NCBI GenBank assembly: GCA_017960855.1
Contig: JAGCYJ010000010.1
Span: 8,098-72,097 of the forward strand
Reading direction: 5' to 3'
Origin: Alphaproteobacteria bacterium
GTDB taxonomy: Bacteria > Pseudomonadota > Alphaproteobacteria > Rs-D84
Length of the DNA stretch: 64,000 bases
Shown here: positions 1 through 64,000 of the stretch, one piece after another
Position numbering within the stretch: position 1 is the first letter of the stretch
How the letters are laid out: each line of letters starts with the position of its first letter
Program-made: the position numbers and the translations under genes
Notes under the pieces: generated by a model
Databases searched by the model: none
What the model saw: the letters and a program-made list of their open reading frames with translations, nothing else
Told to the model about the DNA's origin: nothing

Positions 1-317
1 GTTTCGTTGCGCTTGTCTTGGCTGTGCGCTGGTTGTTGCAAAATGGGCGCATAACCGAAAACCCAATTCGTGATTATGTTGCGGCGGTCAGTGCGGGTCT
101 GTGGAACAAAGATTTGATTTTAGATTTGGAATACGAAGAAGATTGCGTTGCCGAAATGGACGCAAATTTTGTTGTGTCGGGTGCCGGGAACTTTGTTGAA
201 ATCCAAGCAACCGGCGAAGCACACCCGTTTGATAGGGAACAGTTGGCGCAGTTGATGGATATGGCCGCATCTGGTTGTAAAAAACTGATTGATTTACAAC
301 ATCAAGTGTTGGAATAA
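1..317 (+). CDS. rph: Ribonuclease PH, C-terminal part (5' end lies outside the window)
   Basis: The translation ...PIRDYVAAVSAGL..DLEYEEDCVAEMDANFVV..FVEIQATGE..PF matches the conserved RNase PH C-terminal half. Stop codon TAA at 315-317. Confidence 0.85.
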   Translation, partial: FVALVLAVRWLLQNGRITENPIRDYVAAVSAGLWNKDLILDLEYEEDCVAEMDANFVVSGAGNFVEIQATGEAHPFDREQLAQLMDMAASGCKKLIDLQHQVLE

Positions 318-346
318 AAAACACCGCCCAATCGGGCGGTTCTTTA
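316..346. terminator. Bidirectional intrinsic terminator hairpin (ACCGCCC-AATC-GGGCGGT)
   Basis: 7-bp GC stem at 323-329/334-340, flanked by an A-run and a T-rich tail. Lies between the convergent rph and 347..1300 genes. Confidence 0.6.
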
Positions 347-1300
347 TTAGTCGGTGCCGAAAGATGTTTGTCCCGTTCCGCCCGGTAAAAGCACCCGTTT
401 GGTAACCGTATCCCACAACGCGTTTGTTGGTGCGGTATAGTTACAGAATGATGTTCCAGATTGGACGGGTTGATATTGGTGTATCAGCGTACCATCTTTG
501 TTCCAAACCTTGATTGAATACAATCTTATACCACCGTTGTTGTTCAAATTCACGGTTTTCCAATCATTTTTAAATATCAATATCGTGTCATCTGCAGAAC
601 ATGTATATGAATTCATTTGTCCCAGACGACCGTTGGAATCAACGGTATCTAAATATATGTATTTCTTCTTGGCGGATGGGTTATAGTTCTTGATTGTCCA
701 CACGTGTTTATTAGACATTGAACCCGGATTCCAAAATGCGCCATATGTGGATGTCCCAATTCTAAAGAATATTTCGCCATAATCGTCAACTGTGACATCA
801 TAGAAACATTTTGCCCCAGAAGTTCCATATAATTGGGCAGAGGTACCATTGACAATCTTGGCGGTTATTTCCACTTCTTGGTCATTAGCAACGGTGGCGC
901 GTGTATCAAAATACTGATTACCATCGGATTCCAAGTACGCATTTAAATTGTTTTGGGTCCATGTACAAGAAGAATCTAATTGCACTGGATCCGGTGGTGT
1001 TGTGGGCATTATGTATTCTTGTCCCCCGCCGCCACATTCGCCGTCGCAAATTGAATATATGGTTCCGTTATATAAAACATGTAACGTGTCAGGTAACGAA
1101 TCGGTGGTCGCATTGGCACACAGGGTTTCGTTGCCATATTTAACATTTAATTTGTGTTCAGAAGTGCAAGTGCTTTGTAAATTGACGGTTGCGCCACCGA
1201 TATGCAATACATATCCACCCGCCATGGTGGTCCATGTCGTGAAAAACAGCGACGTGAAAAACAACGTCCGGATGTTCAAAACCCCTTCCTTTCTGGGCAT
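347..1300 (-). CDS. Secreted protein, smallest member of the mosaic family (N-terminal 'LHIG..LNV..LHV..GTIY' module plus C-terminal LamG/jelly-roll-like module)
   Basis: Hydrophobic N-terminus. aa 28-88 resemble the terminal module of the four giant paralogs. aa 118-317 (YLESDGNQYFDT...IRLYSIKVWNKDGTLIHQYQPV...LWDTVTKRVL) resemble modules in 34615..36666 and 36762..40814. Confidence 0.7.
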   Translation of the reverse strand: MPRKEGVLNIRTLFFTSLFFTTWTTMAGGYVLHIGGATVNLQSTCTSEHKLNVKYGNETLCANATTDSLPDTLHVLYNGTIYSICDGECGGGGQEYIMPTTPPDPVQLDSSCTWTQNNLNAYLESDGNQYFDTRATVANDQEVEITAKIVNGTSAQLYGTSGAKCFYDVTVDDYGEIFFRIGTSTYGAFWNPGSMSNKHVWTIKNYNPSAKKKYIYLDTVDSNGRLGQMNSYTCSADDTILIFKNDWKTVNLNNNGGIRLYSIKVWNKDGTLIHQYQPVQSGTSFCNYTAPTNALWDTVTKRVLLPGGTGQTSFGTD

Positions 1301-1366
1301 TACAGCAGTTAAGGCATAATGCCCCTAATTAAATGATAGAAAAAATGATTTGATCAAGGCAAGACA

Positions 1367-1400
1367 TAAAAAAACACCGCCCGATTGGGCGGTTTTTTTT
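1367..1400 (-). terminator. Intrinsic terminator downstream of the 1475..4798 gene
   Basis: ACCGCCC-GATT-GGGCGGT stem (1376-1393) flanked by A8 and T8 runs, so it is usable on either strand. Confidence 0.6.
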
Positions 1401-1474
1401 ATCTTGGTGCCACGTGTATCTTGTGTGGATAGTTTGGAGAAAGGGACACGCGTGGCATAATGAAACTTTTTTGC

Positions 1475-4400
1475 TTACCCTGGTTGTGCCAATGATACCG
1501 GCGAATATGTGTGATTATCATATTTGATATGTAATCCAGGTGTATTCAAATTATCGTCCTGTTCCATATAGAGATAACAGACAACATCATTTTTCTTTAA
1601 TGCCAAAACCGGTGACGGAACCCCCGTCCGATCCGCCAACAAGTGGTATTGATAATTCCCAACATGCAATACCGACATTGCCGAACAATACGCATGGCAT
1701 TTATCGGCATATTCTGGCATACCCGCTTCGGCACAGGTTTGACACGAAACGCGTGTGCTGCCATCATTTGTGGGAACATTGCTATTACTGTATCCCCAAC
1801 TGGATTCAAAGCCGGTGATATATTGTGTCATTCCCGGGAAAGAATCACAACTGGTGGCAAGTTGGGTGCCGGAAAATGCGCTAGACCACATAGCAGAACC
1901 GGATGATGAACCGGGGTGTATTGTGTCTGGGAATGTTGTTGGCGGTATATAGCCGGTCAGGTTGCTGCAACTGTTAAATAAGTACATAAACATACCACTT
2001 GTATTTGTTGCATGCGATGTGTCAATCGTGCTGAACAAATCAGCCGGAATACTGGTAATGCCAGTATTACTAAATGTGCTACTAAACATATAACTTGTAT
2101 TTGTTGCGGACGATGTGTCAACACCGCTAAATAACCCAGCCGGAATACTGGTAATGCCGGTATTATTAAATGTGTTACTAAACATATAACGTGTATTAGT
2201 TGCGGACGATGTGTCAATATCGCTGAATAAATCCGCCGGAATACTGGTGATACCAGTACCTTGAAATGTGTAGTAAAACATAGAACTTGTATTTGTTGCG
2301 GATGATGTGTCAATATCGCTGAATAATCCCGCCGGTATGCTGGTAATGCCGGCATTGTTAAATGTCATATTAAACATACTACTTGTATCGGTTGCGGACG
2401 ATGTGTCAATACCCCTGAACAATTCCGCCGGAATACTGCTCAGGTTGCTGCAATTATAAAATGCATAATAAAACCGTGGTGTATTTCCATTTACGACCGG
2501 TAACATTGCACCCAATGAACCGGAAATTGACGCAACCTTAGCCTGCGTTCCACCGGATGATATATAAAACGATATTGCGGCCACGTTTCCATCAAGGTAT
2601 CCCGTGGCGGTGCCACCAAAGCGAACCGTGTGCGCCCCCGCCGAACCCCATGTACATGTATAGGTGGTGGTGTTCGTTCCGGTACGGGTGATGGTATTAC
2701 CGGAAATGGTGCTGCCCGTGGTGGTGCCACTTTGTGTCAATGTTCCACCATCACCACAATCGGCATAGAATTCACCAGTCGCTGTCATGGTCCAACTTAG
2801 CGTTGTTGCGTCGTTTGTTGTTGTCACAGAAAATTTTGCAGTTTCGCACGATGTGCCGGTGTTCAGATAACCCGAATCACATGTCCAATTACAGGTTCCC
2901 GCAACATACGATGCGTGTTCCGGTAATGTCCCCGCGCATGGCTCACATGAAACCTTGCCATCCCAATCGGATTCAAAGCCGGTGATATATTGTCCAGTTC
3001 CCACCGGGCATACCGTTAAAAGTTGCGTGTTATAAAATGTTCCGGACCACATACTTGTACTGGATGAAGAACCGGGTTGTATTGTGCTGGGGAATGTTGT
3101 TGGCGGTATATAGCCCCCCAGGTTGCTGCAACCGTAAAATGTATACCGAAACATATAAGTTGTATTTGTTGCGGACGATGTGTCAATCGTGCTGAATAAA
3201 TCCGCCGGAATACTGGTCAGACTGCTGCAACCGGTAAATGTTTCGTTAAACATACTAGTTGTATCGGTTGCGGACGATGTGTCAATGCCACTGAACAACC
3301 CAGCTGGGATACTGGTAATGCCGGTACGGGCAAATGTGCTACTAAACATACCACTTGTATTTGTTGCGGACGATGTGTCAATAGTGCTGAACAAATCAGC
3401 CGGGATACTGGTCAAACCGGTACACCCGTCAAATGTGCCCACAAATATATAACTTGTATTTGTTGCGGACGATGTGTCAATCGCGCTGAATAAATCCGCC
3501 GGGATACTGCCCAGGCTGGTGCAATTACGAAATGTATGCCGAAACATATAAGTTGTATTTGTTGCGGACGATATGTCAATCGTGCTGAATAAATCCGCCG
3601 GAATACTGGTCAGACTGCTGCAATTATAAAATGTGTTACTAAACATATCACTTGTATCTGTTGCGGACGATGTGTCAATCGTGCTGAATAAATCCGCCGG
3701 AATACTGGTGATACCAGTACCTTGAAATGTGCTACTAAATATAGAAGTTGTATTTGTTGCGGATGATGTGTCAATCGCGCTGAATAAACCCGCCGGAATA
3801 CTGGTCAGACTGCTGCAATTATAAAATGTGTCACTAAACATAGAACTTATATTTGTTGCGGACGATGTGTCAATCGTGCTGAATAAACCCGCCGGGATAC
3901 TGCCCAGGCTGGTGCAATTACGAAATGTGCCGTTAAACATAGAACTTATATTTGTTGCGGACGATGTGTCAATCGTGCTGAATAATCCCGCCGGGATACT
4001 GGTCAAACTGCTGCAATTATAAAATGTACCCACAAACATAGAACTTATATTTGTTGCGGACGATGTGTCAATCGCGCTGAATAAATCCGCCGGAATACTG
4101 GTCAAACTGCTGCAACCGTAAAATGTATACCGAAACATATAACTTGTATTGGATACGGACGATGTGTTAAGTCCGCTGAACAAATTCGCCGGAATACTGG
4201 TCAGATTGGTGCAATTGTAAAATGTTTGATAAAACCGTGGAATATTTCCATTTACGACCGGGAACATTGCACCCAATGAACCGGAAATTGACGCAACCTT
4301 GCTTTGTGTTCCACCGGATGATTTATAAAATGCTATGGCAGCGGCTGTTGTTGATGTACTGTATCCCGTGGCGGTGCCACCAAAGCGCACAGTATGCACC

Positions 4401-4798
4401 CCCGCCGACCCCCATGTACATGTATAGGTGGTGTTGGATGTCCCGGTGCGGGTGATGGTATTACCGGAAATGGTGCTGCCCGTGGTGGTTCCACTTTGTG
4501 TCAATGTTCCCCCATCGCCACAATCGGCATAAAACGGACCTTTTGCCGTCATGGTCCAACTTAGCGTTGTCGCATCGCTTGTCGTGGTCACACTGAATTT
4601 CGTGGTTTTGCACTGGGTTCCATCGCCCAGGGCGTCTATTTCGTTTGTTGCACATGCCGCCACCGCCGCGCCCGTCGCCCCAGCGACAAACGCGCATGTC
4701 ACAACAACCACACAAATTGCGTGCAAGAATTTTCCAAAAACACCGTTGACGTTCACAATTTGTTCCCCCCGTTTCCTTTTCAAAAAAGAAACCGTCAA
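1475..4798 (-). CDS. Giant secreted/surface repeat protein: 2 x (DCGDG beta-sandwich + DUF285/BspA-type LRR array) + Cys-rich linkers + terminal module
   Basis: Uninterrupted 1107-codon ORF. The ORF start at 4798 is TTG; a GTG at 4756 preceded by GGGGGGAA is an alternative start. Signal peptide ...FVAGATGAAVAA|C. 11 + 5 repeats of about 33 aa of the form IDTSSATN.S.MF..TF..C.SLTSIPA.LFS. Confidence 0.85.
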   Translation of the reverse strand: MTVSFLKRKRGEQIVNVNGVFGKFLHAICVVVVTCAFVAGATGAAVAACATNEIDALGDGTQCKTTKFSVTTTSDATTLSWTMTAKGPFYADCGDGGTLTQSGTTTGSTISGNTITRTGTSNTTYTCTWGSAGVHTVRFGGTATGYSTSTTAAAIAFYKSSGGTQSKVASISGSLGAMFPVVNGNIPRFYQTFYNCTNLTSIPANLFSGLNTSSVSNTSYMFRYTFYGCSSLTSIPADLFSAIDTSSATNISSMFVGTFYNCSSLTSIPAGLFSTIDTSSATNISSMFNGTFRNCTSLGSIPAGLFSTIDTSSATNISSMFSDTFYNCSSLTSIPAGLFSAIDTSSATNTTSIFSSTFQGTGITSIPADLFSTIDTSSATDTSDMFSNTFYNCSSLTSIPADLFSTIDISSATNTTYMFRHTFRNCTSLGSIPADLFSAIDTSSATNTSYIFVGTFDGCTGLTSIPADLFSTIDTSSATNTSGMFSSTFARTGITSIPAGLFSGIDTSSATDTTSMFNETFTGCSSLTSIPADLFSTIDTSSATNTTYMFRYTFYGCSNLGGYIPPTTFPSTIQPGSSSSTSMWSGTFYNTQLLTVCPVGTGQYITGFESDWDGKVSCEPCAGTLPEHASYVAGTCNWTCDSGYLNTGTSCETAKFSVTTTNDATTLSWTMTATGEFYADCGDGGTLTQSGTTTGSTISGNTITRTGTNTTTYTCTWGSAGAHTVRFGGTATGYLDGNVAAISFYISSGGTQAKVASISGSLGAMLPVVNGNTPRFYYAFYNCSNLSSIPAELFRGIDTSSATDTSSMFNMTFNNAGITSIPAGLFSDIDTSSATNTSSMFYYTFQGTGITSIPADLFSDIDTSSATNTRYMFSNTFNNTGITSIPAGLFSGVDTSSATNTSYMFSSTFSNTGITSIPADLFSTIDTSHATNTSGMFMYLFNSCSNLTGYIPPTTFPDTIHPGSSSGSAMWSSAFSGTQLATSCDSFPGMTQYITGFESSWGYSNSNVPTNDGSTRVSCQTCAEAGMPEYADKCHAYCSAMSVLHVGNYQYHLLADRTGVPSPVLALKKNDVVCYLYMEQDDNLNTPGLHIKYDNHTYSPVSLAQPG
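1950..2470 (-). repeat. Tandem 99-nt (33-aa) coding repeats, C-terminal LRR array (5 units)
   Basis: Recurring strings such as ttgttgcggacgatgtgtcaa...gctgaataa.cc.gccgg.atactggt at a 99-nt period. Confidence 0.85.
3100..4230 (-). repeat. Tandem 99-nt (33-aa) coding repeats, N-terminal LRR array (11 units)
   Basis: gatgtgtcaatcg.gctgaataaatccgccgg starts at 3471, 3570 and 3669 (exact 99-nt spacing). Many units are near-identical at the DNA level. Confidence 0.9.
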
Positions 4799-5080
4799 GC
4801 ATTGACGGTCAGGAGGTTAACGACAATCCAACGAATTGTGCCACTTATTCAATATATTCGTGCGCCCTCCTGACCATATGTGTCAGGAGATTTTCATCGG
4901 AATAAAAACGGTGCATTCGTGCCACGGAATCGTATTCCGACGCGTTGGATTCGGGTCGTTACACCCCATAGCATGAACTCCATGCTACGACACTACAATA
5001 GCAAAGTGTGTCGTCTTATGCAAATGAAAAATTGTCGTTTTTTGATTTTTTTTTCTGGGGGTGTAACAACACGAATGCAA
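4799..5080 (-). promoter_or_regulatory. Long, highly structured upstream/leader region of the 1475..4798 gene (candidate cis-regulatory RNA or small ncRNA; strand not proven)
   Basis: Nested inverted repeats at 4807-4816/4866-4875/4882-4889 (three-way), 4825-4833/4943-4951, 4925-4939, 4958-4967/5058-5067, 4969-4975/4981-4987 and 4988-4993/5008-5013. T9 tract at 5046-5054. Possible TTGCAT-N17-TATTGT promoter on the minus strand (5023..4995). Confidence 0.35.
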
Positions 5081-5081
5081 A

Positions 5082-5103
5082 CCACCGCCCAATTTGGGCG
5101 GTG
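5082..5103 (-). terminator. Hairpin downstream of groEL (CCACCGCCC-AATTT-GGGCGGTG)
   Basis: GC-rich stem 20 nt after the groEL stop. The U-tail on the minus strand is weak. Confidence 0.45.
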
Positions 5104-5122
5104 TCTTTATATATCTATAAAA

Positions 5123-6739
5123 TTACATCATTCCCGGCATTCCAGATGGCATTTGTGCCGCTGGTTTTTCTTCGGGAATTTCCGCCATGACCGCACCCGT
5201 GGTCAGCATAACGCCGGCCGTTGATGCCGCCGCCAAAATAGCGGTTTTAACAACTTTGGCTGGGTCAATAATACCCGCCGTCATCATATCAACATATTCG
5301 CCGTTTTGTGCATCGTATCCAAAGTTATAATCTTTGTTTTCCATAACTTTGCCCACAACGATTTCGCCAGAAACACCGGCGTTGTCGGCAATTTGTGCAA
5401 TTGGTGCGGTAAGTGCACGACGGACAATATCAATACCAACATTTTGGTCGGTATTTGCACCCTTTAATTTTTCAAGTACAGATGTCGCGCGCAACAGGGC
5501 AATTCCACCACCAGCAACAATACCATCGGCAACCGCAGCGCGTGTTGCAGCCAATGCGTCATCAACACGATCTTTCTTTTCTTTAACTTCAACTTCGGTC
5601 ATGCCACCAACTTTGATAACCGCGACACCGCCGACTAATTTAGCCAGACGTTCAGACAGTTTTTCGCGTTCATAATCGCTGGTTGTGTTTGACAAAGCAA
5701 CACGGATTTCATCGGCACGTGCCGCAATCGCGTTTTTGTCACCACCGCCATGCGCCAACAAAGTGTTATCTTTGCTGACAACGATTTTCTTGGCTGAACC
5801 CAAAACATCCATAGTGATATTTTCAAATGTCATGCCCATATCGTCGGAAATAACTGTTGCACCGGTGACAACCGCAATATCTTTTAACATTTCTTTGCGA
5901 CGATCGCCAAATCCCGGGGCTTTGACTGCGCAAACTTTTAACCCACCACGCAGACGGTTCAAAACCAATGTTGCCAACGCTTCGGATTCAACATCTTCGG
6001 CAATAATCAACAATGGGCGACCTGATTGTGCGATTGGTTCCAAAATCGGCAATAATGCTTGCAACCCTGTGATTTTCTTTTCAGAAACCAAGATTTGTGC
6101 GTTGTCTAATTCCGCCAACATTTTTTCGCTGTTGGTGACGAAATAGGGCGACATGAAACCTTGGTCAAATTGCATACCTTCAACCACATCAATTTCAGTT
6201 TCTAAGCCCTTGGCTTCTTCAACGGTAATAACGCCTTCGCGACCAACTTTTTCCATGGCATCGGCAATCTTTTTACCAATGTCGGCATCCGAATTCGCAG
6301 AAATTGTCGCAACTTGCGCGATTTCAGATGAATCTTTGACCGGGCGCGCGTGTTTATCTATATCTGCAACAACCGCATCCACCGCCATATCAATACCGCG
6401 CTTTACATCCATCGGATTCATGCCCGCGGCGATAACGCGACGACCTTCGTGAATAATCTTTTGTGCCAAGACGGTTGCGGTTGTTGTACCGTCACCGGCA
6501 TCATCACCGGCTTTTTTCGCAACTTCTTGAACCATACGTGCGCCAATGTTTTCCATTGGATCTTTTAAAGCGACTGCCTTTGCCACCGTCACACCGTCCT
6601 TGGTTGCAACTGGTGCGCCATAAGATTTTTCAATGATAACTGTACGTCCCTTTGGTCCCATGGTGATTTTCACCGCGTTCGCCAATTTATCAACGCCAGT
6701 GGATAATTTGTCTGTATCAAATACAATATCTTTTGCCAT
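5123..6739 (-). CDS. groEL: Chaperonin GroEL (Cpn60)
   Basis: MAKDIVFD...GPKGRTVII...[10 protein letters not shown]...VAVIKVGG...C-terminal GMPGMM tail. The start is set at the MAKD ATG (6739), with GGGGGAAT upstream, not at the ORF-track start 6754. Confidence 0.97.
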
Positions 6740-6754
6740 AACAGATTCCCCCAA

Positions 6755-7042
6755 TTATTTCAAAATGCCCAAAATGTCAGATTCTTTGATTAAAACATAG
6801 TCGGTACCATCAATTTTAACTTCGTTTGCAGAAGATGCCCATTTTGCGAATAAAACAGTATCGCCAACGGCAACCGTCATCGGTACGCGTGCACCGTTTT
6901 CAACCACGCCGTCGCCAACCGCAATAACGGTTCCGCGTGATGGCTTTTCACGGGCAGTATCTGGAATAATGATTCCGCCGGCTGTTTTTGTTTCTTCTTC
7001 TATTCTTTGCAATAAAACATAGTTATTTAATGGTTTAAACAT
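6755..7042 (-). CDS. groES: Co-chaperonin GroES (Cpn10)
   Basis: MFKPLNNYVLLQRIEEETKTAGGIIIPDTAREKP..G.VIAVG is a typical Cpn10. Lies immediately upstream of groEL. Confidence 0.97.
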   Translation of the reverse strand: MFKPLNNYVLLQRIEEETKTAGGIIIPDTAREKPSRGTVIAVGDGVVENGARVPMTVAVGDTVLFAKWASSANEVKIDGTDYVLIKESDILGILK

Positions 7043-7073
7043 AATATTTATGCCCCCTTGTGCTAACTTTACC

Positions 7074-7103
7074 CGAAATATAGTGCATTATCGCACGATT
7101 TCA
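7074..7103 (-). promoter_or_regulatory. Putative sigma32 (RpoH)-type promoter of groES-groEL
   Basis: The minus strand reads CTTGAA-N16-CTATATTT, about 30 nt upstream of the groES start. This fits the alphaproteobacterial RpoH consensus CTTG-N16-17-CYTATNT. Confidence 0.4.
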
Positions 7104-7213
7104 AGGGACAAATATGGGGATAAATACCATAAAATAACATTATTCTGATAATATCGTTTGACAAAACAAAAAAATGTATTATATTTTCGTCAAAATAGCA
7201 AAAGGGTATAAAT

Positions 7214-7573
7214 ATGGAAACCAAAGAATTGATTTTGAACGGCAAAACAATGTCGGTTCATGATATAAACACATTGGTCGGGTATTTGTCACACAAAGAC
7301 GACCAAGGCATGAATAATGGCGACAGCACTAATCCACACCGTGGTGTATGTTTGTTTCCAAAACGTGGTTATAACAGCATTGCAACCGCTAAGATGATAA
7401 CAGAATTTTTGGATGAATACGGTATTAAATCGGATATTGTGAAATCATCGCTTTTTGGTTCTTGTATTGTTCGTATTAATATTGAAAGTCCGGAACAGAG
7501 CACACAATATTATTCACTGGTCAACAGAATTAAAAGTACCATCACTCATTTGCGTGACACCAAGAAAAAATAA
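7214..7573 (+). CDS. Hypothetical protein, paralog 1 of a tandem pair
   Basis: 119-aa ORF. Shares ILNGK...V.LF...A.M....L..YG(I/V)KSD...S......V.R..IE..EQ with the next ORF. Confidence 0.6.
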   Translation: METKELILNGKTMSVHDINTLVGYLSHKDDQGMNNGDSTNPHRGVCLFPKRGYNSIATAKMITEFLDEYGIKSDIVKSSLFGSCIVRINIESPEQSTQYYSLVNRIKSTITHLRDTKKK

Positions 7574-7594
7574 ATAAAAAACAGGGGGTTTGAT

Positions 7595-8047
7595 ATGAAG
7601 ATTGGGAATTTGCCGATTTTGAATGGTAAAATCGTTGCAGAAAAAGATGTCCGCGACATCATAGAAGTTTTAGCTAATTGTTATGAACAAGGCGACGTTT
7701 TTCAATCTAGCGATCGTCGCAGTGTCAATGTGGAATACTGTGTTTATCTTTTTATAAAACCCAATAAGATAGTTGATGAAAATGCAGAAATGGTAAAAGG
7801 TTTGTTGGAAAAATATGGTGTAAAATCTGACGTCCATGTTTCTCGTTATCATGGCACTCGTAAAGTTGTTCGTTTGTTTATTGAAAATACTGAACAAGAA
7901 AACGAATACGAACAGTTTGGAACAGATATTAGCAACCTTGTACGCGATTTGGCCGAAGAACGAGAAATCGCTGCAAAAAGGGCGATGCGCCAAGAGAAAC
8001 TTTTTAAAGTTTTTCCATTTCTTAAAAAACTTCAAAAAAGCAAATAA
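7595..8047 (+). CDS. Hypothetical protein, paralog 2 of a tandem pair (with a basic C-terminal tail)
   Basis: 150-aa ORF with GGGGG RBS-like sequence upstream. Colinear similarity to 7214..7573. Confidence 0.6.
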   Translation: MKIGNLPILNGKIVAEKDVRDIIEVLANCYEQGDVFQSSDRRSVNVEYCVYLFIKPNKIVDENAEMVKGLLEKYGVKSDVHVSRYHGTRKVVRLFIENTEQENEYEQFGTDISNLVRDLAEEREIAAKRAMRQEKLFKVFPFLKKLQKSK

Positions 8048-8068
8048 ATATCTTGGTATCTTAATGTA

Positions 8069-8103
8069 AAATCAGGCACCATCGGGTGCTTGATTTTTTT
8101 TGT
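8069..8103 (+). terminator. Intrinsic terminator
   Basis: aatcaggcacc-atcg-ggtgcttgatt hairpin followed by T8. Confidence 0.55.
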
Positions 8104-8139
8104 GTTTTATAATACCTTTTTCACAAAGCACAAGGAGAT

Positions 8140-8502
8140 TTGTTTATGTACGATAAAAATAATGTTTTTGCAAAAATCGTTCGTGGCGAAATACCATCAA
8201 AACGTATTTATGAAAATGCCTACGCTTTGTCTTTCTATGATATTGATCCGGCGGCAACGGTGCATGCGCTGATTATTCCGCGCGGCGAATATGAAAATAT
8301 CTTGGATTTTGCGGCTAATGCGTCTGATGACGAAAAGTTAGGGTTTTTTGATTGCTTGAATAAAACGGCTGAAAAACTTGGGGTGACTGATTGCAATATA
8401 TTTGCCAATACCGGCAAGGCCGTTTATATTCACCAAAGTGTGCCACATTTCCATATGCACATCGTTGCTGGCGAAAAAATCAAAGAAATAACGACACTGT
8501 AA
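8140..8502 (+). CDS. HIT-family (HinT-like) nucleotide hydrolase
   Basis: Histidine triad HFHMHIV and the N-terminal motif FAKIVRGEIPS. Confidence 0.9.
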   Translation: MFMYDKNNVFAKIVRGEIPSKRIYENAYALSFYDIDPAATVHALIIPRGEYENILDFAANASDDEKLGFFDCLNKTAEKLGVTDCNIFANTGKAVYIHQSVPHFHMHIVAGEKIKEITTL

Positions 8503-8717
8503 TGATAGTAAATGTCCGTGTTATTCCGCGTGCGCGCGTCCAGAAAATTGTTGCCGATGGCGACACCTTGCGTGTTTATACCAATGCGACACCAACTGAT
8601 GGCGAAGCAAATACGGCGGTAATAAAAATGTTGGCGAAACACTATGATGTGCCAAAATCACGGATTGCAATCGTTCGGGGCGCGACATCGCATGACAAGG
8701 TGATTGAGATAAACTAA
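8502..8717 (+). CDS. DUF167/YggU-family protein
   Basis: MIVNVRVIPRARV....DG..LRVY..A.P.DGEAN.A.IK.LAK......S.I.IV.G..S..K. Start overlaps the HIT stop (TAATG), so the longer ORF-track start 8391 is rejected. Confidence 0.8.
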   Translation: MIVNVRVIPRARVQKIVADGDTLRVYTNATPTDGEANTAVIKMLAKHYDVPKSRIAIVRGATSHDKVIEIN

Positions 8718-9271
8718 CCCTTGTAATTTAAAATCCCATCTATAAGTTCCTGGGGATCGCTGGCAATGGCGACATTATAGTCATCCAATGTATCAATAAA
8801 TCTATTATTCATCATGTCAACAATCAGTTGGTGAAAAGCCCACCAAAAGTGGCGTGTGTTCAAAAAGAATACGGGTTTATTTGTCTCGCCAATCTGTTGC
8901 ATTGTTAAAATGTCCGTCACTTCGTTCAATGTGCCAATACCCCCGGGTAATATGATGAAAGCATCGGATAATTCAAACATTTTCTGTTTACGTTCATTTA
9001 CCCCAGGTACAATTTGGACATCTATGCCCTTGTGTACAGGTTCCTGTTTCGCGACAACATGTTCTGTTGAAATGCCGATTACATGTGCACCGCTTTCAAG
9101 TGCAGCCCCAGCCACAGCACCCATTAGTCCAACATCGCCACCACCAAAGACCATGGACAGCCCATTTTTTCCAATCAATTTGCCCATCAATTCTGCATCA
9201 GTAACAAAAGCAGGGTTCAATCCAAACTGATGCCCACAATAAACTGCAACTGTTTTAATTTTATGTTTCAT
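8714..9271 (-). CDS. LOG-family (TIGR00730) nucleotide phosphoribohydrolase
   Basis: GGGDVGLMG and PGGIGTLNE motifs. Confidence 0.85.
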   Translation of the reverse strand: MKHKIKTVAVYCGHQFGLNPAFVTDAELMGKLIGKNGLSMVFGGGDVGLMGAVAGAALESGAHVIGISTEHVVAKQEPVHKGIDVQIVPGVNERKQKMFELSDAFIILPGGIGTLNEVTDILTMQQIGETNKPVFFLNTRHFWWAFHQLIVDMMNNRFIDTLDDYNVAIASDPQELIDGILNYKG

Positions 9272-9319
9272 TCCTTTTTCCCTTTATTTTTCGTAATTAT
9301 ATCATAAAATGGCGGTACT

Positions 9320-10300
9320 ATGAATCAAAAGTTTATGGATTTTATGCGTACCTTTTACGGTAAAAAATTGGCTGTCGCGGTAAGTGGCGGCGTTGATTCC
9401 GTTGCGCTGTTGCATTGGTTGGTTGAAATTGGCATGGATATTGTATGCCTGCATGTGAATCATGGTTTGCGTGCCGCAGCGGATACGGAATCGAAATATG
9501 TGGCTGATATTTGTAAAAAATTAAAAGTTCCTTGTCATATATTTCGTTGGACAGAAAAGAAGCCAGAATCTGGGATTGAGGCCGCTGCCCGCACAGCGCG
9601 TTATAAAATGATGACGGATTTCTGTCGCGAAAATGAAATTGAATATTTACTTACCGCGCACCAAGCCGATGATCAAATTGAAACTTTTTTGATGAATCTG
9701 GGGCGGGGCAGTGGTGTGTTCGGTTTGGCTGCCATGCAACCTGTTTCTGAACGCGATGGGATTAAGATAGTTCGTCCACTGTTAAATATTTCGCGCGAAG
9801 AATTGAAAAATTATTGCGATACGCGTGGCATTAAATATTTTGTTGATGAAATGAATAATGATGCGCGTTATACACGTGTGCGCATTCGTAAAAATCGTCA
9901 TGTGTTGCACGATATGCTGGGAATTAGCGATGAACGCATTTTGTTGGCAATTGAAAATTTGAATCGTGCGCGTGATGCAATTGCGACTGATGTAGATAAA
10001 TTAGTTGCTGATGTCATGGGAAATGGATTTGCGATGTTTCGTGATTCTTTTCTGTTTGACCTGATGCCCGATATTAGATTAAAGTTTATTGGAACTTTGA
10101 TTCAAAAAATAGGGGGGGATGATTATCAACCGCGCTTGAATTCGCTGTGCCTGGCATTAAATAAGTTGCATGGGAATTGCAAATTTACGCTGGGGCATTG
10201 TACAGTAAGACGTTTGGGTGAGCGCATTTTGATTGTTCCCGAAGGAGCAAAAACAACATTCAGGAAAAGAAATGGCAAAAATGGGAAATTTAAAAAATAA
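9320..10300 (+). CDS. tilS: tRNA(Ile)-lysidine synthase
   Basis: PP-loop motif AVSGGVDS. Conserved tilS-ftsH order. Confidence 0.9.
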   Translation: MNQKFMDFMRTFYGKKLAVAVSGGVDSVALLHWLVEIGMDIVCLHVNHGLRAAADTESKYVADICKKLKVPCHIFRWTEKKPESGIEAAARTARYKMMTDFCRENEIEYLLTAHQADDQIETFLMNLGRGSGVFGLAAMQPVSERDGIKIVRPLLNISREELKNYCDTRGIKYFVDEMNNDARYTRVRIRKNRHVLHDMLGISDERILLAIENLNRARDAIATDVDKLVADVMGNGFAMFRDSFLFDLMPDIRLKFIGTLIQKIGGDDYQPRLNSLCLALNKLHGNCKFTLGHCTVRRLGERILIVPEGAKTTFRKRNGKNGKFKK

Positions 10301-12158
10301 AATTAAACGTGATAAATCAGCATGGTTTTTAGCGATACCATTACTTATCATTGTTGGATTGGGTTTGGTTGCATTTGGTGTGCGTGATAATGTGAATTTA
10401 CCAACTGGTGAAAATACAGTTGCTGCGGCGCGCCCTGTGGAATTGTCGTTTTCGGATGTTCTGCGCCGTGCAGATGAAATCAATACAATGAACATTCGTG
10501 GTTCTGATGCAACCGGTACACTGGAAGACGGAACTAAATACACCGCGACAATCGCATATGATCCAGAATTGTTAACCAAAATCGCGGCAAGCGGTGCAAC
10601 TATTTCCATTGATTCAACAAAATCATTTATGGAACGGATGGGATTTTGGTTGCCAATTTTGTTATGGCTGGGATTCTTTTGGTTCTTATTTCGTGGCACG
10701 CGTGGCGGAATCAGCCGCAGTATCGCAAGTCAAAACCCAACAAAAATTATGACCGGCAATGTAAAGAAAACAACATTCAAAGATGTTGCTGGTATTGAAT
10801 CTGAAAAACAAGAACTTATGGAAATAGTTGATTTCCTTAAAAACAAGGAAAAGTTCCGTGCACTTGGTGCGCGTGTTCCACGTGGTGTTTTGTTGTCGGG
10901 CGAACCAGGAACCGGTAAAACATTGTTGGCACGTGCAATCGCCGGCGAAGCAAACGTTCCTTTCTTTGCTGCATCCGGCAGTGATTTTTCAGGAATCATT
11001 GTTGGTTTGGGTGTTGCAAAAATCAAAGAAATGTTTGAAATGGCAAAGCGCAATGCACCATGCATTTTATTCATAGATGAAATTGATGCAATCGGGCAAA
11101 AGCGCAGCACACAAATTCATAATGATCAAGATCGCGAACAAACATTAAATCAGTTGTTGATTGAAATGGATGGTTTTGCAAATGATACGGGCATAATTGT
11201 TTTGGGTGCGACAAATCGTGTTGATATGTTGGATCCTGCGTTGTTACGTCCGGGACGTTTTGATAGACAAGTATATATTGAATTGCCTGATATGGCCGGT
11301 CGTGACGAGATTTTGAAATTATATGCAGATCGTGTTAAATTGGCGCCCGATGTTGATTTAAAAAACATTGCACGTGGTACAACTGGTTTTTCAGGTGCAG
11401 ATTTGGAAAACTTGCTGAACGAAGCGGCATTGCATGCGGTGCGTGCGGGTCATAAAGAAGTCACCAATGAAGATGTGGACGAAGCGCGTGATAAAATTAT
11501 GATGGGACCGCGCAAGATTCGCAAGATTCGTGATGATGATAAAAAACTTACCGCATATCACGAAGCAGGGCATGCCTTTGTTAGCCAGCATTATTCAGAT
11601 GTGACTGATCCTATACACAAGGCGACGATTATTCCACGTGGGCGTGCGTTGGGTATGGTTCAACACTTGCCAATAGATGACAAGGTTTCAATGACCGTTG
11701 CCGAAGTCCGCGCACAATTGTCTGTATCGCTTGCGGGACGTGCCGCCGAAGAAGTATTCTTTGGTGCCGATAAAATAACAACTGGTGCAGAAAGCGATAT
11801 CGCCGCGGCAACGCGTTTGGCACGTTATTCAATAACAACTGCGGGTTTATCAGATAAGATTGGTATGGTTGCAATAAATCAGTCAAACACATGGGGCGGA
11901 CGCAGTGCGCTTGAAAATGCATCTGAAAAAACAGCCGAAGCAGTTGATGCTGAAATTCGTAACTGGATGGATGCCGCACACAACGATGCGAAAAAGATAT
12001 TGTTGCACAATCGTGCAATTGTTGAAAAATTAGCGAACGAATTGTTGAACCGCGAAACATTGACTGGTGATGAAATCCGTGAAATTATTGCGGGTAAAAA
12101 ATCGAAGAAGAAAACCGCGACAACGAAAAAGAAAAGTACAACGGTTAAAAAGAAGTAA
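10272..12158 (+). CDS. ftsH: ATP-dependent zinc metalloprotease FtsH
   Basis: Walker A GEPGTGKT, SRH region, HEAGHA zinc site and two N-terminal TM segments. Start chosen at MAKMGN (AGGAAAAG RBS); it overlaps the tilS 3' end. Confidence 0.95.
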   Translation: MAKMGNLKNKIKRDKSAWFLAIPLLIIVGLGLVAFGVRDNVNLPTGENTVAAARPVELSFSDVLRRADEINTMNIRGSDATGTLEDGTKYTATIAYDPELLTKIAASGATISIDSTKSFMERMGFWLPILLWLGFFWFLFRGTRGGISRSIASQNPTKIMTGNVKKTTFKDVAGIESEKQELMEIVDFLKNKEKFRALGARVPRGVLLSGEPGTGKTLLARAIAGEANVPFFAASGSDFSGIIVGLGVAKIKEMFEMAKRNAPCILFIDEIDAIGQKRSTQIHNDQDREQTLNQLLIEMDGFANDTGIIVLGATNRVDMLDPALLRPGRFDRQVYIELPDMAGRDEILKLYADRVKLAPDVDLKNIARGTTGFSGADLENLLNEAALHAVRAGHKEVTNEDVDEARDKIMMGPRKIRKIRDDDKKLTAYHEAGHAFVSQHYSDVTDPIHKATIIPRGRALGMVQHLPIDDKVSMTVAEVRAQLSVSLAGRAAEEVFFGADKITTGAESDIAAATRLARYSITTAGLSDKIGMVAINQSNTWGGRSALENASEKTAEAVDAEIRNWMDAAHNDAKKILLHNRAIVEKLANELLNRETLTGDEIREIIAGKKSKKKTATTKKKSTTVKKK

Positions 12159-12162
12159 AATG

Positions 12163-12184
12163 AACGGCATCAAACGATGCCGTT
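12163..12184. terminator. Bidirectional terminator hairpin between ftsH and the convergent methyltransferase gene
   Basis: aacggcatc-aaac-gatgccgtt, a perfect 9-bp stem. Confidence 0.55.
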
Positions 12185-12185
12185 T

Positions 12186-12764
12186 CTATTTACGAAAATC
12201 ATAAACGAATAATTTGTGTGGATATTTCTTATGACCATACGGTGTGGCACCGTGTCCGACATCTATGATGCGTGTTGGTTTTAATTTTTCAATTGGAACA
12301 TCAAATGTAATAATTGTATCAAACTGATTTTTATATTCTGCCAACCGCGGATTTACATTTGGTCCCAGATATGCAACACCAATGTCAAAACGTGGTGATG
12401 ATTTAAGATATTTAAACGCATCGCATTTAATTATTTTAACACGTGAACGTGTAATGAAGTTCATCATACGCGCAACAGTTATTGTGAACGGCATATTTTC
12501 CAATGCAACCACCATCATATCACTATGTTTAGCGACATATCGCGCAAGGCCGCCATAGCCCGCGCCAATATCACATAACGATGTTGCCGTTGGAAAATGT
12601 TTTTCTATTTCTTTTACTAATGCGTGTCGCAAATATTTAGAACTGGAAACACACGGAATCTGACCATGATGAACGCACCACAAATATTCGCCACGACTTA
12701 AAAACAAATGCAATTCAAGCAGTATGATACAAACAATCGCAAAGATAAAAATGTAATACAACAT
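12186..12764 (-). CDS. Membrane-anchored class I SAM-dependent methyltransferase
   Basis: N-terminal TM helix and the SAM motif I-like sequence LCDIGAGYGGLARYV. Confidence 0.65.
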   Translation of the reverse strand: MLYYIFIFAIVCIILLELHLFLSRGEYLWCVHHGQIPCVSSSKYLRHALVKEIEKHFPTATSLCDIGAGYGGLARYVAKHSDMMVVALENMPFTITVARMMNFITRSRVKIIKCDAFKYLKSSPRFDIGVAYLGPNVNPRLAEYKNQFDTIITFDVPIEKLKPTRIIDVGHGATPYGHKKYPHKLFVYDFRK

Positions 12765-12771
12765 TGTTTAT

Positions 12772-14031
12772 TTACATCTGTATGAACCAGTTCGGATTCT
12801 TTGCCAAATGTTCAATACCGTTATCCAGTGTTTTACGATATTCCAAAAACTTTTTCTTGTTCGCGTCATCAAGATTGCTTATCGCCGGTAATTTCACAGT
12901 CAATGGATTTACATGCACACCATCTTTGATAACTTCATAGTGTAAATGTGGACCCGTTGATAATCCAGTGGAACCAACATAACCAATCGTTTGTCCTTGC
13001 TTAACCGCAGTGCCAACACCAACGCCCTTGGCAAATCTGGACATGTGTGCATACAAAGTTTCAAATGTTCCATTATGGCGAATCTTTACATAGTTTCCAT
13101 GGCCACGATTGAATCCGCGTGCGACAACGCGACCCGCGCCAGCCGCCGGAATAGGTGTGCCGGTTGATGCGCGGAAATCAACACCTTTGTGTGCGCGGGT
13201 AAATCCCAACACGGGGTGTTTGCGGCTTGTTGAAAAATTACTGGTCACTTTGGCATTATTTATCGGCGTGCGCTTCAGCGATTTAATTGCGCCATTTCCG
13301 TTTTCATCATAGTATCCGGTTGTGCCATCACTCTTCTTGAACCGGTACATTTTGACATTACCACGCAACGCTTCAAATTGGACGGCCAAAACGTGTCCGT
13401 TATCAACCTTTTGTCCTTCGGAAAAGTTTTCTTCGTATAAAACCGAGAAATGCTGACCCGCACGAACATCACGTTCAAAGTCCATTTCAAACGCCAACAA
13501 ATCATACACGTCAATCAAGATGCCCGCCGGAATTCCCGCACGAATTCCCGCCAGATAGAAACTGTCGCCATTTTTGATTTCGCCCGTTTTATATACGGCG
13601 CGTGTGTCGCGTTCAATTTCAATCGTGTTGCAATTCCAGCCACCATTTTCAGAGCAGGTCAATTCCACCTGTTTCCATGGGGACGGAATAAGAACGATTT
13701 TTGATACCGGTGAATCTGTATCTGGACGCACAAATTCAAACTTGTCATTATCTGCACGCAATGTGGAAATGCCGGCATTCTTTTTTAACGCGTCGGCGAT
13801 TGCATTTACATCGCTGTTGTTCAGACCTTGGTCAATAAGCAACTTGCCCAACGTGTCGCCCGACGCAACGACAACCATCGTCTTGCACTCAGACGGTTCA
13901 TTAACACTAACTTTCGCGCCACCACGATACAATACAACTGTAAAAATAGCGACCAACGACAACACAATTGCCAATGCCATCACCAATCGGGACAGCATGG
14001 ACGGATTCATTATTTCTTTTACTTTTTTCAT
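12772..14031 (-). CDS. M23-family peptidoglycan endopeptidase (membrane-anchored)
   Basis: C-terminal HKGVDF...GHGNYVKIRH...YAHMS...GSTGLSTGPHLHYEV and an N-terminal TM after MKKVKEIMNPS. The ORF-track start 14565 is rejected because that extension overlaps prmC and lacks a signal. Confidence 0.85.
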   Translation of the reverse strand: MKKVKEIMNPSMLSRLVMALAIVLSLVAIFTVVLYRGGAKVSVNEPSECKTMVVVASGDTLGKLLIDQGLNNSDVNAIADALKKNAGISTLRADNDKFEFVRPDTDSPVSKIVLIPSPWKQVELTCSENGGWNCNTIEIERDTRAVYKTGEIKNGDSFYLAGIRAGIPAGILIDVYDLLAFEMDFERDVRAGQHFSVLYEENFSEGQKVDNGHVLAVQFEALRGNVKMYRFKKSDGTTGYYDENGNGAIKSLKRTPINNAKVTSNFSTSRKHPVLGFTRAHKGVDFRASTGTPIPAAGAGRVVARGFNRGHGNYVKIRHNGTFETLYAHMSRFAKGVGVGTAVKQGQTIGYVGSTGLSTGPHLHYEVIKDGVHVNPLTVKLPAISNLDDANKKKFLEYRKTLDNGIEHLAKNPNWFIQM

Positions 14032-14052
14032 GGGATGGATTATAATATTTTT

Positions 14053-14823
14053 ATGGAAATAAATCAAGCGTTCGCAATCTTGAGCAAAGCCGGTGGTCCG
14101 CATGCGGCACGAATAATCACTGAAAAGTTTGGGACTATGTCGCGGTTCGCGGTTTGGCGTGCGGCGCGCGCCTTGCGACGCGGTGTTCCGGTGGCGAAAA
14201 TCGTCCACGAGAAATGGTTTTACGGTATTCCGTTCTATACCAATAAACATACAATGGATCCGCGACCGGATACAGAAACCTTGGTGGAATCTGTGTTGCG
14301 CGATTGGGGCAAAACGCCCAATTTGCGTGTGTTGGATTTGGGAACGGGAACGGGATGCGTTGCAATTTCGCTTATTATGAATTTGCCACGGGCAGCCGCC
14401 ATTGGTGTTGATGTTTCGCGCAGTGCGCTGCGCGTGGCGAACAAAAATGCCTGTAATATGAGTTTGTGTGATAGTTTCAAGGCGGTTCATGGGACATTTA
14501 CGCATACTAACCTTGGGGGAGAGCAGTTTGATATCATCGTTTCCAACCCACCTTATATTGCACATGGGGATTCGCGCGTGAATGCGGGGGCACAGTTTGA
14601 CCCAGATGTCGCGTTATACGCGGACGATAATGGTTTAGCTGCGTATGAAGAAATTGCGACGCGGGCACTTTCGTGGATTAAACGATCTGGACGAATTTAT
14701 TTGGAAATAGGGGCGGGCATGTCGCGTTCTGTGAAATCTATTTTTACAAATGCGGGGTGGAAATTCGTGCGCGCCGATAAAGATTTGGGTGGCAAAATTC
14801 GCGTTTTAGTGTTCAGTTTGTAA
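14053..14823 (+). CDS. prmC: Release-factor glutamine N5-methyltransferase (HemK/PrmC)
   Basis: LDLGTGTGCVAISL SAM motif and the NPPY catalytic motif. Alternative start at ATG 14035. Confidence 0.85.
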   Translation: MEINQAFAILSKAGGPHAARIITEKFGTMSRFAVWRAARALRRGVPVAKIVHEKWFYGIPFYTNKHTMDPRPDTETLVESVLRDWGKTPNLRVLDLGTGTGCVAISLIMNLPRAAAIGVDVSRSALRVANKNACNMSLCDSFKAVHGTFTHTNLGGEQFDIIVSNPPYIAHGDSRVNAGAQFDPDVALYADDNGLAAYEEIATRALSWIKRSGRIYLEIGAGMSRSVKSIFTNAGWKFVRADKDLGGKIRVLVFSL

Positions 14824-15544
14824 AATTAAGTGCCTTTACCGGAATAGTGTTGTGTTTAGCCCCTGATATTACTATCATTTTTTTGTCTTTAATCCACTTT
14901 TGTGAAAGAATATTTGGCACAACTTCGTCGTGTTCGGCGACATAATGCACTTGTGCAATTCGCGGCAATGTGTAAAGGTTAAGCGAGTGTGTAAGCGGTG
15001 TGTCGTTAAAATATTGTGTCCAGTCAGCGTGATTCAATACCCCCGCCACCGTTATCCACTTTTTGACATCAATTTCGGCATGATTTTGTATAACCAGACC
15101 CGAAATCATGGCACCACCCGAATAGCCAATCAAGATAACCGGACGCGTTCCCGCAATCGTTTTTATTGCGGAGGCAACTGAATCAACCATGGACTTTGAA
15201 AAACGTCCCGTTGTCCAATCGCGCGTTTTGCACTTTTCATCCATCACAAATTGGCATGGTCGTGCGATATAGGCAACATTTGGCGCATTGTCCGCCGCCG
15301 CCAAGTCGCGCACAAAGTGCGAACGCGGTGTCGGATCGTCTGTGGCGCGCCCATAATTGTTAAACGAATGACCATCGCCCTCTATATAAACATGCACAGG
15401 GGCGGTTTTGTCGGTGATTTTCTGAATTGTTGCGACGGAATAAAGGTCCGCACGCGTTGGCGACACAATCGTCATATCGTCTTGTGCGCCAATACCGGCA
15501 CAGCCCGCCAACAACAATAAAGATACTAAACCAACCCGCCACAT
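14813..15544 (-). CDS. Lipoprotein, alpha/beta-hydrolase fold
   Basis: Lipobox LLLAGC and a GYSGG nucleophile elbow (GxSxG). Confidence 0.6.
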   Translation of the reverse strand: MWRVGLVSLLLLAGCAGIGAQDDMTIVSPTRADLYSVATIQKITDKTAPVHVYIEGDGHSFNNYGRATDDPTPRSHFVRDLAAADNAPNVAYIARPCQFVMDEKCKTRDWTTGRFSKSMVDSVASAIKTIAGTRPVILIGYSGGAMISGLVIQNHAEIDVKKWITVAGVLNHADWTQYFNDTPLTHSLNLYTLPRIAQVHYVAEHDEVVPNILSQKWIKDKKMIVISGAKHNTIPVKALNFTN

Positions 15545-15595
15545 GTTTTGATTCTATAATGTGGCACCGAAAAAGGGAAGTGGTTTTATTTTTGT

Positions 15596-15615
15596 CATTC
15601 CTGCGCAGGCAGGAA
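15596..15615. repeat. Isolated REP-like palindrome ATTCCTGC-GCAG-GCAGGAAT
   Basis: Perfect 8-bp inverted repeat in an intergenic region. Translates as VIPAQAGI, a reading typical of small palindromic repeats in intracellular proteobacteria. Confidence 0.4.
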
Positions 15616-15702
15616 TAGGGCCTTTGTTGTTATTGCTAGTGTAGCGTGGCAATCCGGTGTTGATTATATTCTCTTTTTAGGGTAGAATAATACTTAGGAT
15701 TT

Positions 15703-16107
15703 ATGGAGAGGGTAATGACGCTAGATACTATAAATAAGTGGTTTAAAAATCATCGTGGTTGGTGCTTGATGATAACTGTGTGTATTGTGGCATTGTTTCT
15801 TATTCGTCCCATATTGGATGGAAATATGCAAGAACGTATTTTGGCAATATCGGGAATCGCTGTGTTATTTTATTTGTTTTGTACAGGTTTTATTGCGGAT
15901 GCTGTTGAACGACAAACTGAACGAATAGATAAAATTGCTGATTTGATTGAACAACAAAGTGAATACATGCGTAAGGTTGCAGATATGTTAGAGTCACAAT
16001 ACAAGGAGATGAAAACGTTTGCGGATCAATCTCAAAATACCATGATTGAAAAACAAGTACCCAAAACGCCGAGTTTGCAAGAATATTTTAACAAAGGAAA
16101 CGGATAA
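15703..16107 (+). CDS. Hypothetical membrane protein with a coiled-coil tail
   Basis: 134-aa ORF with two hydrophobic segments. GGAGAGGG lies upstream of an in-frame M at codon 5. Confidence 0.5.
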   Translation: MERVMTLDTINKWFKNHRGWCLMITVCIVALFLIRPILDGNMQERILAISGIAVLFYLFCTGFIADAVERQTERIDKIADLIEQQSEYMRKVADMLESQYKEMKTFADQSQNTMIEKQVPKTPSLQEYFNKGNG

Positions 16108-16118
16108 ACGAGAAAAAA

Positions 16119-16307
16119 ATGAAAATTCGAAAAGTTGCGGTTTGTCCTTATTGCCATAAAGAAACAACAATGTATAAAAATTCCACATCACATATTTTTC
16201 ATTTAATAATGACACTTATCACGGGATTTTGGCTGATAATTTGGTTGTTGTGTGCGCTTTCCAATAGATATTGGCGTTGCGAAAAATGTCGCCGGGTTGT
16301 TGGTTGA
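16119..16307 (+). CDS. Small zinc-ribbon membrane protein
   Basis: CPYC...HIFHLIMTLITGFWLIIWLL...CEKC: two CxxC pairs flanking a TM helix. Confidence 0.55.
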   Translation: MKIRKVAVCPYCHKETTMYKNSTSHIFHLIMTLITGFWLIIWLLCALSNRYWRCEKCRRVVG

Positions 16308-16332
16308 TAATAAATTATAAAAAGGGATAAAA

Positions 16333-17124
16333 ATGTTGTTCGGTAACTTCTTGTTTAGACATAGTAATGTGCGTGTGTTAGTCATTGTTATTTGTGTACC
16401 ATTATCTGGATGCGTTAACACGACATCTAATTATTATTGTGTCCCCGCAGATAATGGTTCTAGAGCCATATGCATATCAAATATAGATATGGATTTTATA
16501 CAACAACATAGGTATTCAGATAGTAAGTTTGATAATTTTATAAATTTTGTTTTATCCGATTCTGCCGGTCAAAAACGGTGTATGTGGAAAAATAACTCTC
16601 TTTTAGGTCTAGAAGACAATGTGATGTTTAGATATTACGAATATTATGACGGTACTAAAATATCAACATCAACACCTGCATATGTCTGTAGAGAAAGGAC
16701 TGTCAATGCGTATGAACAAAAATTGCAAGACAAGGAAAAAGAGAAAAAAGCCGAAATAAGAAAAAAGGAAGATGCGGAACAAAGACGACGCGAACATATG
16801 GTTGCAGAACAACACCCGGAAGTTAGAAAAAAAATATATAACCAGTTCTATGATCGCTGTGCGAATAATCTAAAGAATAATCGTGTTCAATTTAATCCGA
16901 ATTATATACAGCAAATGTGCGATTGTTTTGCATGTGTATTCGATGGTATACATGGCGATGAAGCAGTGTATGAATATGTACAATCAAATGGTAGGAAACA
17001 GACTGTTTCAGATTCTTGGTACCCAAATATAATATACGGGATGTGGGAACAATGTGATGTTTCTGGTCGTGTGCCAGGAAGTTTTCAACCATGTAAATGG
17101 GCACAAGGAAAGAATCCTTTTTAA
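16333..17124 (+). CDS. Hypothetical lipoprotein, Cys-rich with a central KE-rich helix
   Basis: Lipobox-like VPLSGC. 263-aa ORF followed by a terminator at 17185-17210. Confidence 0.5.
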   Translation: MLFGNFLFRHSNVRVLVIVICVPLSGCVNTTSNYYCVPADNGSRAICISNIDMDFIQQHRYSDSKFDNFINFVLSDSAGQKRCMWKNNSLLGLEDNVMFRYYEYYDGTKISTSTPAYVCRERTVNAYEQKLQDKEKEKKAEIRKKEDAEQRRREHMVAEQHPEVRKKIYNQFYDRCANNLKNNRVQFNPNYIQQMCDCFACVFDGIHGDEAVYEYVQSNGRKQTVSDSWYPNIIYGMWEQCDVSGRVPGSFQPCKWAQGKNPF

Positions 17125-17184
17125 CAATTTTTATGTATCATTGCTCTGACCGATCCTTCTGGGTGCACTGTATCACAAATTAAA

Positions 17185-17210
17185 AACCACCTATTCGGGT
17201 GGTTTTGAAT
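17185..17210 (+). terminator. Intrinsic terminator
   Basis: aaccacc-tattcg-ggtggtt followed by a T-rich tail. Confidence 0.55.
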
Positions 17211-17377
17211 TTCTGGCGCGCCATTATCCCCCTCGATACGCAATAACAAAAATCTATAAAAACTCGTCATACCAGACCCCGTTTTTATGATTTTTCTAAT
17301 TGTGTATTCTCGTATTCGCCATGCGCTTCGCTCTGGCGTATCCTTCTGGGCGACATACAACAAAGTTCAACAAAAAA

Positions 17378-17400
17378 GCGCCACGTTGTGTGGCGTTTTT
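17378..17400. terminator. Hairpin GCGCCAC-GTTGT-GTGGCG(T) with flanking A6/T5 runs, just 3' of tRNA-Arg
   Basis: Stem-loop 10 nt downstream of the tRNA-Arg 3' end on the minus strand. A/T runs sit on both sides. Confidence 0.5.
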
Positions 17401-17409
17401 ATTAAATCG

Positions 17410-17486
17410 TGGCGCGCCCAGAAGGATTCGAACCCTCAACCTTTTGATCCGTAGTCAAATGCTCTATCCAATTGAGCCATGGGCGC
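17410..17486 (-). tRNA. tRNA-Arg (anticodon ACG)
   Basis: The reverse complement GCGCCCATGGCTCAATTGGATAGAGCATTTGACTACGGATCAAAAGGTTGAGGGTTCGAATCCTTCTGGGCGCGCCA folds as a cloverleaf (7/4/5/5-bp stems, GTTCGAATC T-loop, encoded CCA). Confidence 0.9.
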
Positions 17487-17534
17487 AACGGTGTTGTATT
17501 TTATACCAAAATATCACGATTGCAAGGAAAATTA

Positions 17535-18095
17535 TTAAAATCCCATGTGCAGATTGGCGGTGGTAATAAGGTTCCCGTCGCCACCGGCATCTGTATTCGT
17601 TAAATAACGCACGCCAAAATCAGCAAACAGGTTGCCAAGAAGATTCAAACTGATACCCGCCATTGCGCCGTATGTGAATGCGTTGCGTTCATCGGATGGT
17701 TCGGCATAAGGGCGTTTCAATTCTGTTTCATAATTGGTGATACCCGCACTGATACCGGCATATATGCTGGAACGATAGCCGGTTGGATGAACGTCCATAA
17801 CGACGTCCGCCATATACATTTTAACCTTGGTATCATATTCATAATCTATGCCGCCCGCGCTGTTCTTGAACGTATAATCGGACATTGCGTATTCAAGTCC
17901 ATTACGCATAGAAATATTGTTCGTCAATGCGTATTGAATACCGCCGGTAATTGTCCACAAACTGCTGAAGCCCGTTGATGCGTGTTTTCCAGTATTCTGG
18001 AAACCCGATGTGACCCCCGCGGACAAGTATGGCGTTAACGCGTGCGCCGGCACGACTAATAACGATAATAATGCAAATGCTATATATTTTTTCAT
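17535..18095 (-). CDS. Small outer-membrane beta-barrel protein (OmpA-like barrel/opacity-type family)
   Basis: Signal peptide MKKYIAFALLSLLVVPAHA, alternating amphipathic strands and a C-terminal ...HMGF. Confidence 0.75.
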   Translation of the reverse strand: MKKYIAFALLSLLVVPAHALTPYLSAGVTSGFQNTGKHASTGFSSLWTITGGIQYALTNNISMRNGLEYAMSDYTFKNSAGGIDYEYDTKVKMYMADVVMDVHPTGYRSSIYAGISAGITNYETELKRPYAEPSDERNAFTYGAMAGISLNLLGNLFADFGVRYLTNTDAGGDGNLITTANLHMGF

Positions 18096-18098
18096 TTT

Positions 18099-19034
18099 TT
18101 ACACCATAGATTCTAAACGCGAAATGCGTTTTTCGGTTGATGGATGGGTGGAAAACACGTCGCCCATAAACCCGCGTGCGCGTGGTTCGGCAATGCAAGC
18201 GATTGCAAGTGAACGCATGTTGTCCAGTTTTTTACTGCGGCTGTTGCCACTTATTTTACGCAACGCATTGGCAAGTCCCATTGGGTTGCGCGTAATTTTT
18301 GCGCCGGTCGCATCTGCGGCATATTCGCGACTGCGCGACACCGCCAGTTGCAACAGTGGGGTAATAATCGTATTAAATACTGTAAATGCCAGCCACACCA
18401 TCAGCATGACCATACCAGATTTATTATCGTCATTGTCGCGGTTGCCCCCGCCATAAATCGCAACACGATAAATCAAATCAGCGGCAAAAACAGTCACGCC
18501 AATACCAGTGATAATCAGCATATCAAGACGAATGTCGCGGTTGCCAATATGTGCGCATTCGTGGGCAATTACCCCCTCCAGCTCCAGTCTGTCCAACTTC
18601 TTGATAATACCGCGGGTCAGGGCGACCGAAGCGTCGCGTGGTGTGCGCCCCGTCGCGAACGCATTTAATGAATCATCATCAATAATATAAATGCGTGGAC
18701 ACGGTAATCCCGCCGCCAGCGCAACATTTTCCACCGCGTGAAAAACTTCGCGATATTGCGGGTCTGTGTCATGAATTTCATGCGCGCCAGTTGCGGACAG
18801 CATCATTGCATCGCCAAATGCCCATGAAATGCCCATCCATATCAAGCACCCGATAAATGTCGGAATTGCCACGCTTATTGTAGTATTTATTGCGTCATTA
18901 ATTGGCACCACGCACCAAGTGAATAAAAACACCAGCGCGATAAAAATCAACGGAAACAGCAGAACCAACACAGCGGTCTTTACATTGTTTTGATGAATAT
19001 GGTCATAAACTGTTTTCTTTTTCGGCATATCCAA
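18099..19034 (-). CDS. htpX: M48-family zinc metalloprotease (HtpX-like)
   Basis: HECAHI (HExxH) motif, four TM segments and a C-terminal STHPS..RI. Confidence 0.85.
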   Translation of the reverse strand: MDMPKKKTVYDHIHQNNVKTAVLVLLFPLIFIALVFLFTWCVVPINDAINTTISVAIPTFIGCLIWMGISWAFGDAMMLSATGAHEIHDTDPQYREVFHAVENVALAAGLPCPRIYIIDDDSLNAFATGRTPRDASVALTRGIIKKLDRLELEGVIAHECAHIGNRDIRLDMLIITGIGVTVFAADLIYRVAIYGGGNRDNDDNKSGMVMLMVWLAFTVFNTIITPLLQLAVSRSREYAADATGAKITRNPMGLANALRKISGNSRSKKLDNMRSLAIACIAEPRARGFMGDVFSTHPSTEKRISRLESMV

Positions 19035-19114
19035 CCCTTTACAGTGCCATTATTAAACAATTTGAAAACAATGTCATGAAAAATATTTAGAAATATGATA
19101 TAATATTATCCAAG

Positions 19115-19993
19115 ATGAAAAAAACGATATTCGGTTTTATCGGCATTGCGTGCGTCGGCGGTTTTGCGGCTGCCAACGGGGGGGACAGTTTGCTGAAACC
19201 CGTATCTTTTCCAACAACCTCTACAGATGCTTCGTTTATTGAACGGCTTAGTATATCGTATGACGGTTATTTGCCTTATGAATCAGAGTATGATTCAAGT
19301 GGCGCATGTATTTCAAATTGTGCGTACATGGGTATAACATTAGATGATGCAATAAAAGATATCAATATCGCAGAACAGCAAGCACAAAGCGCATTACAGG
19401 AATATAGTAATTCTGACGAAGAAGTGGCAGAATATGGTGGCGTTTTGGACGAGTATTTTGATGAACAAGTGCAAGATATTCAGCTTGAAAATATGGCCAC
19501 CCATGGTACATCTGCATCAGGCGCAATCCGAACATGTACTGATTTTATAGACACTGTTCCAAGTGATCAAATTGTACCGCTTGGCGATCCATTCCCTGTA
19601 TTATACAGGATATCATCAAGTTTTAGCCCAAGACGTTTGAATCCAGTCACACACACATATTTGCCACATAATGGTACAGACCTTGCTGCGCCACAGGGAA
19701 CAAAAGTATATACGGTTGCCAGTGGAAAAGTTGTCGCATCTTGGTTTGATAGAACCTGTGGTAATGGCGTAAAAATAGTGCATGATGATAAAAGATATCA
19801 AACAGCATATTGTCATTTATCCGAACGTTTGGTCAGAACGGGTGACACTGTTTCTGCGGGTTGTGTAATCGGTCGTGTTGGATCCACAGGGCGTTCAACC
19901 GGACCACACCTGCATTATATCGTTTATTTTTGGTCTAATGGAAAATACGTGCCAATCAACGCAGAAAAAGGGTATTTAACCCCCTGGCGTTAG
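19115..19993 (+). CDS. Secreted M23-family peptidase
   Basis: Signal peptide. HNGTDLAAPQGT.V......GNGVKIVH...YCHLS...GSTGRSTGPHLHY. Confidence 0.85.
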   Translation: MKKTIFGFIGIACVGGFAAANGGDSLLKPVSFPTTSTDASFIERLSISYDGYLPYESEYDSSGACISNCAYMGITLDDAIKDINIAEQQAQSALQEYSNSDEEVAEYGGVLDEYFDEQVQDIQLENMATHGTSASGAIRTCTDFIDTVPSDQIVPLGDPFPVLYRISSSFSPRRLNPVTHTYLPHNGTDLAAPQGTKVYTVASGKVVASWFDRTCGNGVKIVHDDKRYQTAYCHLSERLVRTGDTVSAGCVIGRVGSTGRSTGPHLHYIVYFWSNGKYVPINAEKGYLTPWR

Positions 19994-20364
19994 TTCTTTT
20001 TCTTGTGATGAAATCTTACAAAAAAACTGCCGTTATTTATAGGGCGAAAATCAATTATATATGGTGTTAAAACGCCTTCGTGCGCCCATTTTGGAAACAA
20101 TTGATGCAAAACACCACTGGCACCGGTAATTATATTCGCACTGCGTGCGCCCGACGTGGCAACTGACATTATGTCGGCCCACGCTTCTTCTACTGTTTTA
20201 TTGTGTAAATCAAGTACGATGTGTTCGGGGGTTGGTTCTGCGGGTTGTGGTATGCGTTTTGACAATTTAAGTTCGCCACGCACCGCGCGTTTTGTAGCAT
20301 TGTCGTCGGGTGTGTATTCCGCGCCAACCATATTCAAAATATCTTCGTCTGATAATTGTTTCAT
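19990..20364 (-). CDS. Smr-domain protein
   Basis: LDLHNKTVEEAW......ANIITGASG matches the Smr LDLHG...A / GxG pattern. Confidence 0.65.
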   Translation of the reverse strand: MKQLSDEDILNMVGAEYTPDDNATKRAVRGELKLSKRIPQPAEPTPEHIVLDLHNKTVEEAWADIMSVATSGARSANIITGASGVLHQLFPKWAHEGVLTPYIIDFRPINNGSFFVRFHHKKKN

Positions 20365-20403
20365 AATTTAATAATACAACATATATTTATCGGGGCAATA
20401 AAA

Positions 20404-20425
20404 AACGCCCCGCGGGGCGTTTTAT
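20404..20425 (-). terminator. Intrinsic terminator after rlpA
   Basis: aacgcccc-gc-ggggcgtt with flanking A/T runs. Confidence 0.55.
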
Positions 20426-20444
20426 TTGAATGTAAGAATTGAGA

Positions 20445-21305
20445 TTAAATGCTGTCTGCATTTATCCAGCGACCGTTCTTTAACAAGCCCGGTGCCATAC
20501 CTTCGCTGCTACGCAGGGCATCAATTACACCACGTGCCTTTGGCGCATCCAGGTTTTCAATACGAACTTTGTACATGTCGCCTTCGTGGATGACTTGGGC
20601 ATCACCATATGCACGCATACGTGCCGCCAACGCATTCGCGCTGTCTTGTGCATAGAATGCAGCGACTTGGACACTGTAATCGCCAGATGTTGCAACTGGT
20701 GCCGGTTGTACAGGTTCCGCCGCAACTGGTTCCGCAGCCGGTGCACCCGTTGTACCGATTGTTGCATTTTTTACAGCAATAGATTCATCAGCCAAAACTT
20801 GTACTTGAACCTTGGCTGTGCCGTTCATGCCAATACGTGCCGCCGCCGCTGGAGACAAGTCCATAATACGTGTATTTACAAATGGACCACGATTATTCAC
20901 ACGAACAACAACGGATTGACCGTTATCCATATTTGTGACGCGTGCGATTGTCGGCAAAGGCAATGTTTTGCTGGTCGCTGCCATTTGTGTAATATCAAAT
21001 GTTTCGCCGTTGCTTGTTTTTGTGCCGTTCAATTCTGCTGGAACGATACCCGCAACACCGGTTTGATTGTATGTTAAATCTTCTGCTGGGATGTATTGAA
21101 CATCTTCGACTTTATATGCATTACCAATGTAATATCTTGGTGCAGCCGATAACAAATACGCATTATTCAATGTTTGTTCGGCGGATTCTGTCGTCAGTGT
21201 TTCTTCGCCGAAACCATCAGAACCATAACCAGCACCATTCTGCTGTGATGTGGCGCATCCGGCCAATATAGCGGCCAAAGCCGCCAATGAAACTAGTTTT
21301 TTCAT
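20445..21305 (-). CDS. rlpA: Septal-ring lytic transglycosylase RlpA-family lipoprotein with a C-terminal SPOR domain
   Basis: Lipobox ILAGC after MKKLVS (start 21305 rather than 21356). DPBB region ...TSNGE.FD....AATSKTLPLPT.ARVTN..NG.SVVVRVNNRGPF. SPOR-like YSVQVAAF....A..LA. Confidence 0.85.
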   Translation of the reverse strand: MKKLVSLAALAAILAGCATSQQNGAGYGSDGFGEETLTTESAEQTLNNAYLLSAAPRYYIGNAYKVEDVQYIPAEDLTYNQTGVAGIVPAELNGTKTSNGETFDITQMAATSKTLPLPTIARVTNMDNGQSVVVRVNNRGPFVNTRIMDLSPAAAARIGMNGTAKVQVQVLADESIAVKNATIGTTGAPAAEPVAAEPVQPAPVATSGDYSVQVAAFYAQDSANALAARMRAYGDAQVIHEGDMYKVRIENLDAPKARGVIDALRSSEGMAPGLLKNGRWINADSI

Positions 21306-21373
21306 GTGTGGACTCCTTACATTCTTATAAATTGATTTTATCATATAAGAATCCAAGTTTCAACTTTATTTTG

Positions 21374-22840
21374 CTATTTTATTTTTCGGTCAATGATATA
21401 TGCCAATGGCAGATAGATAATTCCATAACCGGCAATCGCCACACCCAACATCCAGATAGATGTAATTGGAACGAACCATAACCCAACGCCCAATGCCACC
21501 GACAGCACGACAAATGCCGCAATCGCGCGCAAAGTGCGACCATCTGTTTTCCATAAACCGCGGGTGCGACATGCGCGTCCCAAAAGGTAGTTTTTCAAAT
21601 AGCCACTTATGACAACACCAATCGGAATTGCCAAATAGCCGACAAACGGGAACAAAACCAAATACATTATGGATGCGGCACCCAATGAAATCATACTGGT
21701 ACGCACAGGCGTCTTCACATCTTGGGTGGCGTATAGTGTTTTACTGTAAATCTGGCTGACCAACATGGCGGGCAACACAAAGATTTGAATCATAATCGCG
21801 ATTGCAACGGCGTGTGTTGATTCTGCGGTCCATGCGCCATATTGAAACAGATACTTGATAATCGGTTCCGCCAACACAAACAGCCCAACCAAGCAGGGCA
21901 TAATCAGCATTAAACCGCGCCGCATAGAAGAGTTTTGTTGAATATGGACACTGCGCATATTATTTTCAGCCAACGCATTTGATATTGACGACATCAGAAC
22001 GGTTCCCACCGCCAAGCCAATCATGGCAAATGGCAACTGGACAATACGGTCGGAATAATACAACCATGAAACAGCACCGCTTTCAAAACTAGCGACCAGT
22101 GTTCCCAATATAATTGTGATTTGATAGAATCCACTGCCGACAATACTGATGCCGAAACGTCCAAACATACTTTTAATCTGGGGTGTCCATTTCGGTATAA
22201 TAAGGCGCAATCCAAAATGGCGACGACGCACACGTAACCACAGCACACCGAACTGTATAACACCGGATAATAAAACCGTTCCTGCCATAATAAACAATGC
22301 GGTTGTTCCTGCGCCCATATACATTGCCAACAACAAAGCGCAAATCAGCATAATGTTCAGCAACACCGGCATAAATGCGGCAAGTAAGAATCTTGAAAAC
22401 GCATTCAAAACCGCCGACAAAAATGCCGCACCACAAATGAATATGACATAGAAGAACATGATGCGCGATATTGTGACGGTCAACTGCATTTTACCCGGAT
22501 CCGCATCAAAGCCAGGCGCCAAAATCCAAATTACCAACGGCATAAATATTTCAAATAATATTGTTATCCCCAGCAATACGACCATAAGCCATGAAAACAC
22601 GTTCTTGGCAAAACTTTCGTCCTTTTTAGAATCAGCATACATAGGAATAAATATTGCAGACAGCGCGCCTTCGCCCAACAAATCGCGAAAAAGGTTCGGT
22701 AATTTAAATGCGGCCAAGAATATGTCCGACAATCGCCCCGCACCCAAAACACGCGCAATCAACATGTCGCGCACGAACCCAAAAATACGACTGATGCCAG
22801 TCATGGCACCAACCCCGAAAATATGTTTGCCTAATCTCAT
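21374..22840 (-). CDS. murJ: Lipid II flippase MurJ (MviN)
   Basis: N-terminus ...GISRIFGFVRDMLIARVLGAG..SD.F..AFKLPNLFR.L..EGALS..FIP and a polytopic membrane profile. Confidence 0.9.
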   Translation of the reverse strand: MRLGKHIFGVGAMTGISRIFGFVRDMLIARVLGAGRLSDIFLAAFKLPNLFRDLLGEGALSAIFIPMYADSKKDESFAKNVFSWLMVVLLGITILFEIFMPLVIWILAPGFDADPGKMQLTVTISRIMFFYVIFICGAAFLSAVLNAFSRFLLAAFMPVLLNIMLICALLLAMYMGAGTTALFIMAGTVLLSGVIQFGVLWLRVRRRHFGLRLIIPKWTPQIKSMFGRFGISIVGSGFYQITIILGTLVASFESGAVSWLYYSDRIVQLPFAMIGLAVGTVLMSSISNALAENNMRSVHIQQNSSMRRGLMLIMPCLVGLFVLAEPIIKYLFQYGAWTAESTHAVAIAIMIQIFVLPAMLVSQIYSKTLYATQDVKTPVRTSMISLGAASIMYLVLFPFVGYLAIPIGVVISGYLKNYLLGRACRTRGLWKTDGRTLRAIAAFVVLSVALGVGLWFVPITSIWMLGVAIAGYGIIYLPLAYIIDRKIK

Positions 22841-22894
22841 AAGTTTTATTATACTCCCCTTTGAAAGATAAAATCAAGACAGGAATAAAACGAA

Positions 22895-23617
22895 ATGAAA
22901 AGATTGGTTTTTGCGTTGTGTGCGCTGGTGGTGTTGGCGGGCTGTAATGGTTCAAGTGTCAAGGTTGTACCGGAACAGGCGTTGCCGGACATTTACGAAG
23001 AAGCGTACAAGGAATTCAAGAAAGAACATTACGAAGTTGCTGCGGAAAAGTTCGCATTGGCTGAAACGCAATATCCGGCAAGTCCATGGGCGGCGGATGC
23101 GCTGATTATGTCGGCATATTCACACTATATGGACGAAGATTTTGCTGGCGCGATTATGGTTGCCGATCGGTTTATGCGTTTCCATCCGGGACACACCGAT
23201 GTGCCGTACGTCTTGTACCTGCGTGGTATGTGCTATTATCGCCAGGTAAGTGATGTCCGTCGTGAACCTGGTATGTCGGTCTATGCGTTGAACCAGTTTC
23301 AACAACTGGTTGACCGTTTCCCCAACAGCGAATATGCCAAGAACGCGAAAAACAAAATCGTCATCTTGAAAAACTATATCGCGGGCAAGATTATGTATGC
23401 GGCACGCAACGATATGGCGGCGCAGAATTGGCCAAGTGCGATTACACGTTTCCAATCGGTCATTACCGATGCCCAAGAAACAGTGATGACTGCCGAAGCG
23501 TTGTACAGATTGACCGAATGCTATACTGCGATTGGTTTGCCAGAACAGGCGGCCGGCTATGCCGAAATGTTGCGCAAGAATTTCCCAGATAATGAATGGA
23601 CAAAGAAATTGAAATAA
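22895..23617 (+). CDS. bamD: Outer-membrane protein assembly factor BamD (YfiO)
   Basis: Lipobox VLAGC. TPR-like ...Y..A...F......YP.S.WA.DA......Y.......A......F...HP.H. Confidence 0.85.
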   Translation: MKRLVFALCALVVLAGCNGSSVKVVPEQALPDIYEEAYKEFKKEHYEVAAEKFALAETQYPASPWAADALIMSAYSHYMDEDFAGAIMVADRFMRFHPGHTDVPYVLYLRGMCYYRQVSDVRREPGMSVYALNQFQQLVDRFPNSEYAKNAKNKIVILKNYIAGKIMYAARNDMAAQNWPSAITRFQSVITDAQETVMTAEALYRLTECYTAIGLPEQAAGYAEMLRKNFPDNEWTKKLK

Positions 23618-23620
23618 AAA

Positions 23621-23645
23621 ACCGCCCAATCGGGCGGTTCTTTAA
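23621..23645. terminator. Bidirectional terminator (ACCGCCC-AATC-GGGCGGT)
   Basis: Same stem-loop sequence as at 323-340. Lies between the convergent bamD and deaminase genes. Confidence 0.6.
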
Positions 23646-24172
23646 TGCTGTTTTCCCATTAGAGTTTTTGTTTTTGCCAAAATATTTGCGTTCACAATGT
23701 CGCGGTTTAATTCCATTGTTTTTACACCGGCTTCGCGAAACATTTCAAACGAATTGACCACTGTTTCACGCCAGTTACCGACAGATTGAACGTTTGTTGC
23801 ATCAACGGGGGGTGCCATGAAATAAACCTGTTTTATACCCGATTGAATGATTGCGCGGGCACAGTCGGCACATGGTGGCATTGTCACATACATGGTGCAA
23901 CCCTTTAAAGTTGTGCCACACAGGCACGCGTTATAAACTGCGTTTCGTTCGGCATGTTCATAGAAAGCATATTTAGTTGGGCGTGTTTGGCGGTATGCAA
24001 CATTATCATCAACACCGCGCGGAAAACCGTTATATCCTTGGGCGCGAATTTCTTTATCGGGACCAACAACGATACAGCCAACTTTTGTACTTGGATCCTT
24101 GGACCAGGTGGATATATGCAATGCCAATTCCATAAATTGATAATTCCATTTATCAGTAAAAACATTATCCAT
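23642..24172 (-). CDS. dCMP/cytidine deaminase-family zinc enzyme (ComEB-like)
   Basis: HAERNAV ... PCADCARAI zinc-binding motifs. Confidence 0.85.
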   Translation of the reverse strand: MDNVFTDKWNYQFMELALHISTWSKDPSTKVGCIVVGPDKEIRAQGYNGFPRGVDDNVAYRQTRPTKYAFYEHAERNAVYNACLCGTTLKGCTMYVTMPPCADCARAIIQSGIKQVYFMAPPVDATNVQSVGNWRETVVNSFEMFREAGVKTMELNRDIVNANILAKTKTLMGKQH

Positions 24173-24273
24173 AATTTCTGCCTTTTTACTTTGTGTATGA
24201 CCAGCATAGAATATTTGCGTGGGTTTTCAAGGTTTTTTGTTGCCTTTCGTAAATGGTGTGCTATGTTTTAAGT

Positions 24274-25164
24274 ATGACTAAAACATACAGTGGTTTTATT
24301 GCGATAATTGGCCCAACAAACGCGGGCAAAAGCACCCTGATTAACCAAATCATGGGGCGCAAGGTGTCAATCGTGTCGCACAAGGTGCAAACAACGCGAA
24401 CACGTCTGCGTGCCGTAAAGATGGTGGGCGCGCGCCAGTTGATATTTGTGGACACCCCTGGTGTGTTCAAGCCAAAGCGCAGATTAGACAGGGCAATGGT
24501 TGGTGCCGCAATGGATGCGACCGCGGATGCGGATGCGATTTTATTGCTGGTTGATGCAACGCATGGCATAACCGACACAATTCGCGATTTGGTTGCGCGG
24601 GTGCGTGAACATAAAAATCTGTTTGTGGCATTGAACAAGGTTGATGCGGTTAAAAAGCCGGATTTGTTGCCGATTGTTGATGAATTATCTCGCATGGCAG
24701 ATTTTCGTGAAATCTTTATGATTTCTGCGTTGAAAAATGACGGCATAAAGCAAATGTTGGATGCATTGGCATCTGTTATGCCGGAATCTCCATATCTGTT
24801 TGATGCCGCGGATGCGACCGATGTGCCGGACTTGTTATATTTGGCGGAATTGACACGCGAAAAGATTTACAAATATGTTCATGCCGAATTGCCTTATCAC
24901 ATTAATGTTGTGACTGAACGGGTTGAAACGGCGGACGATGGTGTATTGGAAATCTATCAAAAAATCGCGGTGCAAAACGAAGCACACAAAAAGATTGTTA
25001 TTGGTCGGGGCGGGGCACAGTTAAAACAGATTGGCACCGCCGCCCGTCATGATATCCAAGACCAGTGGGGTGTAAATGCGCGTTTGCACCTGTTTGTGCG
25101 GGTTGAACCAAATTGGGAAGAAACTGCCGAAAATTACACTGACCAAGGGTTAGAGTTCAAGTAA
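24274..25164 (+). CDS. era: GTPase Era
   Basis: G1 motif GPTNAGKST, DTPG, NKVD and a C-terminal KH domain. Start chosen at MTKTYSGF. Confidence 0.93.
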   Translation: MTKTYSGFIAIIGPTNAGKSTLINQIMGRKVSIVSHKVQTTRTRLRAVKMVGARQLIFVDTPGVFKPKRRLDRAMVGAAMDATADADAILLLVDATHGITDTIRDLVARVREHKNLFVALNKVDAVKKPDLLPIVDELSRMADFREIFMISALKNDGIKQMLDALASVMPESPYLFDAADATDVPDLLYLAELTREKIYKYVHAELPYHINVVTERVETADDGVLEIYQKIAVQNEAHKKIVIGRGGAQLKQIGTAARHDIQDQWGVNARLHLFVRVEPNWEETAENYTDQGLEFK

Positions 25165-25177
25165 GGATATTTTTAAG

Positions 25178-25615
25178 ATGGTAGATAAAAAGAAATCAGG
25201 TAATGACACTTATATTATCGCGGCCTTGGTTATGGGTATTGTGCTTACTGTGGTGTTGTGTAATATGATAACGACCGCCATAGATAAAAAATCTACTAAA
25301 AGGGCACAAGTGGAAAATCCCGCAGATTACGATACTGGTGTTATTCGTGTAAAGAAAGACAGCACAATTTATCTTAGTCCGATTGATGGGACATTAGTAT
25401 TTCGTAAAATAGATTTTCGTCAGTTGCCACCGGAAAAAAGGCAAATGTATGGGTATATGGACGTTGGCGACACTTTAACTTACTATAATCCGAAACACGA
25501 TATTGAATTAAGCGATAACGGAATATTTGTACTTAGAAAGTTGGTGCTGAAAGATCCCCAGATTCCAAGGGATTTACAAATCTTAGCAATACAACGCGAA
25601 GCAGGACAAAGGTAA
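25178..25615 (+). CDS. Small membrane-anchored protein, tandem paralog 1 of 3
   Basis: N-terminal TM. G(V/I)(I/V)R.KKDS.(I/L)Y(L/V)SP..(D/G)TLV.RKI ... GDT(L/I).(Y/F)YNP ... (I/L)Q(R)EA.Q(R/K) is shared with the next ORF. Confidence 0.6.
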   Translation: MVDKKKSGNDTYIIAALVMGIVLTVVLCNMITTAIDKKSTKRAQVENPADYDTGVIRVKKDSTIYLSPIDGTLVFRKIDFRQLPPEKRQMYGYMDVGDTLTYYNPKHDIELSDNGIFVLRKLVLKDPQIPRDLQILAIQREAGQR

Positions 25616-25619
25616 AACA

Positions 25620-26018
25620 ATGAAAAAAGAAACTTTTCAATTAGTTGGATACAGTGCGCTGATTGCGCTTATGATTGCTGGTTTTGCTTTTTCTGGTGCT
25701 GTCGAAGATGCTAAATATGAAGAAGGTATAGTTCGCGCCAAAAAAGATAGTGCGCTTTATGTTTCTCCGTTGAATGATACATTGGTTGGACGCAAGATAG
25801 TACTTAATGATGAACGCACACAAAGTTATAAAGCATATGAAACTATCCAGATTGGCGATACAATAAAATTTTATAATCCAAGTGATAATCTTGTTGTAAA
25901 TGGAAAATATTCATATAGTGATATGAAGGTGAATAATAAGAATATAGAAGAAGCGATGGAGCAGTTTAATAAAACAAAACAGTTACAACAGATTCAACGC
26001 GAAGCACGTCAAAAATAA
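25620..26018 (+). CDS. Small membrane-anchored protein, tandem paralog 2 of 3
   Basis: Colinear similarity to 25178..25615, with a 4-nt gap from the previous stop. Confidence 0.6.
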   Translation: MKKETFQLVGYSALIALMIAGFAFSGAVEDAKYEEGIVRAKKDSALYVSPLNDTLVGRKIVLNDERTQSYKAYETIQIGDTIKFYNPSDNLVVNGKYSYSDMKVNNKNIEEAMEQFNKTKQLQQIQREARQK

Positions 26019-26029
26019 ACGGAAAAGAA

Positions 26030-26425
26030 ATGAAAAAAGAAACCTTATTAAAAATTATAATTGCATCAATGATAATTGGGCCGGCGTGTGCAGTTGAACG
26101 CGGTGTTGTTATTGACCGCCAGGGGTTGCCCGAAGAAAATGCATTGTATGTAAACTTGATAAGAAAAAATAAAAAGAAACAAAAACCGTTGCGTATTCCA
26201 GAAAATGGAATATATGACGCAGACAGAAAATTATTCTTTAACGATTCCACATATATTGAACCATTTATATTTGCTTTGCCGGGCGATACAATTTCGTTTT
26301 ATAACCAGTTGCACCAACAATTCATAGAAATGGATTCCAGACGCCGTGTGCGCGATATAAACGGTATTCACGAAGAAACAATTATAGATTATGTCCGTCA
26401 AAACGTGCTGAACCGCGAAAAATAA
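26030..26425 (+). CDS. Small membrane-anchored protein, tandem paralog 3 of 3 (more divergent)
   Basis: Same layout (TM, GDTISFYN motif, basic C-terminus). Its stop overlaps the queA start (TAATG). Confidence 0.55.
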   Translation: MKKETLLKIIIASMIIGPACAVERGVVIDRQGLPEENALYVNLIRKNKKKQKPLRIPENGIYDADRKLFFNDSTYIEPFIFALPGDTISFYNQLHQQFIEMDSRRRVRDINGIHEETIIDYVRQNVLNREK

Positions 26426-27476
26426 TGTTGCACACATCTGATTTCGATTTTGAATTACCCACCGATTTAATCGCATCACACCCATTGGCGCGACGTGATG
26501 CGTCGCGTATGTTGGTGGTTGATGGAACGACGGTGTATGACAAACATATTCGCGACTTCTTGGATTATCTGCAGCCCGGTGATGTCGTGGTGTTTAACAA
26601 TTCGCGCGTTATACCGGCGCGATTCAATGCAACCGACAAAAACAGCACAGTTCACGAAATAACATTACACACCGCAACCGACGAACAACACACTTGGTGG
26701 GGACTTTGCAAAAAGTTTAATAAAATCGCAATCGGTGATGTTTTGAAAATGGACGACGGCACCGAATTGGAAATCGTTGGCATGGACGATGAAAGCGGAC
26801 TAAAAATTACCTTTCATTGCGACAATATTTTTGATGTCTTGAACGCGGTTGGCAAAATGCCGTTGCCACCATATATGAAACGCGAAGAAGAATTAAGCGA
26901 CCGCGAACGTTATCAAACGGTTTATGCCGATCCGATTGGTTCAATGGCGGCACCAACGGCGGGTTTGCACTTTACAAACGAATTGATGAGTGAGATAGAA
27001 CAACGCGGTGCTAAAATTGTCAAGGTGACATTGCATGTTGGGGCGGGGACTTGGATGCCAGTTAAAACCGAAGATTTGAGTCAGCATAAAATGCACAGTG
27101 AATGGTGCCAAATTACACCCGAACAAGCCGACATAATCAACAATGCAAAACGCGTAATTTCGGTTGGAACGACATCCATGCGGACATTGGAAACTGCGGC
27201 AATGGACAACCGTAAATTGCCGACGGACAAGCGCAACAGCAGAATTGTGCCAATTTGTCGCACAACGGACATATTTATTACGCCTGGATATGAATTTGGT
27301 GCGGTGGATGTGTTGCTTACTAACTTTCATTTACCGAAAAGCACATTGTTTATGTTGGTATCTGCGTTTGCTGGACTTGATGAAATGAAGTCCGCTTATG
27401 CCCATGCGGTTGCCGAAAAATATCGTTTCTTTTCATACGGCGATTGCTGTTTGCTGTTCAAAAAGGGTTGCGCGGA

Positions 27477-27480
<4 letters not shown>
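26425..27480 (+). CDS. queA: S-adenosylmethionine:tRNA ribosyltransferase-isomerase
   Basis: N-terminus SDFDFELP.DLIA..P...RD.SR(M)LVV and internal ...APTAGLHFT..L. Confidence 0.93.
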
Positions 27481-28987
<1,507 letters not shown>

Positions 28988-29053
28988 AAATACTGGACAA
29001 AACACCTTGTTGTGCTATTACTGGATTCTGGACACTATGACAAGGATGTAATC

Positions 29054-31288
29054 ATGACAAGGAAAAAACACGAAAATGCTTTTGTAGTTGATTGGAATCA
29101 ACGTAAAGTAGCATTTTGGACCACGAATGTAATTAATGCATATTTTAGTACGTATGGAAATGGGGACAAACCCCAAAAACGAAAAGAAAATAATGGCCAA
29201 AGGGGTGGTGGTACAAACACCTGTTATTTCTTGTTGAACGAGAAGGGCGGGCACATAGAACATGCGAAGGGATACCGTTATAACACGAAAACAGCATACC
29301 AAGCGAAAGTTTTAAACCGTTTAATGCGTATCGTTCTGGAATATCAACGTTATTACCAAATTCAGTATAACCTTCGTGATGAAATGGGGGATGATAAAAA
29401 AGAATCTTGGTGTTATAGCCAACTTCCATACCAACACGCCAAGAAAATTGTGGAATCAGCACGGGACTGGTGGATAAAAGCGGAATCGGATAAGAAAAGA
29501 TTTTATACACGAGACTGGGATGACACCGAAGAAAAACGCAACGAAATTGGTTTTGGTGTGTCTGAATTAGATGTCAGTAAAAAACAGGATATTAAACCAT
29601 GCTTTTTCTGCAAAGAATACAAAATAGTTGATGAAAATGGGCATCCGTTCTATGTGGTGGTGATGTTGGAAAAGGGTGATGAAAAAGACAAAGATGGCAA
29701 TGACCTGTGGTTTAATTATCGTGTAAAGTTTGTGGGGTCGGGTCAACCGTTAACAAAATTCGTTGCCCAGGTACCATTGTGCTATGACGCGGAAAAGGAA
29801 CGTTATCAACAAAAAAGCGAAGAATACAGAACAGCAAATAAAGATTATTACAATCGGTGGCGGGACGAGATTTGTGAACGATTTGTTGAAGACCGAGAAA
29901 CGTTTATAGATAAGTTTAAAACGCAGGATGTGGAAGTAGCCAGACACTGGATACCATGCAGCCATGTTAGAGACACTGATTGGTGTGATGATTACTACTA
30001 TATGAAATATAGATATTGTTATGAAAACAAATGTCATTTCTATAGGGGTTGGGATGTTAAAAAGGAGAAACATGATGGCCCAACGGCAATGAAGTTTTTT
30101 GCAAATGCCTTTGGTGACGCGGTGACGAAACTGGTGTCGGCGGGTCGTTTTACCTATGCAAACAAGGGTTTATTGCCGGATATTAGTGATGTAAATTTCA
30201 TCAAAGCATTCAATCATTTTTGTTGGTACGCATTTGATCGGTATCGTAGAAGATGGGGAATGGGTTTTTCAAAAGATAACAAAGTTGAATTTTGGAATTA
30301 TTATATCAATTATTTTGACCATACTGATGAATTTAAAAAAGCAGAAGAAAACATACAGGGTGCGATAAAAACGATAGAAGATTGGATAAACAATCCAAAT
30401 GTGTTTTCGTATGTGTATAGCGGTATACAGTATACCACTGAAATTGATAAAAAGGTGGTTGTTCCTGCGAAAGAAGATGAAGAAGAACCAGTTGAAGAAT
30501 CAGAAGACCTTAAAACTCGTATGGCGCATTTAAAAGAATGTCTTTTGAACAAACGCTTGCATATGGTTGAAAATCCGGCAATCTTGGTTGAATCTCCAAA
30601 AGAAACAACCAAGATTGTCAATGTGTGGGATGATCGTTGGGGTGATTGTGACAAAGAAGATAACTGGTGGACAACATATTCTTTTGTTGGTGCAGAGTAT
30701 ATAAAATCAGATAAACCAGGGAAACAAAGTATCGTCTATAAGTTCAAATGTGACGATGAAACGCACAGATATCCAGGAACAGAAGATTTGGCATATTCGG
30801 TACAATATGCAATGGAAATTTTATGGGAATTGCAATCTAAAACGAAGATCAAATGGGCCCCGGGTAGATTGTTTGATGAAGTCCCCAAGGAAGATGATTC
30901 TGAACAAGATAAAAAGCAAGGACAGAATAAGCGCAACATAAATGTTCTGCGTGTTAATGAAAATTATAACGGTGTGACAATATTGGATCCGAATAATATC
31001 AAGGAACCAATTACATGCGATCACTATGAAGTGCGCAAGGTTGACATGGATAATTATGTTTCATGGCAACCAACTGCGATTTTGTTATACACCGGAAGGA
31101 ACAAAGTGACCGGCATTATACATTGCGGTAACCCAGAACAAATAATACCACATATTGTCAGCCACAGCAAAATAAGACAAATGTTGGCGGACAGAAAAGC
31201 ATATACAGCGCTAAAACAATATAACACAGAAAGAAAACAAATTCAAAAATGGGTGGCGCAATCTGCCGAAGATGAATTCCCATTCTAG
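29054..31288 (+). CDS. Large orphan protein (744 aa), W/Y/D/K-rich, no signal peptide
   Basis: Long intact ORF. ATG at 29054 is preceded by AAGGA (the ORF-track GTG at 29012 is less likely). No recognisable catalytic motif. Confidence 0.6.
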   Translation: MTRKKHENAFVVDWNQRKVAFWTTNVINAYFSTYGNGDKPQKRKENNGQRGGGTNTCYFLLNEKGGHIEHAKGYRYNTKTAYQAKVLNRLMRIVLEYQRYYQIQYNLRDEMGDDKKESWCYSQLPYQHAKKIVESARDWWIKAESDKKRFYTRDWDDTEEKRNEIGFGVSELDVSKKQDIKPCFFCKEYKIVDENGHPFYVVVMLEKGDEKDKDGNDLWFNYRVKFVGSGQPLTKFVAQVPLCYDAEKERYQQKSEEYRTANKDYYNRWRDEICERFVEDRETFIDKFKTQDVEVARHWIPCSHVRDTDWCDDYYYMKYRYCYENKCHFYRGWDVKKEKHDGPTAMKFFANAFGDAVTKLVSAGRFTYANKGLLPDISDVNFIKAFNHFCWYAFDRYRRRWGMGFSKDNKVEFWNYYINYFDHTDEFKKAEENIQGAIKTIEDWINNPNVFSYVYSGIQYTTEIDKKVVVPAKEDEEEPVEESEDLKTRMAHLKECLLNKRLHMVENPAILVESPKETTKIVNVWDDRWGDCDKEDNWWTTYSFVGAEYIKSDKPGKQSIVYKFKCDDETHRYPGTEDLAYSVQYAMEILWELQSKTKIKWAPGRLFDEVPKEDDSEQDKKQGQNKRNINVLRVNENYNGVTILDPNNIKEPITCDHYEVRKVDMDNYVSWQPTAILLYTGRNKVTGIIHCGNPEQIIPHIVSHSKIRQMLADRKAYTALKQYNTERKQIQKWVAQSAEDEFPF

Positions 31289-31309
31289 AATAAACAAAGA
31301 GTATAAATA

Positions 31310-31612
31310 ATGATTAAACCCGATTTAACATTAAGTATGGATGACAAGATATATTTGGCGGTGTCAAAGACCGAAACAGACAAGTTAGTGTTTGTTTATA
31401 CGTTGGCATGCCTTAGAGATGGTGAAAAATCATCTACTTACAGCATGTTTCCAACGCGTGAAATTCATGTGTTTCGTAACAAAGATGCTGCAGATTTGTA
31501 TCATAAAACGATTGAACAAATTGTTGACTTTAATATGAATGACCAAGGACGCAGTGTATTCATTGAAACAAACAACGATTTAATAGAACGTTTCCTGGAA
31601 AACGGCAGATAA
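31310..31612 (+). CDS. Small orphan protein (100 aa)
   Basis: ORF 21 nt downstream of the previous stop, co-oriented, with AGAG upstream. Confidence 0.5.
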   Translation: MIKPDLTLSMDDKIYLAVSKTETDKLVFVYTLACLRDGEKSSTYSMFPTREIHVFRNKDAADLYHKTIEQIVDFNMNDQGRSVFIETNNDLIERFLENGR

Positions 31613-31633
31613 AAAAAGAAAAGGAAGGAAAAA

Positions 31634-31942
31634 ATGAAAAGAGAACGCGTTGAAAAAAAACCTGTAAAGAAAGTCATTTCTTACTATGTGTTGCCACATG
31701 GTGAATCACAATATCAGGTTTGTACTACATACATATGGTACCAAGGAAACGCAATCAATGATATAAAACGCAAGTTCTTTGAAAGCATAATATGTGATGA
31801 TGAAAAATTGGAAAAACTGAGGAAACGTTTTGATAGGTCAGCCGCATTTGTTGAAAAAAGATTGGCTGTTGAATTTCGTCAAATTGGTGCAGGTGAAATC
31901 GCGACCGAAACAACAATAGCTCATCTTATGCATCAACGTTAA
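31634..31942 (+). CDS. Small orphan protein (102 aa)
   Basis: ORF with a strong AAGGAAGGA RBS upstream. Confidence 0.5.
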   Translation: MKRERVEKKPVKKVISYYVLPHGESQYQVCTTYIWYQGNAINDIKRKFFESIICDDEKLEKLRKRFDRSAAFVEKRLAVEFRQIGAGEIATETTIAHLMHQR

Positions 31943-32002
31943 GTTTAGTTGTTGAAATAATTTTTTAAAATCGCTACGCTTGAAAATATAAAGGGGGACA
32001 AG

Positions 32003-32980
32003 ATGGCGAAAAAGAAACAAGAAGTAGAAGTCATTGATATGGGCGGTGCTAAAACCGTTGCTAAAAAGAAATCCTTTGTGACGCGGGTCAAAATTATATT
32101 CGCAATATTCTCGGTCTTGTGGCTTGCTTTTGCGGCGTGGTATCCGTTGTACATACGTGATAAATATGCCACTTCGCTTAAACAATCAACGGTTGTTGCG
32201 ATATTCTATGACATGCAACAGAATATTGCCAAGCAATATGAAAAGATGTTGCAGGGGATTAAGAAACAAATAAACCTTGAAAAACCAATTGGCCAAGTTA
32301 TTGACAAGGTGAAAATGGCCGAAGGTGCGGTGAATAAAGTGACCGACACAACGGCCAAGGCAACCGAAGCCACCAATAAAGCCAAAGACACAACATCAGG
32401 TGTCAAGGCATTAAGTGGTATTGCTGGCAAATTTGGAATCAATACATCCGGCGTTGATAAAGCGGTGGACAGTGTTGATAACACAATCGGCAAAGCAGAC
32501 AAAGCAATTGCCAAGGTTGATGATACAGCCGCATTGGTAAATCAAAAATTGACCAGTGTTGAAAACGAATTGACCAAGGTTGCCAAGACCGAAGTTGATA
32601 AAGTTATCGACGAAGCAATTAAAAACAATGTTGATCCAGCTGTAGCGATGTTGCTGACAAAATACGATGTAAAACATGTTTATCCATGGGAACCATCAAC
32701 ATGGCCAACCGCACGCAAGATTTATGCCGACCTGGTTGCATCGGATATCGGTTTTGTACAAACCATTATCAAAACAGTGAACAAATATTTCAGTTATGTT
32801 ATGTGGGTATATTTGATTGCCATGTGGGGAATCGGATTATATATCTGGCTGACTGTGCGGAAATATGTGATGGGTGTTATTGCGCCGTTTATCGTGTGCC
32901 CACGCTGTGGTCATACCTTTGCGGACAAACGTACAGCAATAAGTTTCTTGAAACTGTTGCAGCCATGGAAATGGATATAA
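32003..32980 (+). CDS. Membrane protein with a K/T/A-rich helical repeat region and a C-terminal CPRCGH zinc-ribbon-like motif
   Basis: AAGGGGGA RBS. TM near aa 40-60 and 260-300. Low-complexity segment KVTDTTAKATEATNKAKDTT. Confidence 0.55.
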   Translation: MAKKKQEVEVIDMGGAKTVAKKKSFVTRVKIIFAIFSVLWLAFAAWYPLYIRDKYATSLKQSTVVAIFYDMQQNIAKQYEKMLQGIKKQINLEKPIGQVIDKVKMAEGAVNKVTDTTAKATEATNKAKDTTSGVKALSGIAGKFGINTSGVDKAVDSVDNTIGKADKAIAKVDDTAALVNQKLTSVENELTKVAKTEVDKVIDEAIKNNVDPAVAMLLTKYDVKHVYPWEPSTWPTARKIYADLVASDIGFVQTIIKTVNKYFSYVMWVYLIAMWGIGLYIWLTVRKYVMGVIAPFIVCPRCGHTFADKRTAISFLKLLQPWKWI

Positions 32981-33072
32981 TGTCCAAGTTATACGAACCG
33001 CCGGCTTGGCGGTTCTTTTTTGTAAAAAATACTTGCAAAGTCAAAAAACTTATGTCAGAATAGCCCCACAGT

Positions 33073-33149
33073 GCGAGCGTAGCTCAGTTGGCTAGAGCGC
33101 AACCTTGCCAAGGTTGAGGTCGAGGGTTCGAGCCCCTTTGCTCGCACCA
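33073..33149 (+). tRNA. tRNA-Gly (anticodon GCC)
   Basis: GCGAGCGTAGCTCAGTTGGCTAGAGCGCAACCTTGCCAAGGTTGAGGTCGAGGGTTCGAGCCCCTTTGCTCGCACCA folds as a cloverleaf with a CCTTGCCAAGG anticodon arm, as in bacterial tRNA-Gly(GCC). Confidence 0.92.
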
Positions 33150-33160
33150 AAAATTTTAAA

Positions 33161-33187
33161 AACCATCCGAGAGGGTGGTTTTTTGAT
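33161..33187 (+). terminator. Intrinsic terminator after tRNA-Gly
   Basis: aaccatcc-gaga-gggtggtt followed by T6. Confidence 0.55.
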
Positions 33188-33239
33188 TTTTACGGCAAAG
33201 GGGCGAGTTGCGAGGCGAGGCGGTTTAATCGCCGAAGTA

Positions 33240-33268
33240 CTTTGCTCGCACCAAGAATTTAAAAACAC
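33240..33268 (+). repeat. Direct duplicate of the tRNA-Gly 3' end plus flank (att-like scar)
   Basis: CTTTGCTCGCACCAA at 33240-33254 repeats 33136-33150 exactly. The following gaatttaaaaaca resembles aaattttaaaaacca after the tRNA. Confidence 0.6.
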
Positions 33269-33287
33269 CCGTTTGGGTGTTTTTTAT
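33265..33287 (+). terminator. Intrinsic terminator
   Basis: acaccc-gttt-gggtgt followed by T6. Confidence 0.5.
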
Positions 33288-33341
33288 TTGTAAAATGTCG
33301 TTTTTTATGTCTATAATCTATCTCGTGAAAAGGAGTGTGTC

Positions 33342-34451
33342 GTGACGCAAATATTGTCGGAAACCTACCTGGATTATTCGGATATTCTGATAAGACCTAA
33401 AATGGGAACCAATTTGAATTCTCGTAAAGAAGTCATTTTGGAACGCACTTTTAAATTCAAGCATGGTCAAATCAGAAATGGTTTGGGCGTTTTTAATGCC
33501 AATATGGCGACGGTTGGAAACTTCGTTATTGCCAAGAAATTGCTGGCACGCGGTATGTTTGCGACAATTCATAAACACTATACGATGGATGAAATAGGGC
33601 AGTTTATGCTGGATGCCCGCGGGGAAAATGTGCCACTGGATAATTTGTTCATTACAATCGGACTGAAAAACATAGATGATGAAATAAAAAAACTGAAAGA
33701 TTTGGAATCAAAATACCAATGGACATCGCCACGTAATATCTGCATAGATGCGCCGAATTTTTATATACCAAAGGCACTTGATATTTTGGCGCGTGTGCGG
33801 CATGAATTTCCCGATGCGGTAATTATGGCTGGAAATATCGCCAGTGGTGACGTGTGCCTTAAATTGCTGGATTACGCAGATATTATCAAGTGCGGTATCG
33901 GCAGTGGTTCCGCATGTTTAACACGCAAACAGACGGGGTGTGGAACACCAATGGTTTCACTGATTGTGGAATGTGCCGATATTGCACATTCGGTTGGTGG
34001 TCATATCTGTGCAGATGGCGGAATTGTTGATGTTGGCGATATATGCAAAGCACTGTGTTTGAATTCAGATATGGTTATGATTGGGGGAATGTTTGCTGGC
34101 ACCGATGAAGCCGCCGGTGAAGTGATAGAAAAGCATTACGAAACGAATGAAATTGTCGACGGCAAACATGTGATTCTGACAAAGTATTTCAAGCAATACT
34201 ATGGCATGTCGTCTGAATACGCGAACAATAAATTTGCGGGCGGTATGGGAAATTATAAAACGTCCGAAGGGCGCGAATTACTGATACCTTACACCGGTTC
34301 ACTGGACAAGATTTTGCAGGATATTTCCGGTGGAATCGCGTCTTGCTGCACATATATCGGTGCGACCACGATAAAGCATTTGTCCAAATGCGCGACGATT
34401 ATTCGTGTGAATAATCAACTGAATAAAGTGTTTGAAAAATATTCTGTATAA
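33342..34451 (+). CDS. guaC: GMP reductase (IMPDH/GMPR family)
   Basis: GTG start after AAGGAG. LDYSDILIRPK...S.R.EV.LER.F.FKH and the catalytic loop GIGSGSACLTR resemble GuaC. Confidence 0.8.
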   Translation: MTQILSETYLDYSDILIRPKMGTNLNSRKEVILERTFKFKHGQIRNGLGVFNANMATVGNFVIAKKLLARGMFATIHKHYTMDEIGQFMLDARGENVPLDNLFITIGLKNIDDEIKKLKDLESKYQWTSPRNICIDAPNFYIPKALDILARVRHEFPDAVIMAGNIASGDVCLKLLDYADIIKCGIGSGSACLTRKQTGCGTPMVSLIVECADIAHSVGGHICADGGIVDVGDICKALCLNSDMVMIGGMFAGTDEAAGEVIEKHYETNEIVDGKHVILTKYFKQYYGMSSEYANNKFAGGMGNYKTSEGRELLIPYTGSLDKILQDISGGIASCCTYIGATTIKHLSKCATIIRVNNQLNKVFEKYSV

Positions 34452-34614
34452 CAACACCTATTTGAGTGTTTTTTTATCCTTTTTTATCAAAAGGGCTTGT
34501 GTTGTTCCCCTGTTTTTTTGTATAATTATCATCATAACAAGGGAGGAAAATGCTAAAACGCACATCCGGTTTATATTATGGATGCGGCGGTTTTTGGCGT
34601 ATTACACGGAAATA

Positions 34615-36666
34615 ATGCGGCGATTTTTTAGTGCGATTTTAGTGCTGGTGTTAAGCGCGCGCTTTGGCGTGGCGTGGGCTGTTGACACTTGCACTGGCAC
34701 TGACTTTTATGATGATGAATTAGAGGCGTGTACCCCATGCCCAAATGGATATGATTATAATGATGATGATGGTAAAACCGATGTTTCCCAGTGCCAAATA
34801 CAATGTGCCGCCGGAACTTACATTCGCGATGCGGGGGTTTATGGATATATACGATTGGAATATTTGGAAAGCAATGGGGATGCATACATAAATACTGGAT
34901 TCAAACATAACCCCGCGGCTGGTACAATTCGTGGTGAAATTCGTGTCGGTGCGTCACATGATATGCCATCAAATAAAAATATAAATATTTTGGGGAACCA
35001 GACGGGCTCTGCCGGATATTCAGTTGGGTGGGCAGAAAACCAGTTTAAAGTATGGGTTGAAACAACTCATGCTCGTCTGCGGGGGCCTGATCACCCGCTT
35101 GTCCAAGATGGGGTATATGATATTTCATACGAATTTAAGAATGGTGAACAATATTTGACTGACGGAGAAGAAACAGTTCACATGCCGCATGGTGGGGGAC
35201 TCGCGCCAGACAAGCCAATATACTTGTTTGATAATGGTATTCAAGAAATGGATTATAATTTCGTTGGGCGTATATATTGGGTGCGAATATACGAAGATGA
35301 TGTGTTGGTAGCGAATTTCTTGCCGGTGCGTAAAATTGGTACTGATGATGTTGGAATATATGATACAGTGTCTGGAAAATTCTTTGTTGATAGTGGTAAT
35401 GGGAATGGTTTTATATCTGGTAATGATTTAAGTGCTGTTTGCGTTGATGTGGGGGCCGGTTACTATGTCGGCAGTTCGGTTACCAATTTCGGCAGTGAAG
35501 GCGAACGCGAAGCATGCGGCCCCGGAACATATTCTAACAATCCGCGCGCCACCAGTATCGCCACATGTCAACCATGCCCAGGGGCAACATACAACGATGT
35601 GGAAGGTGCGGCGGCGTGTACCCCATGTCCCGAAGGATATACACAGGATACAACAACGACTGGAAACACACAAAAAAGCGATTGCAAAACCGTTTGTCCG
35701 GCGGGAACTTACATGGCGGCCAATATGATTGATGGGCACACCAAATTGGAATATATTGAAACAACCGGAAAACAGTGGGTAAATACGGGGATTATAGCGG
35801 CAAATCTGGTGAATCCAATTATGGAATTTACGGTGCAATATACCAAGGTGGAAAATGGTAAGCAGACCGGTGCCAAGAAAAATAATCTGGATTTTAAGGT
35901 TGGTATTTCCAATGGTGGAATATTCTTGTGTCAGGCCGGTGGTGCCAACACAGAAACAAGATTTGGTACCGCTGATACCGCGAAACATACGTTTATACTG
36001 GATACAGTGGCGGGTACATGTTCCCTGGACGATGATACCAGAACATTGGCTGTTGGCGATTTAACGAATGGTCCTATTTCAATTGGAACGGTGAATAGTC
36101 AATCTGGTAATGCCGGAAAACAAAGAATATATTCTTATCGTTTGATTAGCAATGGGCAAACACTGTTGGACATGGTTCCCGTACGCAACAGCAGCAATGT
36201 CGCCGGTTTGTATGACAAGATCGGACACAGATTTTACCCCAGCAATGGCACAGAACCATTTGTTGAAGGTTCGCTGTTCACTAGTTCTTCTGGGTGTATA
36301 GATGTTGAACCTGGGTATTGGTCGCCCGAAACATATCTGGGGTATGGGCAAACAAATGAACGTAATCAGTGTCCGATTGGAACAACGACGGTTGGTTATG
36401 GTCATGGCGCAGACGAGGCCACCGATTGCGGACAAAAATTAAACATTGCCGGCACATACATATATTCTAAATCAAGTAAACCAACGACACCGTCACTTAA
36501 CATTATGATGGATAGTGGTACAACTTTCTATATCGGTGCCAGTTCTACAAATCATACATTGTCAAAATTGCATTTATCAGATGGTACAACACAATACACG
36601 GCTTATGACGATAGCTTGCTGTTCGGTGAACGCGATTTTACGACTGGCGCACGTATAACGCAGTAA
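34615..36666 (+). CDS. Secreted Cys-rich protein with two LamG/jelly-roll-like modules and the family terminal module
   Basis: Signal peptide MRRFFSAILVLVLSARFGVAWA begins at 34615; the ORF-track start 34432 adds 61 residues with no signal. Modules lie at about 34843-35421 and 35740-36270. The C-terminus ...TVGYGHGADEATDCG..LNI...LHLSDGTTQYTAYDD is shared with 36762..40814. Confidence 0.8.
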   Translation: MRRFFSAILVLVLSARFGVAWAVDTCTGTDFYDDELEACTPCPNGYDYNDDDGKTDVSQCQIQCAAGTYIRDAGVYGYIRLEYLESNGDAYINTGFKHNPAAGTIRGEIRVGASHDMPSNKNINILGNQTGSAGYSVGWAENQFKVWVETTHARLRGPDHPLVQDGVYDISYEFKNGEQYLTDGEETVHMPHGGGLAPDKPIYLFDNGIQEMDYNFVGRIYWVRIYEDDVLVANFLPVRKIGTDDVGIYDTVSGKFFVDSGNGNGFISGNDLSAVCVDVGAGYYVGSSVTNFGSEGEREACGPGTYSNNPRATSIATCQPCPGATYNDVEGAAACTPCPEGYTQDTTTTGNTQKSDCKTVCPAGTYMAANMIDGHTKLEYIETTGKQWVNTGIIAANLVNPIMEFTVQYTKVENGKQTGAKKNNLDFKVGISNGGIFLCQAGGANTETRFGTADTAKHTFILDTVAGTCSLDDDTRTLAVGDLTNGPISIGTVNSQSGNAGKQRIYSYRLISNGQTLLDMVPVRNSSNVAGLYDKIGHRFYPSNGTEPFVEGSLFTSSSGCIDVEPGYWSPETYLGYGQTNERNQCPIGTTTVGYGHGADEATDCGQKLNIAGTYIYSKSSKPTTPSLNIMMDSGTTFYIGASSTNHTLSKLHLSDGTTQYTAYDDSLLFGERDFTTGARITQ

Positions 36667-36761
36667 TTTTTTCATAATTTAAACAAAAATACCCTTGCAC
36701 GCACGCGCGTATTTTTAGTACGATTTTACTGAGAATATATGGAAAGGGGGTTGGTCCACAC

Positions 36762-39700
36762 TTGAAACGCACGTTTCTTGCGGTTTTTACGTGTTTGTTT
36801 TGCGCGCTTAATGCGGGCGTGTCTTTTGCGGCAAATAATTGTACGGGCGCAACGTATTATGATGCGGTGAATGATACCTGTATTAACTGTCCCACCGGAT
36901 ATACCGACAATCCAACCGCTGGCAAAACCAGCGCAAGCGAGTGTCAAAGAAGTTGTGCCGCTGGAACATTTATTGCGACCCCCGCATCCGTGGGTTCAAC
37001 CGCCTATACCCGATTAGAATACATTGAAAACCCAAACGGCAAGTATATCAACACCGGATTTTCGCATAGCAAAACCGCGACCACTATTCGTGGTGTATTA
37101 CGTGTCGGCGTATCAACTAATTTGTCAAACAGTTCAAATGTCAATTTCATCGGGAACCAGGCATCCAGTGGCGGTTATTCTGTTGGTTGGAATGCGTATT
37201 TCAAACTTTGGACCCAGTCATCAAACAGCCGACTAGAGGGGCCCGCATATCCAATGACGGCTGGAACTGTTCATGAAATCGAATACACACTGACAAACAC
37301 CACTCGTTCGTTAGTGTATGATGACGGGCGAAGCAAATCTGACACTTTTAGTGGCGGTAAGATCGTGGACCCCGCCACCACCATACACCTTTTTGATGCT
37401 GGTAATATTCAAGCTGCGCGTTCGTTCAAGGGGCGTATTTACGATTTAAAAGTGTATGAAGACGACGTGTTGGTCCATAATTTTGTCGCTGCGCGTCGCA
37501 ACAGCGATGGCAAAATCGGTATGTATGATACAGTAGCCGATGCGTTTTTGACTGGAAACGGCACATTTACCGCTGGACCCGATGCGGGCGCATGTTCGGA
37601 CGTGGGTATCGGGTACTATTCCAATGCGTCTATGACCGATTATGGTTCTACCAGTACCCGCATTATGTGTACAAATGGTCCGATACACACACACTATACC
37701 GCATCCGCCACATCTAATTCGTGTGCGTATGAGTGTGATGATAATTACGTTATGGAAAATGGTGTATGCGAATTTCAGGATAAATTTACCATAACCACAA
37801 CATCCAATGCGACGGAATTGCGGTTTGACATATCCGCGATTGGCACGTACTATGTTGATTGTGGCACCGATGGTGTGTTGACCCAGACCACGTATAGTGG
37901 TGACAATAACGCGGCCGGAACCGTCATCACCCGTACCAATACCACGAAACTGACCTATTCATGTGCTTGGCCGACTGCGGGTGTGCATACGGTAAAGTTT
38001 GCGGGGACAACAACATCGTATAATACAACCGCCACCATACCCGCGATAAGTTTTGCACCTACGGCCAATAAAATTGCGTCAATGACCGGTTCGTTGTCTG
38101 CGATTTTTCCGCAAAAGAGTGCATCAAACGGGCAATACCCGCGTTTTTATCAGACATTCAAGGGGGCAACCAACCTGACCAGTGTTCCGGCGGGATTGTT
38201 TACTGGAATAACCGGCAATGCAAACGCATCAAACATGTTTCGTGAAACATTTTATGGGTGTACCGCGCTTAATGCGATTCCGGCGGGATTGTTTGCCGGT
38301 GTAACAACGGGTGCGACGGATATGTTCCGATCAACATTTCAGGGTTGTACATCATTAACGTCTATTCCAGATGATTTATTCAGTGGCATGACCACCGCGG
38401 CATCGGGCCTGTTTCAGGCTACATTCAAGAATGCGACGCACTTGGCGGGGTATATACCGCCAACGACATTTGCGGGGCTTATTGCGAACACTTCGCCGAC
38501 AGACACTAATATGTGGACCGAAACGTTTAGTGGTACCGCTGTTGCCACAACCTGTCCGACGGGATTGGATGATTACCCGACCGGCTATGAATCCGAATGG
38601 GCGAATCATGTATCGTGTTATGTTGCATGTCCTGATACTCCACCCACGAACAGTGCTTGGCAAGTCATCAATAATACATGCGTATGGTTGTGCAACGCGG
38701 GGTATTACAGCGCGGACAACACATCGTGCACCGCGGTCGACACCGGTTATTATTCTGGTGACGGCGACAACACGCAAACGGCATGTACCAACAAACCGGC
38801 GAACAGCCATTATACCGGTTCGGCGATAACCGACAATTGTCCGTGGCAATGTGACACGGGCTATGGCAGCGATGCCGGCACCTGTCGCGCGTGTACGGCG
38901 AGTGAATTTTTGACCAACGGTGGTATTTGTGTGAACACAAAGTTTACCGTCACAACCACAAATAGTACAAGCGAATTTAAGTTCTTTATGTGGGAACCAA
39001 CTGGAACATTCTATGTCGATTGGGGCGACGGCAACGTTGATACAATTACGCGTACCAATTCGACCGGAAACACATATTCCCATGACTATGCCGCGACCGG
39101 TTCATATACAATTCGATTTGGTGGTGTTGCGACGGGGTATGATGGAAACTCGGCACATACCGCAATAAGTTTTTATGGGCAAACCGGCGGAACCCAGGAT
39201 AAAATCGCATCCGTTACGGGATCGCTGGCTGCGTTGTTTCCAACCCCCAATGATAGTGCGTTGCCGTTTTTCCGTGAAACATTCCGGGGGGCAACAAACC
39301 TGACATCGGTTCCCAATACACTGTTCGATGGCATAACCCAGACCCATGGTCACATGTTTTATCATACATTCGATGGCGCGGGCTTGACCGCGATTCCATC
39401 TGATTTATTCAGTGATGTCCACTCGTTGGGGGTTGGTATGTTTGAATATACATTTGCTAACTGCGCTTCGTTGACCGCGATTCCAAGTGGATTATTTGAT
39501 GATATGACCGCCAGTGGTGCGGTGGACAATATGTTTGAGGGAACATTTACGGGATGTACATCATTGACCACGATACCAGCCGGTTTGTTTGATGATGTTA
39601 TTGCCAGTTCGTCAAATTGGACACGGCTTTCCAGTACCAGTACCGGCGGTGTATTCCGTGATACGTTTAGTGGCTGCACATCATTAACCTCTGTTCCGGC

Positions 39701-40814
39701 GGAACTGTTTAGCGGAATGACAATCAATGGAATACCATATATGTTCGCCAACACATTTAAAAATTGTTCATCATTGGCGACGATACCGACCGGATTATTT
39801 GATGATATTACGACATCAGGGACGGCGTTCAATATGTTTGAATACACATTTGAGGGTTGTACATCATTGAACGCGATACCGTCGGACTTGTTTGATGATG
39901 TTATTAGTGGTGCAGCCAGCGGAACTGACAAAACCGGCTGGTTCAAGGATACATTTAATGGCTGTACGGGATTGACCGCGATACCGGCCGAATTGTTTAG
40001 TGGTATGACCACCGCTGCAGAGAATTTGTTCTATGGCACATTTAATGGTTGCACGAATTTGGCGGGATATATTCCACCAACCACATTTGCGGGGTTAATT
40101 ACGAATGACAGCACGAAAAACACAAATATGTGGGGTAATGCGTTCGTTGGAACAAATTTGGTGACGGTGTGTCCAGCGGGAACGACACAGTATATCACGG
40201 GCTATGAAGGTTCAACAAACGGAACGACCTGGAATGGCAAGGTTTCATGTGAACCATGTGCCGCCGGAACATATAAAGCAACAGCAGGCAACGGTGCGTG
40301 TACCGCGTGCGAAATTGGAACCTATGCCGCTGCTGGTGCGGTGTCTTGTACGGCATGCACAAATACCAAACCTGCAAACAGTTCGTATAGTTCTAACGCT
40401 ACGACAAATGCGTGTTTGTGGTTATGTGATGGGGGGTATTACAGCACGGATAGCGCGTCCTGTACAGAGGTTGGTGCGGGTTGGTATTCCGCTGATGGCG
40501 ACAATACGCGCAGTGCTTGTGCCGCTGGACTTACCACTGTGGGTTATGGGCATGGTGCGGATGAAGTGGCCGATTGTGGTCATGAATTACACCTTGGAGA
40601 TTTTGTCTTTTATACTAAACAAACAAAATCAACAACACCGGCATTGAACATTACTGATGGCACATCTGTTTCATACCTAGGGGCCAGTACAACCAACCAG
40701 AGTTTATCGAAATTGCATATTTCAGATGGAACAACACAATATACTGCGTATGATGACGGATTATTGTATGGGGAACGGAATGCAACAACGGGGCAACGTA
40801 TTACGCAACAATAA
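36762..40814 (+). CDS. Giant secreted mosaic protein (1350 aa): LamG-like module + 2 x (beta-sandwich + DUF285/BspA-type LRRs) + Cys-rich repeats + terminal module
   Basis: TTG start after GGAAAGGGGG. Signal peptide MKRTFLAVFTCLFCALNAGVSFA. KFTITTT..YYVDCGTDG and KFTVTTT..FYVDWGDGN units. CEPCAAGTYKATAGNGACTACEIGTY. Confidence 0.88.
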   Translation: MKRTFLAVFTCLFCALNAGVSFAANNCTGATYYDAVNDTCINCPTGYTDNPTAGKTSASECQRSCAAGTFIATPASVGSTAYTRLEYIENPNGKYINTGFSHSKTATTIRGVLRVGVSTNLSNSSNVNFIGNQASSGGYSVGWNAYFKLWTQSSNSRLEGPAYPMTAGTVHEIEYTLTNTTRSLVYDDGRSKSDTFSGGKIVDPATTIHLFDAGNIQAARSFKGRIYDLKVYEDDVLVHNFVAARRNSDGKIGMYDTVADAFLTGNGTFTAGPDAGACSDVGIGYYSNASMTDYGSTSTRIMCTNGPIHTHYTASATSNSCAYECDDNYVMENGVCEFQDKFTITTTSNATELRFDISAIGTYYVDCGTDGVLTQTTYSGDNNAAGTVITRTNTTKLTYSCAWPTAGVHTVKFAGTTTSYNTTATIPAISFAPTANKIASMTGSLSAIFPQKSASNGQYPRFYQTFKGATNLTSVPAGLFTGITGNANASNMFRETFYGCTALNAIPAGLFAGVTTGATDMFRSTFQGCTSLTSIPDDLFSGMTTAASGLFQATFKNATHLAGYIPPTTFAGLIANTSPTDTNMWTETFSGTAVATTCPTGLDDYPTGYESEWANHVSCYVACPDTPPTNSAWQVINNTCVWLCNAGYYSADNTSCTAVDTGYYSGDGDNTQTACTNKPANSHYTGSAITDNCPWQCDTGYGSDAGTCRACTASEFLTNGGICVNTKFTVTTTNSTSEFKFFMWEPTGTFYVDWGDGNVDTITRTNSTGNTYSHDYAATGSYTIRFGGVATGYDGNSAHTAISFYGQTGGTQDKIASVTGSLAALFPTPNDSALPFFRETFRGATNLTSVPNTLFDGITQTHGHMFYHTFDGAGLTAIPSDLFSDVHSLGVGMFEYTFANCASLTAIPSGLFDDMTASGAVDNMFEGTFTGCTSLTTIPAGLFDDVIASSSNWTRLSSTSTGGVFRDTFSGCTSLTSVPAELFSGMTINGIPYMFANTFKNCSSLATIPTGLFDDITTSGTAFNMFEYTFEGCTSLNAIPSDLFDDVISGAASGTDKTGWFKDTFNGCTGLTAIPAELFSGMTTAAENLFYGTFNGCTNLAGYIPPTTFAGLITNDSTKNTNMWGNAFVGTNLVTVCPAGTTQYITGYEGSTNGTTWNGKVSCEPCAAGTYKATAGNGACTACEIGTYAAAGAVSCTACTNTKPANSSYSSNATTNACLWLCDGGYYSTDSASCTEVGAGWYSADGDNTRSACAAGLTTVGYGHGADEVADCGHELHLGDFVFYTKQTKSTTPALNITDGTSVSYLGASTTNQSLSKLHISDGTTQYTAYDDGLLYGERNATTGQRITQQ

Positions 40815-40953
40815 AAAGCGGATGGTGTTAATTATTCCTTTACTTTCAGATTATTTTTGTTAATAATCACGATTGTCAAACCAGTGGGAATCAGATAATT
40901 ATGAAATTGTGTAAAAAATCTTTATAACGCATGGTGCGACCGATATTTATGGC

Positions 40954-40982
40954 GGACGCACTATCGGGTGCGTCCGTTTTTA
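40954..40982 (+). terminator. Intrinsic terminator downstream of the 36762..40814 gene
   Basis: ggacgcac-tatcg-gtgcgtcc followed by gttttt. Confidence 0.55.
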
Positions 40983-41011
40983 ATAAATCACCAGAAAACA
41001 AGGAAAAACAA

Positions 41012-42478
41012 ATGTCAGAAAACACGAACATTTCTACCAACGAATTAGAAGCCAGATTGCAAAAGGCGGACAATATTCGCGCACGCGATGGTGTCGTTTG
41101 GAAAGATACCTTTGACCGCAGTCACAAAATCGCCGAAGCGCGTGAATTGCCGGACGGTTCAGCGGTTAAATTATGTGGTCGTGTGACAGCGTTGCGCTGG
41201 TTGGGTAAACTGATGTTTGGTCGTATTTATGATATAGAAGGTGAAATCCAGTTTTCCATGTCGCGTGAGGAAATTGGTGAAGAAGATTACAAGTTTATGA
41301 AGGCAAATGTTGATATGGGCGACTTTATCGGCATTGTTGGTGAATTGTATCACACAACAGCGGGCGAATTGACTGTTAAAGTTTCGCATTATGATATTTT
41401 GTCCAAGGCATTGCGTCCTTTGCCGGAAAAGTTCCACGGGTTAACGGATACCGAAGCACGCTATCGCCAACGTTATTTAGATGTGATTGCAAATCCTGAA
41501 TCACGTGCGGTGTTGTTGGGGCGTTTCAAAATGACGCAAGAATGGCGTAAGTTTATGATTGATAACGGTTTCTTGGAAATTGAAACACCAATTTTGCAAA
41601 ATGTGGCATCTGGGGCGGCGGCAAAACCGTTCACAACGCACCATAACGCGTTGGATGCGGATTTCCAGTTGCGTATTTCCCCTGAATTATTCTTAAAAAT
41701 GGCAATCGGTGCGGGCTTTGACCGCGTGTTTGAAGTGGCGAAAGATTTCCGTAACGAAGGTATGGATGCCATGCACTTGCAAGAATTCACAATGGTTGAA
41801 TGGTATGCTGCATACTGGAATTACAAAAAGAACATAGAATTCACATGGAAATTAATCCAGCATTTGATTAAATCTATGCGTGGCACATTAAAGATTTCAT
41901 ACCAAGGCACTGAATTGGATTTCAGCAAGTATGAAATGATGGATTATACCGCGAAAATGAACGAATTGTTTGGTTGCAACATTTTGGACTTTGACGATGT
42001 TGACGCGTTAAAGAAAATGTTGGTGAAATCAAAAATGTTCCCAGCCGAAGATTTAGAAGAACTGAAGTCAATTCCGACTTTGGTTGACTGGGTGTACAAG
42101 CGTAAGATTCGCGACAGTATTGTTAAGCCAACATTCCTGTACAACTATCCAACATATATGGTACCATTGGCGCGTCACAGTGATGCTGACGACAGATGTT
42201 TGGATATGTTCCAATTGCTTGTCTGTGGTGCCGAATTGTGCAAGGGGTATTCTGAATTGGTGAACCCAATACAGCAATTGGCTGCTTTTGAGGAACAAGC
42301 AAAGAACATTGCCAATGGTGATGAAGAAGCATTTAACCCGGACAACGATTTTGTTCGCGCGATGGAACACGGTTTCCCACCGATTTCCGGTGTTGGTTTG
42401 GGTGTTGATAGATTGGCAAATATCATCTTTGATCAGCCAACATTACGTGATGTAATATTGTTCCCAATGATGAAATAG
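41012..42478 (+). CDS. lysS: Lysine--tRNA ligase, class II
   Basis: OB-fold N-terminal domain plus class II motifs (...FRNEG......EFT..E.Y.AY......GVGLGVDRL). Start chosen at MSENTN (AAGGAAAAA upstream). Confidence 0.93.
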   Translation: MSENTNISTNELEARLQKADNIRARDGVVWKDTFDRSHKIAEARELPDGSAVKLCGRVTALRWLGKLMFGRIYDIEGEIQFSMSREEIGEEDYKFMKANVDMGDFIGIVGELYHTTAGELTVKVSHYDILSKALRPLPEKFHGLTDTEARYRQRYLDVIANPESRAVLLGRFKMTQEWRKFMIDNGFLEIETPILQNVASGAAAKPFTTHHNALDADFQLRISPELFLKMAIGAGFDRVFEVAKDFRNEGMDAMHLQEFTMVEWYAAYWNYKKNIEFTWKLIQHLIKSMRGTLKISYQGTELDFSKYEMMDYTAKMNELFGCNILDFDDVDALKKMLVKSKMFPAEDLEELKSIPTLVDWVYKRKIRDSIVKPTFLYNYPTYMVPLARHSDADDRCLDMFQLLVCGAELCKGYSELVNPIQQLAAFEEQAKNIANGDEEAFNPDNDFVRAMEHGFPPISGVGLGVDRLANIIFDQPTLRDVILFPMMK

Positions 42479-42488
42479 GGCAACCAAA

Positions 42489-43886
42489 ATGATTGCGCAT
42501 TCGGATACTTTTGCGGCGGATATAACCGCCGATCACGATCGGAAAAATCTTGCCGATATAGACAAGGCGTTGGCCGATCGGGAAATCAATGAAGAAGCGG
42601 CGGAATATCTGCGGGTATTGTATTCCGACGGTATGGATTGGTTCCGCGAAGTGTTTCACGTTTTGGGTAAATGTCTTGGCGCGCCCAAGGCGCCAGTTGT
42701 ACGCTATGATTACGATAATGATAGTGGCATAGATGAAAAGATAAAGATTTCAGACATTAACCCACTGTCGCCATATTTGGTCCAGCACCGTTTGGATATG
42801 GATCCAATGCGTAATCAGTTTTTTACCATTACCGGCGGGCATAAAATTGATTTGTCTGTGTCGTCCATCGTTACGGTTATTGTTGCAGCACAAAAAAGTT
42901 TGTCGCGGTCATTGGAAAAAATTACCGGCAAATATTATCACGATTATATTGAAGATGTTGCAACGACGGCTGAACGTGTTATTTCGGCACACGAAAGAGA
43001 AGCATCCGGACGCGCAATTGCCGACAAAATTCGTGAAGAATTTTCAAACAAGTTTATAACCGCTGCATCTGAAACGGTATTGAAGATAATCGGGCGTGGC
43101 CATGAACATATTGCCGTAGATTTAGTGCGTGAATTAGACAAGGTTGAAAAGCCGCATTTGCGTTTGCAAGATGTTTGGCGCGTTAAATGTTTGTTTGATT
43201 TGGTGCCCCAGGCACGCACCTTTATGGAACGTATTCGCGAAGCCATACCAGAACGCATTATATCTATGCGGGACAAGTTTTATGATATGGACAATCCGCG
43301 TAATTATCGTGATGCCAAGGTGATTTTGAACATTGGACCGGATTCTGAACATATCGTTCCAATGGAAATTATATGCCAAGTGCGAACATTCTTTGAATTT
43401 GAACGTCTTACGCACAACCAATATGAACGCGCGCGTCGTCGTAAAAATGCAGCCAGTGATGAAATAGAACGCAAAATGGCTGATTATTACGAAGAGGGTG
43501 TTAAGCAATACAACCTTATGATATGTGATTGCGTGGAAGATTTGTTTGATCGTGTGGGTTGGAATATTTTGTACAGTCGTGGTATGGGAATGTCGCTGTT
43601 CGAAGGGTTCCCAAAGAATTGCACTTTGTATTACCCACAAAAAATGTTGGATATAATCACAGATAAATTGGACAACGCCATTGAAAACGAGGTGTTTCGT
43701 CTGACCACGTTGCCGGCGAATTTGACCAAGACGCAAAAAAGTGAAATCTTTCATTTTATGGCGCGGTTTATTTTGGTTGCGGCAATGCCTTACCGTAAAG
43801 CCACATGGTCTGCGCCAACGAATACCACCGCGGGCAAATTATTCAATTTTGTGATGAAGGAAGTTCAACGATATTATAAACAGTAA
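42489..43886 (+). CDS. Hypothetical protein; central region may be a divergent RelA/SpoT-type nucleotidyltransferase fold
   Basis: Intact 465-aa ORF 10 nt after lysS. aa ~225-316: LQDVWRVKCLF ... NYRDAKVIL ... PMEIICQVRTFFEFERLTHNQYE has the same order as the D.xG.R / YRS.H / EIQIRT...H..Y motifs. Confidence 0.55.
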   Translation: MIAHSDTFAADITADHDRKNLADIDKALADREINEEAAEYLRVLYSDGMDWFREVFHVLGKCLGAPKAPVVRYDYDNDSGIDEKIKISDINPLSPYLVQHRLDMDPMRNQFFTITGGHKIDLSVSSIVTVIVAAQKSLSRSLEKITGKYYHDYIEDVATTAERVISAHEREASGRAIADKIREEFSNKFITAASETVLKIIGRGHEHIAVDLVRELDKVEKPHLRLQDVWRVKCLFDLVPQARTFMERIREAIPERIISMRDKFYDMDNPRNYRDAKVILNIGPDSEHIVPMEIICQVRTFFEFERLTHNQYERARRRKNAASDEIERKMADYYEEGVKQYNLMICDCVEDLFDRVGWNILYSRGMGMSLFEGFPKNCTLYYPQKMLDIITDKLDNAIENEVFRLTTLPANLTKTQKSEIFHFMARFILVAAMPYRKATWSAPTNTTAGKLFNFVMKEVQRYYKQ

Positions 43887-43901
43887 GCATAAAAAATACA
43901 C

Positions 43902-43943
43902 ATGCCCCATGGGAAATAAAACACCATGGGGCATTTGTTTTTT
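43902..43943 (+). terminator. Intrinsic terminator
   Basis: atgccccatgg ... ccatggggcat 11-bp stem followed by ttgtttttt. Confidence 0.6.
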
Positions 43944-44033
43944 GCTTGTAATGATTTTCAGATTGCGCAACAATGAAATCAGGTTCATGGATAGTTACCA
44001 AGAACCATAACAAGCATAGCAAAGGACTACGAT

Positions 44034-44375
44034 ATGCGGAAAGGAAAAGTAAAATGGTATAACGGCAAAAAATGTTTTGGGTTTATTACTCCGGACGCGC
44101 CAAATGAAAACGGAAACACTGATGATGTATTTGTTCATTCTAGTGCATTAAAAGCAGCGGGTATCCGATTCTTGAACGAAAATGATATCGTTGAGTTTGA
44201 AGAAGAAGTTCGCAACGACAAATTGTCGGTAACAACATTGAAATTGATTCAGCGGGACGAAGAATCTGCACGTTTGTTCCACGAACGTCGCGCAGAACGT
44301 CGCCGTGCTGCCGAAGATCGCAAACAACGCGAAGAAAAATCTACGCGACATGGATTTGCGTTCTGGAAAAAATAA
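44034..44375 (+). CDS. Cold-shock-domain protein with a basic/acidic C-terminal extension
   Basis: GKVKWYNGKKCFGFITPD......DVFVHSSAL matches the CSD RNP motifs. Confidence 0.85.
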   Translation: MRKGKVKWYNGKKCFGFITPDAPNENGNTDDVFVHSSALKAAGIRFLNENDIVEFEEEVRNDKLSVTTLKLIQRDEESARLFHERRAERRRAAEDRKQREEKSTRHGFAFWKK

Positions 44376-44377
44376 TC

Positions 44378-44399
44378 AAACGCCCCACGGGGCGTTTTT
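44378..44399 (+). terminator. Intrinsic terminator
   Basis: aaacgcccc-ac-ggggcgttt followed by a T-run. Confidence 0.55.
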
Positions 44400-44469
44400 A
44401 ATTGAAAAAGTTTTATGTACGCACTATAATAAAATCACAACGAATAATTATTAAACAAAAGGATTTAAT

Positions 44470-45012
44470 ATGTGGATTGCAATTGCGGTTGTCGCGGTAA
44501 TTTTATTGTATTTTGTCACGGTTTATAATGGTTTGGTTTCGCGTCGGAATCAGGTGCGCGAAGCATGGGCAACAATAGACAGTCAATTGAAACGCCGTTA
44601 TGATTTAATTCCTAATTTGATGGAAACGGTGTCCGGTGCGGCAAAGCATGAAAAAGAAACATTGAACGCGGTTATTACTGCGCGTAATGCGGCAATGTCG
44701 GCCAATGGTGCCGATGCACGCGGTGTGGCGGAAAATCATTTGACGGGCGCATTGAAAAGCATATTTGCATTGGCGGAAAGTTATCCGAACCTGAAAGCGA
44801 ACGAGAATTTCTTGGAATTGCAACGCGAATTGACCGATACAGAAACCAAGATTCAAGCGGCACGCCAGTTCTATAATACCGTCGTAATGGGCTTGAACAA
44901 CATGGTTGAACAATTCCCATCAAACATTGTTGCGCGTATGTTCGGAATCGGCACTGAAAAGTTGTTTGAAATAGACGAAACAGAGCGCAAGGCACCACGC
45001 GTAAAGTTTTAA
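44470..45012 (+). CDS. lemA: LemA-family membrane protein
   Basis: N-terminal TM plus YN.LV..RN.V.EAW..ID.QLKRR.DLIPNL. Confidence 0.88.
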   Translation: MWIAIAVVAVILLYFVTVYNGLVSRRNQVREAWATIDSQLKRRYDLIPNLMETVSGAAKHEKETLNAVITARNAAMSANGADARGVAENHLTGALKSIFALAESYPNLKANENFLELQRELTDTETKIQAARQFYNTVVMGLNNMVEQFPSNIVARMFGIGTEKLFEIDETERKAPRVKF

Positions 45013-45174
45013 TGGGAAAATCGCACATTTTCCTTGCATTTCCAATAAAAACAGTATAAACTGCGTTCCGCTGGATAACCAGAACTGATTAAGTCATGGT
45101 GTCTTTTGGTCCCATGTATGATAAGGATTCTGTTAAATATCTGGCACCGAAAAACCAAAAAAAAGGATAAAATT

Positions 45175-45807
45175 ATGGCAAGAATGGGCGCAAAACGTAA
45201 TACGCGCAAATTGAAAATTGGTCGCGCACTCGGTGTGAACCTGTGGGGCCAAGCAAAATCACCGTTTAACAAACGTAAATACAAACCGGGTCAGCATGGT
45301 CCAACATCCCGCGGTGGAAATTCGTCTGATTATGCAAAGCAGATGCGCGCAAAGCAGACGTTGAAGGGCTACTATGGCAATATCGGTGAAAAGAAGTTCC
45401 ATGCATATTATGCCGAAGCGGACAATATGCGCGGTGACACACCGGATAATTTGATTGGTTTGCTGGAACGCCGTTTGGATGCGGTTGTATATCGTTCTAA
45501 ATTGGCACCAACCGTGTTTTCTGCACGTCAGTTGGTCAGCCACGGTCATATCATGGTCAATGGTAAACGCGTTAAAATCGCTTCTTATCAGGTTAAACCA
45601 GGCGATGTCATCACGGTCAGCGAAAAAGCAAAACAAATGCCACTGGTTGTTTTGGCATTAGAAGCGGGCGATCGCGAAACCCCAGATTACATCAACGTGG
45701 ACAGTGCGAATTTCACGGCGACATTCGTTCGTGTTCCATTATTCGCAGATGTTCCATACCCGGTTCAAATGTTTCCAGAACTGGTCGTCGAATTCTATTC
45801 TCGTTAA
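45175..45807 (+). CDS. rpsD: 30S ribosomal protein S4
   Basis: ...[19 protein letters not shown]..., S4 RNA-binding domain ...RLD.VVYR...A.T...ARQLV.HGHI.VNG. Start chosen at MARMGAK (AAGGATAAA upstream). Confidence 0.93.
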
Positions 45808-45830
45808 TAGACGGGGAAAAGAAGAAAAAG

Positions 45831-45854
45831 CACCGCGAAAGCGGTGTTTTTTTT
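45831..45854 (+). terminator. Intrinsic terminator after rpsD
   Basis: caccgc-gaaa-gcggtg followed by T8. Confidence 0.65.
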
Positions 45855-46023
45855 ATGCATTTTTTTTGGGGAAAAAATGCCATTTTTTACTTGCCCAAAT
45901 AATCTCAATTTAGTACGCTTTTCAGCATGAGGATTAAGGGGAAATCTTTTCAGAATTCGGGCGTTTTTTGTCAATCGCCCAAGTGTCAATTAAACAGCAG
46001 GTGAGGGAGTTCTACACGGTTTG

Positions 46024-49000
46024 ATGAAGCGCATTTTGTCAATCTTGTTTATGTGCCTTTTTGTGGTGCTGTCGCCGACACGCGCCAGTGCCGCATGCAC
46101 ATCAAGCCAAATTGACGTTTTGGGTGATGGTACCCAATGCGAAACATCCAAGTTTGAATTGACAACAACATCATTGGCAGCAAATACAACATTCACATTT
46201 ACATTGGGGGCATCCGGTACATTCTATGTTGATTGGGGTGATGGCGGTGCGGTTGAAACAATCGCGCGCGACAGTGTAACCGCCACAGATTATACGCATA
46301 CATATACGACCGCCGGGGTATATACTATACGATTCAGTGGTCTTGCAACGGAATATGATGTATCTAGTAATGGATCTACGACAATATCATTCTATAAAGC
46401 GTCTGGCGGATCCCAGGGAAAGATTGCATCAATTTCTGGTAATTTGGCATCAATATTCCCTTATTTGGGATCGGAAAATAATCAAGCACCAAGGTTTTAT
46501 GGAACTTTTCGTGGTGCAACAAATTTGACGTCAATACCTGCGACTTTGTTCAGTGGTATTACCACTGGAGAGGGTGGGATGTATATGTTTGGTATGACAT
46601 TTTATGGTTGTACTGGTTTGACCAGTATACCGGCGACATTGTTTAGTGGTATTACCACTGGTGCAAATAGCATGTTCTCCAATACATTTTCCGGTTGCAC
46701 GGGGTTAACCAGTTTACCTGAGGGATTGTTCAGCAGTATTACTACTGGGGGATATCAAATGTTCTCCAGTACATTTTCCGGTTGCACGGGATTGACTCGT
46801 ATCCCTGCAAGATTATTCAGCGGTCTTACCACCGTGGGTGGTTATATGTTTCAGTTTCTGTTTAATGGTTGTAAAAACTTGGCTGGTGTCATACCACCGG
46901 ATACTTTTGCTGGATTAACTGCTAATGGTGCTCCAACCAATACTTATATATGGACAAGTGCTTTTACGAATACTAAATTGGCGACATCGTGTCCTGCTGG
47001 CACCCATCAGCATTACACCGGATACGAAAGTAAAAGTACTGGGTTGTTTGAGGACAGGGTTTCATGCGCATGTGATGATGGAACGTGGGGTGATGGCAAC
47101 ACGTGTACAGCATGTGCCAATACACACCCGGCGCATTCATCTTATTATGGTCTTGCAACAACTGCCACATGTCCATGGGCGTGTGATGCTGGGTATTATT
47201 GGGATGGTACCGCATGTTCGGTGTGTTCCAACAGTGCCCCCGCCAACAGTACATTCACACCCGGATCGACAACCGCTACATGTCCGTGGACGTGTAACGC
47301 GGGCTATATTACCAATGGCAATTCGTGCGATGCCCCTGCATTCAGCGTGACAACAACATCATTACCATTTGGCGACAAATTTACATTCAGTTTATCTGCG
47401 GTTGGAACGTTTTATGTTAATTGGGGTGATGGCACCGAAGAAACAATCGTTCGCGATAATACAACCAGCACATGGTATACGCATACATATACAACGCCGG
47501 GGGTACATACAATTAATTTTGGTGGTACCGCAACGGCATATAACACATCTACAAGTGTTGCGACAATATTATTCTATAAATCGTCTGATGGGTCCCAGAA
47601 AAAAATTGCATCAATTTCCGGTAATCTGGCAACGATATTTCCATCTTATGGCACGGATTCTGGACAATCACCACGGTTTAATCGAACATTTCGTGAAGCG
47701 ACTAATTTGACATCAGTTCCTGCGACTTTATTCAGTGGTTTCACCCAAGGGACAAATTATATGTTTTCTGAAACATTTTATGGTTGTACTGGTCTGACCA
47801 GTTTGCCAGCGGGATTATTCAGCAGTTTTACCACAGGTGCAACTTATATGTTTAGTGGTACATTTTATGGTTGTAAGGGTCTGACCAGCTTACCAACGGG
47901 GCTGTTTGGCAATATTACTACTACCACAGGTGCAACTTATATGTTTAATAACACATTTTATGGTTGTACGGGTCTGACCAGTTTGCCGACGGGATTATTC
48001 AGCGGTATGACCAGCGGTACAGGTTATATGTTTTACAACACATTCAAGGGTTGTACTGGTCTGACCAGTTTGCCAGCGGGACTATTCAGCAGTTTTACCA
48101 CAGGTGCAAATTATATGTTTAGTAGTACATTTGAAGGTTGTACGGGTCTGACCAGTTTGCCAGCTGATTTGTTTAGTGGTATGACTACTGGGGCACAGAG
48201 TTTGTTCTCTAGTACGTTTAAAGGTTGTACTGGTCTGACCAGTTTGCCGGATGGATTGTTCAGCAGTATTACCACTGGTGCACAATATATGTTTCTTAGT
48301 ACATTTAATGGATGTACTGGTCTAACTAAATTACCGTCAAGATTATTCAGTGGTCTTACCACCACTGGAAGTTATATGTTTAGCAATACATTTAATGGTT
48401 GTACGAATTTAGGGGGGTATATACCACCGGACACTTTCGCGGGGTTAATTGAGAATGGTTCCCCAAGTGCGAGTATGTGGAATTCCACATTTACAAACAC
48501 ACAGTTGTTAACAGAATGTCCCACTGGTACCGAGCAATATATTACCAGATACGAAGGATCCACCGATGGTACCACTTGGAATGGCAAGGTTTCATGCGGT
48601 TGCGAAGCGGGATATTGGGTTGATGGTGCGACGTGCACGGCATGTTCCAACACAATTCCAGCGCATTCATCTTATACCACGGGCGCGACCAATGCCACAT
48701 GTCCGTGGGTGTGTGATTCGGATTATGTTTCCAACGGCACATCATGCGTCGCACCAGCGTTCAGTGTGACAACAACATCACTGAATGCCAATGATACATT
48801 TACATTCAGTTTAACTGCGGTTGGAACATTTTATGTGAATTGGGGTGACGGTACCCAACAAACGATTGTTCGTACTGATACAACCAGCACATGGTATACG
48901 CATACATATTCATCGGCGGGGACATATACGATTAATTTTGGTGGTATTGCAACGTCATACTATCACGCTGGATATCAGGCGGCAATATCGTTTTATAAAT

Positions 49001-52000
49001 CATCCGGCGGATCACAAGATAAAATCGCGTCTGTTTCTGGTAATTTGGCGACAATATTCCCATATTTGGGTTCGGACGCTAGCCAGAGACCAAAGTTTTA
49101 CCAAACATTTCGTGGGGCAACGAATTTAACGTCTATCTCGGCGGGATTGTTCAGCGGTTTTACCATCGGGGGCGGTCAGATGTTCCATGAAACATTTTAT
49201 GGATGTACTGGTCTGACCAGTATTCCGGCGGGATTATTCAGTTCTATTACCACCGCAGCGGGCACTTCGCAGATGTTTTCAAGTACATTTTACGGATGTA
49301 CGGGTTTGACCACTGTTCCGGCGGATTTGTTCGGTGGCATTACAACCGGTGCGGATCATTTGTTTTATGAAACATTCAGGGGATGTACTGGACTGACCAG
49401 CATACCGGCGGGGTTATTCAATAAAGTAACTTCCTCGGCAGATGCAACTTATATGTTTTATAACACATTTTATGGTTGCACGGGTCTGACCAGTTTGCCG
49501 ACGGGATTATTCAACAGTGTTACCACTGGGGCAGAATATTTGTTCCATGGAACATTTAGGGGGTGCACCGGATTGACCAGTATACCGGCGGGGCTATTCA
49601 GCAGTGTTACGACCGGTGCAAATTATATGTTTATGAACACATTTTATGGATGTACAGGCCTGACCAGTTTTCCTGCGGGCTTGTTCAGCGGACTTACCAC
49701 TGCGGGAAATTATATGTTTGCCTACGTATTTCAAGGTTGCACTAATTTGGCGGGCTTTATACCACCAGATGCTTTTGCGGGGCTGATTGCGAATAATTCG
49801 CCAAACACAACCTATATGTGGAGGGACGCGTTTTACAACACTCAATTGCTGACACAATGTCCAGTTGGTTATACGCAGTATATCACTGGGTACGAAGGAT
49901 CTAGTTATACATCCGCTTGGTACAACAGGGTTTCATGTCAACCATGTCCCGCTGGAACGTATAAGGATGTCGCGGGTAACGAAGCGTGCTCGGCATGTGG
50001 TGTTGGAACATATATGTCGGGTACGGGGGCAACGGAATGCGATGCGTGTACCAATGGACCGGCAAACAGCACTTATACCAGTGGTGGTGGATCAACAAAC
50101 ACTTGCGAATGGTCGTGCGATTCTGGAACGATTCCAACGGGTACATCTTGTGATATACCAAAGTTTGAAGTGACAACGACTGAACTGGATGCGGGTACGA
50201 CATTTACATTTACTTTGTCGGCACAAGGGACATTCTATGTTGACTGGGGCGACGGCAGTGCAGTTCAGACAATCACACGTTCCGATACAACCGCCACCGA
50301 TTACAGTCACACATACGAAACAGCTGGTTCATACACGATAAAGTTTAGCAGCAGTGGCATTACGGCTTATAACGAAGATACGACAACCGCAGCAATCAGT
50401 TTTTATAAATCATCTGGTGGATCACAGGGTAAAATAGCATCTCTTTCTGGCTCGTTGGGGGCGTTGTTCCCAACATTGGCAAGCAGCAGTGGTGGCAGAT
50501 ATGCGCGGTTTATCAATACATTCAGGGGTGCCACCAATCTTACTTCATTGCCGTCAACTTTGTTCAGTGGTGTTGCATCCTCAGGAACATATTTATTTTA
50601 TGGAACATTTTATGGTTGTACGGGACTGACCAGTAATGGAATACCGTCAACGCTGTTCAGCAGTGTCACCACTGGTGGTACCAGAACATTTTATGAGACA
50701 TTCCGTGGTTGTACGGGATTGACAACAATACCGTCGGGATTGTTTAGTACCGTCACAACAAATTCTAATTCTTCCTATTTGTATGTTGGAACATTCCGCG
50801 GTTGTACAGGGTTGACGGAAATACCGTCGGGGCTGTTTAGTCGTGTTACCACAACTTCTACTTATATGTTTCAGAATACATTCTATGGTTGTACGGGGTT
50901 GACCACAATACCATCGGGATTGTTTAGCAACATTAATGCTGGTGGGGCGACTTATCTGTTTAACGGAACATTCTATGGTTGTACGGGTCTAACCAGTATT
51001 CCAGAGGGGTTATTCAGCAGAATTACGGCTGGTAAAGATTACATGTTTTCTGAAACATTTCGTGGGTGTACCAATTTGACGGCATTGCCCAGTGGTTTGT
51101 TCAGTAACATTACGACGACCACCAGTGCTCAGTATTTATTCGATAACACGTTTTTGGGGTGCAGTAAATTGGCCACTGTTCCGGCGAATACATTTAGTGG
51201 AATTACATCAGCTTCTGCAGAAGGTGTCTTTCGTGGCACATTCCAAAGTTGTACCAGTTTGACTAGCATAGATGCTGGATTGTTCAGCGGTATTACCAGT
51301 GCGGTACTTAGGACGTTCAATGCTACTTTCCAAGGGGCTGGTCTGACCAGCATACCAGATGGATTATTCAGTGGTATTACTGCGGGGGCGCATAGTATGT
51401 TTTATTCTACATTCCAAGAATGCACATCGTTGACCGCATTGCCACCAAACTTGTTCGCGAATATTACCAGTGGTGTCGGAAATAGTACATTCCGAAGCAC
51501 GTTTTATGGTTGTTCAAATTTGCGCGGATATGTCCCCCCAACGTTCTTTGCGGGGCTTATTGCGAATAATTCGCCGTACACGGGACCAAATGGCATGGCT
51601 ACTTTGTTCCAGGGTACTAGTTTGGCAACATCCTGTCCGGCGGGCACAACACAATATATTACCGGGTACGAAAGTTATTGGACTTCCAAGGTTTCATGTC
51701 AACCATGTCCCGCGGGAACTTATAAGTCGGGTTCAGGCAATGGTGCGTGCTCGGCATGTGGTGTTGGAACATATATGGCGGACACTGGTGCGACCGCATG
51801 TACCGCGTGTACCAACACAATACCAGAAAATGCGGTCTATTCAACCAATGGTGGTGACGGCGGAACAACCAACACATGCGAATGGTCGTGCGATTCGGGA
51901 ACAATTCCCACCGGCACATCGTGTGAAATGCCAAAGTTCAGTGTCACGACAACGTCAATGGCGGCAAATACGGCGTTTTCGTTTAGTTTGTCGGCAACTG

Positions 52001-53721
52001 GAACATTTTATATTGATTGCGGTGATGGTGGAACGTTAAGACAATTTTCCCCATCCAGCACGATTTCCAACAAGACGATAACCCGTGATAGCGCTTTACC
52101 GTCCAAGTATTCATGTACATGGTCATCGGCGGGTGTACATACGGTTCGTTTCGGTGGTGTGGCAACGGGATACGCTGGTGGGGCCACCAGCAACCCCTAT
52201 GCTCCAATATCGTTTTTTTATGATTCATCAACCGGGCGGAATTTTATTGTATCAGTTGACGGTTCGTTGGGTGCGTTATTTCCACAGTTGGGAACAGAAG
52301 ATGGAAAGTACCCAAAGTTTAATGGTACGTTCCAGAGTGCACCAAATTTAACAACAATTCCAGGTACATTGTTCAGTGGTTTAACCGGTGGCGATTATAT
52401 GTTTAGTCACATGTTTAGTGGTTGTTCATCATTGACCACAATTCCAGATAATCTGTTTAGTGGAATTACGACCAGTGGTAAATCTATGTTTAACGGCACG
52501 TTTTCCCACACTGGTATTACCAGTATCCCATCTGGATTATTTGATGGCGATGACCTTACCACCGGGGCATATGGTATGTTTTGGAGTGTGTTTAGTGGTT
52601 GCTCGTCATTGACTACAATACTGGCGGGGTTGTTTAGCAATTTTACCACCGGTGGATATGGTATGTTTCAAGGAGCGTTTTCTGATTGTACGTCGTTAAC
52701 AACAATTCCAGGGGACTTGTTCAGTGGTATTACCACTGGGGAACCCGCTATGTTTTATGTTACATTTAGTGGTTGTACTGGATTAACGGAAATTCCAGAA
52801 AACTTATTTGCCAATATTACCACAATTTCTGCGATAAATGCGCCTGTGTTTTGGGAAACATTTAGCGATTGTACCAATTTGACTGGTTTTATTCCGCCGA
52901 CTTTGTTCGCGGGATTGATTGCCAATGGTTCGCCGAATCCGTATCCGGGTACTATGCGTGATCCATTTTTTAACACAGGGACGTTAACCGAATGTCCGGC
53001 GGGGTATACGCAGTATATAACTGGTTATGAAGATGATTGGGGTGGCAAGGTTTCGTGCGAACTGTGTCCGGCGGGAACATATAAGGATACCGTGGGAAAT
53101 CAGGCATGTTCAGCGTGCCCAGCTGGGACCTATATTGGAACCACGGGGGCGACCGCGTGTACGGCATGTCCTGCGCTGGATACCGGATATGCTTATGCAG
53201 ATGGAACGGGTTGGACCGGGTGGAATCAGTGTTCGGAACAGATGCGCCCAACAAACTGTTACAGCGGATATTTAACCAAAACCGCAAGCAGCGCATCTGC
53301 ATGGGGAACCGCGGTATCTACGCTCTCTGCCGAGCCGGGATACGAAGTGACAGGCAGTGGCGATAATACGGTATGTTCGGAATGTGGTGTTGGTCGCTAT
53401 GGACCGGGTGGAACAACAGCATGTTCATCCTGCCCAACTGGTTTAACCACGGTTGGATATGGTTCGGGCGCGGACGAAGCGGGCGATTGTGGGCGTATAT
53501 TACATGTGAGTAATGGTGTTCTGTACCTGCGTAGTGTAAAAAAGACAACGCCTTCACTGAATGTCAGAATAGGTAATGATGTTTTCTATGGTAATATGAG
53601 TACAGAACAGATGAATATGAGTGGTAGTTGTGAAGATAACCCCGAACTGAAAGTCAATAATGGAGGAACAATATATTGGATACATGACGACAGCAGTCAT
53701 TTTTGTGGGGTGCCGATGTAG
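46024..53721 (+). CDS. Giant secreted/surface mosaic protein (about 2565 aa): 5 x (beta-sandwich + DUF285/BspA-type LRR array + IPPxTFAGL cap) separated by Cys-rich repeats, plus terminal module
   Basis: 7.7-kb uninterrupted ORF (ATG 46024, with TTG at 46021). Signal peptide MKRILSILFMCLFVVLSPTRASA. Mature N-terminus ACTSSQIDVLGDGTQCETSKF parallels the 1475..4798 protein. Confidence 0.9.
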   Translation: MKRILSILFMCLFVVLSPTRASAACTSSQIDVLGDGTQCETSKFELTTTSLAANTTFTFTLGASGTFYVDWGDGGAVETIARDSVTATDYTHTYTTAGVYTIRFSGLATEYDVSSNGSTTISFYKASGGSQGKIASISGNLASIFPYLGSENNQAPRFYGTFRGATNLTSIPATLFSGITTGEGGMYMFGMTFYGCTGLTSIPATLFSGITTGANSMFSNTFSGCTGLTSLPEGLFSSITTGGYQMFSSTFSGCTGLTRIPARLFSGLTTVGGYMFQFLFNGCKNLAGVIPPDTFAGLTANGAPTNTYIWTSAFTNTKLATSCPAGTHQHYTGYESKSTGLFEDRVSCACDDGTWGDGNTCTACANTHPAHSSYYGLATTATCPWACDAGYYWDGTACSVCSNSAPANSTFTPGSTTATCPWTCNAGYITNGNSCDAPAFSVTTTSLPFGDKFTFSLSAVGTFYVNWGDGTEETIVRDNTTSTWYTHTYTTPGVHTINFGGTATAYNTSTSVATILFYKSSDGSQKKIASISGNLATIFPSYGTDSGQSPRFNRTFREATNLTSVPATLFSGFTQGTNYMFSETFYGCTGLTSLPAGLFSSFTTGATYMFSGTFYGCKGLTSLPTGLFGNITTTTGATYMFNNTFYGCTGLTSLPTGLFSGMTSGTGYMFYNTFKGCTGLTSLPAGLFSSFTTGANYMFSSTFEGCTGLTSLPADLFSGMTTGAQSLFSSTFKGCTGLTSLPDGLFSSITTGAQYMFLSTFNGCTGLTKLPSRLFSGLTTTGSYMFSNTFNGCTNLGGYIPPDTFAGLIENGSPSASMWNSTFTNTQLLTECPTGTEQYITRYEGSTDGTTWNGKVSCGCEAGYWVDGATCTACSNTIPAHSSYTTGATNATCPWVCDSDYVSNGTSCVAPAFSVTTTSLNANDTFTFSLTAVGTFYVNWGDGTQQTIVRTDTTSTWYTHTYSSAGTYTINFGGIATSYYHAGYQAAISFYKSSGGSQDKIASVSGNLATIFPYLGSDASQRPKFYQTFRGATNLTSISAGLFSGFTIGGGQMFHETFYGCTGLTSIPAGLFSSITTAAGTSQMFSSTFYGCTGLTTVPADLFGGITTGADHLFYETFRGCTGLTSIPAGLFNKVTSSADATYMFYNTFYGCTGLTSLPTGLFNSVTTGAEYLFHGTFRGCTGLTSIPAGLFSSVTTGANYMFMNTFYGCTGLTSFPAGLFSGLTTAGNYMFAYVFQGCTNLAGFIPPDAFAGLIANNSPNTTYMWRDAFYNTQLLTQCPVGYTQYITGYEGSSYTSAWYNRVSCQPCPAGTYKDVAGNEACSACGVGTYMSGTGATECDACTNGPANSTYTSGGGSTNTCEWSCDSGTIPTGTSCDIPKFEVTTTELDAGTTFTFTLSAQGTFYVDWGDGSAVQTITRSDTTATDYSHTYETAGSYTIKFSSSGITAYNEDTTTAAISFYKSSGGSQGKIASLSGSLGALFPTLASSSGGRYARFINTFRGATNLTSLPSTLFSGVASSGTYLFYGTFYGCTGLTSNGIPSTLFSSVTTGGTRTFYETFRGCTGLTTIPSGLFSTVTTNSNSSYLYVGTFRGCTGLTEIPSGLFSRVTTTSTYMFQNTFYGCTGLTTIPSGLFSNINAGGATYLFNGTFYGCTGLTSIPEGLFSRITAGKDYMFSETFRGCTNLTALPSGLFSNITTTTSAQYLFDNTFLGCSKLATVPANTFSGITSASAEGVFRGTFQSCTSLTSIDAGLFSGITSAVLRTFNATFQGAGLTSIPDGLFSGITAGAHSMFYSTFQECTSLTALPPNLFANITSGVGNSTFRSTFYGCSNLRGYVPPTFFAGLIANNSPYTGPNGMATLFQGTSLATSCPAGTTQYITGYESYWTSKVSCQPCPAGTYKSGSGNGACSACGVGTYMADTGATACTACTNTIPENAVYSTNGGDGGTTNTCEWSCDSGTIPTGTSCEMPKFSVTTTSMAANTAFSFSLSATGTFYIDCGDGGTLRQFSPSSTISNKTITRDSALPSKYSCTWSSAGVHTVRFGGVATGYAGGATSNPYAPISFFYDSSTGRNFIVSVDGSLGALFPQLGTEDGKYPKFNGTFQSAPNLTTIPGTLFSGLTGGDYMFSHMFSGCSSLTTIPDNLFSGITTSGKSMFNGTFSHTGITSIPSGLFDGDDLTTGAYGMFWSVFSGCSSLTTILAGLFSNFTTGGYGMFQGAFSDCTSLTTIPGDLFSGITTGEPAMFYVTFSGCTGLTEIPENLFANITTISAINAPVFWETFSDCTNLTGFIPPTLFAGLIANGSPNPYPGTMRDPFFNTGTLTECPAGYTQYITGYEDDWGGKVSCELCPAGTYKDTVGNQACSACPAGTYIGTTGATACTACPALDTGYAYADGTGWTGWNQCSEQMRPTNCYSGYLTKTASSASAWGTAVSTLSAEPGYEVTGSGDNTVCSECGVGRYGPGGTTACSSCPTGLTTVGYGSGADEAGDCGRILHVSNGVLYLRSVKKTTPSLNVRIGNDVFYGNMSTEQMNMSGSCEDNPELKVNNGGTIYWIHDDSSHFCGVPM
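46150..53054 (+). repeat. Five coding super-repeats (units start at about 46150, 47338, 48757, 50161 and 51934), each containing 4-11 LRRs of about 28-31 aa
   Basis: Each unit opens with (K/A)F(E/S)(L/V)TTT...GTFY(V/I)(D/N)(W/C)GDG. DNA-level near-identity also occurs inside arrays, e.g. about 80 nt at 47782 versus 48049. Confidence 0.9.
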
Positions 53722-53740
53722 TAGTACGTGTTAGTAAAAA

Positions 53741-53765
53741 ACACCGCCCAAACGGACGGTGTTTT
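53741..53765. terminator. Bidirectional terminator between the giant gene and the convergent smpB
   Basis: acaccgcc-caaac-ggacggtgt imperfect stem, with an A-run before and a T-run after. Confidence 0.55.
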
Positions 53766-54236
53766 TTATTTCCCCTTCATAATACGCGATTTGCTGCGTT
53801 CCCATTCGCGCGTTTTAATTGTTTCGCGTTTATCCACGCGGTGCTTACCATGACCAATGCCCAAAAGAACCTTTAATTTGCCCCTGTTGTTAAAGTAAAG
53901 TTTAAGTGGGAATATGGTGGCACCTTTGTCCTGAAGTTGCCCTATCATGCGATTTATTTGTGATCTGTGCAGTAATAATTGACGCGGGCGACGTTCATCA
54001 AAGTTCACAACTCGCGCGGCGGTCGGTAATTTTTGGATTTCAATGCCCGCCAAGAATAAATTATCGCCACGTTTCTGCACAAAACCATCAACAATCGTCA
54101 CCAGCCCATAACGCACAGATTTGATTTCTGCGCCGGTCATAGACAAACCCGCCTCTATTGTGTCTTCAATAGAGTAATTGAACCGCGCTTTGCGGTTTTC
54201 AGAAACTTGTCCAAATTTTATCAAACTGCGTGTCAT
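53766..54236 (-). CDS. smpB: SsrA-binding protein SmpB
   Basis: NRKARFNY.I....EAG....G.EIKS.R, ....LLLH..(E/Q)I, with a basic C-terminal tail. Confidence 0.93.
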   Translation of the reverse strand: MTRSLIKFGQVSENRKARFNYSIEDTIEAGLSMTGAEIKSVRYGLVTIVDGFVQKRGDNLFLAGIEIQKLPTAARVVNFDERRPRQLLLHRSQINRMIGQLQDKGATIFPLKLYFNNRGKLKVLLGIGHGKHRVDKRETIKTREWERSKSRIMKGK

Positions 54237-54237
54237 T

Positions 54238-54993
54238 TTACTGTGCTATCTTTGGGTACAGGTTTAATGTGTTCTGTTCCAGTATAGTTTCCAATTCGTC
54301 CATTTGCAAATTTTTAATTTCCGACAACACACGCGCAGTTTCACGCACCATAAAAGGTTCACATGTTTTTCCGCGATATGGCACCGGCGCGCAAAATGGT
54401 GAATCTGTTTCAACAACAATGCGGTCGGTCGGTATTTTAGCAAATGTTTCGCGAATCTCGCCCGCGTTTTTAAATGTCAGAATACCCGACGCTGAAAAAT
54501 AAAATCCGCGATCCAACATTATTTTTGCAAGTTCCCAACCAGATGTAAAACAATGCATAACACCGCGAACACCGGTCAATATTGCCGCGGTATCATTATC
54601 TGCATCACGCGTATGAATCGCAACGGGCAGGTTTGCACCCCGCGCAATTTCCAACTGTTCTTCGAATAATTTTATTTGTGCGGTGCGGTTGTCGTCGCGT
54701 TCGTGATAATCCAACCCGATTTCGCCAATGCCAACCACACGCGGATGATTTAATACCGTGTCCGTCAAATATTCGTGTGGATTCATACCGGCGTATTCAG
54801 GATGAATACCAGTTGTCACAAATATATTGTCGTATTTTTCGGCGATTTTAATTGCCGGTATCATATCGTTTGCATCCGACGTGGCACAGATTAAACGCGC
54901 AACCCCATTGTCGCGTGCGCGCGCAATAACTTCGTCCAGTTTGTCGCCGGAACAATAATCGTCGGTTAAATGGCAGTGTGTGTCTGTAAGCAT
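54238..54993 (-). CDS. tatD: TatD-family metal-dependent hydrolase/DNase
   Basis: N-terminal DTHCHL; internal GEIGLDY and HTRDA. Confidence 0.88.
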   Translation of the reverse strand: MLTDTHCHLTDDYCSGDKLDEVIARARDNGVARLICATSDANDMIPAIKIAEKYDNIFVTTGIHPEYAGMNPHEYLTDTVLNHPRVVGIGEIGLDYHERDDNRTAQIKLFEEQLEIARGANLPVAIHTRDADNDTAAILTGVRGVMHCFTSGWELAKIMLDRGFYFSASGILTFKNAGEIRETFAKIPTDRIVVETDSPFCAPVPYRGKTCEPFMVRETARVLSEIKNLQMDELETILEQNTLNLYPKIAQ

Positions 54994-55889
54994 TTTTTTA
55001 TATCGTTTATAATAGAAAATATCGCGGTTTCCGGTTCCAAATTTATACGCGTAATATTTGCGATTTGTGTCGTCGCACTGGGGTATAATTCCGCCAAACC
55101 AAAGTGTGCGACCGCATCCAGTAAAATACCATACATGGCGTTGTCGGGTGCAATCTTGCGCGCAATGGTCAATAAATCAGACGAAGTGGCGCGCGGGTTT
55201 TCCAGTGTCGCAATCAGTTCTTCGTATATTTCGTCGCCCCCCAATGTTTTAAGGTTGGCAACGCGACCGAAACTGCCGTTTGCTAACTTTAATGTTTCAT
55301 TGCTGATTTCTGTGTCGGGTATAAAGCGTGCGCACAGTTCGCGTAATTGCGGGATGGTCAGTGGGCGCATCTTTTCCACGCGGGCGCGTGAACGCACAGT
55401 GGGCAAAACACTGGTAAGTTGATGAACGACCAACAAGAATAATGTTTGTGCCGGTGGTTCTTCAAGCAACTTTAACAACGCATTTGACGCGGCGGTTGAT
55501 AATTCATCCACAGAATCTATCACAATCACACGCCAACGCCCCGACATAGACGACAACTGCATCCGCTCAATTACACCGCGCACAGTATGCACAGAAATGT
55601 TTTTACCATCGGTTTTGGCTTTACCTTTGTCGTCAATATTATGCGCCATATCAATGATAAAGAAATCGCCGACATTACCATAAACATGCTTTGCGATTTT
55701 ATATGCCAATGTTGCTTTGCCAATGCCACGCGGACCGGTCAGCATCCACACAGGGTGTATCGGGTGAATATCACGCGCGTTCCACGCGTCCAAAAACGCA
55801 TTCCACACGTCCGCATGCCCGACCAATTCGTCGTTATCAATGGGGTTTGGAAAAGAATAGGTGGCCTTGGCCGATTTACGTGGCGCCAT
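54966..55889 (-). CDS. holB: DNA polymerase III delta' subunit
   Basis: GPRGIGKATLA P-loop-like motif and NALLKLLEEPP. Confidence 0.8.
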   Translation of the reverse strand: MAPRKSAKATYSFPNPIDNDELVGHADVWNAFLDAWNARDIHPIHPVWMLTGPRGIGKATLAYKIAKHVYGNVGDFFIIDMAHNIDDKGKAKTDGKNISVHTVRGVIERMQLSSMSGRWRVIVIDSVDELSTAASNALLKLLEEPPAQTLFLLVVHQLTSVLPTVRSRARVEKMRPLTIPQLRELCARFIPDTEISNETLKLANGSFGRVANLKTLGGDEIYEELIATLENPRATSSDLLTIARKIAPDNAMYGILLDAVAHFGLAELYPSATTQIANITRINLEPETAIFSIINDIKKCLQTHTAI

Positions 55890-55890
55890 G

Positions 55891-57087
55891 TTATTTGCCC
55901 CTGATCATCACAGATATATTTCTTACCAGCCGTTTAAAGAAGCGAACTTTCTGGACACGCTCGGCGGCAACCAGCGGTGCATGCGCAATCACACGACCAT
56001 CGTATTCGGCGATAATTTCACCCAATTTGTCGCCAACCGCAATCGGTGCAGGTGCCGGTTCGTTAAAGCGTGCCAAAACACGAATAGACGACATTGGCAC
56101 TGGTTTTGGTAATGTGACCGCAAAAGGTTTTTCAACGGTTGCGCTTACTGTATCAACGCGACCATACCACACCGGAACCGCAACAACGGTGTCGCCCGGT
56201 TGATAATAAATCTTGTGCGAAGTGGTTGTGTATCCATAGTTTAACAATTTCTTCATTTCCGCCGCCAACGCGTCATGTCCGCGTCCGTTGAATCCGTTGA
56301 TTACGCCAACCAAGCGACGACCGCCAACCTTTGCACTTGCGACCATGCCGTATCCACCGCTGTCGGTATGTCCGGTTTTTAAACCGTCCGCCCCCGGCAT
56401 TGTGAACAGCAACTTGTTATAATTTACCGTATGTGTGCGTCCCCAGTCGCGACACCAATCAGATTTATAATCGCCAAATTCAAAACGTTTTGTAGCGAAC
56501 ATCGGGTATATGTCTGGATAGTCGCCAATAATGTGTGTTGCCAAAATTGCCAATTCACGCGAAGTCATCAAATTGTTGGGATCCGGCAGGCCGCTTGCGT
56601 TTCCAAAAGTTGATTGTTCCATGCCAATTGAGCGCGCCTTGGCCGTCATTTTCGCGGTAAAGGCGTTTTCAGATCCCGCCAATTTTTCCGCAACAACAAC
56701 AGATGCATCACCACCCGATAACACAATCAGACCCAAAATAGCATCACGAACGGTTATTTCCTGACCTGCGACCAGGCATATCTTGCTTGCTGGATACCAC
56801 AATGGATTTTTGTAATCAGCGTTTTCAGATACCGGCAATTTGCTGTCCATCGTAAGATTTCCCGACTTGATTTCATCAAACAAAACCGCCAGAGTCATCA
56901 GTTTAATCATTGATGATGGTGGCATTAAAACATCTGCGTCCTTGGCAACAATTTCCGTTCCCGAATCGTAGTCCATCAAAAACACAGATTTTGCCTTGGT
57001 TGTGAATTCGGTGTCGGTTGCCGGTGCCGCATTCGCCAAGCCCGAAACAAGCAATAATAATACGGAAAATAATGTGTTCGCTTTCAT
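55891..57087 (-). CDS. D-alanyl-D-alanine carboxypeptidase (PBP5/6-type, S11 family)
   Basis: Signal peptide, SMIK (SxxK) and KTGHT (KTG), plus a C-terminal PBP5-type domain. Confidence 0.88.
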   Translation of the reverse strand: MKANTLFSVLLLLVSGLANAAPATDTEFTTKAKSVFLMDYDSGTEIVAKDADVLMPPSSMIKLMTLAVLFDEIKSGNLTMDSKLPVSENADYKNPLWYPASKICLVAGQEITVRDAILGLIVLSGGDASVVVAEKLAGSENAFTAKMTAKARSIGMEQSTFGNASGLPDPNNLMTSRELAILATHIIGDYPDIYPMFATKRFEFGDYKSDWCRDWGRTHTVNYNKLLFTMPGADGLKTGHTDSGGYGMVASAKVGGRRLVGVINGFNGRGHDALAAEMKKLLNYGYTTTSHKIYYQPGDTVVAVPVWYGRVDTVSATVEKPFAVTLPKPVPMSSIRVLARFNEPAPAPIAVGDKLGEIIAEYDGRVIAHAPLVAAERVQKVRFFKRLVRNISVMIRGK

Positions 57088-57141
57088 GCCAGAAATGTTA
57101 GCAACAATAGTTTGATAATGCCACCGATTTTTTGTAAATTT

Positions 57142-58383
57142 TTATTCCAATGAAACTACCAATTTTTCTCCGTCAATACCGACGATTTTGTAATCGCAAA
57201 TGGTGCGATTTGGAATCGGATTACCCAAAATAATAACCGGAATATCATGCGGAGTGCGGCCTGTGTTATTTTCTTCGACTAAAACAGATGTTTTTTGTCC
57301 AAGTTGCAGTGTCATAAACTCTTTACAGTTGTGTGTTGCCGCGTCTGTAATGGCTTTTACTCGTTGTTTCGCAACCGTTTTTGCCACTTGATTTGGCATA
57401 GTGGCGGCCGGTGTGTCGGGGCGGGGCGAAAACGGAAAGGCATGAATCTTAATCGGCTTGGTATCGACGATCAGTTGCATGGTGTCGTCAAACAGTTCAT
57501 CTGTTTCGCCGGGGAAACCACAAATGATATCCCAACTGAATGAAATGCCGTCTGCGTATGCAACAATGTCGCGCACCATTGCATTTGTGTGGCGACGGTG
57601 CATGGCGCGCAGAATTGTGTCTGAACCCGATTGCATAGAAAGGTGCAAATGTGGCATCATACGCGGGTTTTCATGCATTAAATCAATCAGTTTATATATT
57701 TCGGGCGATGCCGGATCCATTGACGACAGGCGCAATCGGCGAATTTCGGGTTCGTCATTCAACAATTTGCGGCACAGGTCGCTTATCAAGAACGGTTTGC
57801 CGTCATACAATTTATGATACGATGCGCTGTCCACACCCGTCAGGACGATTTCGCCATATCCGTTTTTAATCGCGGTGCGCACATCTGCCAAAATCGCGTC
57901 ATATTCAAACGAAACCGACGGTCCGCGCAACAGGCGCGTTATGCAATATGTGCAATCGTGATTGCAACCGTTCTGAATCTGGATAAATTGTTTTGACATA
58001 GGTGTGTCGGGGTTAGAGACACGAATTTCGGGGTTAGACGCAGAAAAATCAAAGTCGGCGATCGCGCGAACATACGCATCACGAACCATTTTTTCACTGT
58101 TGTGAATTACGCGTGCGTTTGGGATTTTTGCGTATGGGGTCGTATCGTGCGTGGCGGCGCAACCCGTTATAAATATTGGGATTGTGGGGTTTTCGCGTGC
58201 AACGCGACGGACATATTGCGCGGATTGACGTTCGGCTTCGCCAGTGACCGCACAGGTGTTAACAACAATGGCGCGTGCGCAAACATCCGCCAACATTTCG
58301 GCAATCTTTTCAGATTCCACCGCGTTCAGTCGGCACCCAAAAGTTATTGTTTGAATATTATTTTTATTATTTTCTGCTTGCAT
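57142..58383 (-). CDS. mtaB: Radical-SAM methylthiotransferase, MtaB-like
   Basis: N-terminal UPF0004 domain (TFGCRLN), radical SAM CNHDCTYC (CxxxCxxC) and a C-terminal TRAM-like domain. Confidence 0.85.
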   Translation of the reverse strand: MQAENNKNNIQTITFGCRLNAVESEKIAEMLADVCARAIVVNTCAVTGEAERQSAQYVRRVARENPTIPIFITGCAATHDTTPYAKIPNARVIHNSEKMVRDAYVRAIADFDFSASNPEIRVSNPDTPMSKQFIQIQNGCNHDCTYCITRLLRGPSVSFEYDAILADVRTAIKNGYGEIVLTGVDSASYHKLYDGKPFLISDLCRKLLNDEPEIRRLRLSSMDPASPEIYKLIDLMHENPRMMPHLHLSMQSGSDTILRAMHRRHTNAMVRDIVAYADGISFSWDIICGFPGETDELFDDTMQLIVDTKPIKIHAFPFSPRPDTPAATMPNQVAKTVAKQRVKAITDAATHNCKEFMTLQLGQKTSVLVEENNTGRTPHDIPVIILGNPIPNRTICDYKIVGIDGEKLVVSLE

Positions 58384-58443
58384 TTTGGCTAACCTTGGGG
58401 CATTATAGCGTAGCTAAAAACGATTTCAACAAAGGATTTAATT

Positions 58444-58830
58444 ATGGCCCGAACAACAAACTCTGACACTTTGCCATATGTAGAAAGTCGCTATGAACTG
58501 GGAATGCTGGCATCACAGCGCGTTCGCGATTTGAACGGTGGCGCAGAACCAGTCGTTGAAAAAGGAAACGATAAACCAACGGTTGTCGCACTGCGCGAAA
58601 TCGCCAGTGGCAAACTGGATGTCCAGAATGTTCGTCATGAATTTATTCAATCATACAAGGAAGCACCGATTTCTGAAACAGCCGAAGAAACATTGGAAGT
58701 TGGCACCGAAGACCCGATGTTGCGCGAAATTGATGCGGAATTGGAAAACACATTGGTTGATACCGTAGCGGACGCAGGTGAAGATGTCGTGGATGATGTC
58801 GCGATTGACACACCTGAGGATGCCGAATAA
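58444..58830 (+). CDS. rpoZ: DNA-directed RNA polymerase omega subunit
   Basis: MARTT......V.SRYEL..LASQR.R.L..G........DKPTVVALREIA.GKL, with an acidic tail. Confidence 0.9.
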   Translation: MARTTNSDTLPYVESRYELGMLASQRVRDLNGGAEPVVEKGNDKPTVVALREIASGKLDVQNVRHEFIQSYKEAPISETAEETLEVGTEDPMLREIDAELENTLVDTVADAGEDVVDDVAIDTPEDAE

Positions 58831-58847
58831 TTGAAACCCATATATCC

Positions 58848-58938
58848 GGAGACGTCGCATAGTTGGTCTAGTGCGCCACATTGGAAATGTGGTATACTCG
58901 CAAGGGTATCAAGGGTTCGAATCCCTTCGTCTCCGCCA
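58848..58938 (+). tRNA. tRNA-Ser (anticodon GGA), class II with a long variable arm
   Basis: GGAGACG...CCACATTGGAAATGTGG...variable arm TATACTCGCAAGGGTAT...AAGGGTTCGAATCCCTTCGTCTCCGCCA, 91 nt with encoded CCA. Confidence 0.92.
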
Positions 58939-58945
58939 GAAATTC

Positions 58946-58972
58946 ACCCCGCGTTTGCGGGGTAAATTTTTG
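58946..58972 (+). terminator. Intrinsic terminator after tRNA-Ser
   Basis: accccgc-gttt-gcggggt followed by aaattttt. Confidence 0.5.
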
Positions 58973-59093
58973 GCGGATTCGGGGGCAGATTTGAAGCGTT
59001 TGCAACGAATGTTGCCGGGTTCGAAAACAAGTAGATTTTGCAAGCGAAGCGTGGCGAAATCGTTACGGTTTGCCCGCAGGCACAATGTGCCGA

Positions 59094-59146
59094 GGGAATC
59101 CCTTCGTCTATTATTGTTCATCAAGGACAGGGTTTCGTCTCCGCCA
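59094..59146 (+). repeat. Two partial direct copies of the tRNA-Ser 3' region (att-like scars / pseudo-tRNA debris)
   Basis: GAATCCCTTCGTCT (59096-59109) and ATCAAGG..TTCGTCTCCGCCA (59120-59146) repeat segments of GTATCAAGGGTTCGAATCCCTTCGTCTCCGCCA from the tRNA (58906-58938). Confidence 0.6.
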
Positions 59147-59309
59147 CAAATATTGAACATCCCGTGGTAATTCCGCGGGATGTTCTTTTTCGCCCCGTTT
59201 CCGGCAGTTTTTAGTGATGATATTACCAGTGTATATCGCTACGCGTTTCCAATCCGCCCAAGTTCAGCACAATTATATACTTTGCCCCAAATCCCGATGC
59301 CAGTTTTTA

Positions 59310-59338
59310 TTGATTTTTTGTGCTATTTGTGATATAAT
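59310..59338 (+). promoter_or_regulatory. Near-consensus sigma70 promoter (TTGATT-N17-TATAAT, with TGn extended -10)
   Basis: TTGATT at 59310-59315, a 17-nt spacer ending in TGA, and TATAAT at 59333-59338, about 85 nt upstream of the toxin start. Confidence 0.5.
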
Positions 59339-59352
59339 GAACGCGATTTAGT

Positions 59353-59378
59353 AGACGACATTTTGTCGTCTTTTTTTT
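59353..59378 (+). terminator. Terminator-like hairpin inside the toxin-gene leader (possible attenuator)
   Basis: agacgaca-tttt-gtcgtct followed by T8, lying between the predicted promoter and the ATG at 59423. Confidence 0.4.
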
Positions 59379-59422
59379 ACCCCGCCACGTGCGGACTTTT
59401 TTATTTAACTAAAGGAGTTATA

Positions 59423-60547
59423 ATGCAAACACCAAAATTTTTACGCGATTTATTACAATCTAATAACTATTGGAACAAAAACAGCGCTGAATTTGCAAAA
59501 GCAAATGAATATCTAGAAAAACTGTTTCCTGGCAAATTGCAGCAAGATGCAACTGGTCAATATATTGAACCCAAATACGATATGACCTACGAACAGTTTC
59601 TGGGTGCACAAAAAAAATTTGACGATGACATACAAAATGCAATTCAAGAAGCCGAGGCAGAAGCGGAAGCAGAAAACGAGATTTTGGTCGATTATTCACA
59701 ATTTGTGGAAATCGACGAAGAAATAGATGTTCGTGTTTTAATGCCTTTGGGTGATATACAAAATGAAAAATTGATTGTTTATACACTAAACATTCCAGAT
59801 GACGATGATGAAGAGCCCACCGAGGCAAAAAAGATTTGGATTTGGCACAGTGAAGACGATGAACGTATTTGCGATGATTGTGCATCACATAATGGTGAAG
59901 TATTTGAAGACAAAGATGATATTCCAGATGTTCCTGTTCATCCTAATTGTCGTTGTTGGGTTGAAGAAGTAAAGCTGGACGATAACGGCAAACCAATTTC
60001 CAGCAAGGCTTATAAAGGCCAAAAGCCAGAAGTACCGAAAAATGACAAAGAACCTCAGTCAGAAAAAACACCAACTTTTGACAAACCTGTTGATATAAAA
60101 GAAGGTCAATATGCTAAATTTGATGGCAAAACATTAACAATATATCAAAATGGCAAAGTTGTTGCATCATGGAATGCAGTATCTGGAAAACCTGGTTACC
60201 AAAGTCCAGGATATCAAAATTTAAAAGATAAAGGAACTATTCCAGCAGGAATATATGTAGCAAGACAAAGTGAATTGCAATTCTATAAAGATATCAGTTG
60301 GGGAGATAGACAACGTTCTGCTATCGGATTTGGAACTTGGCGCGGTGGCACCGATTCTTGGGGCAATTCGCGCGTATGGTTGGATGCATCAAAAGACACA
60401 AACACATATGGGCGTAGTGGATTTTCTATTCATGGTGGATCTGTACCGGGTTCTGCAGGATGTATAGATTTAACATCTTCTATGGACAATTTTACAAAAT
60501 GGTTTGAAAATAATGGACATGATTTAATTATCAATGTAAAATATTAG
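59423..60547 (+). CDS. Polymorphic toxin: N-terminal region with a MuF/SPP1-gp7-type CxxC...HPNCRC motif plus a C-terminal Tlde1/DUF2778-like L,D-transpeptidase-fold domain
   Basis: AAGGAG RBS. WIWHSEDDERICDDCASHNGEVFEDKDDIPDVPVHPNCRCW (aa 138-180). C-terminus ...FDGKTLTIY.NGKVVASWNAVSGKPGY...KGTIPAGIYVA...GRSGFSIHGGSVPGSAGCIDL... shows the H...S.GC catalytic pattern. Confidence 0.75.
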   Translation: MQTPKFLRDLLQSNNYWNKNSAEFAKANEYLEKLFPGKLQQDATGQYIEPKYDMTYEQFLGAQKKFDDDIQNAIQEAEAEAEAENEILVDYSQFVEIDEEIDVRVLMPLGDIQNEKLIVYTLNIPDDDDEEPTEAKKIWIWHSEDDERICDDCASHNGEVFEDKDDIPDVPVHPNCRCWVEEVKLDDNGKPISSKAYKGQKPEVPKNDKEPQSEKTPTFDKPVDIKEGQYAKFDGKTLTIYQNGKVVASWNAVSGKPGYQSPGYQNLKDKGTIPAGIYVARQSELQFYKDISWGDRQRSAIGFGTWRGGTDSWGNSRVWLDASKDTNTYGRSGFSIHGGSVPGSAGCIDLTSSMDNFTKWFENNGHDLIINVKY

Positions 60548-60549
60548 GC

Positions 60550-60891
60550 ATGAAACAAAAAATATACCCATTATTGTATACTGTGGCAATATTCTTGTCT
60601 GGGCTTTTTTACATATTTTTATGTGATTTAGCATATTTTGATAGAATAGCAAAAAATGGTGGGATATGGTTGAGTTCATGTTCTTATTTAACAGGACACT
60701 CACAACAGGTATGCATGGCACATTATGATGTGTTGTGTATACTTGGAGTGCTTGGATGGTTAGTGTGGTTAGGATATGTTCTTGTCCCGATCTATAAAAA
60801 CAAAACGTTTTTTATTCCTTTGCTTGGAATACCTGTTTTTTTTATGTTTCAATTGATATTATGTTCAATACTAAAAATAGTATGCTTATAA
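60550..60891 (+). CDS. Candidate cognate immunity protein (113 aa, about 3-4 TM, conserved Cys residues)
   Basis: Starts 2 nt after the toxin stop. Paralogous to 61360..61686, which follows the orphan toxin tip. Confidence 0.6.
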   Translation: MKQKIYPLLYTVAIFLSGLFYIFLCDLAYFDRIAKNGGIWLSSCSYLTGHSQQVCMAHYDVLCILGVLGWLVWLGYVLVPIYKNKTFFIPLLGIPVFFMFQLILCSILKIVCL

Positions 60892-61242
60892 TATTGTAAC
60901 CTGATTCTCCCGCGCAATCTGAAACAAATCATTAACATTTATTTTTAGTTTTCCAGACAAGATTTGATTTATCTTGTCTGGATTCATGTATGCAATGTCC
61001 AGATATCGATAAAATTGACGTGGCGAAGTGTGCAGATTGCGGATGATATTATCAACCCCGCCATCACGTTCATATAATTCGCGATACTTCCATGCGGTGG
61101 CAAAGGCTTTCAAAATTAAATGATTATTGTCGGTGACATTTAATACACCGTTTTTACCACGGTCGTATACCGTATTAACGTATTTCCGTAGGAACACTTT
61201 TTCTGTGATTGTTACACTGTTGTCGTCAATGATGTATTCCAT
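60886..61242 (-). pseudogene. Remnant of a serine-recombinase/resolvase-family gene (C-terminal about 118 aa only)
   Basis: LILKAFATAWKYRELYERDGG.DNIIRNLHTSPRQFYRYLDIAYMNPDKINQILSGKL resembles the L.KA.A.A.RW...L..G.....IA......YV.R.L.L..L.PDIV..IL.G tail of alphaproteobacterial recombinases. No catalytic N-terminal domain is present. Confidence 0.4.
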
Positions 61243-61243
61243 G

Positions 61244-61342
61244 GGTTCTGCGGGTTGCATCGATTTGACAAACGAAATGCCGGGGTTTGCCGATTGGTTT
61301 AAAAACAATGGAAAAGATTTAATTATTAAAGTAGAATACTGA
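61244..61342 (+). pseudogene. Orphan toxin C-terminal tip (33 codons, no start context)
   Basis: GSAGCIDLTNEMPGFADWFKNNGKDLIIKVEY versus GSAGCIDLTSSMDNFTKWFENNGHDLIINVKY at the end of 59423..60547. Similarity begins 1 nt from the recombinase-remnant start codon. Confidence 0.6.
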
Positions 61343-61359
61343 AAAGATAAAGGCACAAA

Positions 61360-61686
61360 ATGAAAAAAATATTAAACAGAATAAGTTATTTTTTAACAGT
61401 ATGTTTGTTTTTTGCCTTGAATATTTTTTTATTTGATTTAGTTTGTATCGGTAAAATCTCAAAATTTAATCATATTTGGGTAAATGTGTGTCCGTTTGAT
61501 GTTGACGGTGAATATTTGGTATGTATGATAAATTATGATATTGCGTTTATTGTGTTTATATTGCCAATAGCGTTTTTTATGTTGTTTTGGTTAATGCGAA
61601 TATACGGCAAACAGGTGTTGCTGGTTCCGTTTTTTGGTTTTTTACTGTTTGTATTATCAATAATAACATATTGGGGATTTGTCTGA
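61360..61686 (+). CDS. Orphan immunity-protein paralog (108 aa, multi-TM)
   Basis: FLFDLVCIGKISKFNHIWVNVCPF..GEYLVCMINYD aligns with FLCDLAYFDRIAKNGGIWLSSCSY..SQQVCMAHYD in 60550..60891. Confidence 0.6.
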   Translation: MKKILNRISYFLTVCLFFALNIFLFDLVCIGKISKFNHIWVNVCPFDVDGEYLVCMINYDIAFIVFILPIAFFMLFWLMRIYGKQVLLVPFFGFLLFVLSIITYWGFV

Positions 61687-61764
61687 AATATTTAAGGTTT
61701 CCTTGTAAAACCCTGTATTTTTCATATATAATACCGTTAAATATTACAACACCGCCACAAAAAT

Positions 61765-61795
61765 CAAACGCCCCAATGGGCGTTTTATTTTTTTT
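61765..61795 (+). terminator. Intrinsic terminator
   Basis: aaacgcccc-aat-gggcgttt followed by tattttttt. Confidence 0.55.
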
Positions 61796-61812
61796 ATATC
61801 GGGCGCAAAAAA

Positions 61813-61840
61813 TTGACAAACAATATATATTGGGTATAAT
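61813..61840 (+). promoter_or_regulatory. Consensus sigma70 promoter TTGACA-N16-TATAAT
   Basis: TTGACA at 61813-61818 and TATAAT at 61835-61840, 22 nt upstream of the ATG at 61863. Confidence 0.55.
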
Positions 61841-61862
61841 CGGTTGTAAATAGGGGTTAAAA

Positions 61863-62507
61863 ATGGATATTACTACACGTGTCTACTTTAGTATAGAGGG
61901 GTCGGGAAACAATGCTTATGGTATGAAGGATATAACTTGTGCAAAAAATACCGATGATATTAATGATCGGAATTTGGAATCTGATTTGGGACTGAAAACT
62001 ACAGAAAGATTATTGCGCGAAATACAATCTTTCTGTAAAGATTTACCTGAAAATCCCATATGTGGCAATCAATTATATAAAATAACAATAAAAAGAAATG
62101 TACGGTTTTTCACACCGGGTATGCGTAATGATTGCTACGGACAGGACGAAACAGATCACTTTAGTTTTATTTTCAGCAAATCAAACAATCTGTTATATTC
62201 ATCAGATTTATTTCAAAACTTTGAACATGTCCTGGTAGAAAATATTTTCAGCAAACGCGATGGGCAACAGTGGAAAGAAGTTAAGGTTAAGGACTTGAAC
62301 TCATATTCACCATTATGGGCCGAGCAAGCAGATTCAAAAGACACTGTCCATGTTTCTTTCATACCTTCAAAGCAGATTGTTGTTAACAGTAAATTACAAG
62401 AAATTTTTCCGAGGGTGACCGGGCGCATACCAGAGGCGTTGATAAATCTGTTGAAACGCAAGACAGAAATTGTTACGCAAGTAAATATGCATGGCATCCA
62501 GCGTTAG
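61863..62507 (+). CDS. Hypothetical protein (214 aa), first gene of a two-gene operon
   Basis: AGGGG RBS. Intact ORF with no recognisable motif. Confidence 0.55.
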   Translation: MDITTRVYFSIEGSGNNAYGMKDITCAKNTDDINDRNLESDLGLKTTERLLREIQSFCKDLPENPICGNQLYKITIKRNVRFFTPGMRNDCYGQDETDHFSFIFSKSNNLLYSSDLFQNFEHVLVENIFSKRDGQQWKEVKVKDLNSYSPLWAEQADSKDTVHVSFIPSKQIVVNSKLQEIFPRVTGRIPEALINLLKRKTEIVTQVNMHGIQR

Positions 62508-62524
62508 TTCAAGGGGACTTTTCT

Positions 62525-63781
62525 GTGTTAAGTATATATGACAAAAATATTATATCATTGGACGAAGCTACGAACATGCCATATATGATTGCAGGTGGTA
62601 AGTTTGCCGGATTGTTTGTCTTGGATAATTTAATGAAGAGTTATAACACGAGATTCAACACCGAATTTGTTGTTCCGCCAACATTTGGGATCCCGTTGTT
62701 AAAGTTTGATGAATATCAGGAAACCAATAAGATACCGGATACATTGATTGATGATGCCATGGATTGCGCCAAAAAACTTGGCGGAAATGTCGCTGTGCGT
62801 TCTTCGGCAGATATAGAAGACCAAAAGGGGAAAACATATTCCGGTCAGTTTGAAAGTGTTTTAAATGTAAAAACGCGCGACCAAATGGTAAACGCCATAG
62901 AGAAGGTGTATAAATCCGCGGCTAATGTACCAAATGCCAGAATGGGAATCGTCCTGCAACAAATGGTTGATAACCCAAAAATGGCTGGGGTGGTGTATTC
63001 TGAAACTTGGTATGGTGGTCCATTCGTGGTAATGAATTATGTAGAAAACGCGTTGGCAGATAAATTGTTGGCAGATGGCGGTCGTGGCGAATATTTTGCA
63101 ATCAGCAAGCCCTTGTTTGATGAAAACCATCAAATGATACGGTTGGATTTAAAAACCTTTAATGATTTAAGGTACAATACTTTCTTTTGCAGAGATTGGC
63201 GTACAATATCCCCAGAAAAACTTGAATCCCAAGACAGAGAAAAATATAAAACACATATTTTGCTTTCTGCGCTGGCTATGCAACTGGAACAGAGTTTGGG
63301 TTATCCCATAGATATGGAATTTGCGGTATCGGCGGATGGAAAAATGAACATATTGCAACAGCGACCATATTGTCTTCCTGAATTTTATAGAAGAGAGATA
63401 GACGACCGCACAACATCCGTCTTTTCATCAGAAACGATAGTGCTGGAAGGCACAGTTGGCTTTATAAAGCGCCTGCATCCATTTTCTGCAAAACCAGAAT
63501 ACGATATAAACATATGGAAATCAGAAGAGAGTATTCGTATTTTCACCAATAAATCGGTTGGCGTAGGATTTAAATTTATGACTTCTTGGTCAAATTCACC
63601 GTTTGAAGCCCAGTATAATCACCATGGTAATATGTCGCGCGAGAATCTTGATTTCACAGAACTGGAATTGTGGGGTCGCAACGCTGAATTTGAAAATATA
63701 GAAGAGGGTGATCGTATTCTGGTTGATATGTATAATGGCAAAGTTAAATTAATTGCCAAGGCCAACGAGCGTCAGAAATAA
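62525..63781 (+). CDS. PEP-utilizing/PPDK N-terminal (ATP-grasp-like nucleotide-binding) domain protein with a possible degenerate swivel-His domain
   Basis: GTG start after GGGGA. GGKFAGL..., VAVRSSADIEDQKGKTYSGQFESVLNV, MGIVLQQMV...AGVVYSE match PPDK_N hallmarks. The C-terminus ...HHGNMSRE...EEGDRILVDMYNGKV resembles a mobile His domain. Confidence 0.7.
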   Translation: MLSIYDKNIISLDEATNMPYMIAGGKFAGLFVLDNLMKSYNTRFNTEFVVPPTFGIPLLKFDEYQETNKIPDTLIDDAMDCAKKLGGNVAVRSSADIEDQKGKTYSGQFESVLNVKTRDQMVNAIEKVYKSAANVPNARMGIVLQQMVDNPKMAGVVYSETWYGGPFVVMNYVENALADKLLADGGRGEYFAISKPLFDENHQMIRLDLKTFNDLRYNTFFCRDWRTISPEKLESQDREKYKTHILLSALAMQLEQSLGYPIDMEFAVSADGKMNILQQRPYCLPEFYRREIDDRTTSVFSSETIVLEGTVGFIKRLHPFSAKPEYDINIWKSEESIRIFTNKSVGVGFKFMTSWSNSPFEAQYNHHGNMSRENLDFTELELWGRNAEFENIEEGDRILVDMYNGKVKLIAKANERQK

Positions 63782-63783
63782 GC

Positions 63784-63807
63784 AAACACCCGCAACCGCG
63801 GGTGTTT
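63784..63807. terminator. Bidirectional terminator
   Basis: aaacacccgc-aacc-gcgggtgttt, a perfect 10-bp stem between convergent genes. Confidence 0.6.
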
Positions 63808-63808
63808 G

Positions 63809-64000
63809 TTATAAAAGATATTTTCCAAGATTTGTTATGTTGCCGGCGCCCATACAGATGACAATATCGCCGTCCTGTATTTGTGGCAAAAGTTCGCGTG
63901 CCACATTTTCCATATCGCCCGCCAGATATTTGCCACCAATTGCGCGCGCAAAGTTTTCACCTGTGATTTCTGGTATGGGGCTTTCGGACGCTGCAAAAAC
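63809..64000 (-). CDS. murC: UDP-N-acetylmuramate--L-alanine ligase, C-terminal end (rest outside the window)
   Basis: The reverse translation ends ...GDIVICMGAGNITNLGKYLL*, the Mur-ligase (MurC-type) GD.V...GAG.I C-terminus. Stop at 63809-63811. Not in the ORF track because it is truncated. Confidence 0.6.
   Translation of the reverse strand, partial: VFAASESPIPEITGENFARAIGGKYLAGDMENVARELLPQIQDGDIVICMGAGNITNLGKYLL

Follow-up and report, generated by a model that had tools for sequence, protein, structure and literature searches.

The 64-kb stretch of DNA analyzed here (the window) carries five open reading frames (ORFs), A to E, which an earlier note described as a family of mosaic secreted proteins. 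These genes raise the question of whether they are truly related, how their repertoire changes and what their products do. All five ORFs were found where the earlier note had placed them, and their summed length of ~18.0 kb accounts for 28% of the window. As had also been reported, they occupy three loci among core genes: A and B beside groEL, C and D between a guaC-like gene and lysS, and E between rpsD and smpB. Direct reading of the translations bore out the signal peptide claimed for each ORF, giving Sec-type n-h-c/AXA N-termini in 5/5 (basic n-region, hydrophobic core and AXA-type site) with apparent cleavage sites AVA↓AC, AWA↓VD, SFA↓AN, ASA↓AC and MAG↓G.

Genes A to E do form a single paralogous family, and its exported mosaic products draw on a small set of modules. 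The modules that the earlier note proposed to be shared are related by BLASTP in B and E (E 0.0, 43% over 1057 aa), D and E (E 0.0), B and D (2e-88), C and D (1e-68) and C and E (5e-14), whereas the 317-aa protein A gave no match below 1e-3 to the other four. Protein A is nevertheless a relative, linked to the family only via profile and third-party comparison. Its residues 31-316 align with the C-terminal 258 aa of a relative, P0044 (E 1e-13), and an alignment of its orthologs matches the LamG-like module (hhalign probability 98%, E 5e-14) and the terminal module (82%, E 1e-5). Orthologs of A (41-43% identity) adjoin family genes in L006 and L023.

All 38 genome matches are metagenome-assembled genomes (MAGs) of uncultured (Alpha)proteobacteria from rumen or gut, 6 of them labelled Candidatus Enterousia. 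The five genes come from an uncultured alphaproteobacterium of the rumen or gut. Indirect evidence, namely the shared family and the rumen MAG relatives, suggests that it belongs to, or is a relative of, the reduced-genome Rs-D84/Candidatus Enterousia lineage; the Enterousia-labelled loci have no core gene in common with the window. Members of the Candidatus Enterousia group have genomes of 0.75-1.0 Mb, lack standard transporters and are proposed to be partner dependent (PMC12306168).

Modules of the five proteins

The central element, termed the unit, comprises a PKD-like beta-sandwich, a BspA/DUF285/PARCEL leucine-rich repeat (LRR) array and a Cys cap. Two units are present in B, two in D and five in E, and the PKD-like domain is either C-type, with a 13-14 aa insert and a Cys pair (DCG...Y[T/S]C), or W-type, with the canonical DWGDG...Y[T/S]H. 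The features are as follows.

347..1300, minus strand: gene A, 317 aa (signal peptide or anchor, divergent terminal-type hairpin module, LamG-like jelly roll)
aa ~31-90 of A: divergent terminal-type hairpin module, N-terminal in position
aa ~115-317 of A: LamG-like jelly roll
1370..1400, minus strand: terminator-like hairpin between B and A, ACCGCCCAATCGGGCGGT then a T run
1475..4756, minus strand: gene B (ORF to 4798, 1107 aa; signal peptide, unit 1, Cys linker, unit 2, divergent terminal module)
2927-4600: B unit 1, C-type PKD-like domain, 11 LRRs of ~33 aa, cap
1760-2836: B unit 2, C-type PKD-like domain, 5 LRRs, cap
1478-1681: B divergent terminal module
34615..36666, plus strand: gene C, 683 aa (longest ORF from 34432)
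34615-34680: C signal peptide
34681-34830: C first Cys repeat
34837-35430: C LamG-like module 1
35560-35718: included in the C inner Cys repeats
35725-36294: C LamG-like module 2
36370-36663: C terminal module
36762..40814, plus strand: gene D, 1350 aa
36834-36989: D Cys repeat, after the signal peptide
36996-37595: D LamG-like module
37782-38636: D unit 1, C-type PKD-like domain, 3 LRRs
38940-40253: D unit 2, W-type PKD-like domain, 8 LRRs, with Cys repeats after it
40518-40811: D terminal module
46024..53721, plus strand: gene E, 2565 aa from ATG (ORF 46021/46024-53721)
46024-46092: E signal peptide
46150-47073: E unit 1, W-type, 4 LRRs
47338-48600: E unit 2, W-type, 8 LRRs
48757-49941: E unit 3, W-type, 7 LRRs
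50161-51717: E unit 4, W-type, 11 LRRs
51934-53076: E unit 5, C-type, 5 LRRs
Between the units of E: Cys repeats
53428-53718: E terminal module

The true start of B is likely the GTG at 4756, which follows a AGGAAACGGGGGGA ribosome-binding site, and the terminator-like hairpin between B and A indicates that A is a separate transcription unit. Gene E has its own ribosome-binding site and terminators on its flanks.

Profile searches confirmed the DUF285/BspA LRRs and the eukaryote-like Cys repeats noted before: Pfam DUF285 (57.5 bits), LRR_5 (68.4 bits) and Ephrin_rec_like (31-59 bits) and NCBIfam PARCEL (39-179 bits) all exceed the curated cut-offs of those databases. Gene B matches DUF285 (1.4e-15) and PARCEL (38.7 bits), C matches Ephrin_rec_like (31.1 bits), D matches PARCEL (57 bits) and E matches LRR_5 (6.9e-19), Ephrin_rec_like (3.9e-16), PKD (2.9e-8) and PARCEL (179 bits). 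In a confident AlphaFold model of a unit from E (pLDDT 86, pTM 0.78), which has no significant structural neighbour in the PDB, the PKD-like sandwich is predicted to pack onto the LRR solenoid with its Cys-containing cap. Both lead-in subtypes of the sandwich distinguished in the earlier note are real, and D and E each indeed contain the two together. PKD-like subtypes vary independently of LRR subtypes, the repeats being 33 aa long in B and 29-31 aa long in D and E; the DNA of B contains tandem arrays with a 96-99-nt period. Two N-terminal types had also been proposed. Both motifs are present, but neither is a dedicated N-terminal module: Type 1 joins the second half of an inter-unit Cys linker to the beginning of a PKD-like domain, and Type 2 is a Cys-rich repeat that is also found internally (aa 316-368 of the 683-aa protein C) and that relatives carry up to 12 times. 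The types mirror whichever module comes after the signal peptide.

The LamG-like module has no Pfam Laminin_G match, and its identification in the earlier note is upheld by an AlphaFold model of C (pLDDT 82.5; 60-77 and thus of moderate confidence in the terminal-module part) that matches laminin LG and neurexin LNS domains (Foldseek E 1e-8). Compared with phage ConA-like proteins, the model gave a best single-domain TM of 0.78, an rmsd of 2.7 A and identity up to 22%. A search of 5.8 billion sequences recovered the relatives P0052 and P0070 (E 1e-15 and 9e-6), which are phage tail proteins by PHROGs. As modeled, the module is a laminin-G/ConA-like jelly roll that is also present in phage tail proteins.

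The terminal module (~95 aa, three beta-hairpins) is private, as had been claimed, in that it has no Pfam, NCBIfam or PDB match. Among 1.84 billion representatives searched, it occurs in 491 protein clusters, with carriers up to 7626 aa, and many carriers have no other module of the window. It is C-terminal in 189 of the 218 proteins examined and is followed by a LamG-like or ~120-aa Cys domain in ~13% of carriers; the terminal-type module of A is N-terminal. This non-strict position would be easier to reconcile with a role in anchoring or assembly than with a secretion signal that is cleaved off. The architecture had been called unnameable. Its LRR part is already named (NCBI calls the E product "leucine-rich repeat protein" and one relative "BspA family leucine-rich repeat surface protein"), but no description of the full architecture or the terminal module was found in the searchable literature.

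Duplication, turnover and exchange

The cassette shuffling suggested in the earlier note is seen between genomes and not as a recent event between the paralogs of this one. Modules of different proteins of this genome share 38-55% protein identity and ~73% or less DNA identity, and no long identical tracts were found between them. Units within a protein are closer: those of B are 87% identical, and units 2 and 3 of E share 70% of amino acids and 85% of nucleotides. The newest events in this genome are intragenic duplications.

At least six architectures recur across genomes. Among genomes at 92-94% LysRS identity, the site between guaC/orf325 and lysS contains C and D, a single 950-aa fusion architecture or one of two other architectures, and gene E is missing from its site in the close relatives L002, L004, L009 and L037, where rpsD directly adjoins smpB. 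In comparison with L001, dS is 0.15 for C and forms a mosaic of 0.27-2.2 along D, whereas it is 1.10-1.34 for the flanking genes lysS, orf465 and lemA, indicating that C was recently exchanged between lineages; this comparison covers one genome pair and three flanking genes whose dS is near-saturated. The dN/dS of the family genes (0.11-0.17) makes them 2-4 times less constrained than flanking core genes but still shows purifying selection and thus functional genes. Judged from these alignments, the repertoire diversifies by intragenic duplication of units and repeats, by gain and loss of modules at fixed chromosomal hot spots and by recombination that transfers entire genes, or segments of them, across diverged lineages.

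Proposed function and alternatives

The reading favored here, with a probability of about 0.62, is that A to E are lineage-specific, Sec-exported modular cell-surface proteins in which binding modules are strung on disulfide-rich rods. They are probably BspA-type surface proteins serving as adhesins, a function that we infer. The signal peptides are the evidence for export through Sec; no autotransporter, T1SS, T9SS or lipobox signatures were found in the family proteins with Pfam and NCBIfam profiles. The proteins would then be presented at the cell surface, and the terminal module would serve all of them as an element for sorting, anchoring or assembly. Ligands of the LRR and LamG modules may be glycans or proteins carried by a partner cell, a host surface or a particle, with the ephrin-receptor/TNFR-like Cys repeats as spacers.

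SPase I-type sites without a recognisable membrane anchor, modules that are all binding-type domains and a host lineage without standard transporters would also fit release of the proteins, for example as soluble lectins, as binders that scavenge nutrients or as effectors passed to a host cell. This is unlikely in view of the lack of catalytic or toxin domains in Pfam and NCBIfam searches, the great lengths (2565 aa here, 7626 aa in relatives) and rod-like Cys spacers typical of surface fibrils, and an end module common to hundreds of giant proteins, which suggests a joint attachment or sorting step; moreover, the nearest annotated relatives, BspA, DUF285 and PARCEL proteins, are described as membrane- or surface-targeted (PMC2996958). 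Slightly less probable still is intragenomic antigenic variation, in which the paralogs act as cassette donors and acceptors that vary the surface on short time scales. Intragenomic shuffling has been proposed for PARCEL (PMC2996958), and the mixed and uncoupled subtypes agree with it, as does a dyad-symmetric 15-mer that recurs in the LRR-coding repeats (25 matches vs 0.02 expected). However, the paralog modules are as diverged as described above, the window holds no promoterless silent cassettes and no recombinase or invertase genes, and D retains 3 + 8 LRRs in a strain with ~15% core DNA divergence. The E product is likewise 99.8-100% identical, with constant repeat numbers and organisation, in four assemblies.

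The same four assemblies do not support the worry of the earlier note that the long ORFs are assembly collapses or expansions, since all give the same 2565-aa product (identical to MBP5364133.1). Long tandem arrays in a short-read MAG could be expected to raise the suspicion of an artefact, or of decaying pseudogenes or chance-open junk, but this is scarcely credible given the intact reading frames of 2-7.7 kb, the dN/dS values and a D ortholog of identical architecture in L001; the repeat copies, being only 60-87% identical, are also easily assembled. Hardly more plausible is an origin as prophage or tailocin components or remnants, tail fibres or receptor-binding proteins in place of cellular adhesins. 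Both sequence and fold make the LamG-like module a homolog of domains found as inserts in phage tail proteins, yet all five proteins have Sec signal peptides, the genes keep conserved synteny with groEL, lysS, rpsD and smpB and adjoin no phage structural, integrase or lysis genes, A, C and the first third of D have no PHROGs match, and the LRR/PKD units and terminal module are not phage-like.

Comparison with known systems

The modular surface proteins proposed here most resemble the BspA-like/DUF285/PARCEL proteins (PF13306 LRR_5, PF03382 DUF285, TIGR02167), whose curated thresholds the LRR arrays pass. Shared traits include tandem repeats of variable number, N-terminal export signals, dyad symmetry in the repeat-coding DNA, punctate distribution and signs of gene flux (Roske et al. 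2010, PMC2996958); the main text of that survey does not mention Alphaproteobacteria. In contrast, the repeat period here is 29-33 aa and not the canonical 25, and the arrays open with a PKD-like sandwich and close with a conserved GYIPP...YITGYE...VSC cap, so that the whole unit repeats (up to 5 times here, 7 in relatives). They are also joined to TNFR/ephrin-like Cys rods, LamG-like domains and a lineage-specific terminal module.

Gene C, with its jelly roll, Cys-rich spacer and second jelly roll, is organized like laminin LG and neurexin LNS pairs (PDB 5ik4, 3asi), its Foldseek match being to LG4-5 pairs and LNS5-EGF3-LNS6. Sequence identity is only 8-15%, however, and the spacers are ephrin-receptor/TNFR-like where theirs are EGF-like; the modeled likeness is at the level of fold and provides no evidence of eukaryotic origin. 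Homology is detectable by sequence to the ConA-like/LamG domains of phage tail (receptor-binding) proteins that carry the signature "LEYIESTGtQYIdTG ... LYD.V...FYtN.G.G.F" (P0052, P0070; BFVD A0A8S5TMI0), but the module here is part of cellular proteins exported by Sec and encoded at conserved sites of the chromosome, with Cys repeats on its flanks, and no phage context was found around the family genes in the window.

The terminal module may be compared, as a functional analogy only, with C-terminal sorting or anchoring domains (T9SS CTD, trimeric-autotransporter anchors, SLH-type). Neither sequence nor profile searches link it to any of these families, it can precede another domain or be N-terminal (gene A), and T9SS is not expected in alphaproteobacteria. 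What it has in common with these domains is that, as a beta-rich module of ~95 aa, it forms the very C-terminus of large exported proteins that are otherwise unrelated, hundreds of them within a single lineage.

Modules and architecture of the five proteins

The five family ORFs were confirmed at the coordinates claimed in the earlier note, apart from a revised start for gene B, and together take up about 18.0 kb, which is 28% of the window. Each unit consists of a PKD-like beta-sandwich, an LRR array of the BspA/DUF285/PARCEL type and a Cys cap. The putative cleavage motifs were read by eye, and the slash marks the cut.

347..1300, minus strand: gene A; cleavage motif ...TMAG/G
1475..4756, minus strand: gene B; two units with 11 and 5 LRRs; ...AAVA/AC
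34615..36666, plus strand: gene C; two LamG-like modules; ...VAWA/VD
36762..40814, plus strand: gene D (1350 aa); two units with 3 and 8 LRRs, one LamG-like module; ...VSFA/AN
46024..53721, plus strand: gene E (2565 aa); five units with 4, 8, 7, 11 and 5 LRRs; ...RASA/AC

By the same reading, all five N-termini have the basic stretch, hydrophobic core and small-residue cleavage motif of the signal peptides that had been claimed for them. The annotated TTG start of gene B at 4798 is probably not the true one; the GTG at 4756 is preceded by a good ribosome-binding site, and the hydrophobic core is then N-terminal. A leader of about 330 nt (4757-5082, minus strand) separates this start from the groEL terminator and contains a hairpin (4867-4889) and, right before the ribosome-binding site, a second one that resembles a terminator and has a T run (4790-4810). 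The leader has no Rfam match, and its hairpin structure could be an attenuator. The "AAC" past the signal peptide of E misfits a lipobox; AXA cleavage is more likely there. The family proteins have no Pfam or NCBIfam match to autotransporter, trimeric autotransporter, T9SS-CTD or T1SS domains, and autotransporter, T9SS, T1SS and lipoprotein anchoring were all dropped for want of any signature.

An all-versus-all BLASTP comparison bore out the sharing of modules (B-E and D-E, E 0.0; B-D, 2e-88; C-D, 1e-68; C-E, 5e-14). Protein A has no match below 1e-3 among the other four and is tied to them in other ways. Over residues 31-316 it aligns, end to end, with the last 258 residues of a related protein, P0044 (E 1e-13), in which an LRR unit and Cys repeats accompany a LamG-like domain. 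Orthologs of A (41-43% identity) adjoin family genes in two other genomes. By hhalign, their alignment matches the C-family LamG-like module with a probability of 98% (E 5e-14) and the terminal module with one of 82% (E 1e-5). Two N-terminal types had also been proposed. The motifs are real, but they do not mark dedicated N-terminal modules: type 1 is half of the inter-unit Cys linker followed by a unit, and type 2 is the Cys repeat found ahead of LamG-like modules, a repeat that is also internal in C and reaches up to 12 copies in relatives.

The unit was defined by landmark motifs and alignments: a sandwich of about 110-125 aa beginning KF(S/E)VTTT, a run of LRRs and a cap with the conserved pattern G[YF]IPP...C P.G...YITGYE...VSC. 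The proposed BspA/DUF285 assignment of the LRRs held at the Pfam gathering thresholds, with E matching LRR_5 (PF13306; 68.4 bits, cut-off 27.7) and B matching DUF285 (PF03382; 57.5 bits, cut-off 25). D has no Pfam LRR match at E<=0.01 and aligns with B and E by BLASTP at the values given. The NCBIfam PARCEL model (TIGR02167; cut-off 30 bits) matches B, D and E at 38.7, 57 and 179.2 bits, respectively. The LRR-coding DNA forms tandem arrays of 87-99 nt, with a period of 87-93 nt (29-31 aa) in D and E and 96-99 nt (32-33 aa) in B. Within these repeats a dyad-symmetric 15-mer, ACTGGTCTGACCAGT, a perfect palindrome with 7-nt arms, encodes T-G-L-T-S. It has 25 strand matches at two or fewer mismatches, where 0.02 are expected, all in the LRR arrays of B and E (for example 47788-47802, 48055-48069 and 49207-49221).

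The sandwich carries the PKD signature DWGDG...Y.H.Y..G.Y.I. Protein E scores 34 bits against Pfam PKD (PF00801; cut-off 23.5) when summed over its units, no single stretch passing, and the profile of the sandwich module matches the PKD structure 4xed at E 0.004. The AlphaFold model of E residues 25-440 contains a confident beta-sandwich (pLDDT 86, pTM 0.78). Since the unit model had no PDB match below E 0.1 by Foldseek, the sandwich is named only "PKD-like", and the fold assignment of the unit stands on Pfam and NCBIfam. The two sandwich subtypes seen earlier exist and differ beyond the lead-in, the C-type having a 13-14-aa insertion and a Cys pair where the W-type has Trp and His. Both occur within D and within E, as had been observed, and both are present in other genomes; therefore the subtypes are old. 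More than 1000 clusters are related to the unit, and the named ones are labelled Alphaproteobacteria, Rickettsiales or "bacterium".

The Cys-rich repeats between units, of the TNFR type, match Ephrin_rec_like (PF07699; cut-off 23.1 bits) in C (31.1 bits) and in four stretches of E (59 bits), and D falls just under the cut-off (21.5 bits). The LamG-like modules of C and D, of about 200 aa, begin LEY(L/I)E..G..(Y/W)(I/V)NTG. Pfam Laminin_G_1/2/3 have no match in A, C or D at E<=0.01, and a few distant relatives of the module have PF13385. The earlier assignment was upheld by structure: in the AlphaFold model of C (pLDDT 82.5 overall, about 90 over both jelly-roll domains), the jelly rolls match laminin LG4-5 pairs and neurexin LNS-EGF-LNS by Foldseek at E 1e-8, the LG/LNS matches as a whole having probability 1.00, E 1e-8 to 1e-4 and single-domain target TM 0.55-0.63. 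The best single-domain TM against viral and phage ConA-like proteins is 0.78. A eukaryotic origin of the LG/Cys-repeat arrangement was dropped, as the similarity is at fold level only, with 8-15% identity.

The terminal module and the host lineage

The module of about 95 aa that ends C, D and E (C..G.TT.GYGHGADE..DCG..LH...(Y)...K.TTPSLN......FY...S...H.LS.LH....G..YT.YDD) had been called private, and it has no match in Pfam, NCBIfam or PDB sequences. It is modeled in C as three beta-hairpins (AlphaFold pLDDT 60-77). A divergent module of this type is N-terminal in A and putatively C-terminal in B. The tail of B scores 12 bits by HMM and an hhalign probability of 13% against the terminal module, and it matches the terminal-module region of three related proteins (P0046, P0030 and P0048) by BLASTP at E 1e-5 to 4e-4, which gives weak support to reading this tail as a terminal module.

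A word-indexed search for homologs of the module yielded nothing but short fragments (59-174 aa) and was uninformative; 1.84 billion cluster representatives were instead searched exhaustively with HMMER. The module occurs in 491 of these clusters, 304 of them at E<=1e-10, the largest protein being 7626 aa. The module is the extreme C-terminus in 189 of the 218 proteins examined, and a LamG-like domain follows it in at least six. Of the tails, 22 were scored as "other long", several with a LamG-type LEYIQS/YVQSSG...YD (for example P0163, P0166, P0171 and P0175). About 15 proteins (P0160, P0161, P0162, P0176, P0197, P0230 and others) have a further, conserved but unannotated Cys domain of about 120 aa downstream (...GCWCK...KCGYYCANNMKG...ITYRTNLY) that is missing from the window. 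Many carriers of the terminal module lack every other module of the window.

Read from its ATG, E is identical to MBP5364133.1, on an 82-kb contig, and one relative bears the annotation "BspA family leucine-rich repeat surface protein". Exact look-ups of the D and E products in a contig index had no match. When 185,579 species-representative genomes were scanned with the terminal-module signature, 38 loci came up, all from MAGs of uncultured rumen or gut (Alpha)proteobacteria and six of them titled Candidatus Enterousia sp. As far as named records go, the module is restricted to one lineage. It is 52-61% identical with that of Candidatus Enterousia sp. MAGs, whose loci share no core gene with the window. 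Candidatus Enterousia belongs to the order Rs-D84, has genomes of 0.75-1.0 Mb and is without standard sugar, amino-acid and peptide transporters, and a dependence on partner cells has been proposed (PMC12306168). We infer that the window belongs to the same order.

Hot-spot turnover and inter-lineage recombination of the family genes

The ORFs of 41 related loci were typed with home-made HMMs of six modules. The recurrent architectures are C-like, D-like, A-like, unit-Term, [unit]x1-3-Cys4-LamG-Cys2-Term and unit-Cys-LamG-Cys-LamG-Term. Among these loci the five-unit form of E is found only in the window; a wider protein search found relatives with seven units (P0171 and P0230). The site between guaC/orf325 and lysS differs in content among genomes whose LysRS is 92-94% identical: it holds C and D in the window and in the related locus L001, a single gene for a unit-Cys-LamG-Cys-LamG-Term protein of about 950 aa in L002, L003, L004 and L037, and two other genes in L009. 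E, which has its own ribosome-binding site and terminators, is an insertion/deletion polymorphism, since rpsD and smpB adjoin in L002, L004, L009 and L037. In a close relative (L005), the place downstream of rpsD that gene E takes in the window is occupied by a different signal-peptide-bearing ORF (9959-11101 of that locus), which is cut off by the contig end and shows no family module within its first 380 aa. This suggests a general hot spot for exported proteins at that place.

Over 34695-36494, gene C is 93-98% identical in DNA to L001 (ENA ERZ27270767 k115_2870518), versus 77-88% for lysS, orf465 and lemA. Synonymous divergence, calculated by the Nei-Gojobori method, differs likewise, and along gene D it forms a mosaic.

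Synonymous divergence (dS) between the window and L001
C: 0.15
D: 0.56 overall; 0.27-0.33 in the 5' modules; 2.2 in the terminal module
Three flanking genes (lysS, orf465, lemA): 1.10-1.34

From the low dS of C and of parts of D relative to the flanks it follows that these sequences passed from lineage to lineage long after the split. The pattern points to recent transfer or recombination limited to the family genes. Against L001, C has a dN/dS of 0.11 and D one of 0.17, compared with 0.04-0.07 for the flanks; C and D are functional, under weaker constraint than core genes.

Exchange within the genome is another matter. The earlier note had proposed cassette shuffling between paralogs; as a recent process this is unsupported, because modules from different family proteins share 38-55% identity at the protein level and at most about 73% in DNA, and the closest pairs are intragenic (B units 1 and 2 at 87%; E units 2 and 3 at 70% in amino acids and 85% in nucleotides).

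Several other loci in the window drew attention. Directly downstream of lysS, a 465-aa ORF (42489-43886) is kept in every syntenic relative at 57-88% identity; judged by this conservation, it is a lineage-conserved protein without assigned function. Between tgt and orf325, an inserted segment of GC 0.36 contains an orphan ORF (29012-31288) of 758 aa that abounds in W, Y, C, K and E and is missing from syntenic L002, L004, L009 and L037. Neither ORF has a Pfam, NCBIfam or PADLOC match, PADLOC found no match in neighbouring orphan ORFs, and the Rfam matches were three tRNAs only. At 59363-61686, in a low-GC (0.34) stretch, lies a polymorphic-toxin-like locus. Its 394-aa toxin joins a phage MuF-like N-domain to a Tlde1/YkuD (L,D-transpeptidase-type) C-domain and has a homolog in L014 (79%). 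Past it come a 113-aa membrane ORF, then the final 35 or so residues of the toxin again, as an orphan copy (61127-61342), and then another membrane ORF (61360-61686) similar to the first.

Proposed role and comparison with known systems

Judged from sequence, the family is real, expressed-looking, modular and signal-peptide-bearing, and is made of binding-type domains; its genes turn over at hot spots and recombine between lineages. The proteins would be displayed on the cell surface, where the LRR and LamG heads may mediate adhesion to a partner or host surface and the terminal module may have a role in anchoring, sorting or assembly. A more specific joint reading, given a probability of about 0.2, is that the terminal module defines a new surface-display or sorting system in ultra-small, partner-dependent gut Alphaproteobacteria, in which exchangeable LRR heads and phage-type LamG heads, traded with phages and between lineages, dock a specific partner (a protist, a bacterium or the host epithelium).

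Other explanations fit less well. Intragenomic antigenic variation would draw on the modules that the paralogs share, but these are the modules that show no recent exchange between proteins. Phase variation was considered too, and near the gene starts there was no convincing repeat tract or invertible element. Phage or tailocin fibres are a less fitting reading as well; two sequence relatives of the LamG-like module (P0052 and P0070) are tail proteins by PHROGs, and PHROGs has no match in A, C or the N-terminal third of D. Soluble proteins set free as binders or effectors would likewise have signal peptides and binding-type domains, and fit less well than proteins displayed on the surface. An assembly artefact, in which the long repetitive ORFs would not be genuine, also fits less well; three more assemblies hold E at 99.8% identity and equal length.

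If the host genome is about 0.75-1.0 Mb, a single 7.7-kb gene takes up close to 1% of it and the family, with five genes in 28% of the window, is a large investment. A family that turns over fast and moves between lineages is an obvious candidate for machinery of contact with partner cells. The terminal module (491 clusters) and the unit (>1000 clusters) merit curated family models, which would end their "hypothetical" labels.

The building blocks are each known, and automatic annotation already labels such proteins as LRR or BspA. Novelty lies in how the modules are combined, in two large families (the PKD-like/LRR/cap unit and the unannotated terminal module) and in the tie that joins LamG heads of phage type to a gut alphaproteobacterial lineage of reduced genome size, together with gene exchange that can be measured. 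PARCEL proteins have a canonical repeat period of 25 residues (Roske et al. 2010), whereas the family repeats span 29-33 aa; non-canonical, lineage-specific repeat lengths have been described for PARCEL elements, and dyad symmetry of the repeat-coding DNA is a reported PARCEL property (PMC2996958). The LRR arrays of B and E share this dyad symmetry. PARCEL proteins also have a membrane- or surface-targeting sequence, for which the N-termini of the family, signal-peptide-like on a by-eye reading, are candidates. Under the joint reading, the terminal module would be a functional counterpart of the T9SS C-terminal domain or of SLH anchors.

Follow-up and report, generated by a model that had tools for sequence, protein, structure and literature searches.

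Five genes in the 64,000-nucleotide stretch of DNA analysed here (the window) carry copies of one homologous, hitherto unannotated module, which is the shared end-piece of Sec-exported, adhesin-like and often giant proteins in gut Alphaproteobacteria of the order Rs-D84. In structure prediction the module behaves as an autonomous, compact six-stranded beta-domain. It may quite possibly be a lineage-specific cell-envelope docking or sorting domain of these giant adhesin-like proteins, although at somewhat short of even confidence; we infer both the surface location of the carriers and the docking to a component of the cell itself.

The 822 six-frame ORFs of the window were searched with a profile (A5) made from 76 module sequences, with copy D left out. 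Exactly five copies scored as members of the family (E 1.7e-37 to 4.5e-6), and no sixth was present in the window, the next of the 822 ORFs lying at E 0.33. Copy A (40527..40811, plus strand, 95 aa, E 1e-32) and copy B (36379..36663, plus strand, 95 aa, E 2.1e-33) form the extreme C-termini of genes A and B and are 64% identical, while copy C (53440..53718, plus strand, 93 aa, E 1.7e-37) forms that of gene C. The divergent copy D (1478..1744, minus strand; HMM match 1502-1744) ends gene D with 20.9 bits and E 4.5e-6. Copy E (1031..1234, minus strand, E 4.9e-19) consists of the core only, with four conserved cysteines; it stands right after the signal peptide of gene E and is followed by a Gly/Pro-rich linker in the E-family alignment (A2). 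The preliminary description had read these stretches as one module, distinct from the leucine-rich repeat (LRR) parts, at the C-terminus of four proteins and the N-terminus of one, and the profile search bears this out, with four copies at the extreme C-terminus and the E copy behind a signal peptide. Its coordinates for D (1478-1680) had to be corrected, as they span 203 nt and are out of frame; 1478-1681 gives the intended 68 residues.

Pairwise BLASTP connected A with B (E 2e-45), A with C (2e-23) and B with C (3e-20). D was weak against the other copies in the same comparison, with a best E of 0.04; against profile A5, hhalign aligned it over 81 columns with a probability of 95.5% (E 1.4e-8). 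For E, hhalign aligned N-terminal modules from 24 orthologues of its family with 45 C-terminal modules over 60 columns (probability 95.3%, E 2e-8), so that the statistical support proposed earlier as a check on the alignment was obtained for both E and D. Intermediates such as P0066, an N-terminal module with the C-terminal-type 'KTTTPALHIRVGDKVWYGNMTT' motif, link the two types. The idea that Thr/Gly/Tyr-rich tails resemble one another by chance or through their composition, to which the nonsignificant BLASTP scores of D and the nonsignificant internal three-fold repeat might point, is almost certainly wrong: it is ruled out by the profile E-values of the five ORFs relative to the next best, by the 161 database proteins that match the module profile at E <= 1e-10, and by a confidently predicted fold.

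The core common to all copies comprises ~60 residues, starting near CG(R/H)xLH and ending in 'Y..(Y/H)DD', with the profile pattern 'CG(R/H)xLHxG..xY..(S/T)xK.TTP(S/A)LN....Y......L(H/K)x.....Y..(Y/H)DD'. The shared pattern described before therefore stands from CG(R/H)xLH onward, whereas its first part, 'TTVGYG.GADE..DCG', is limited to A, B and C; in a large subfamily another Cys-x-Cys loop stands in its place. By its spacing, 'TTVGYGxGADExxDC' looks like the last half-repeat of the cysteine-rich stalk, outside the core, and the Cys loop ahead of the module is probably disulfide-bonded in most proteins. For copy A the stretch modelled was 40509-40811, with the core 'CGHELHL...YTAYDD' at about 40575-40757 and the subfamily tail 'GLLYGERNATTGQRITQQ' directly after it; one subfamily has a conserved 17-residue tail after the module. 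In the alignment, copy C belongs to the 'YLRSxKKTTPSLNV...FYGNMST' subtype, with a 12-residue loop insertion and without the GER...RITQ tail.

The carriers take up about 18 kb (28%) of the window and differ widely in architecture, as determined from their translations with Pfam and NCBIfam. Gene A (36762..40814, plus strand, 1350 aa) encodes, in order, a signal peptide, a Cys-rich segment, an unannotated 'LEYIxxxGxYINTG' domain, two blocks of PKD-like and BspA/PARCEL-type LRR sequence, a Cys-rich stalk and the module. Gene B (34615..36666, plus strand) yields 683 aa from the ATG at 34615, the mechanical ORF starting at 34432, and combines a signal peptide with two copies of the unannotated domain, Ephrin_rec_like Cys repeats between them, and the module. 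Gene C (46024..53721, plus strand, 2565 aa) has a signal peptide, five blocks of PKD-like and BspA-type LRR (LRR_5, PARCEL) sequence with Cys-rich spacers, and the module. Gene D (1475..4798, minus strand, about 1107 aa, start uncertain), whose module was placed with the profile, has a signal peptide and two PKD-like and DUF285/PARCEL repeat blocks before its divergent copy. Gene E (347..1300, minus strand, 317 aa), delimited with the E-family alignment and hhalign, starts with a signal peptide (about 1220-1300), followed by the module, the linker and an unannotated ~200-aa domain common to A and B, which hhalign against the E family also located in A; its orthologues adjoin module carriers in three further loci (L010, L011 and L015). 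BspA-like LRR repeats were matched in C (LRR_5 7e-19, TIGR02167 6e-54), A (TIGR02167 1e-15) and D (DUF285 1e-15, TIGR02167 6e-10), and B and E gave no LRR_5, PARCEL or DUF285 match in Pfam or NCBIfam. The second domain of E, A and B has a LamG/ConA-like look; that filing was dropped because Pfam gave no support for it.

An AlphaFold2 monomer computed from a 76-sequence alignment predicted the module with a pLDDT of 91.4 and a pTM of 0.79 as six strands of 4-7 residues in three hairpins, compared to a pLDDT of only 54 from a single sequence or 10 sequences. This model, the use of three positions in the wider family and the Gly/Pro linker after the module in the E family agree with the earlier proposal of an autonomous domain. 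The 'L(H/N)x...Y' hairpins of the three-strand pattern noted beforehand do correspond to strands in the model; as repeats they are not statistically detectable, an hhalign self-comparison giving a 5-column 'LHI' match only. Searches of Pfam, NCBIfam and PDB sequences gave no match for the module (in PDB sequences nothing below E 0.34), and Foldseek of the model against the PDB yielded no structural match, the best E being 3.1 with TMq <= 0.25 and no T9SS C-terminal domain (CTD) among the hits. Recurrent weak matches to Cpn10/GroES, amicyanin and CRABP (E >= 0.01) were rejected as generic 'VKVGD.V.Y.N' beta-hairpin similarity. Confidently predicted and lacking both a PDB counterpart and a Pfam or NCBIfam model, the fold merits, at the least, a new domain-family entry.

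The closest structural leads were uncharacterised phage proteins, headed by BFVD A0A8S5NPH6 (probability 0.97, TMq 0.43, E 0.12, not significant). Taken with the fact that the fibre-like proteins vary and their terminal module is conserved, these leads could suggest a nucleus for folding or oligomerisation that multimerises long passengers, in the manner of the fibritin foldon or the intramolecular chaperone at the C-terminus of phage tail spikes. We consider this very unlikely, since none of the Foldseek E-values reaches significance, AlphaFold2 models the single chain with confidence, and LRR solenoids, PKD domains and Cys-rich repeats need no trimerisation. Neither a Ser-Lys autocleavage signature nor a Peptidase_S74 match was found, and no sequence relative of E or the module consensus was detected by tblastn in 50,697 phage genomes or in a scan of IMG/VR. 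A phage origin of the module was likewise rejected, as all BFVD structural matches had nonsignificant values of E >= 0.12.

The module had been thought private to five paralogues, which proved far too narrow. An exhaustive HMM search of 1.84 billion representatives recovered at least 514 module proteins (representatives at 50% identity). A word-index homology search, even when given a profile of 52 sequences, recovered no more than 7-9 fragments, and the module wrongly looked very rare because of that low recovery. One apparent carrier with 11 matched stretches (P0064) was discarded as a false positive, an acidic tandem-repeat protein in which tiny scores had summed. All 38 genome loci with the module come from metagenome-assembled genomes of uncultured rumen or gut Alphaproteobacteria, Candidatus Enterousia among them, and metagenome sequences contributed 80 loci. 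Rs-D84/Enterousia are widespread in the guts of ruminants and other animals. Genomes of the order are smaller than about 1 Mb and are without central metabolism, and a partner-dependent lifestyle has been proposed (PMC12306168).

Among the best 149 of the 514 proteins the module was at the extreme C-terminus in 122 (82%), N-terminal in 15 and internal in 12, the internal ones being followed by one extra terminal domain. It ended at or near the stop codon in every one of 46 carriers from 41 loci (the window and L001-L040), and 78 of 85 module matches in the 80 metagenome loci were C-terminal. Many C-terminal modules end exactly in '...YSV(H/Y)DDSM' before the stop codon. All carriers with a complete N-terminus have a Sec-type signal peptide; among Met-starting representatives 83 of 117 have a hydrophobic N-terminus, and the others look like truncated gene calls. 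The host is diderm, with BamD, an OMP beta-barrel protein and MurJ encoded in the window, and Sec-signal carriers must also cross the outer membrane. The module could serve as a signal for export, functionally analogous to the T9SS CTD, read in its folded state by a dedicated outer-membrane translocon and then perhaps cleaved or covalently attached. The frequent extreme C-terminal placement favours such a role, as do the T9SS CTDs that the same passenger types bear in Bacteroidota. We nevertheless regard an export signal domain as unlikely, because of the N-terminal and internal modules, the alphaproteobacterial host, the lack of HMM or fold similarity to T9SS CTDs and the lack of a translocon gene linked to carriers in the loci examined. 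The three positions and the flexible Gly/Pro linker favour a binding domain over a signal peptide confined to the C-terminus.

The module is also better conserved than what it is attached to: over 1712 pairs, median identity was 55% for the module and, taking the best HSP, 33% for the passengers. In L041, a nearly identical strain that agrees at 96% of nucleotides from smpB onward, a whole carrier gene has been swapped and the module is still present. The passengers are adhesin-type repeats (LRR_5, DUF285/PARCEL, PKD, Flg_new or Listeria-Bacteroides repeats, and Ephrin_rec_like), with no enzyme domains found among them in Pfam or NCBIfam; in other phyla the same repeat types are followed at the end by a T9SS CTD (Tannerella BspA) or an LPXTG signal. 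The sorting or anchoring role suggested beforehand fits this conservation on heterogeneous, Sec-exported, adhesin-type passengers; as for the choice between anchoring, sorting and ligand binding, we infer it from these features. In the docking reading that we tentatively prefer, carriers would first be exported, and the module would then bind non-covalently to a conserved outer-membrane protein or surface polymer on the outside of the cell that made it. The docked module would tether unrelated passengers such as BspA-type LRR, PKD-like and Listeria-Bacteroides repeats and Cys-rich stalks, and it may double as the handle recognised for outer membrane passage.

A basic module binding LPS or peptidoglycan was considered and rejected: core pI had a median of 6.4 and only 37% of cores were net positive, so a core that is not consistently basic gives no electrostatic pointer to either polymer. 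All ORFs of about 120 loci were clustered, and no universal companion gene family emerged; the largest neighbour family occurred in 20 loci, in synteny groups only, and the recurring neighbour genes had no Pfam match.

The present data fit docking to the cell itself as well as binding to a partner or host. A ligand-binding tip, lectin-like or adhesive and directed at partner or host cells instead of the cell's own envelope, would suit a small beta-rich domain on adhesin-like proteins, and position-independence suits a binding module in general. The second unannotated beta-rich domain that co-occurs in E, A and B comes after the module in P0089, P0149, P0184 and L041. Lipobox-like N-termini were read in D ('AVAAC') and a few others, and not in A, B or most carriers; lipidation at such N-termini would make the module the distal end of these carriers instead of their anchor. 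We nonetheless judge a tip distinctly improbable, given that adhesin tips are usually variable and that nothing else in these proteins is as well conserved as the module across paralogues, species and animal hosts. It always follows a Cys-rich stalk, as membrane-proximal anchors do in comparable proteins, and it matches no lectin family or fold.

Extending the docking reading, we can propose, with considerable doubt, that the module is the address tag of a hitherto undescribed Rs-D84 surface-display system, a new-fold terminal domain that would be read by a putative outer-membrane receptor or translocon, letting these probably partner-dependent bacteria with their tiny genomes export and retain the whole repertoire of giant, rapidly exchanged adhesins. 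Such a tag would have evolved independently in Proteobacteria to do what the T9SS CTD or dockerin-cohesin does elsewhere. Should the module prove to be a docking or export tag, it would point to a new envelope-sorting route in Proteobacteria and provide bait for the receptor or translocon. The module marks the proteins most likely to mediate partner-cell contact of Rs-D84/Enterousia, and its profile makes it possible to draw up the full candidate 'adhesome' of any genome in the lineage.

None of the known sorting domains proposed earlier for comparison (T9SS CTD, autotransporter, LysM, SLH and PEP-CTERM) showed a relationship to the module by HMM or fold. Like the module, the T9SS CTD (Por_Secre_tail/TIGR04183, type B CHU_C, Tannerella forsythia BspA) is a beta-domain, roughly 70-100 aa long, that closes Sec-exported, heterogeneous and often giant BspA-LRR/PKD/repeat surface proteins of a diderm at their very C-terminus, and both are more conserved than their passengers and the hallmark of one lineage. 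The CTD, however, is a seven-stranded Ig-like sandwich, strictly C-terminal and found in Bacteroidota, whereas the module has six predicted strands in three hairpins, also occurs at N-terminal and internal positions and belongs to an alphaproteobacterial host. Por_Secre_tail, TIGR04183 and CHU_C matched neither the five proteins (Pfam and NCBIfam, E <= 0.01) nor 76 module sequences (Pfam, E <= 10). The T9SS core genes (PorK/L/M/N, SprA/Sov, PorU/V) are absent from the window, and no T9SS genes were seen in 20-kb loci. YadA_anchor of trimeric autotransporters is likewise a beta-rich, extreme C-terminal segment of ~70-100 aa on long proteobacterial adhesins, but the module strands are too short to span a membrane, the model is a compact monomer and N-terminal copies exist. 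Autotransporter C-termini carry an aromatic beta-signal, whereas modules end in 'DDSM', 'RITQ(Q)' or 'GVPM'; Pfam gave no Autotransporter or YadA_anchor match, and the module has 60-95 aa compared to about 250-300 aa for an outer-membrane beta-barrel. Proteins A-D are hydrophilic over their last 40 residues, with no transmembrane stretch and no NCBIfam CTERM match, unlike proteins with PEP-CTERM, LPXTG or GlyGly-CTERM signals, in which a short motif precedes a hydrophobic transmembrane helix and a basic tail. Type I (RTX-type) substrates also differ, as the carriers have Sec-type signal peptides and no RTX repeat match, and the module is predicted to be folded.

Domains that bind a surface component or a partner come closer in behaviour. 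SLH, LysM and the LPS-binding N-terminal domain of Caulobacter RsaA are, like the module, terminal (N or C), autonomous and conserved on variable surface proteins, but share no sequence or fold similarity with it; the module has no polymer-binding charge signature, and neither it nor the five proteins matched SLH or LysM models in Pfam. Dockerins of the cellulosomal dockerin-cohesin system are ~60-70 aa, mostly C-terminal and sometimes N-terminal or internal, set off by linkers and carried by unrelated secreted proteins. They are built from Ca-binding, duplicated helical (EF-hand-like) segments and pair with cohesin, whereas the module is predicted to be all-beta and has no Pfam Dockerin match, and its carriers are adhesin-like, not enzymes, with no cohesin-like partner found. 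As an analogy for what would be position-independent docking by the module, dockerin-cohesin is the best of these systems.

The window comes from the chromosome of a diderm bacterium and encodes GroEL, FtsH, QueA, TGT, LysRS, ribosomal protein S4 and SmpB together with MurJ, BamD, an OMP beta-barrel protein and three tRNAs. Because its housekeeping proteins are 85-98% identical to those of three 'Alphaproteobacteria bacterium' MAG loci (L014, L027 and L036), it was assigned to the Rs-D84/Enterousia lineage, whose genomes are reported to be under ~1 Mb, with neither the TCA cycle nor respiration and with glycolytic steps missing, and whose members are probably partner-dependent (PMC12306168). 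Five genes, A (36762-40814, +), B (34615-36666, +), C (46024-53721, +), D (1475-4798, -) and E (347-1300, -), together occupy ~18 kb, or 28% of the window, and each translation begins with a hydrophobic Sec-type signal sequence. The mechanical ORF start of B is a TTG at 34432; the ATG at 34615 ('MRRFFSAILVLVLSARFGVAWA'), preceded by region 34432-34614, fits the signal peptide, as the preliminary description had assumed. Pfam and NCBIfam matches in A-E were limited to the passengers, the parts outside the module (BspA-type LRR_5, DUF285/PARCEL (TIGR02167), PKD and Ephrin_rec_like cysteine repeats), and no model of either database covered the terminal module.

That these proteins share one module, C-terminal in four and directly behind the signal peptide in the fifth, was confirmed by BLASTP, hhalign and profile searches. 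A, B and C are clear homologues (BLASTP E 2e-45, 2e-23 and 3e-20). For the E type, the N-terminal modules of 24 E-family proteins were aligned by hhalign with 45 C-terminal modules from related genomes (probability 95.3%, E 2e-8, 60 columns). D was marginal in pairwise comparison and reached a probability of 35-49% against the first small profiles; against A5, a 76-sequence module profile containing no D-like sequence, it scored 20.9 bits (E 4.5e-6 among 822 six-frame window ORFs), with an hhalign probability of 95.5% (E 1.4e-8, 81 columns). Searching these 822 ORFs with A5 returned exactly five matches (E 1.7e-37, 2.1e-33, 1e-32, 4.9e-19 and 4.5e-6) and no sixth copy, the next best having E 0.33. 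Chance resemblance of the five copies is excluded. The stretches originally singled out translate as described, D excepted: its stretch is real, but 1478-1680 falls one base short of frame; with 1478-1681 the intended 68 residues are obtained.

All module types have in common a core of ~60 residues with the consensus 'CG(R/H)xLHxGdxxvYLRSxKKTTPSLNvkIGnxxFYGNMsT ... kLkvxxxxttYSV(Y/H)DDS'. The leading 'TTVGYG.GADE..DCG' of the original pattern is real in some subfamilies but replaced by 'GIxxCxxxLYxPxGMxxxxQCG' in others; its C-x-x-G-x-Y...G....C spacing suggests the final half-repeat of the cysteine-rich stalk that leads up to the module. Likewise, the three 'L(H/N)x......Y' elements match three predicted beta-hairpins but are undetectable as internal repeats. 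The A/B subfamily carries an extra conserved tail, 'LLYGERdFxTgxRIxQ*', and proteins of a large subfamily terminate exactly at '...YSV(H/Y)DDSM*'. The core of the E type instead contains four cysteines that are invariant, and a Gly/Pro linker sets the module apart in this family.

A word-indexed protein search recovered only 7-9 short metagenome fragments, a scarcity that is a sensitivity limit, since other searches revealed a much larger family. Two conserved peptides, used to scan a single genome for each GTDB species, yielded 38 loci, all in uncultured rumen/gut Alphaproteobacteria MAGs, several of which bear the name Candidatus Enterousia; together with the window, the loci contain 46 carrier ORFs whose module lies at or close to the very end. 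An exhaustive HMM search of 1.84 billion cluster representatives enlarged the module, previously described from five copies, to a family of 514 proteins at E <= 1e-3 (161 at E <= 1e-10). A 1282-aa acidic tandem-repeat protein (P0064) was rejected as a false positive in which ~24 near-zero-score repeats sum up. Among 149 valid best hits, the module was at the extreme C-terminus (a tail of 15 aa or less) in 122, in carriers of up to 7626 aa; N-terminal after the signal peptide in 15, E-like proteins of ~300 aa; and internal in 12, with one terminal domain of 100-210 aa behind it. A further 80 metagenome loci gave a C-terminal position for 78 of 85 module hits, several metagenome contigs of 0.6-0.94 Mb had three or more pattern hits each, and no copy was found in the phage genomes and viral contigs searched. 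Every carrier with a complete N-terminus has a signal peptide.

A strictly C-terminal secretion signal would accord with the prevailing position, yet the module tolerates three positions (C-terminal, N-terminal and internal), and this independence of position suits a binding domain better; we consider such a signal unlikely. The module is also the most conserved segment of its carriers, with a median identity of 55% compared to 33% for the best-aligned passenger segment (1712 inter-locus pairs). Passengers are heterogeneous and adhesin-like: among 69 carriers scanned, Ephrin_rec_like occurred in 10, Flg_new in 9 and TNFR-like in 5, and none contained an enzyme. A metagenome contig from a near-identical strain, L041 (SmpB 99.4% and TatD 98.8% identical to the window), has 96% nucleotide identity from smpB onward (window 53722-55253 versus L041 8094-9581) and no nucleotide similarity upstream of it. 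There, the carrier beside smpB is a wholly different gene in which the module is still present, followed by an extra 181-aa domain and then a separate 327-aa ORF. A giant surface-protein gene has been replaced at strain level, at a fixed site on the chromosome; the repertoire of passengers changes and the module stays. A ligand-binding tip for a partner or host, conceivable on adhesin-like proteins, is a poor match for a module that is the conserved part and is quite improbable; a folding or oligomerisation nucleus is less likely still. No companion gene family accompanied the carriers across loci beyond local synteny groups, and the core has no consistent positive charge. Since many adhesin-like proteins of a single lineage, Sec-exported and fast-evolving, have in common a conserved, autonomous terminal domain, we tentatively favor a non-covalent surface docking domain that possibly doubles as an export handle. 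The module would dock to some conserved constituent of the envelope of the bacterium itself and might also assist export; the surface location, binding partner and any processing of the module proteins are what we infer.

Several further features of the carriers were recorded. Many have a Cys just past the predicted signal-peptide cleavage site ('..AVAAC', '..ASAAC', '..AYAAC'), including D, L020, L025 and others; it reads lipobox-like in some, such as D (window 4600-4798) and L025, and not in A, B or L009, and may alternatively be the first Cys of an N-terminal disulfide ('ACTxxxIDVxGDGxxCE'). The E gene as called publicly (P0008, 292 aa) begins at internal Met26 and so loses the signal peptide. 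E-like genes (signal peptide, module, linker, second domain) adjoin large carriers in the window, where E lies beside D, and in L010, L011 and L015. The second domain, ~190 aa and unannotated ('LEYIxxxGxQYIxTG ... IYxhKhY ... YDxV'), is shared by E (~347-958, aa 115-317), A (~36999-37553, aa 80-264; E-family profile probability 68%, E 5e-5) and B (aa 85-263 and 379-554; 87%, E 4e-6), follows the module in P0089, P0149, P0184 and L041, and had no Pfam or PDB sequence match. Some giant proteins carry after the module a cysteine-rich domain of ~130 aa, 'CWCK...CG(Y/F)(Y/F)CANNMKG...NLY..AGI' (P0099, P0102, P0126, P0138 and P0167; 133-aa tails in L043, L061 and L063), and P0137 and P0142 have a third terminal type of ~105 aa. 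At 17-19 genome loci (within L003-L034), a conserved cluster comes after the carrier: secreted Ala/Thr-rich repeat proteins, two or three in tandem ('ATAGYVKGAYNAAIKAINKV...'), along with a coiled-coil protein and a small protein resembling an 8-stranded OMP and ending 'RF(R)I' (for example, L025 10755-11822 (-), L006 12367-13302 (-) and L013 13180-13944 (+)). None of the cluster proteins had a Pfam match; they could be surface-layer or filament components. Elsewhere in the window, large ORFs at 29012-31288 and 42489-43886 (758 and 465 aa) have neither a signal peptide nor a Pfam match, GC at 30-32 kb is 0.36, the second-lowest value, and a 394-aa protein (59363-60547) has 'GFSIHGG..PGSAGCID' in its C-terminal part, which by eye resembles an L,D-transpeptidase/Tlde1-type catalytic motif.

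AlphaFold2 gave an unusable model from ten sequences (pLDDT 54) and, with the 76-sequence A5 alignment, a model of A residues 1250-1350 at pLDDT 91.4 and pTM 0.79. It has six strands (residues 26-29, 32-35, 45-49, 54-60, 69-72 and 77-81) and one short helix, and the preceding Cys loop is also confident. Foldseek found no match in the PDB (best E 3.1, TMq <= 0.25) and, in BFVD, non-significant leads only, to two uncharacterised phage proteins (best E 0.12, probability 0.97, TMq 0.43). PDB sequences searched by profile yielded no hit with E under 0.34, and a Pfam scan of all 76 module sequences no consistent family. By these structure, PDB and Pfam comparisons, the module lacks the tested defining features of the sorting domains to which the preliminary description had looked (T9SS CTDs, autotransporter anchors, SLH/LysM and CTERM-type signals), as well as those of YadA anchors, dockerins, LPXTG signals and T1SS signals. 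The module can help to inventory the adhesome of this little-understood and probably partner-dependent lineage of the gut and can be used as bait for the lineage's sorting machinery. Conserved terminal sorting or anchoring modules on surface proteins are well known as a general kind; this one, outside every described family by sequence and predicted fold and present in a lineage for which no such system is known, is a solid new domain family.

Follow-up and report, generated by a model that had tools for sequence, protein, structure and literature searches.

What kind of protein is encoded by a single 7.7 kb gene that repeats one composite unit five times, and what would it do for an alphaproteobacterium of the order Rs-D84? 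The gene lies in a 64 kb stretch of DNA (the window, meaning the whole stretch analysed), in which four genes of its family, the five-unit gene and three paralogs, take up ~17 kb, about a quarter. We propose, with a probability of roughly 60%, that its product is a Sec-exported, disulfide-bonded, fibre-like surface protein that attaches a dependent bacterium to a partner cell, a host surface or a particle and whose specificity is diversified by recombination.

The gene is a single unbroken plus-strand ORF that begins at a TTG (46021) or an ATG (46024) and ends at 53721, and the ORF list and translation confirm to the base the uninterrupted frame of 2565 residues (counted from the ATG) given in the first-pass annotation. 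It constitutes its own transcription unit, with a strong terminator 3′ of rpsD (45823–45854) upstream, an SD-like GGTGAGGGAG (46000–46009) ahead of the start and a convergent smpB downstream; a σ70 promoter consensus was sought upstream of the gene and was not found. An identical protein is already present in NCBI as a 'leucine-rich repeat protein' from an Alphaproteobacteria MAG. The N-terminal region reads as a Sec-type signal peptide that is probably cleaved after ASA, although the succeeding 'AC' also makes a lipoprotein reading possible, if non-canonical. The features of the gene and its paralogs are summarized in Table 1.

Table 1. Coordinates of the five-unit gene, its segments and the paralogs in the window
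Feature	Position	Strand	Basis
Whole gene, 2565 aa and stop codon	46024..53721	+	ORF list and translation
Predicted Sec-type signal peptide MKRILSILFMCLFVVLSPTRASA	46024..46092	+	Read from sequence; N-termini of paralogs similar, ending AxA
Unit 1: PKD-like sandwich (aa 43–146), ~5 LRRs, cap (aa 278–348)	46150..47067	+	Motifs, AF2 model
Linker 1: 90 aa, 10 Cys; small β-hairpins in AF2 model	47068..47337	+	
Unit 2: ~8 LRRs, contains the 110 nt near-identical pair	47338..48597	+	Motifs
Linker 2: 53 aa, 6 Cys	48598..48756	+	
Unit 3: ~8 LRRs, almost the same in both alleles (dS 0.015)	48757..49938	+	
Linker 3: 74 aa, 8 Cys, ephrin-receptor-like	49939..50160	+	CPAGTYK...C.ACGVGTY motif common with linker 4
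Unit 4: ~12 LRRs; best PKD match aa 1385–1441	50161..51699	+	
Linker 4: 78 aa, 8 Cys, ephrin-receptor-like	51700..51933	+	PF07699, 4.8e-11
Unit 5: ~7 LRRs, Cys/Cys subtype of PKD-like module	51934..53058	+	
C-terminal Cys-rich region: 127 aa, 11 Cys, ephrin-receptor-like repeats	53059..53439	+	Best PF07699 stretch aa 2341–2382
C-terminal domain (CTD): ~90 aa, all-β	53440..53718	+	Common to two window paralogs
Paralog, 1350 aa: jelly-roll-like domain at the N-terminus, two such units, CTD	36762..40814	+	
Paralog, up to 744 aa: Cys-rich modules and CTD, no LRR units	34432..36666	+	
Paralog, 1107 aa: two units with 33 aa LRRs, divergent CTD-like end	1475..4798	-	Two N-modules

Each unit consists of a PKD-like β-sandwich, a predicted LRR solenoid of the BspA/PARCEL type, a cap with two Cys and an ephrin-receptor-like spacer that is probably rich in disulfides. 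There are exactly five occurrences of the motif [KA]F.[LV]TTT (aa 43, 439, 912, 1380 and 1971; nucleotides 46150, 47338, 48757, 50161 and 51934), as does GTFY.[DN][WC]GDG, and every unit ends with the cap motif [IV]PP..FAGL followed by 'VSC'. All five starts and the common internal order are thus as first annotated; the repetition of the unit stands, but its length, given there as about 400–600 aa, is somewhat shorter at 306, 420, 394, 513 and 375 aa for units 1–5, respectively. The N-modules share pairwise identities of 45–70%. The units are separated by the expected Cys-rich linkers, and outside the LRR ladder the cysteines come in even numbers: two in the segment ahead of unit 1, two per cap and 10, 6, 8 and 8 in linkers 1–4. 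Within the PKD-like module, two positions covary perfectly across 174 modules (98 W/H, 76 C/C and none mixed), a pattern that fits an optional disulfide.

Profile searches with the whole protein support the reading of LRRs nested in super-repeats. Pfam PF13306 (LRR_5) is matched above its gathering score (68.4 bits, cut-off 27.7, E = 7e-19) and the NCBIfam model TIGR02167 at 179.2 bits (cut-off 30, E = 5.7e-54), while a PDB profile search returns LRR proteins that include the Bacteroides LRR_5 structure 4fs7. PKD (PF00801) reaches 34.0 bits for the whole protein (cut-off 23.5, E = 3e-8), with one module on its own falling under the cut-off at 20.4 bits. Ephrin_rec_like (PF07699) is matched in four stretches at 59 bits (cut-off 23.1, E = 4e-16), and at 4.8e-11 on a segment covering the unit 4 cap and linker 4. 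A match to CPR_pilus_PamR (69 bits, cut-off 300) was rejected and is put down to a common Ig/PKD-like segment; the bacterium is an alphaproteobacterium and not a member of the CPR.

The AF2 model of unit 1 and linker 1 (aa 43–438; pLDDT 91.3, pTM 0.82) contains a confident N-terminal β-sandwich (model residues 1 to ~100), a repeat region with pLDDT values of 94–98 and almost no DSSP-assigned secondary structure, which we read as a solenoid, and, after the repeats, small Cys-rich β-hairpin modules. A β-sandwich accompanied by a repeat solenoid is what had been anticipated for one unit. Foldseek found no match to the unit model in the PDB at E ≤ 0.001, so the LRR assignment draws its support from sequence profiles and from matches among predicted structures. 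In BFVD, a library of viral predicted structures, the top match of the unit model is a 'PKD domain-containing protein', and predicted BspA-family structures are also matched.

Predicted structures of phage proteins match the unit best, and a Mu-F-like/Tlde1 gene is located at 59363–60547. On these grounds the LRR gene could be part of a prophage remnant and encode a receptor-binding or decoration protein. However, matches drawn from a viral library partly reflect the library searched. The gene is flanked by rpsD, LemA, lysS, smpB and tatD with no phage structural genes nearby; moreover, the protein carries a predicted Sec signal peptide and its family is chromosomal in many genomes. We consider a phage origin to be very improbable.

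The LRRs recur every 87 nt (29 aa), although some measure 90 or 93 nt. They number ~32–34 in total, or 5–12 per unit when the first and cap repeats are counted, and the 29 aa spacing is found in 16 of the 33 LRR anchor spacings, the remainder being 28, 30 or 31 aa or longer gaps. The positions that vary most sit between the conserved hydrophobic residues of the repeat. The first-pass annotation singled out adjacent LRRs near 47782 and 48049 as nearly identical at the DNA level. The near-identity is real (93.6% over 110 nt between 47782–47891 and 48049–48158, whereas the 561 LRR pairs as a whole have a median of 56%), but the two copies are not adjacent: they lie 267 nt, or three repeats, apart. 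This patch, the longest near-identical stretch in the gene, fits the local duplication or gene conversion suggested for it.

Short-read assemblies frequently get repetitive genes wrong and the sequence here comes from a MAG, so a collapsed or chimeric assembly, or a decaying pseudogene, had to be weighed. Against this, the longest near-identical stretch is just 110 nt, the 7.7 kb contain no stops or frameshifts and purifying selection is evident throughout. Through the neighbouring SmpB, the gene was found at 99.6–99.8% protein identity in four independent assemblies from different samples, three of which are full-length and equal in length while the fourth is partial at a contig end and agrees as far as it goes. 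A second allele is intact in two further assemblies. An artefact or pseudogene is effectively refuted.

The two alleles also show how the gene varies. The assemblies of one allele differ by 4–8 residues with no change in repeat number, whereas the second allele has two extra LRRs (+62 aa) in unit 5 and several small indels; the length variation for which the first-pass annotation saw scope is thus seen between the alleles. By segment, dS between the alleles ranges from 0.015 (unit 3) to ~2–2.5 (~2 in unit 5), and dN/dS from 0.06 to 0.5, below 1 in every segment. Unit 5 has diverged to 53–66% amino-acid identity depending on the segment, and the C-terminal Cys-rich region that follows it also diverges. 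The second allele is a recombination mosaic, unit 5 is a hypervariable allelic cassette and the alleles differ mainly through the recombinational exchange of entire segments rather than through slippage. Positive selection was rejected as the cause of the unit 5 divergence in view of a saturated dS and a dN/dS of 0.16–0.26. The locus itself is also variable: in some close strains (95–97% nucleotide identity in smpB–tatD) homology stops right after smpB, and two of these synteny-broken strains have a different gene beside smpB. In those strains smpB does not have the LRR gene as its neighbour, and the place of the gene at this locus may not be fixed.

Mosaic alleles with segment dS values from 0.015 to over 2, the conversion-like patch, several paralogs in 64 kb and a locus broken by presence/absence or rearrangement are also features that an antigenic or phase-variation repertoire might have, in which cassette exchange would mainly help the cell to escape host immunity, phages or predators and ligand binding would be secondary; such a role has been proposed for PARCEL lipoproteins of mycoplasmas (PMC2996958). 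This explanation appears to be unlikely. The dN/dS ratio stays below 1 in all segments, the four assemblies of one allele are nearly invariant and a cursory look at the region around the start noticed neither simple-sequence tracts nor invertible elements. In addition, none of 394 collected proteins qualified as the donor of the variant unit 5, the best match being ~50–58% identical.

The protein ends in a six-stranded all-β domain (AF2 model pLDDT 84.7) with the motif CG..LH.G...YL.S.K.TTPSLNV..G..FYGNM....LK....Y..DDS. The CTD matched nothing in Pfam, NCBIfam, PHROG or PDB sequences, and the best Foldseek match of its model in the PDB had E = 3, with nothing significant; small lectin, CBM and GOLD matches (E > 0.1) were rejected as evidence. 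We conclude that the CTD is a previously undescribed domain. An exhaustive HMM search of a library of 1.84 billion proteins recovered 834 cluster representatives, and the genome scan, for which the profile was built from eight closely related CTD sequences, shows that the domain is nearly restricted to Enterousia and related alphaproteobacterial gut MAGs. In 159 of 193 cases it forms the very C-terminus of the protein, and it is carried by varied cargo (thioredoxin plus Flg_new, LamG and LRR_5). Another domain comes after the CTD in 18% of the family, which is hard to square with a sorting signal that is cleaved and strictly terminal. Across 80 loci, no neighbour of the CTD genes qualified as a conserved partner; secA alone recurs (13 of 80), which is probably synteny. 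Pfam and NCBIfam searches of the whole protein and of the CTD revealed no autotransporter barrel, T9SS CTD, RTX repeats or sortase/exosortase-type signal, and the last 100 aa contain no visible TM helix.

The five-unit gene is one member of a large family with hundreds of members. Of the three paralogs in the window, that at 34432–36666 probably has its real start near 34618 and that at 1475–4798 matches DUF285 (57.5 bits, cut-off 25, 1.4e-15). LysS, which is 83% identical to that of Ca. Enterousia merdequi and 92% identical to a putative Ca. Enterousia sp. protein, places the bacterium in or near Ca. Enterousia (order Rs-D84), as far as one marker sequence can. Genomes of Rs-D84 are smaller than 1 Mb and belong to predicted obligate symbionts or parasites with many uncharacterized membrane proteins; Rs-D84/Enterousia bacteria occur widely in the guts of animals and humans, lack most biosynthesis and are predicted to be partner-dependent (PMC12306168).

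The composition of the protein and the size of its family could instead be those of a structural envelope coat, an S-layer-like or glycocalyx scaffold that forms a protective outer layer of low charge, possibly glycosylated, in which the CTD would act as the envelope-binding module. The mature protein (2542 aa) is 41% Ser, Thr and Gly, has very few charges (137 D+E and 84 K+R) and contains 38 N-x-S/T sequons, one CTD is common to many paralogs and the family occupies a big part of the coding capacity of a tiny genome. Less easily accommodated by a coat are the relatives, which vary in number of units (2–11), in domain content and in length (1400–4500 aa among the matches listed). LRR solenoids are typical binding modules, and the allelic swap of one distal unit suits a changing specificity better than it does a lattice. 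We therefore regard a coat as doubtful.

For the preferred reading, that of an attachment protein, the following arrangement is suggested. The protein would leave the cytoplasm via Sec and form a disulfide-bonded fibre at the surface, with the LRR solenoids (29 aa turns, Cys in a ladder position) acting as binding surfaces, one Cys pair closing each cap and rigid ephrin-receptor/TNFR-like spacers keeping the binding modules apart. Judged from the sizes of its modules, the extended protein would be very roughly 60–70 nm long. The conserved CTD recurs on many further secreted proteins of the lineage; its most likely task is to connect the protein with the cell envelope or with an export or anchoring step peculiar to the lineage. 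The fibre would then attach a metabolically dependent bacterium to a partner cell, a host surface or a particle, and its specificity would be diversified across the population by whole-segment replacement, above all in unit 5, with occasional gain or loss of LRRs adding to the changes. More speculatively, and with only a small chance of being correct, the CTD may mark a surface-display or anchoring route specific to Rs-D84/Enterousia, on which recombining giant disulfide-rich LRR adhesins are mounted for obligate epibiotic or parasitic attachment to a gut partner, possibly a protist, with the eukaryote-like Cys-rich spacers perhaps acquired from, or mimicking, partner proteins. If the LRR proteins are an attachment apparatus, they would provide an obvious handle on the partner or host ligand and could be used to enrich or label the uncultured cells; strain typing would also be possible because unit 5 is an allelic cassette.

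Several known systems resemble parts of this protein. Phage proteins annotated as 'PKD domain-containing' or '26-residue repeat' proteins (e.g. M4QPG4 of Synechococcus phage S-SKS1) contain one PKD-plus-LRR unit of similar size (338 columns, E = 1.9e-10), but the TM-scores are low (0.3–0.45) and these are single units in a viral context, without Cys-rich spacers or a CTD. The CTD of the Bacteroidota T9SS is comparable in its logic only: both are all-β domains of ~80–90 aa found C-terminally on unrelated secreted proteins within one lineage, whereas there is no similarity in sequence or fold, 18% of the present family has a domain after the CTD and no cognate machinery was identified. Cys-rich surface proteins with ephrin-receptor-like/TNFR-like PF07699 repeats are mostly eukaryotic. 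The spacers described here match that family in four stretches and have a regular Cys spacing, but they are short spacers between bacterial LRR modules and the likeness is one of the Cys framework.

The likeness to PARCEL (described in 2010) comprises the TIGR02167 match, the DUF285 match of one paralog and tandem amphipathic repeats of variable number in secreted or membrane proteins of small-genome microbes (PMC2996958). Repeat blocks split by spacers are mentioned in that work, in which the canonical unit is 25 residues and non-canonical lengths are allowed at lower scores (PMC2996958); the units observed here are 29–33 aa and differ from the canonical one. The PARCEL paper predicts amphipathic helices (PMC2996958), whereas the AF2 model here has almost no regular secondary structure in the repeats. 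The association of PARCEL with mobile elements in some taxa has no counterpart in the window, the neighbours of the gene being rpsD, LemA, lysS, smpB and tatD. Dyad symmetry in the gene amounts to at most a 9 nt GGTCTGACC in ~11 repeats (GGTYTGACC, with 11 occurrences in the gene against a chance expectation of 0.9 for the whole window), and longer recurring inverted repeats or PARCEL-style long palindromes were sought in the gene and none were found.

BspA-type LRR proteins (BspA of Tannerella forsythia, LrrA of Treponema denticola, Bacteroides 4fs7 and the families of Trichomonas vaginalis and 'Ca. Mycoplasma girerdii') likewise have tandem LRR_5 repeats and a signal peptide. Their TpLRR repeats are ~23 aa long, as against a period of 29 aa in the present protein and 33 aa in one of its paralogs. 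The LRR blocks of the present protein are set in a unit of PKD-like module, LRRs, cap and Cys-rich spacer that occurs five times, and the protein is terminated by an undescribed β domain in place of a C-terminal TM helix, a Bacteroidetes T9SS CTD or Big_2 domains. As in the BspA-type families, there is multigene expansion in a small-genome host-associated microbe (PMC4206474). BspA-type proteins serve as adhesins, and their families have grown large in other microbes that have reduced genomes and live with hosts or protists (PMC4206474, PMC2996958); by analogy an adhesin role is the most likely one for the present protein. Many host-associated microbes have giant LRR adhesins, and the protein class in itself is not surprising.

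The giant gene is a single unbroken ORF whose product starts with MKRILSILFMCLFVVLSPTRASA, interpreted as a Sec signal peptide; in an independent assembly, one gene caller picked the same start. The super-repeat layout of the first-pass annotation is borne out, with every motif at its stated position: all five units open with [KA]F.[LV]TTT, contain GTFY.[DN][WC]GDG and the cap [IV]PP..FAGL, and end in VSC. They are 306, 420, 394, 513 and 375 aa long, with 45–70% pairwise identity between their N-modules (the PKD-like sandwiches). The DNA repeat finder returned more than 25 copies of an LRR with a period of 87 nt (29 aa), sometimes 90 or 93 nt, and the 29-aa consensus TFxGCTGLTSxPAGLFSGxTTGAxYMFxx is most variable at the sites between conserved hydrophobic residues. 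Median identity over all 561 pairs of LRR units is 56%. The pair of near-identical DNA segments noticed earlier is real (93.6% over 110 nt), but its members are not adjacent as had been stated, lying three repeats (267 nt) apart. Each unit carries one cysteine per LRR at the ladder position and two in the cap, and linkers 1–4 contain 10, 6, 8 and 8, counts that fit an extracytoplasmic disulfide-bonded protein. The mature protein has an unusual composition, with 41% Ser+Thr+Gly and only 5.4% D+E and 3.3% K+R. It contains 38 N-x-S/T sequons and might conceivably be heavily glycosylated.

Coordinates of the giant gene, its paralogs and other features of the window.
Feature	Position (nt)	Strand	Description
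Giant gene	46021 (TTG) or 46024 (ATG) to 53721	+	2565 aa from ATG
Mature giant protein	46093–53718		
Unit starts	46150, 47338, 48757, 50161, 51934		aa 43, 439, 912, 1380, 1971
Near-identical DNA pair	47782–47891, 48049–48158		
PKD-like module, W...H type	46216–46330		
PKD-like module, C...C type	52000–52140		
CTD copies	53440–53718, 40521–40811, 36376–36663		three genes
Paralog	36762–40814	+	two units, N-terminal jelly-roll-like domain
Paralog	34432–36666	+	744 aa, Cys-rich modules only
Paralog	1475–4798	-	two units with 33-aa LRRs
Terminator-like hairpin	45823–45854	readable on both	strong, intrinsic type, 3' of rpsD; 14-pair stem and T run
Break in synteny	53722–53766		junction at smpB end in L005, L006, L013, L014
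K/E/W/Y-rich ORF	29012–31288	+	758 aa; no Pfam or PHROG match; borders low-GC stretch 30001–32000 (GC 0.36)
Phage Mu F-like segment joined to Tlde1/YkuD L,D-transpeptidase-like domain	59363–60547	+	adjoins low-GC stretch 60001–62000 (GC 0.34)
ORF	42489–43886	+	465 aa; no Pfam/PHROG family match
ORF	32003–32980	+	325 aa; no Pfam/PHROG family match
ORF	16333–17124	+	263 aa; no Pfam/PHROG family match

Other contigs with the locus were retrieved through the identical neighbouring SmpB. The possibility that so repetitive a gene is an assembly artefact is effectively refuted, since the same allele occurs in four independent metagenome assemblies (L007, L008, L010 and L012; protein identity 99.6–99.8%, zero indels, the L012 copy being partial and ending at the contig edge), a second allele is intact in two more (L009 and L011), and near-identical internal stretches reach at most 110 nt, less than the usual short-read length. 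Across 20 kb, L007 and the window share 99.96% identity.

The giant protein matches Pfam LRR_5, the BspA-type LRR (68 bits; cut-off 27.7), Ephrin_rec_like (59 bits across four stretches) and PKD (34 bits), as well as NCBIfam TIGR02167, the PARCEL/26-residue surface repeat (179 bits). A hit to CPR_pilus_PamR (NCBIfam; 69 bits against a cut-off of 300) was attributed to a shared Ig-like segment. An alignment of unit 1 and linker 1 with 20 related units served as input for AlphaFold2 and for a profile search. The resulting model (pLDDT 91.3, pTM 0.82) begins with a β-sandwich of ∼100 residues, and its Cys-rich part is a run of short β-hairpins. The earlier proposal of an LRR solenoid capped by a β-sandwich is thus upheld for the sandwich; the middle ∼180 residues, predicted with very high confidence, have hardly any regular secondary structure and are interpreted as the repeat solenoid. 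No PDB entry reached E ≤ 0.001 in a Foldseek search with this model, but the sequence profile matched solved LRR proteins (consensus LRRTM, 2e-12; lamprey VLRs and repebodies; the Bacteroides LRR_5 protein 4fs7, 1e-6). Among predicted viral structures (BFVD) the best match to the unit model has E 1.9e-10 over 338 columns; a phage origin of the gene is nevertheless considered very improbable. The alternative W/C and H/C positions pointed out in the PKD-like motif are coupled: among 174 modules of the family, 98 are W...H, 76 are C...C (including that of unit 5) and none is mixed, with a median loop of 24 residues in the C/C type against 14 in the W/H type, which suggests that an optional disulfide substitutes for a Trp–His contact.

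NCBI already lists an identical protein under the title 'MAG: leucine-rich repeat protein [Alphaproteobacteria bacterium]'. The search that found it also detected 193 relatives (E ≤ 1e-10); among the 120 listed, lengths are 1400–4500 aa and the named sources are 'Alphaproteobacteria bacterium' gut MAGs. Most relatives have 2–11 N-modules by HMMs made from the window units, so the super-repeat design is a family trait and not a peculiarity of the giant gene. Together with its three paralogs, the gene takes up ∼17 of the 64 kb (about 27%). The two plus-strand paralogs have an extra N-terminal domain (LEYIE..G.QYINTG...GRIY..R.Y) resembling LamG/jelly-roll, and a similar domain follows the C-terminal domain (CTD) in some relatives.

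The CTD, the last ∼90 aa of the giant protein, is common to two window paralogs and many relatives, with the motif CG..LH.G...YL.S.K.TTPSLNV..G..FYGNM....LK....Y..DDS. Searches of Pfam, NCBIfam, PHROGs and PDB sequences gave no match, and its confident six-stranded AlphaFold2 model (pLDDT 84.7) resembles no fold in the PDB (best E = 3). When 1.84 billion representatives were searched exhaustively with a profile, the domain turned up in 834 proteins (607 at E ≤ 1e-10) of up to 6644 aa. The cargo upstream of it varies: thioredoxin with Flg_new, LamG, LRR_5, ephrin-receptor-like or nothing recognizable. With one genome per GTDB species, it is almost confined to MAGs labelled 'Alphaproteobacteria bacterium', 'Candidatus Enterousia' or 'Rickettsiales bacterium', obtained from the guts of ruminants, horses, chickens and humans and including one circular genome of 958 618 bp; the three exceptions are on short contigs (two <3 kb, one 26 kb). 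In the sequences collected, the CTD ends within 25 residues of the C-terminus in 159 of 193 matches and is followed by one further domain (∼128 aa and Cys-rich, or ∼180–200 aa and jelly-roll-like) in 34 (18%), which argues against a strictly terminal signal. By analogy with other C-terminal sorting domains, the CTD is read as a lineage-specific module that most likely links its carrier proteins either with the envelope or with a step in export. No conserved partner gene lies beside CTD genes except secA (13 of 80 loci), which is directly downstream in these loci (L015 and 12 others, from different species), probably as conserved synteny of one orthologous locus.

The second allele is a mosaic with 87.7% overall identity to the window version, between flanking genes with ∼94% DNA identity. 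Synonymous divergence is 0.015 in unit 3, 0.09 in unit 4, 0.12 in unit 2, 0.48 in unit 1 and 0.36 in the CTD; in unit 5 it reaches 2.5 in the PKD part and 1.8 in the LRR part, and it is ∼0.9–1.0 in the unit-5 cap and the C-terminal Cys-rich region. In addition, unit 5 of the second allele is longer by 62 residues (two LRRs) and the PKD loop is shorter by 11. With dN/dS of 0.06–0.5 in all segments, such divergence indicates that segments were replaced through recombination between diverged lineages or paralogs while purifying selection acted; neither rapid positive selection nor slippage is indicated. That the family is an antigenic-variation repertoire appears unlikely. The two unit-5 versions are ∼51% identical to each other and equally far from units of other proteins, and no donor was found among the proteins collected.

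Housekeeping genes (LemA, rpsD, smpB, tatD and lysS) surround the giant gene, and the terminator after rpsD and the convergent smpB make it its own transcription unit. In four short contigs (95–97% identity across smpB–tatD) window homology stops exactly at the end of smpB, with a CTP-transferase-like gene in place of the giant gene in two; some strains therefore lack the gene or have a rearranged locus. Elsewhere in the window, the 758-aa ORF may be foreign or lineage-specific, and the Mu F-like/Tlde1 product could represent either an effector that targets peptidoglycan or what is left of a prophage.

LysS from the window shares 83% identity with its Ca. Enterousia merdequi counterpart. Enterousia corresponds to GTDB genus Rs-D84, order Rs-D84 (PMC8035907); most biosynthetic pathways and standard transporters are missing from its genomes of 0.75–1.0 Mb, and its members are predicted to be obligate symbionts or parasites that have many uncharacterized membrane proteins (PMC12306168). 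The giant protein would be exported by Sec, folded with disulfides and displayed as a long modular fibre, its five LRR solenoids acting as binding surfaces, each behind an Ig-like domain and held apart by rigid Cys-rich spacers. Pfam and NCBIfam reveal no known module for outer-membrane crossing or retention in the protein or its CTD. By analogy with BspA-type proteins, and with the BspA-like and PARCEL families expanded in other small-genome, host-associated microbes (PMC4206474; PMC2996958), its most likely function is to make a metabolically dependent cell adhere to a partner, a host surface or a particle; an envelope coat is an improbable alternative. The family could plausibly serve for attachment in a gut lineage that is widespread, uncultured and partner-dependent.

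A giant LRR adhesin as such will not surprise specialists, and automated annotation already names the protein an LRR protein. By profile criteria its LRR part belongs to both LRR_5 and TIGR02167/PARCEL. It differs from PARCEL in its repeat length (29–33 aa against the canonical 25), in carrying no more than a trace of the dyad symmetry seen in PARCEL DNA and in having no link to mobile elements. The novelty, which is not categorical, is the PKD–LRR–cap–Cys spacer unit repeated 2–11 times together with an undescribed CTD that merits description.
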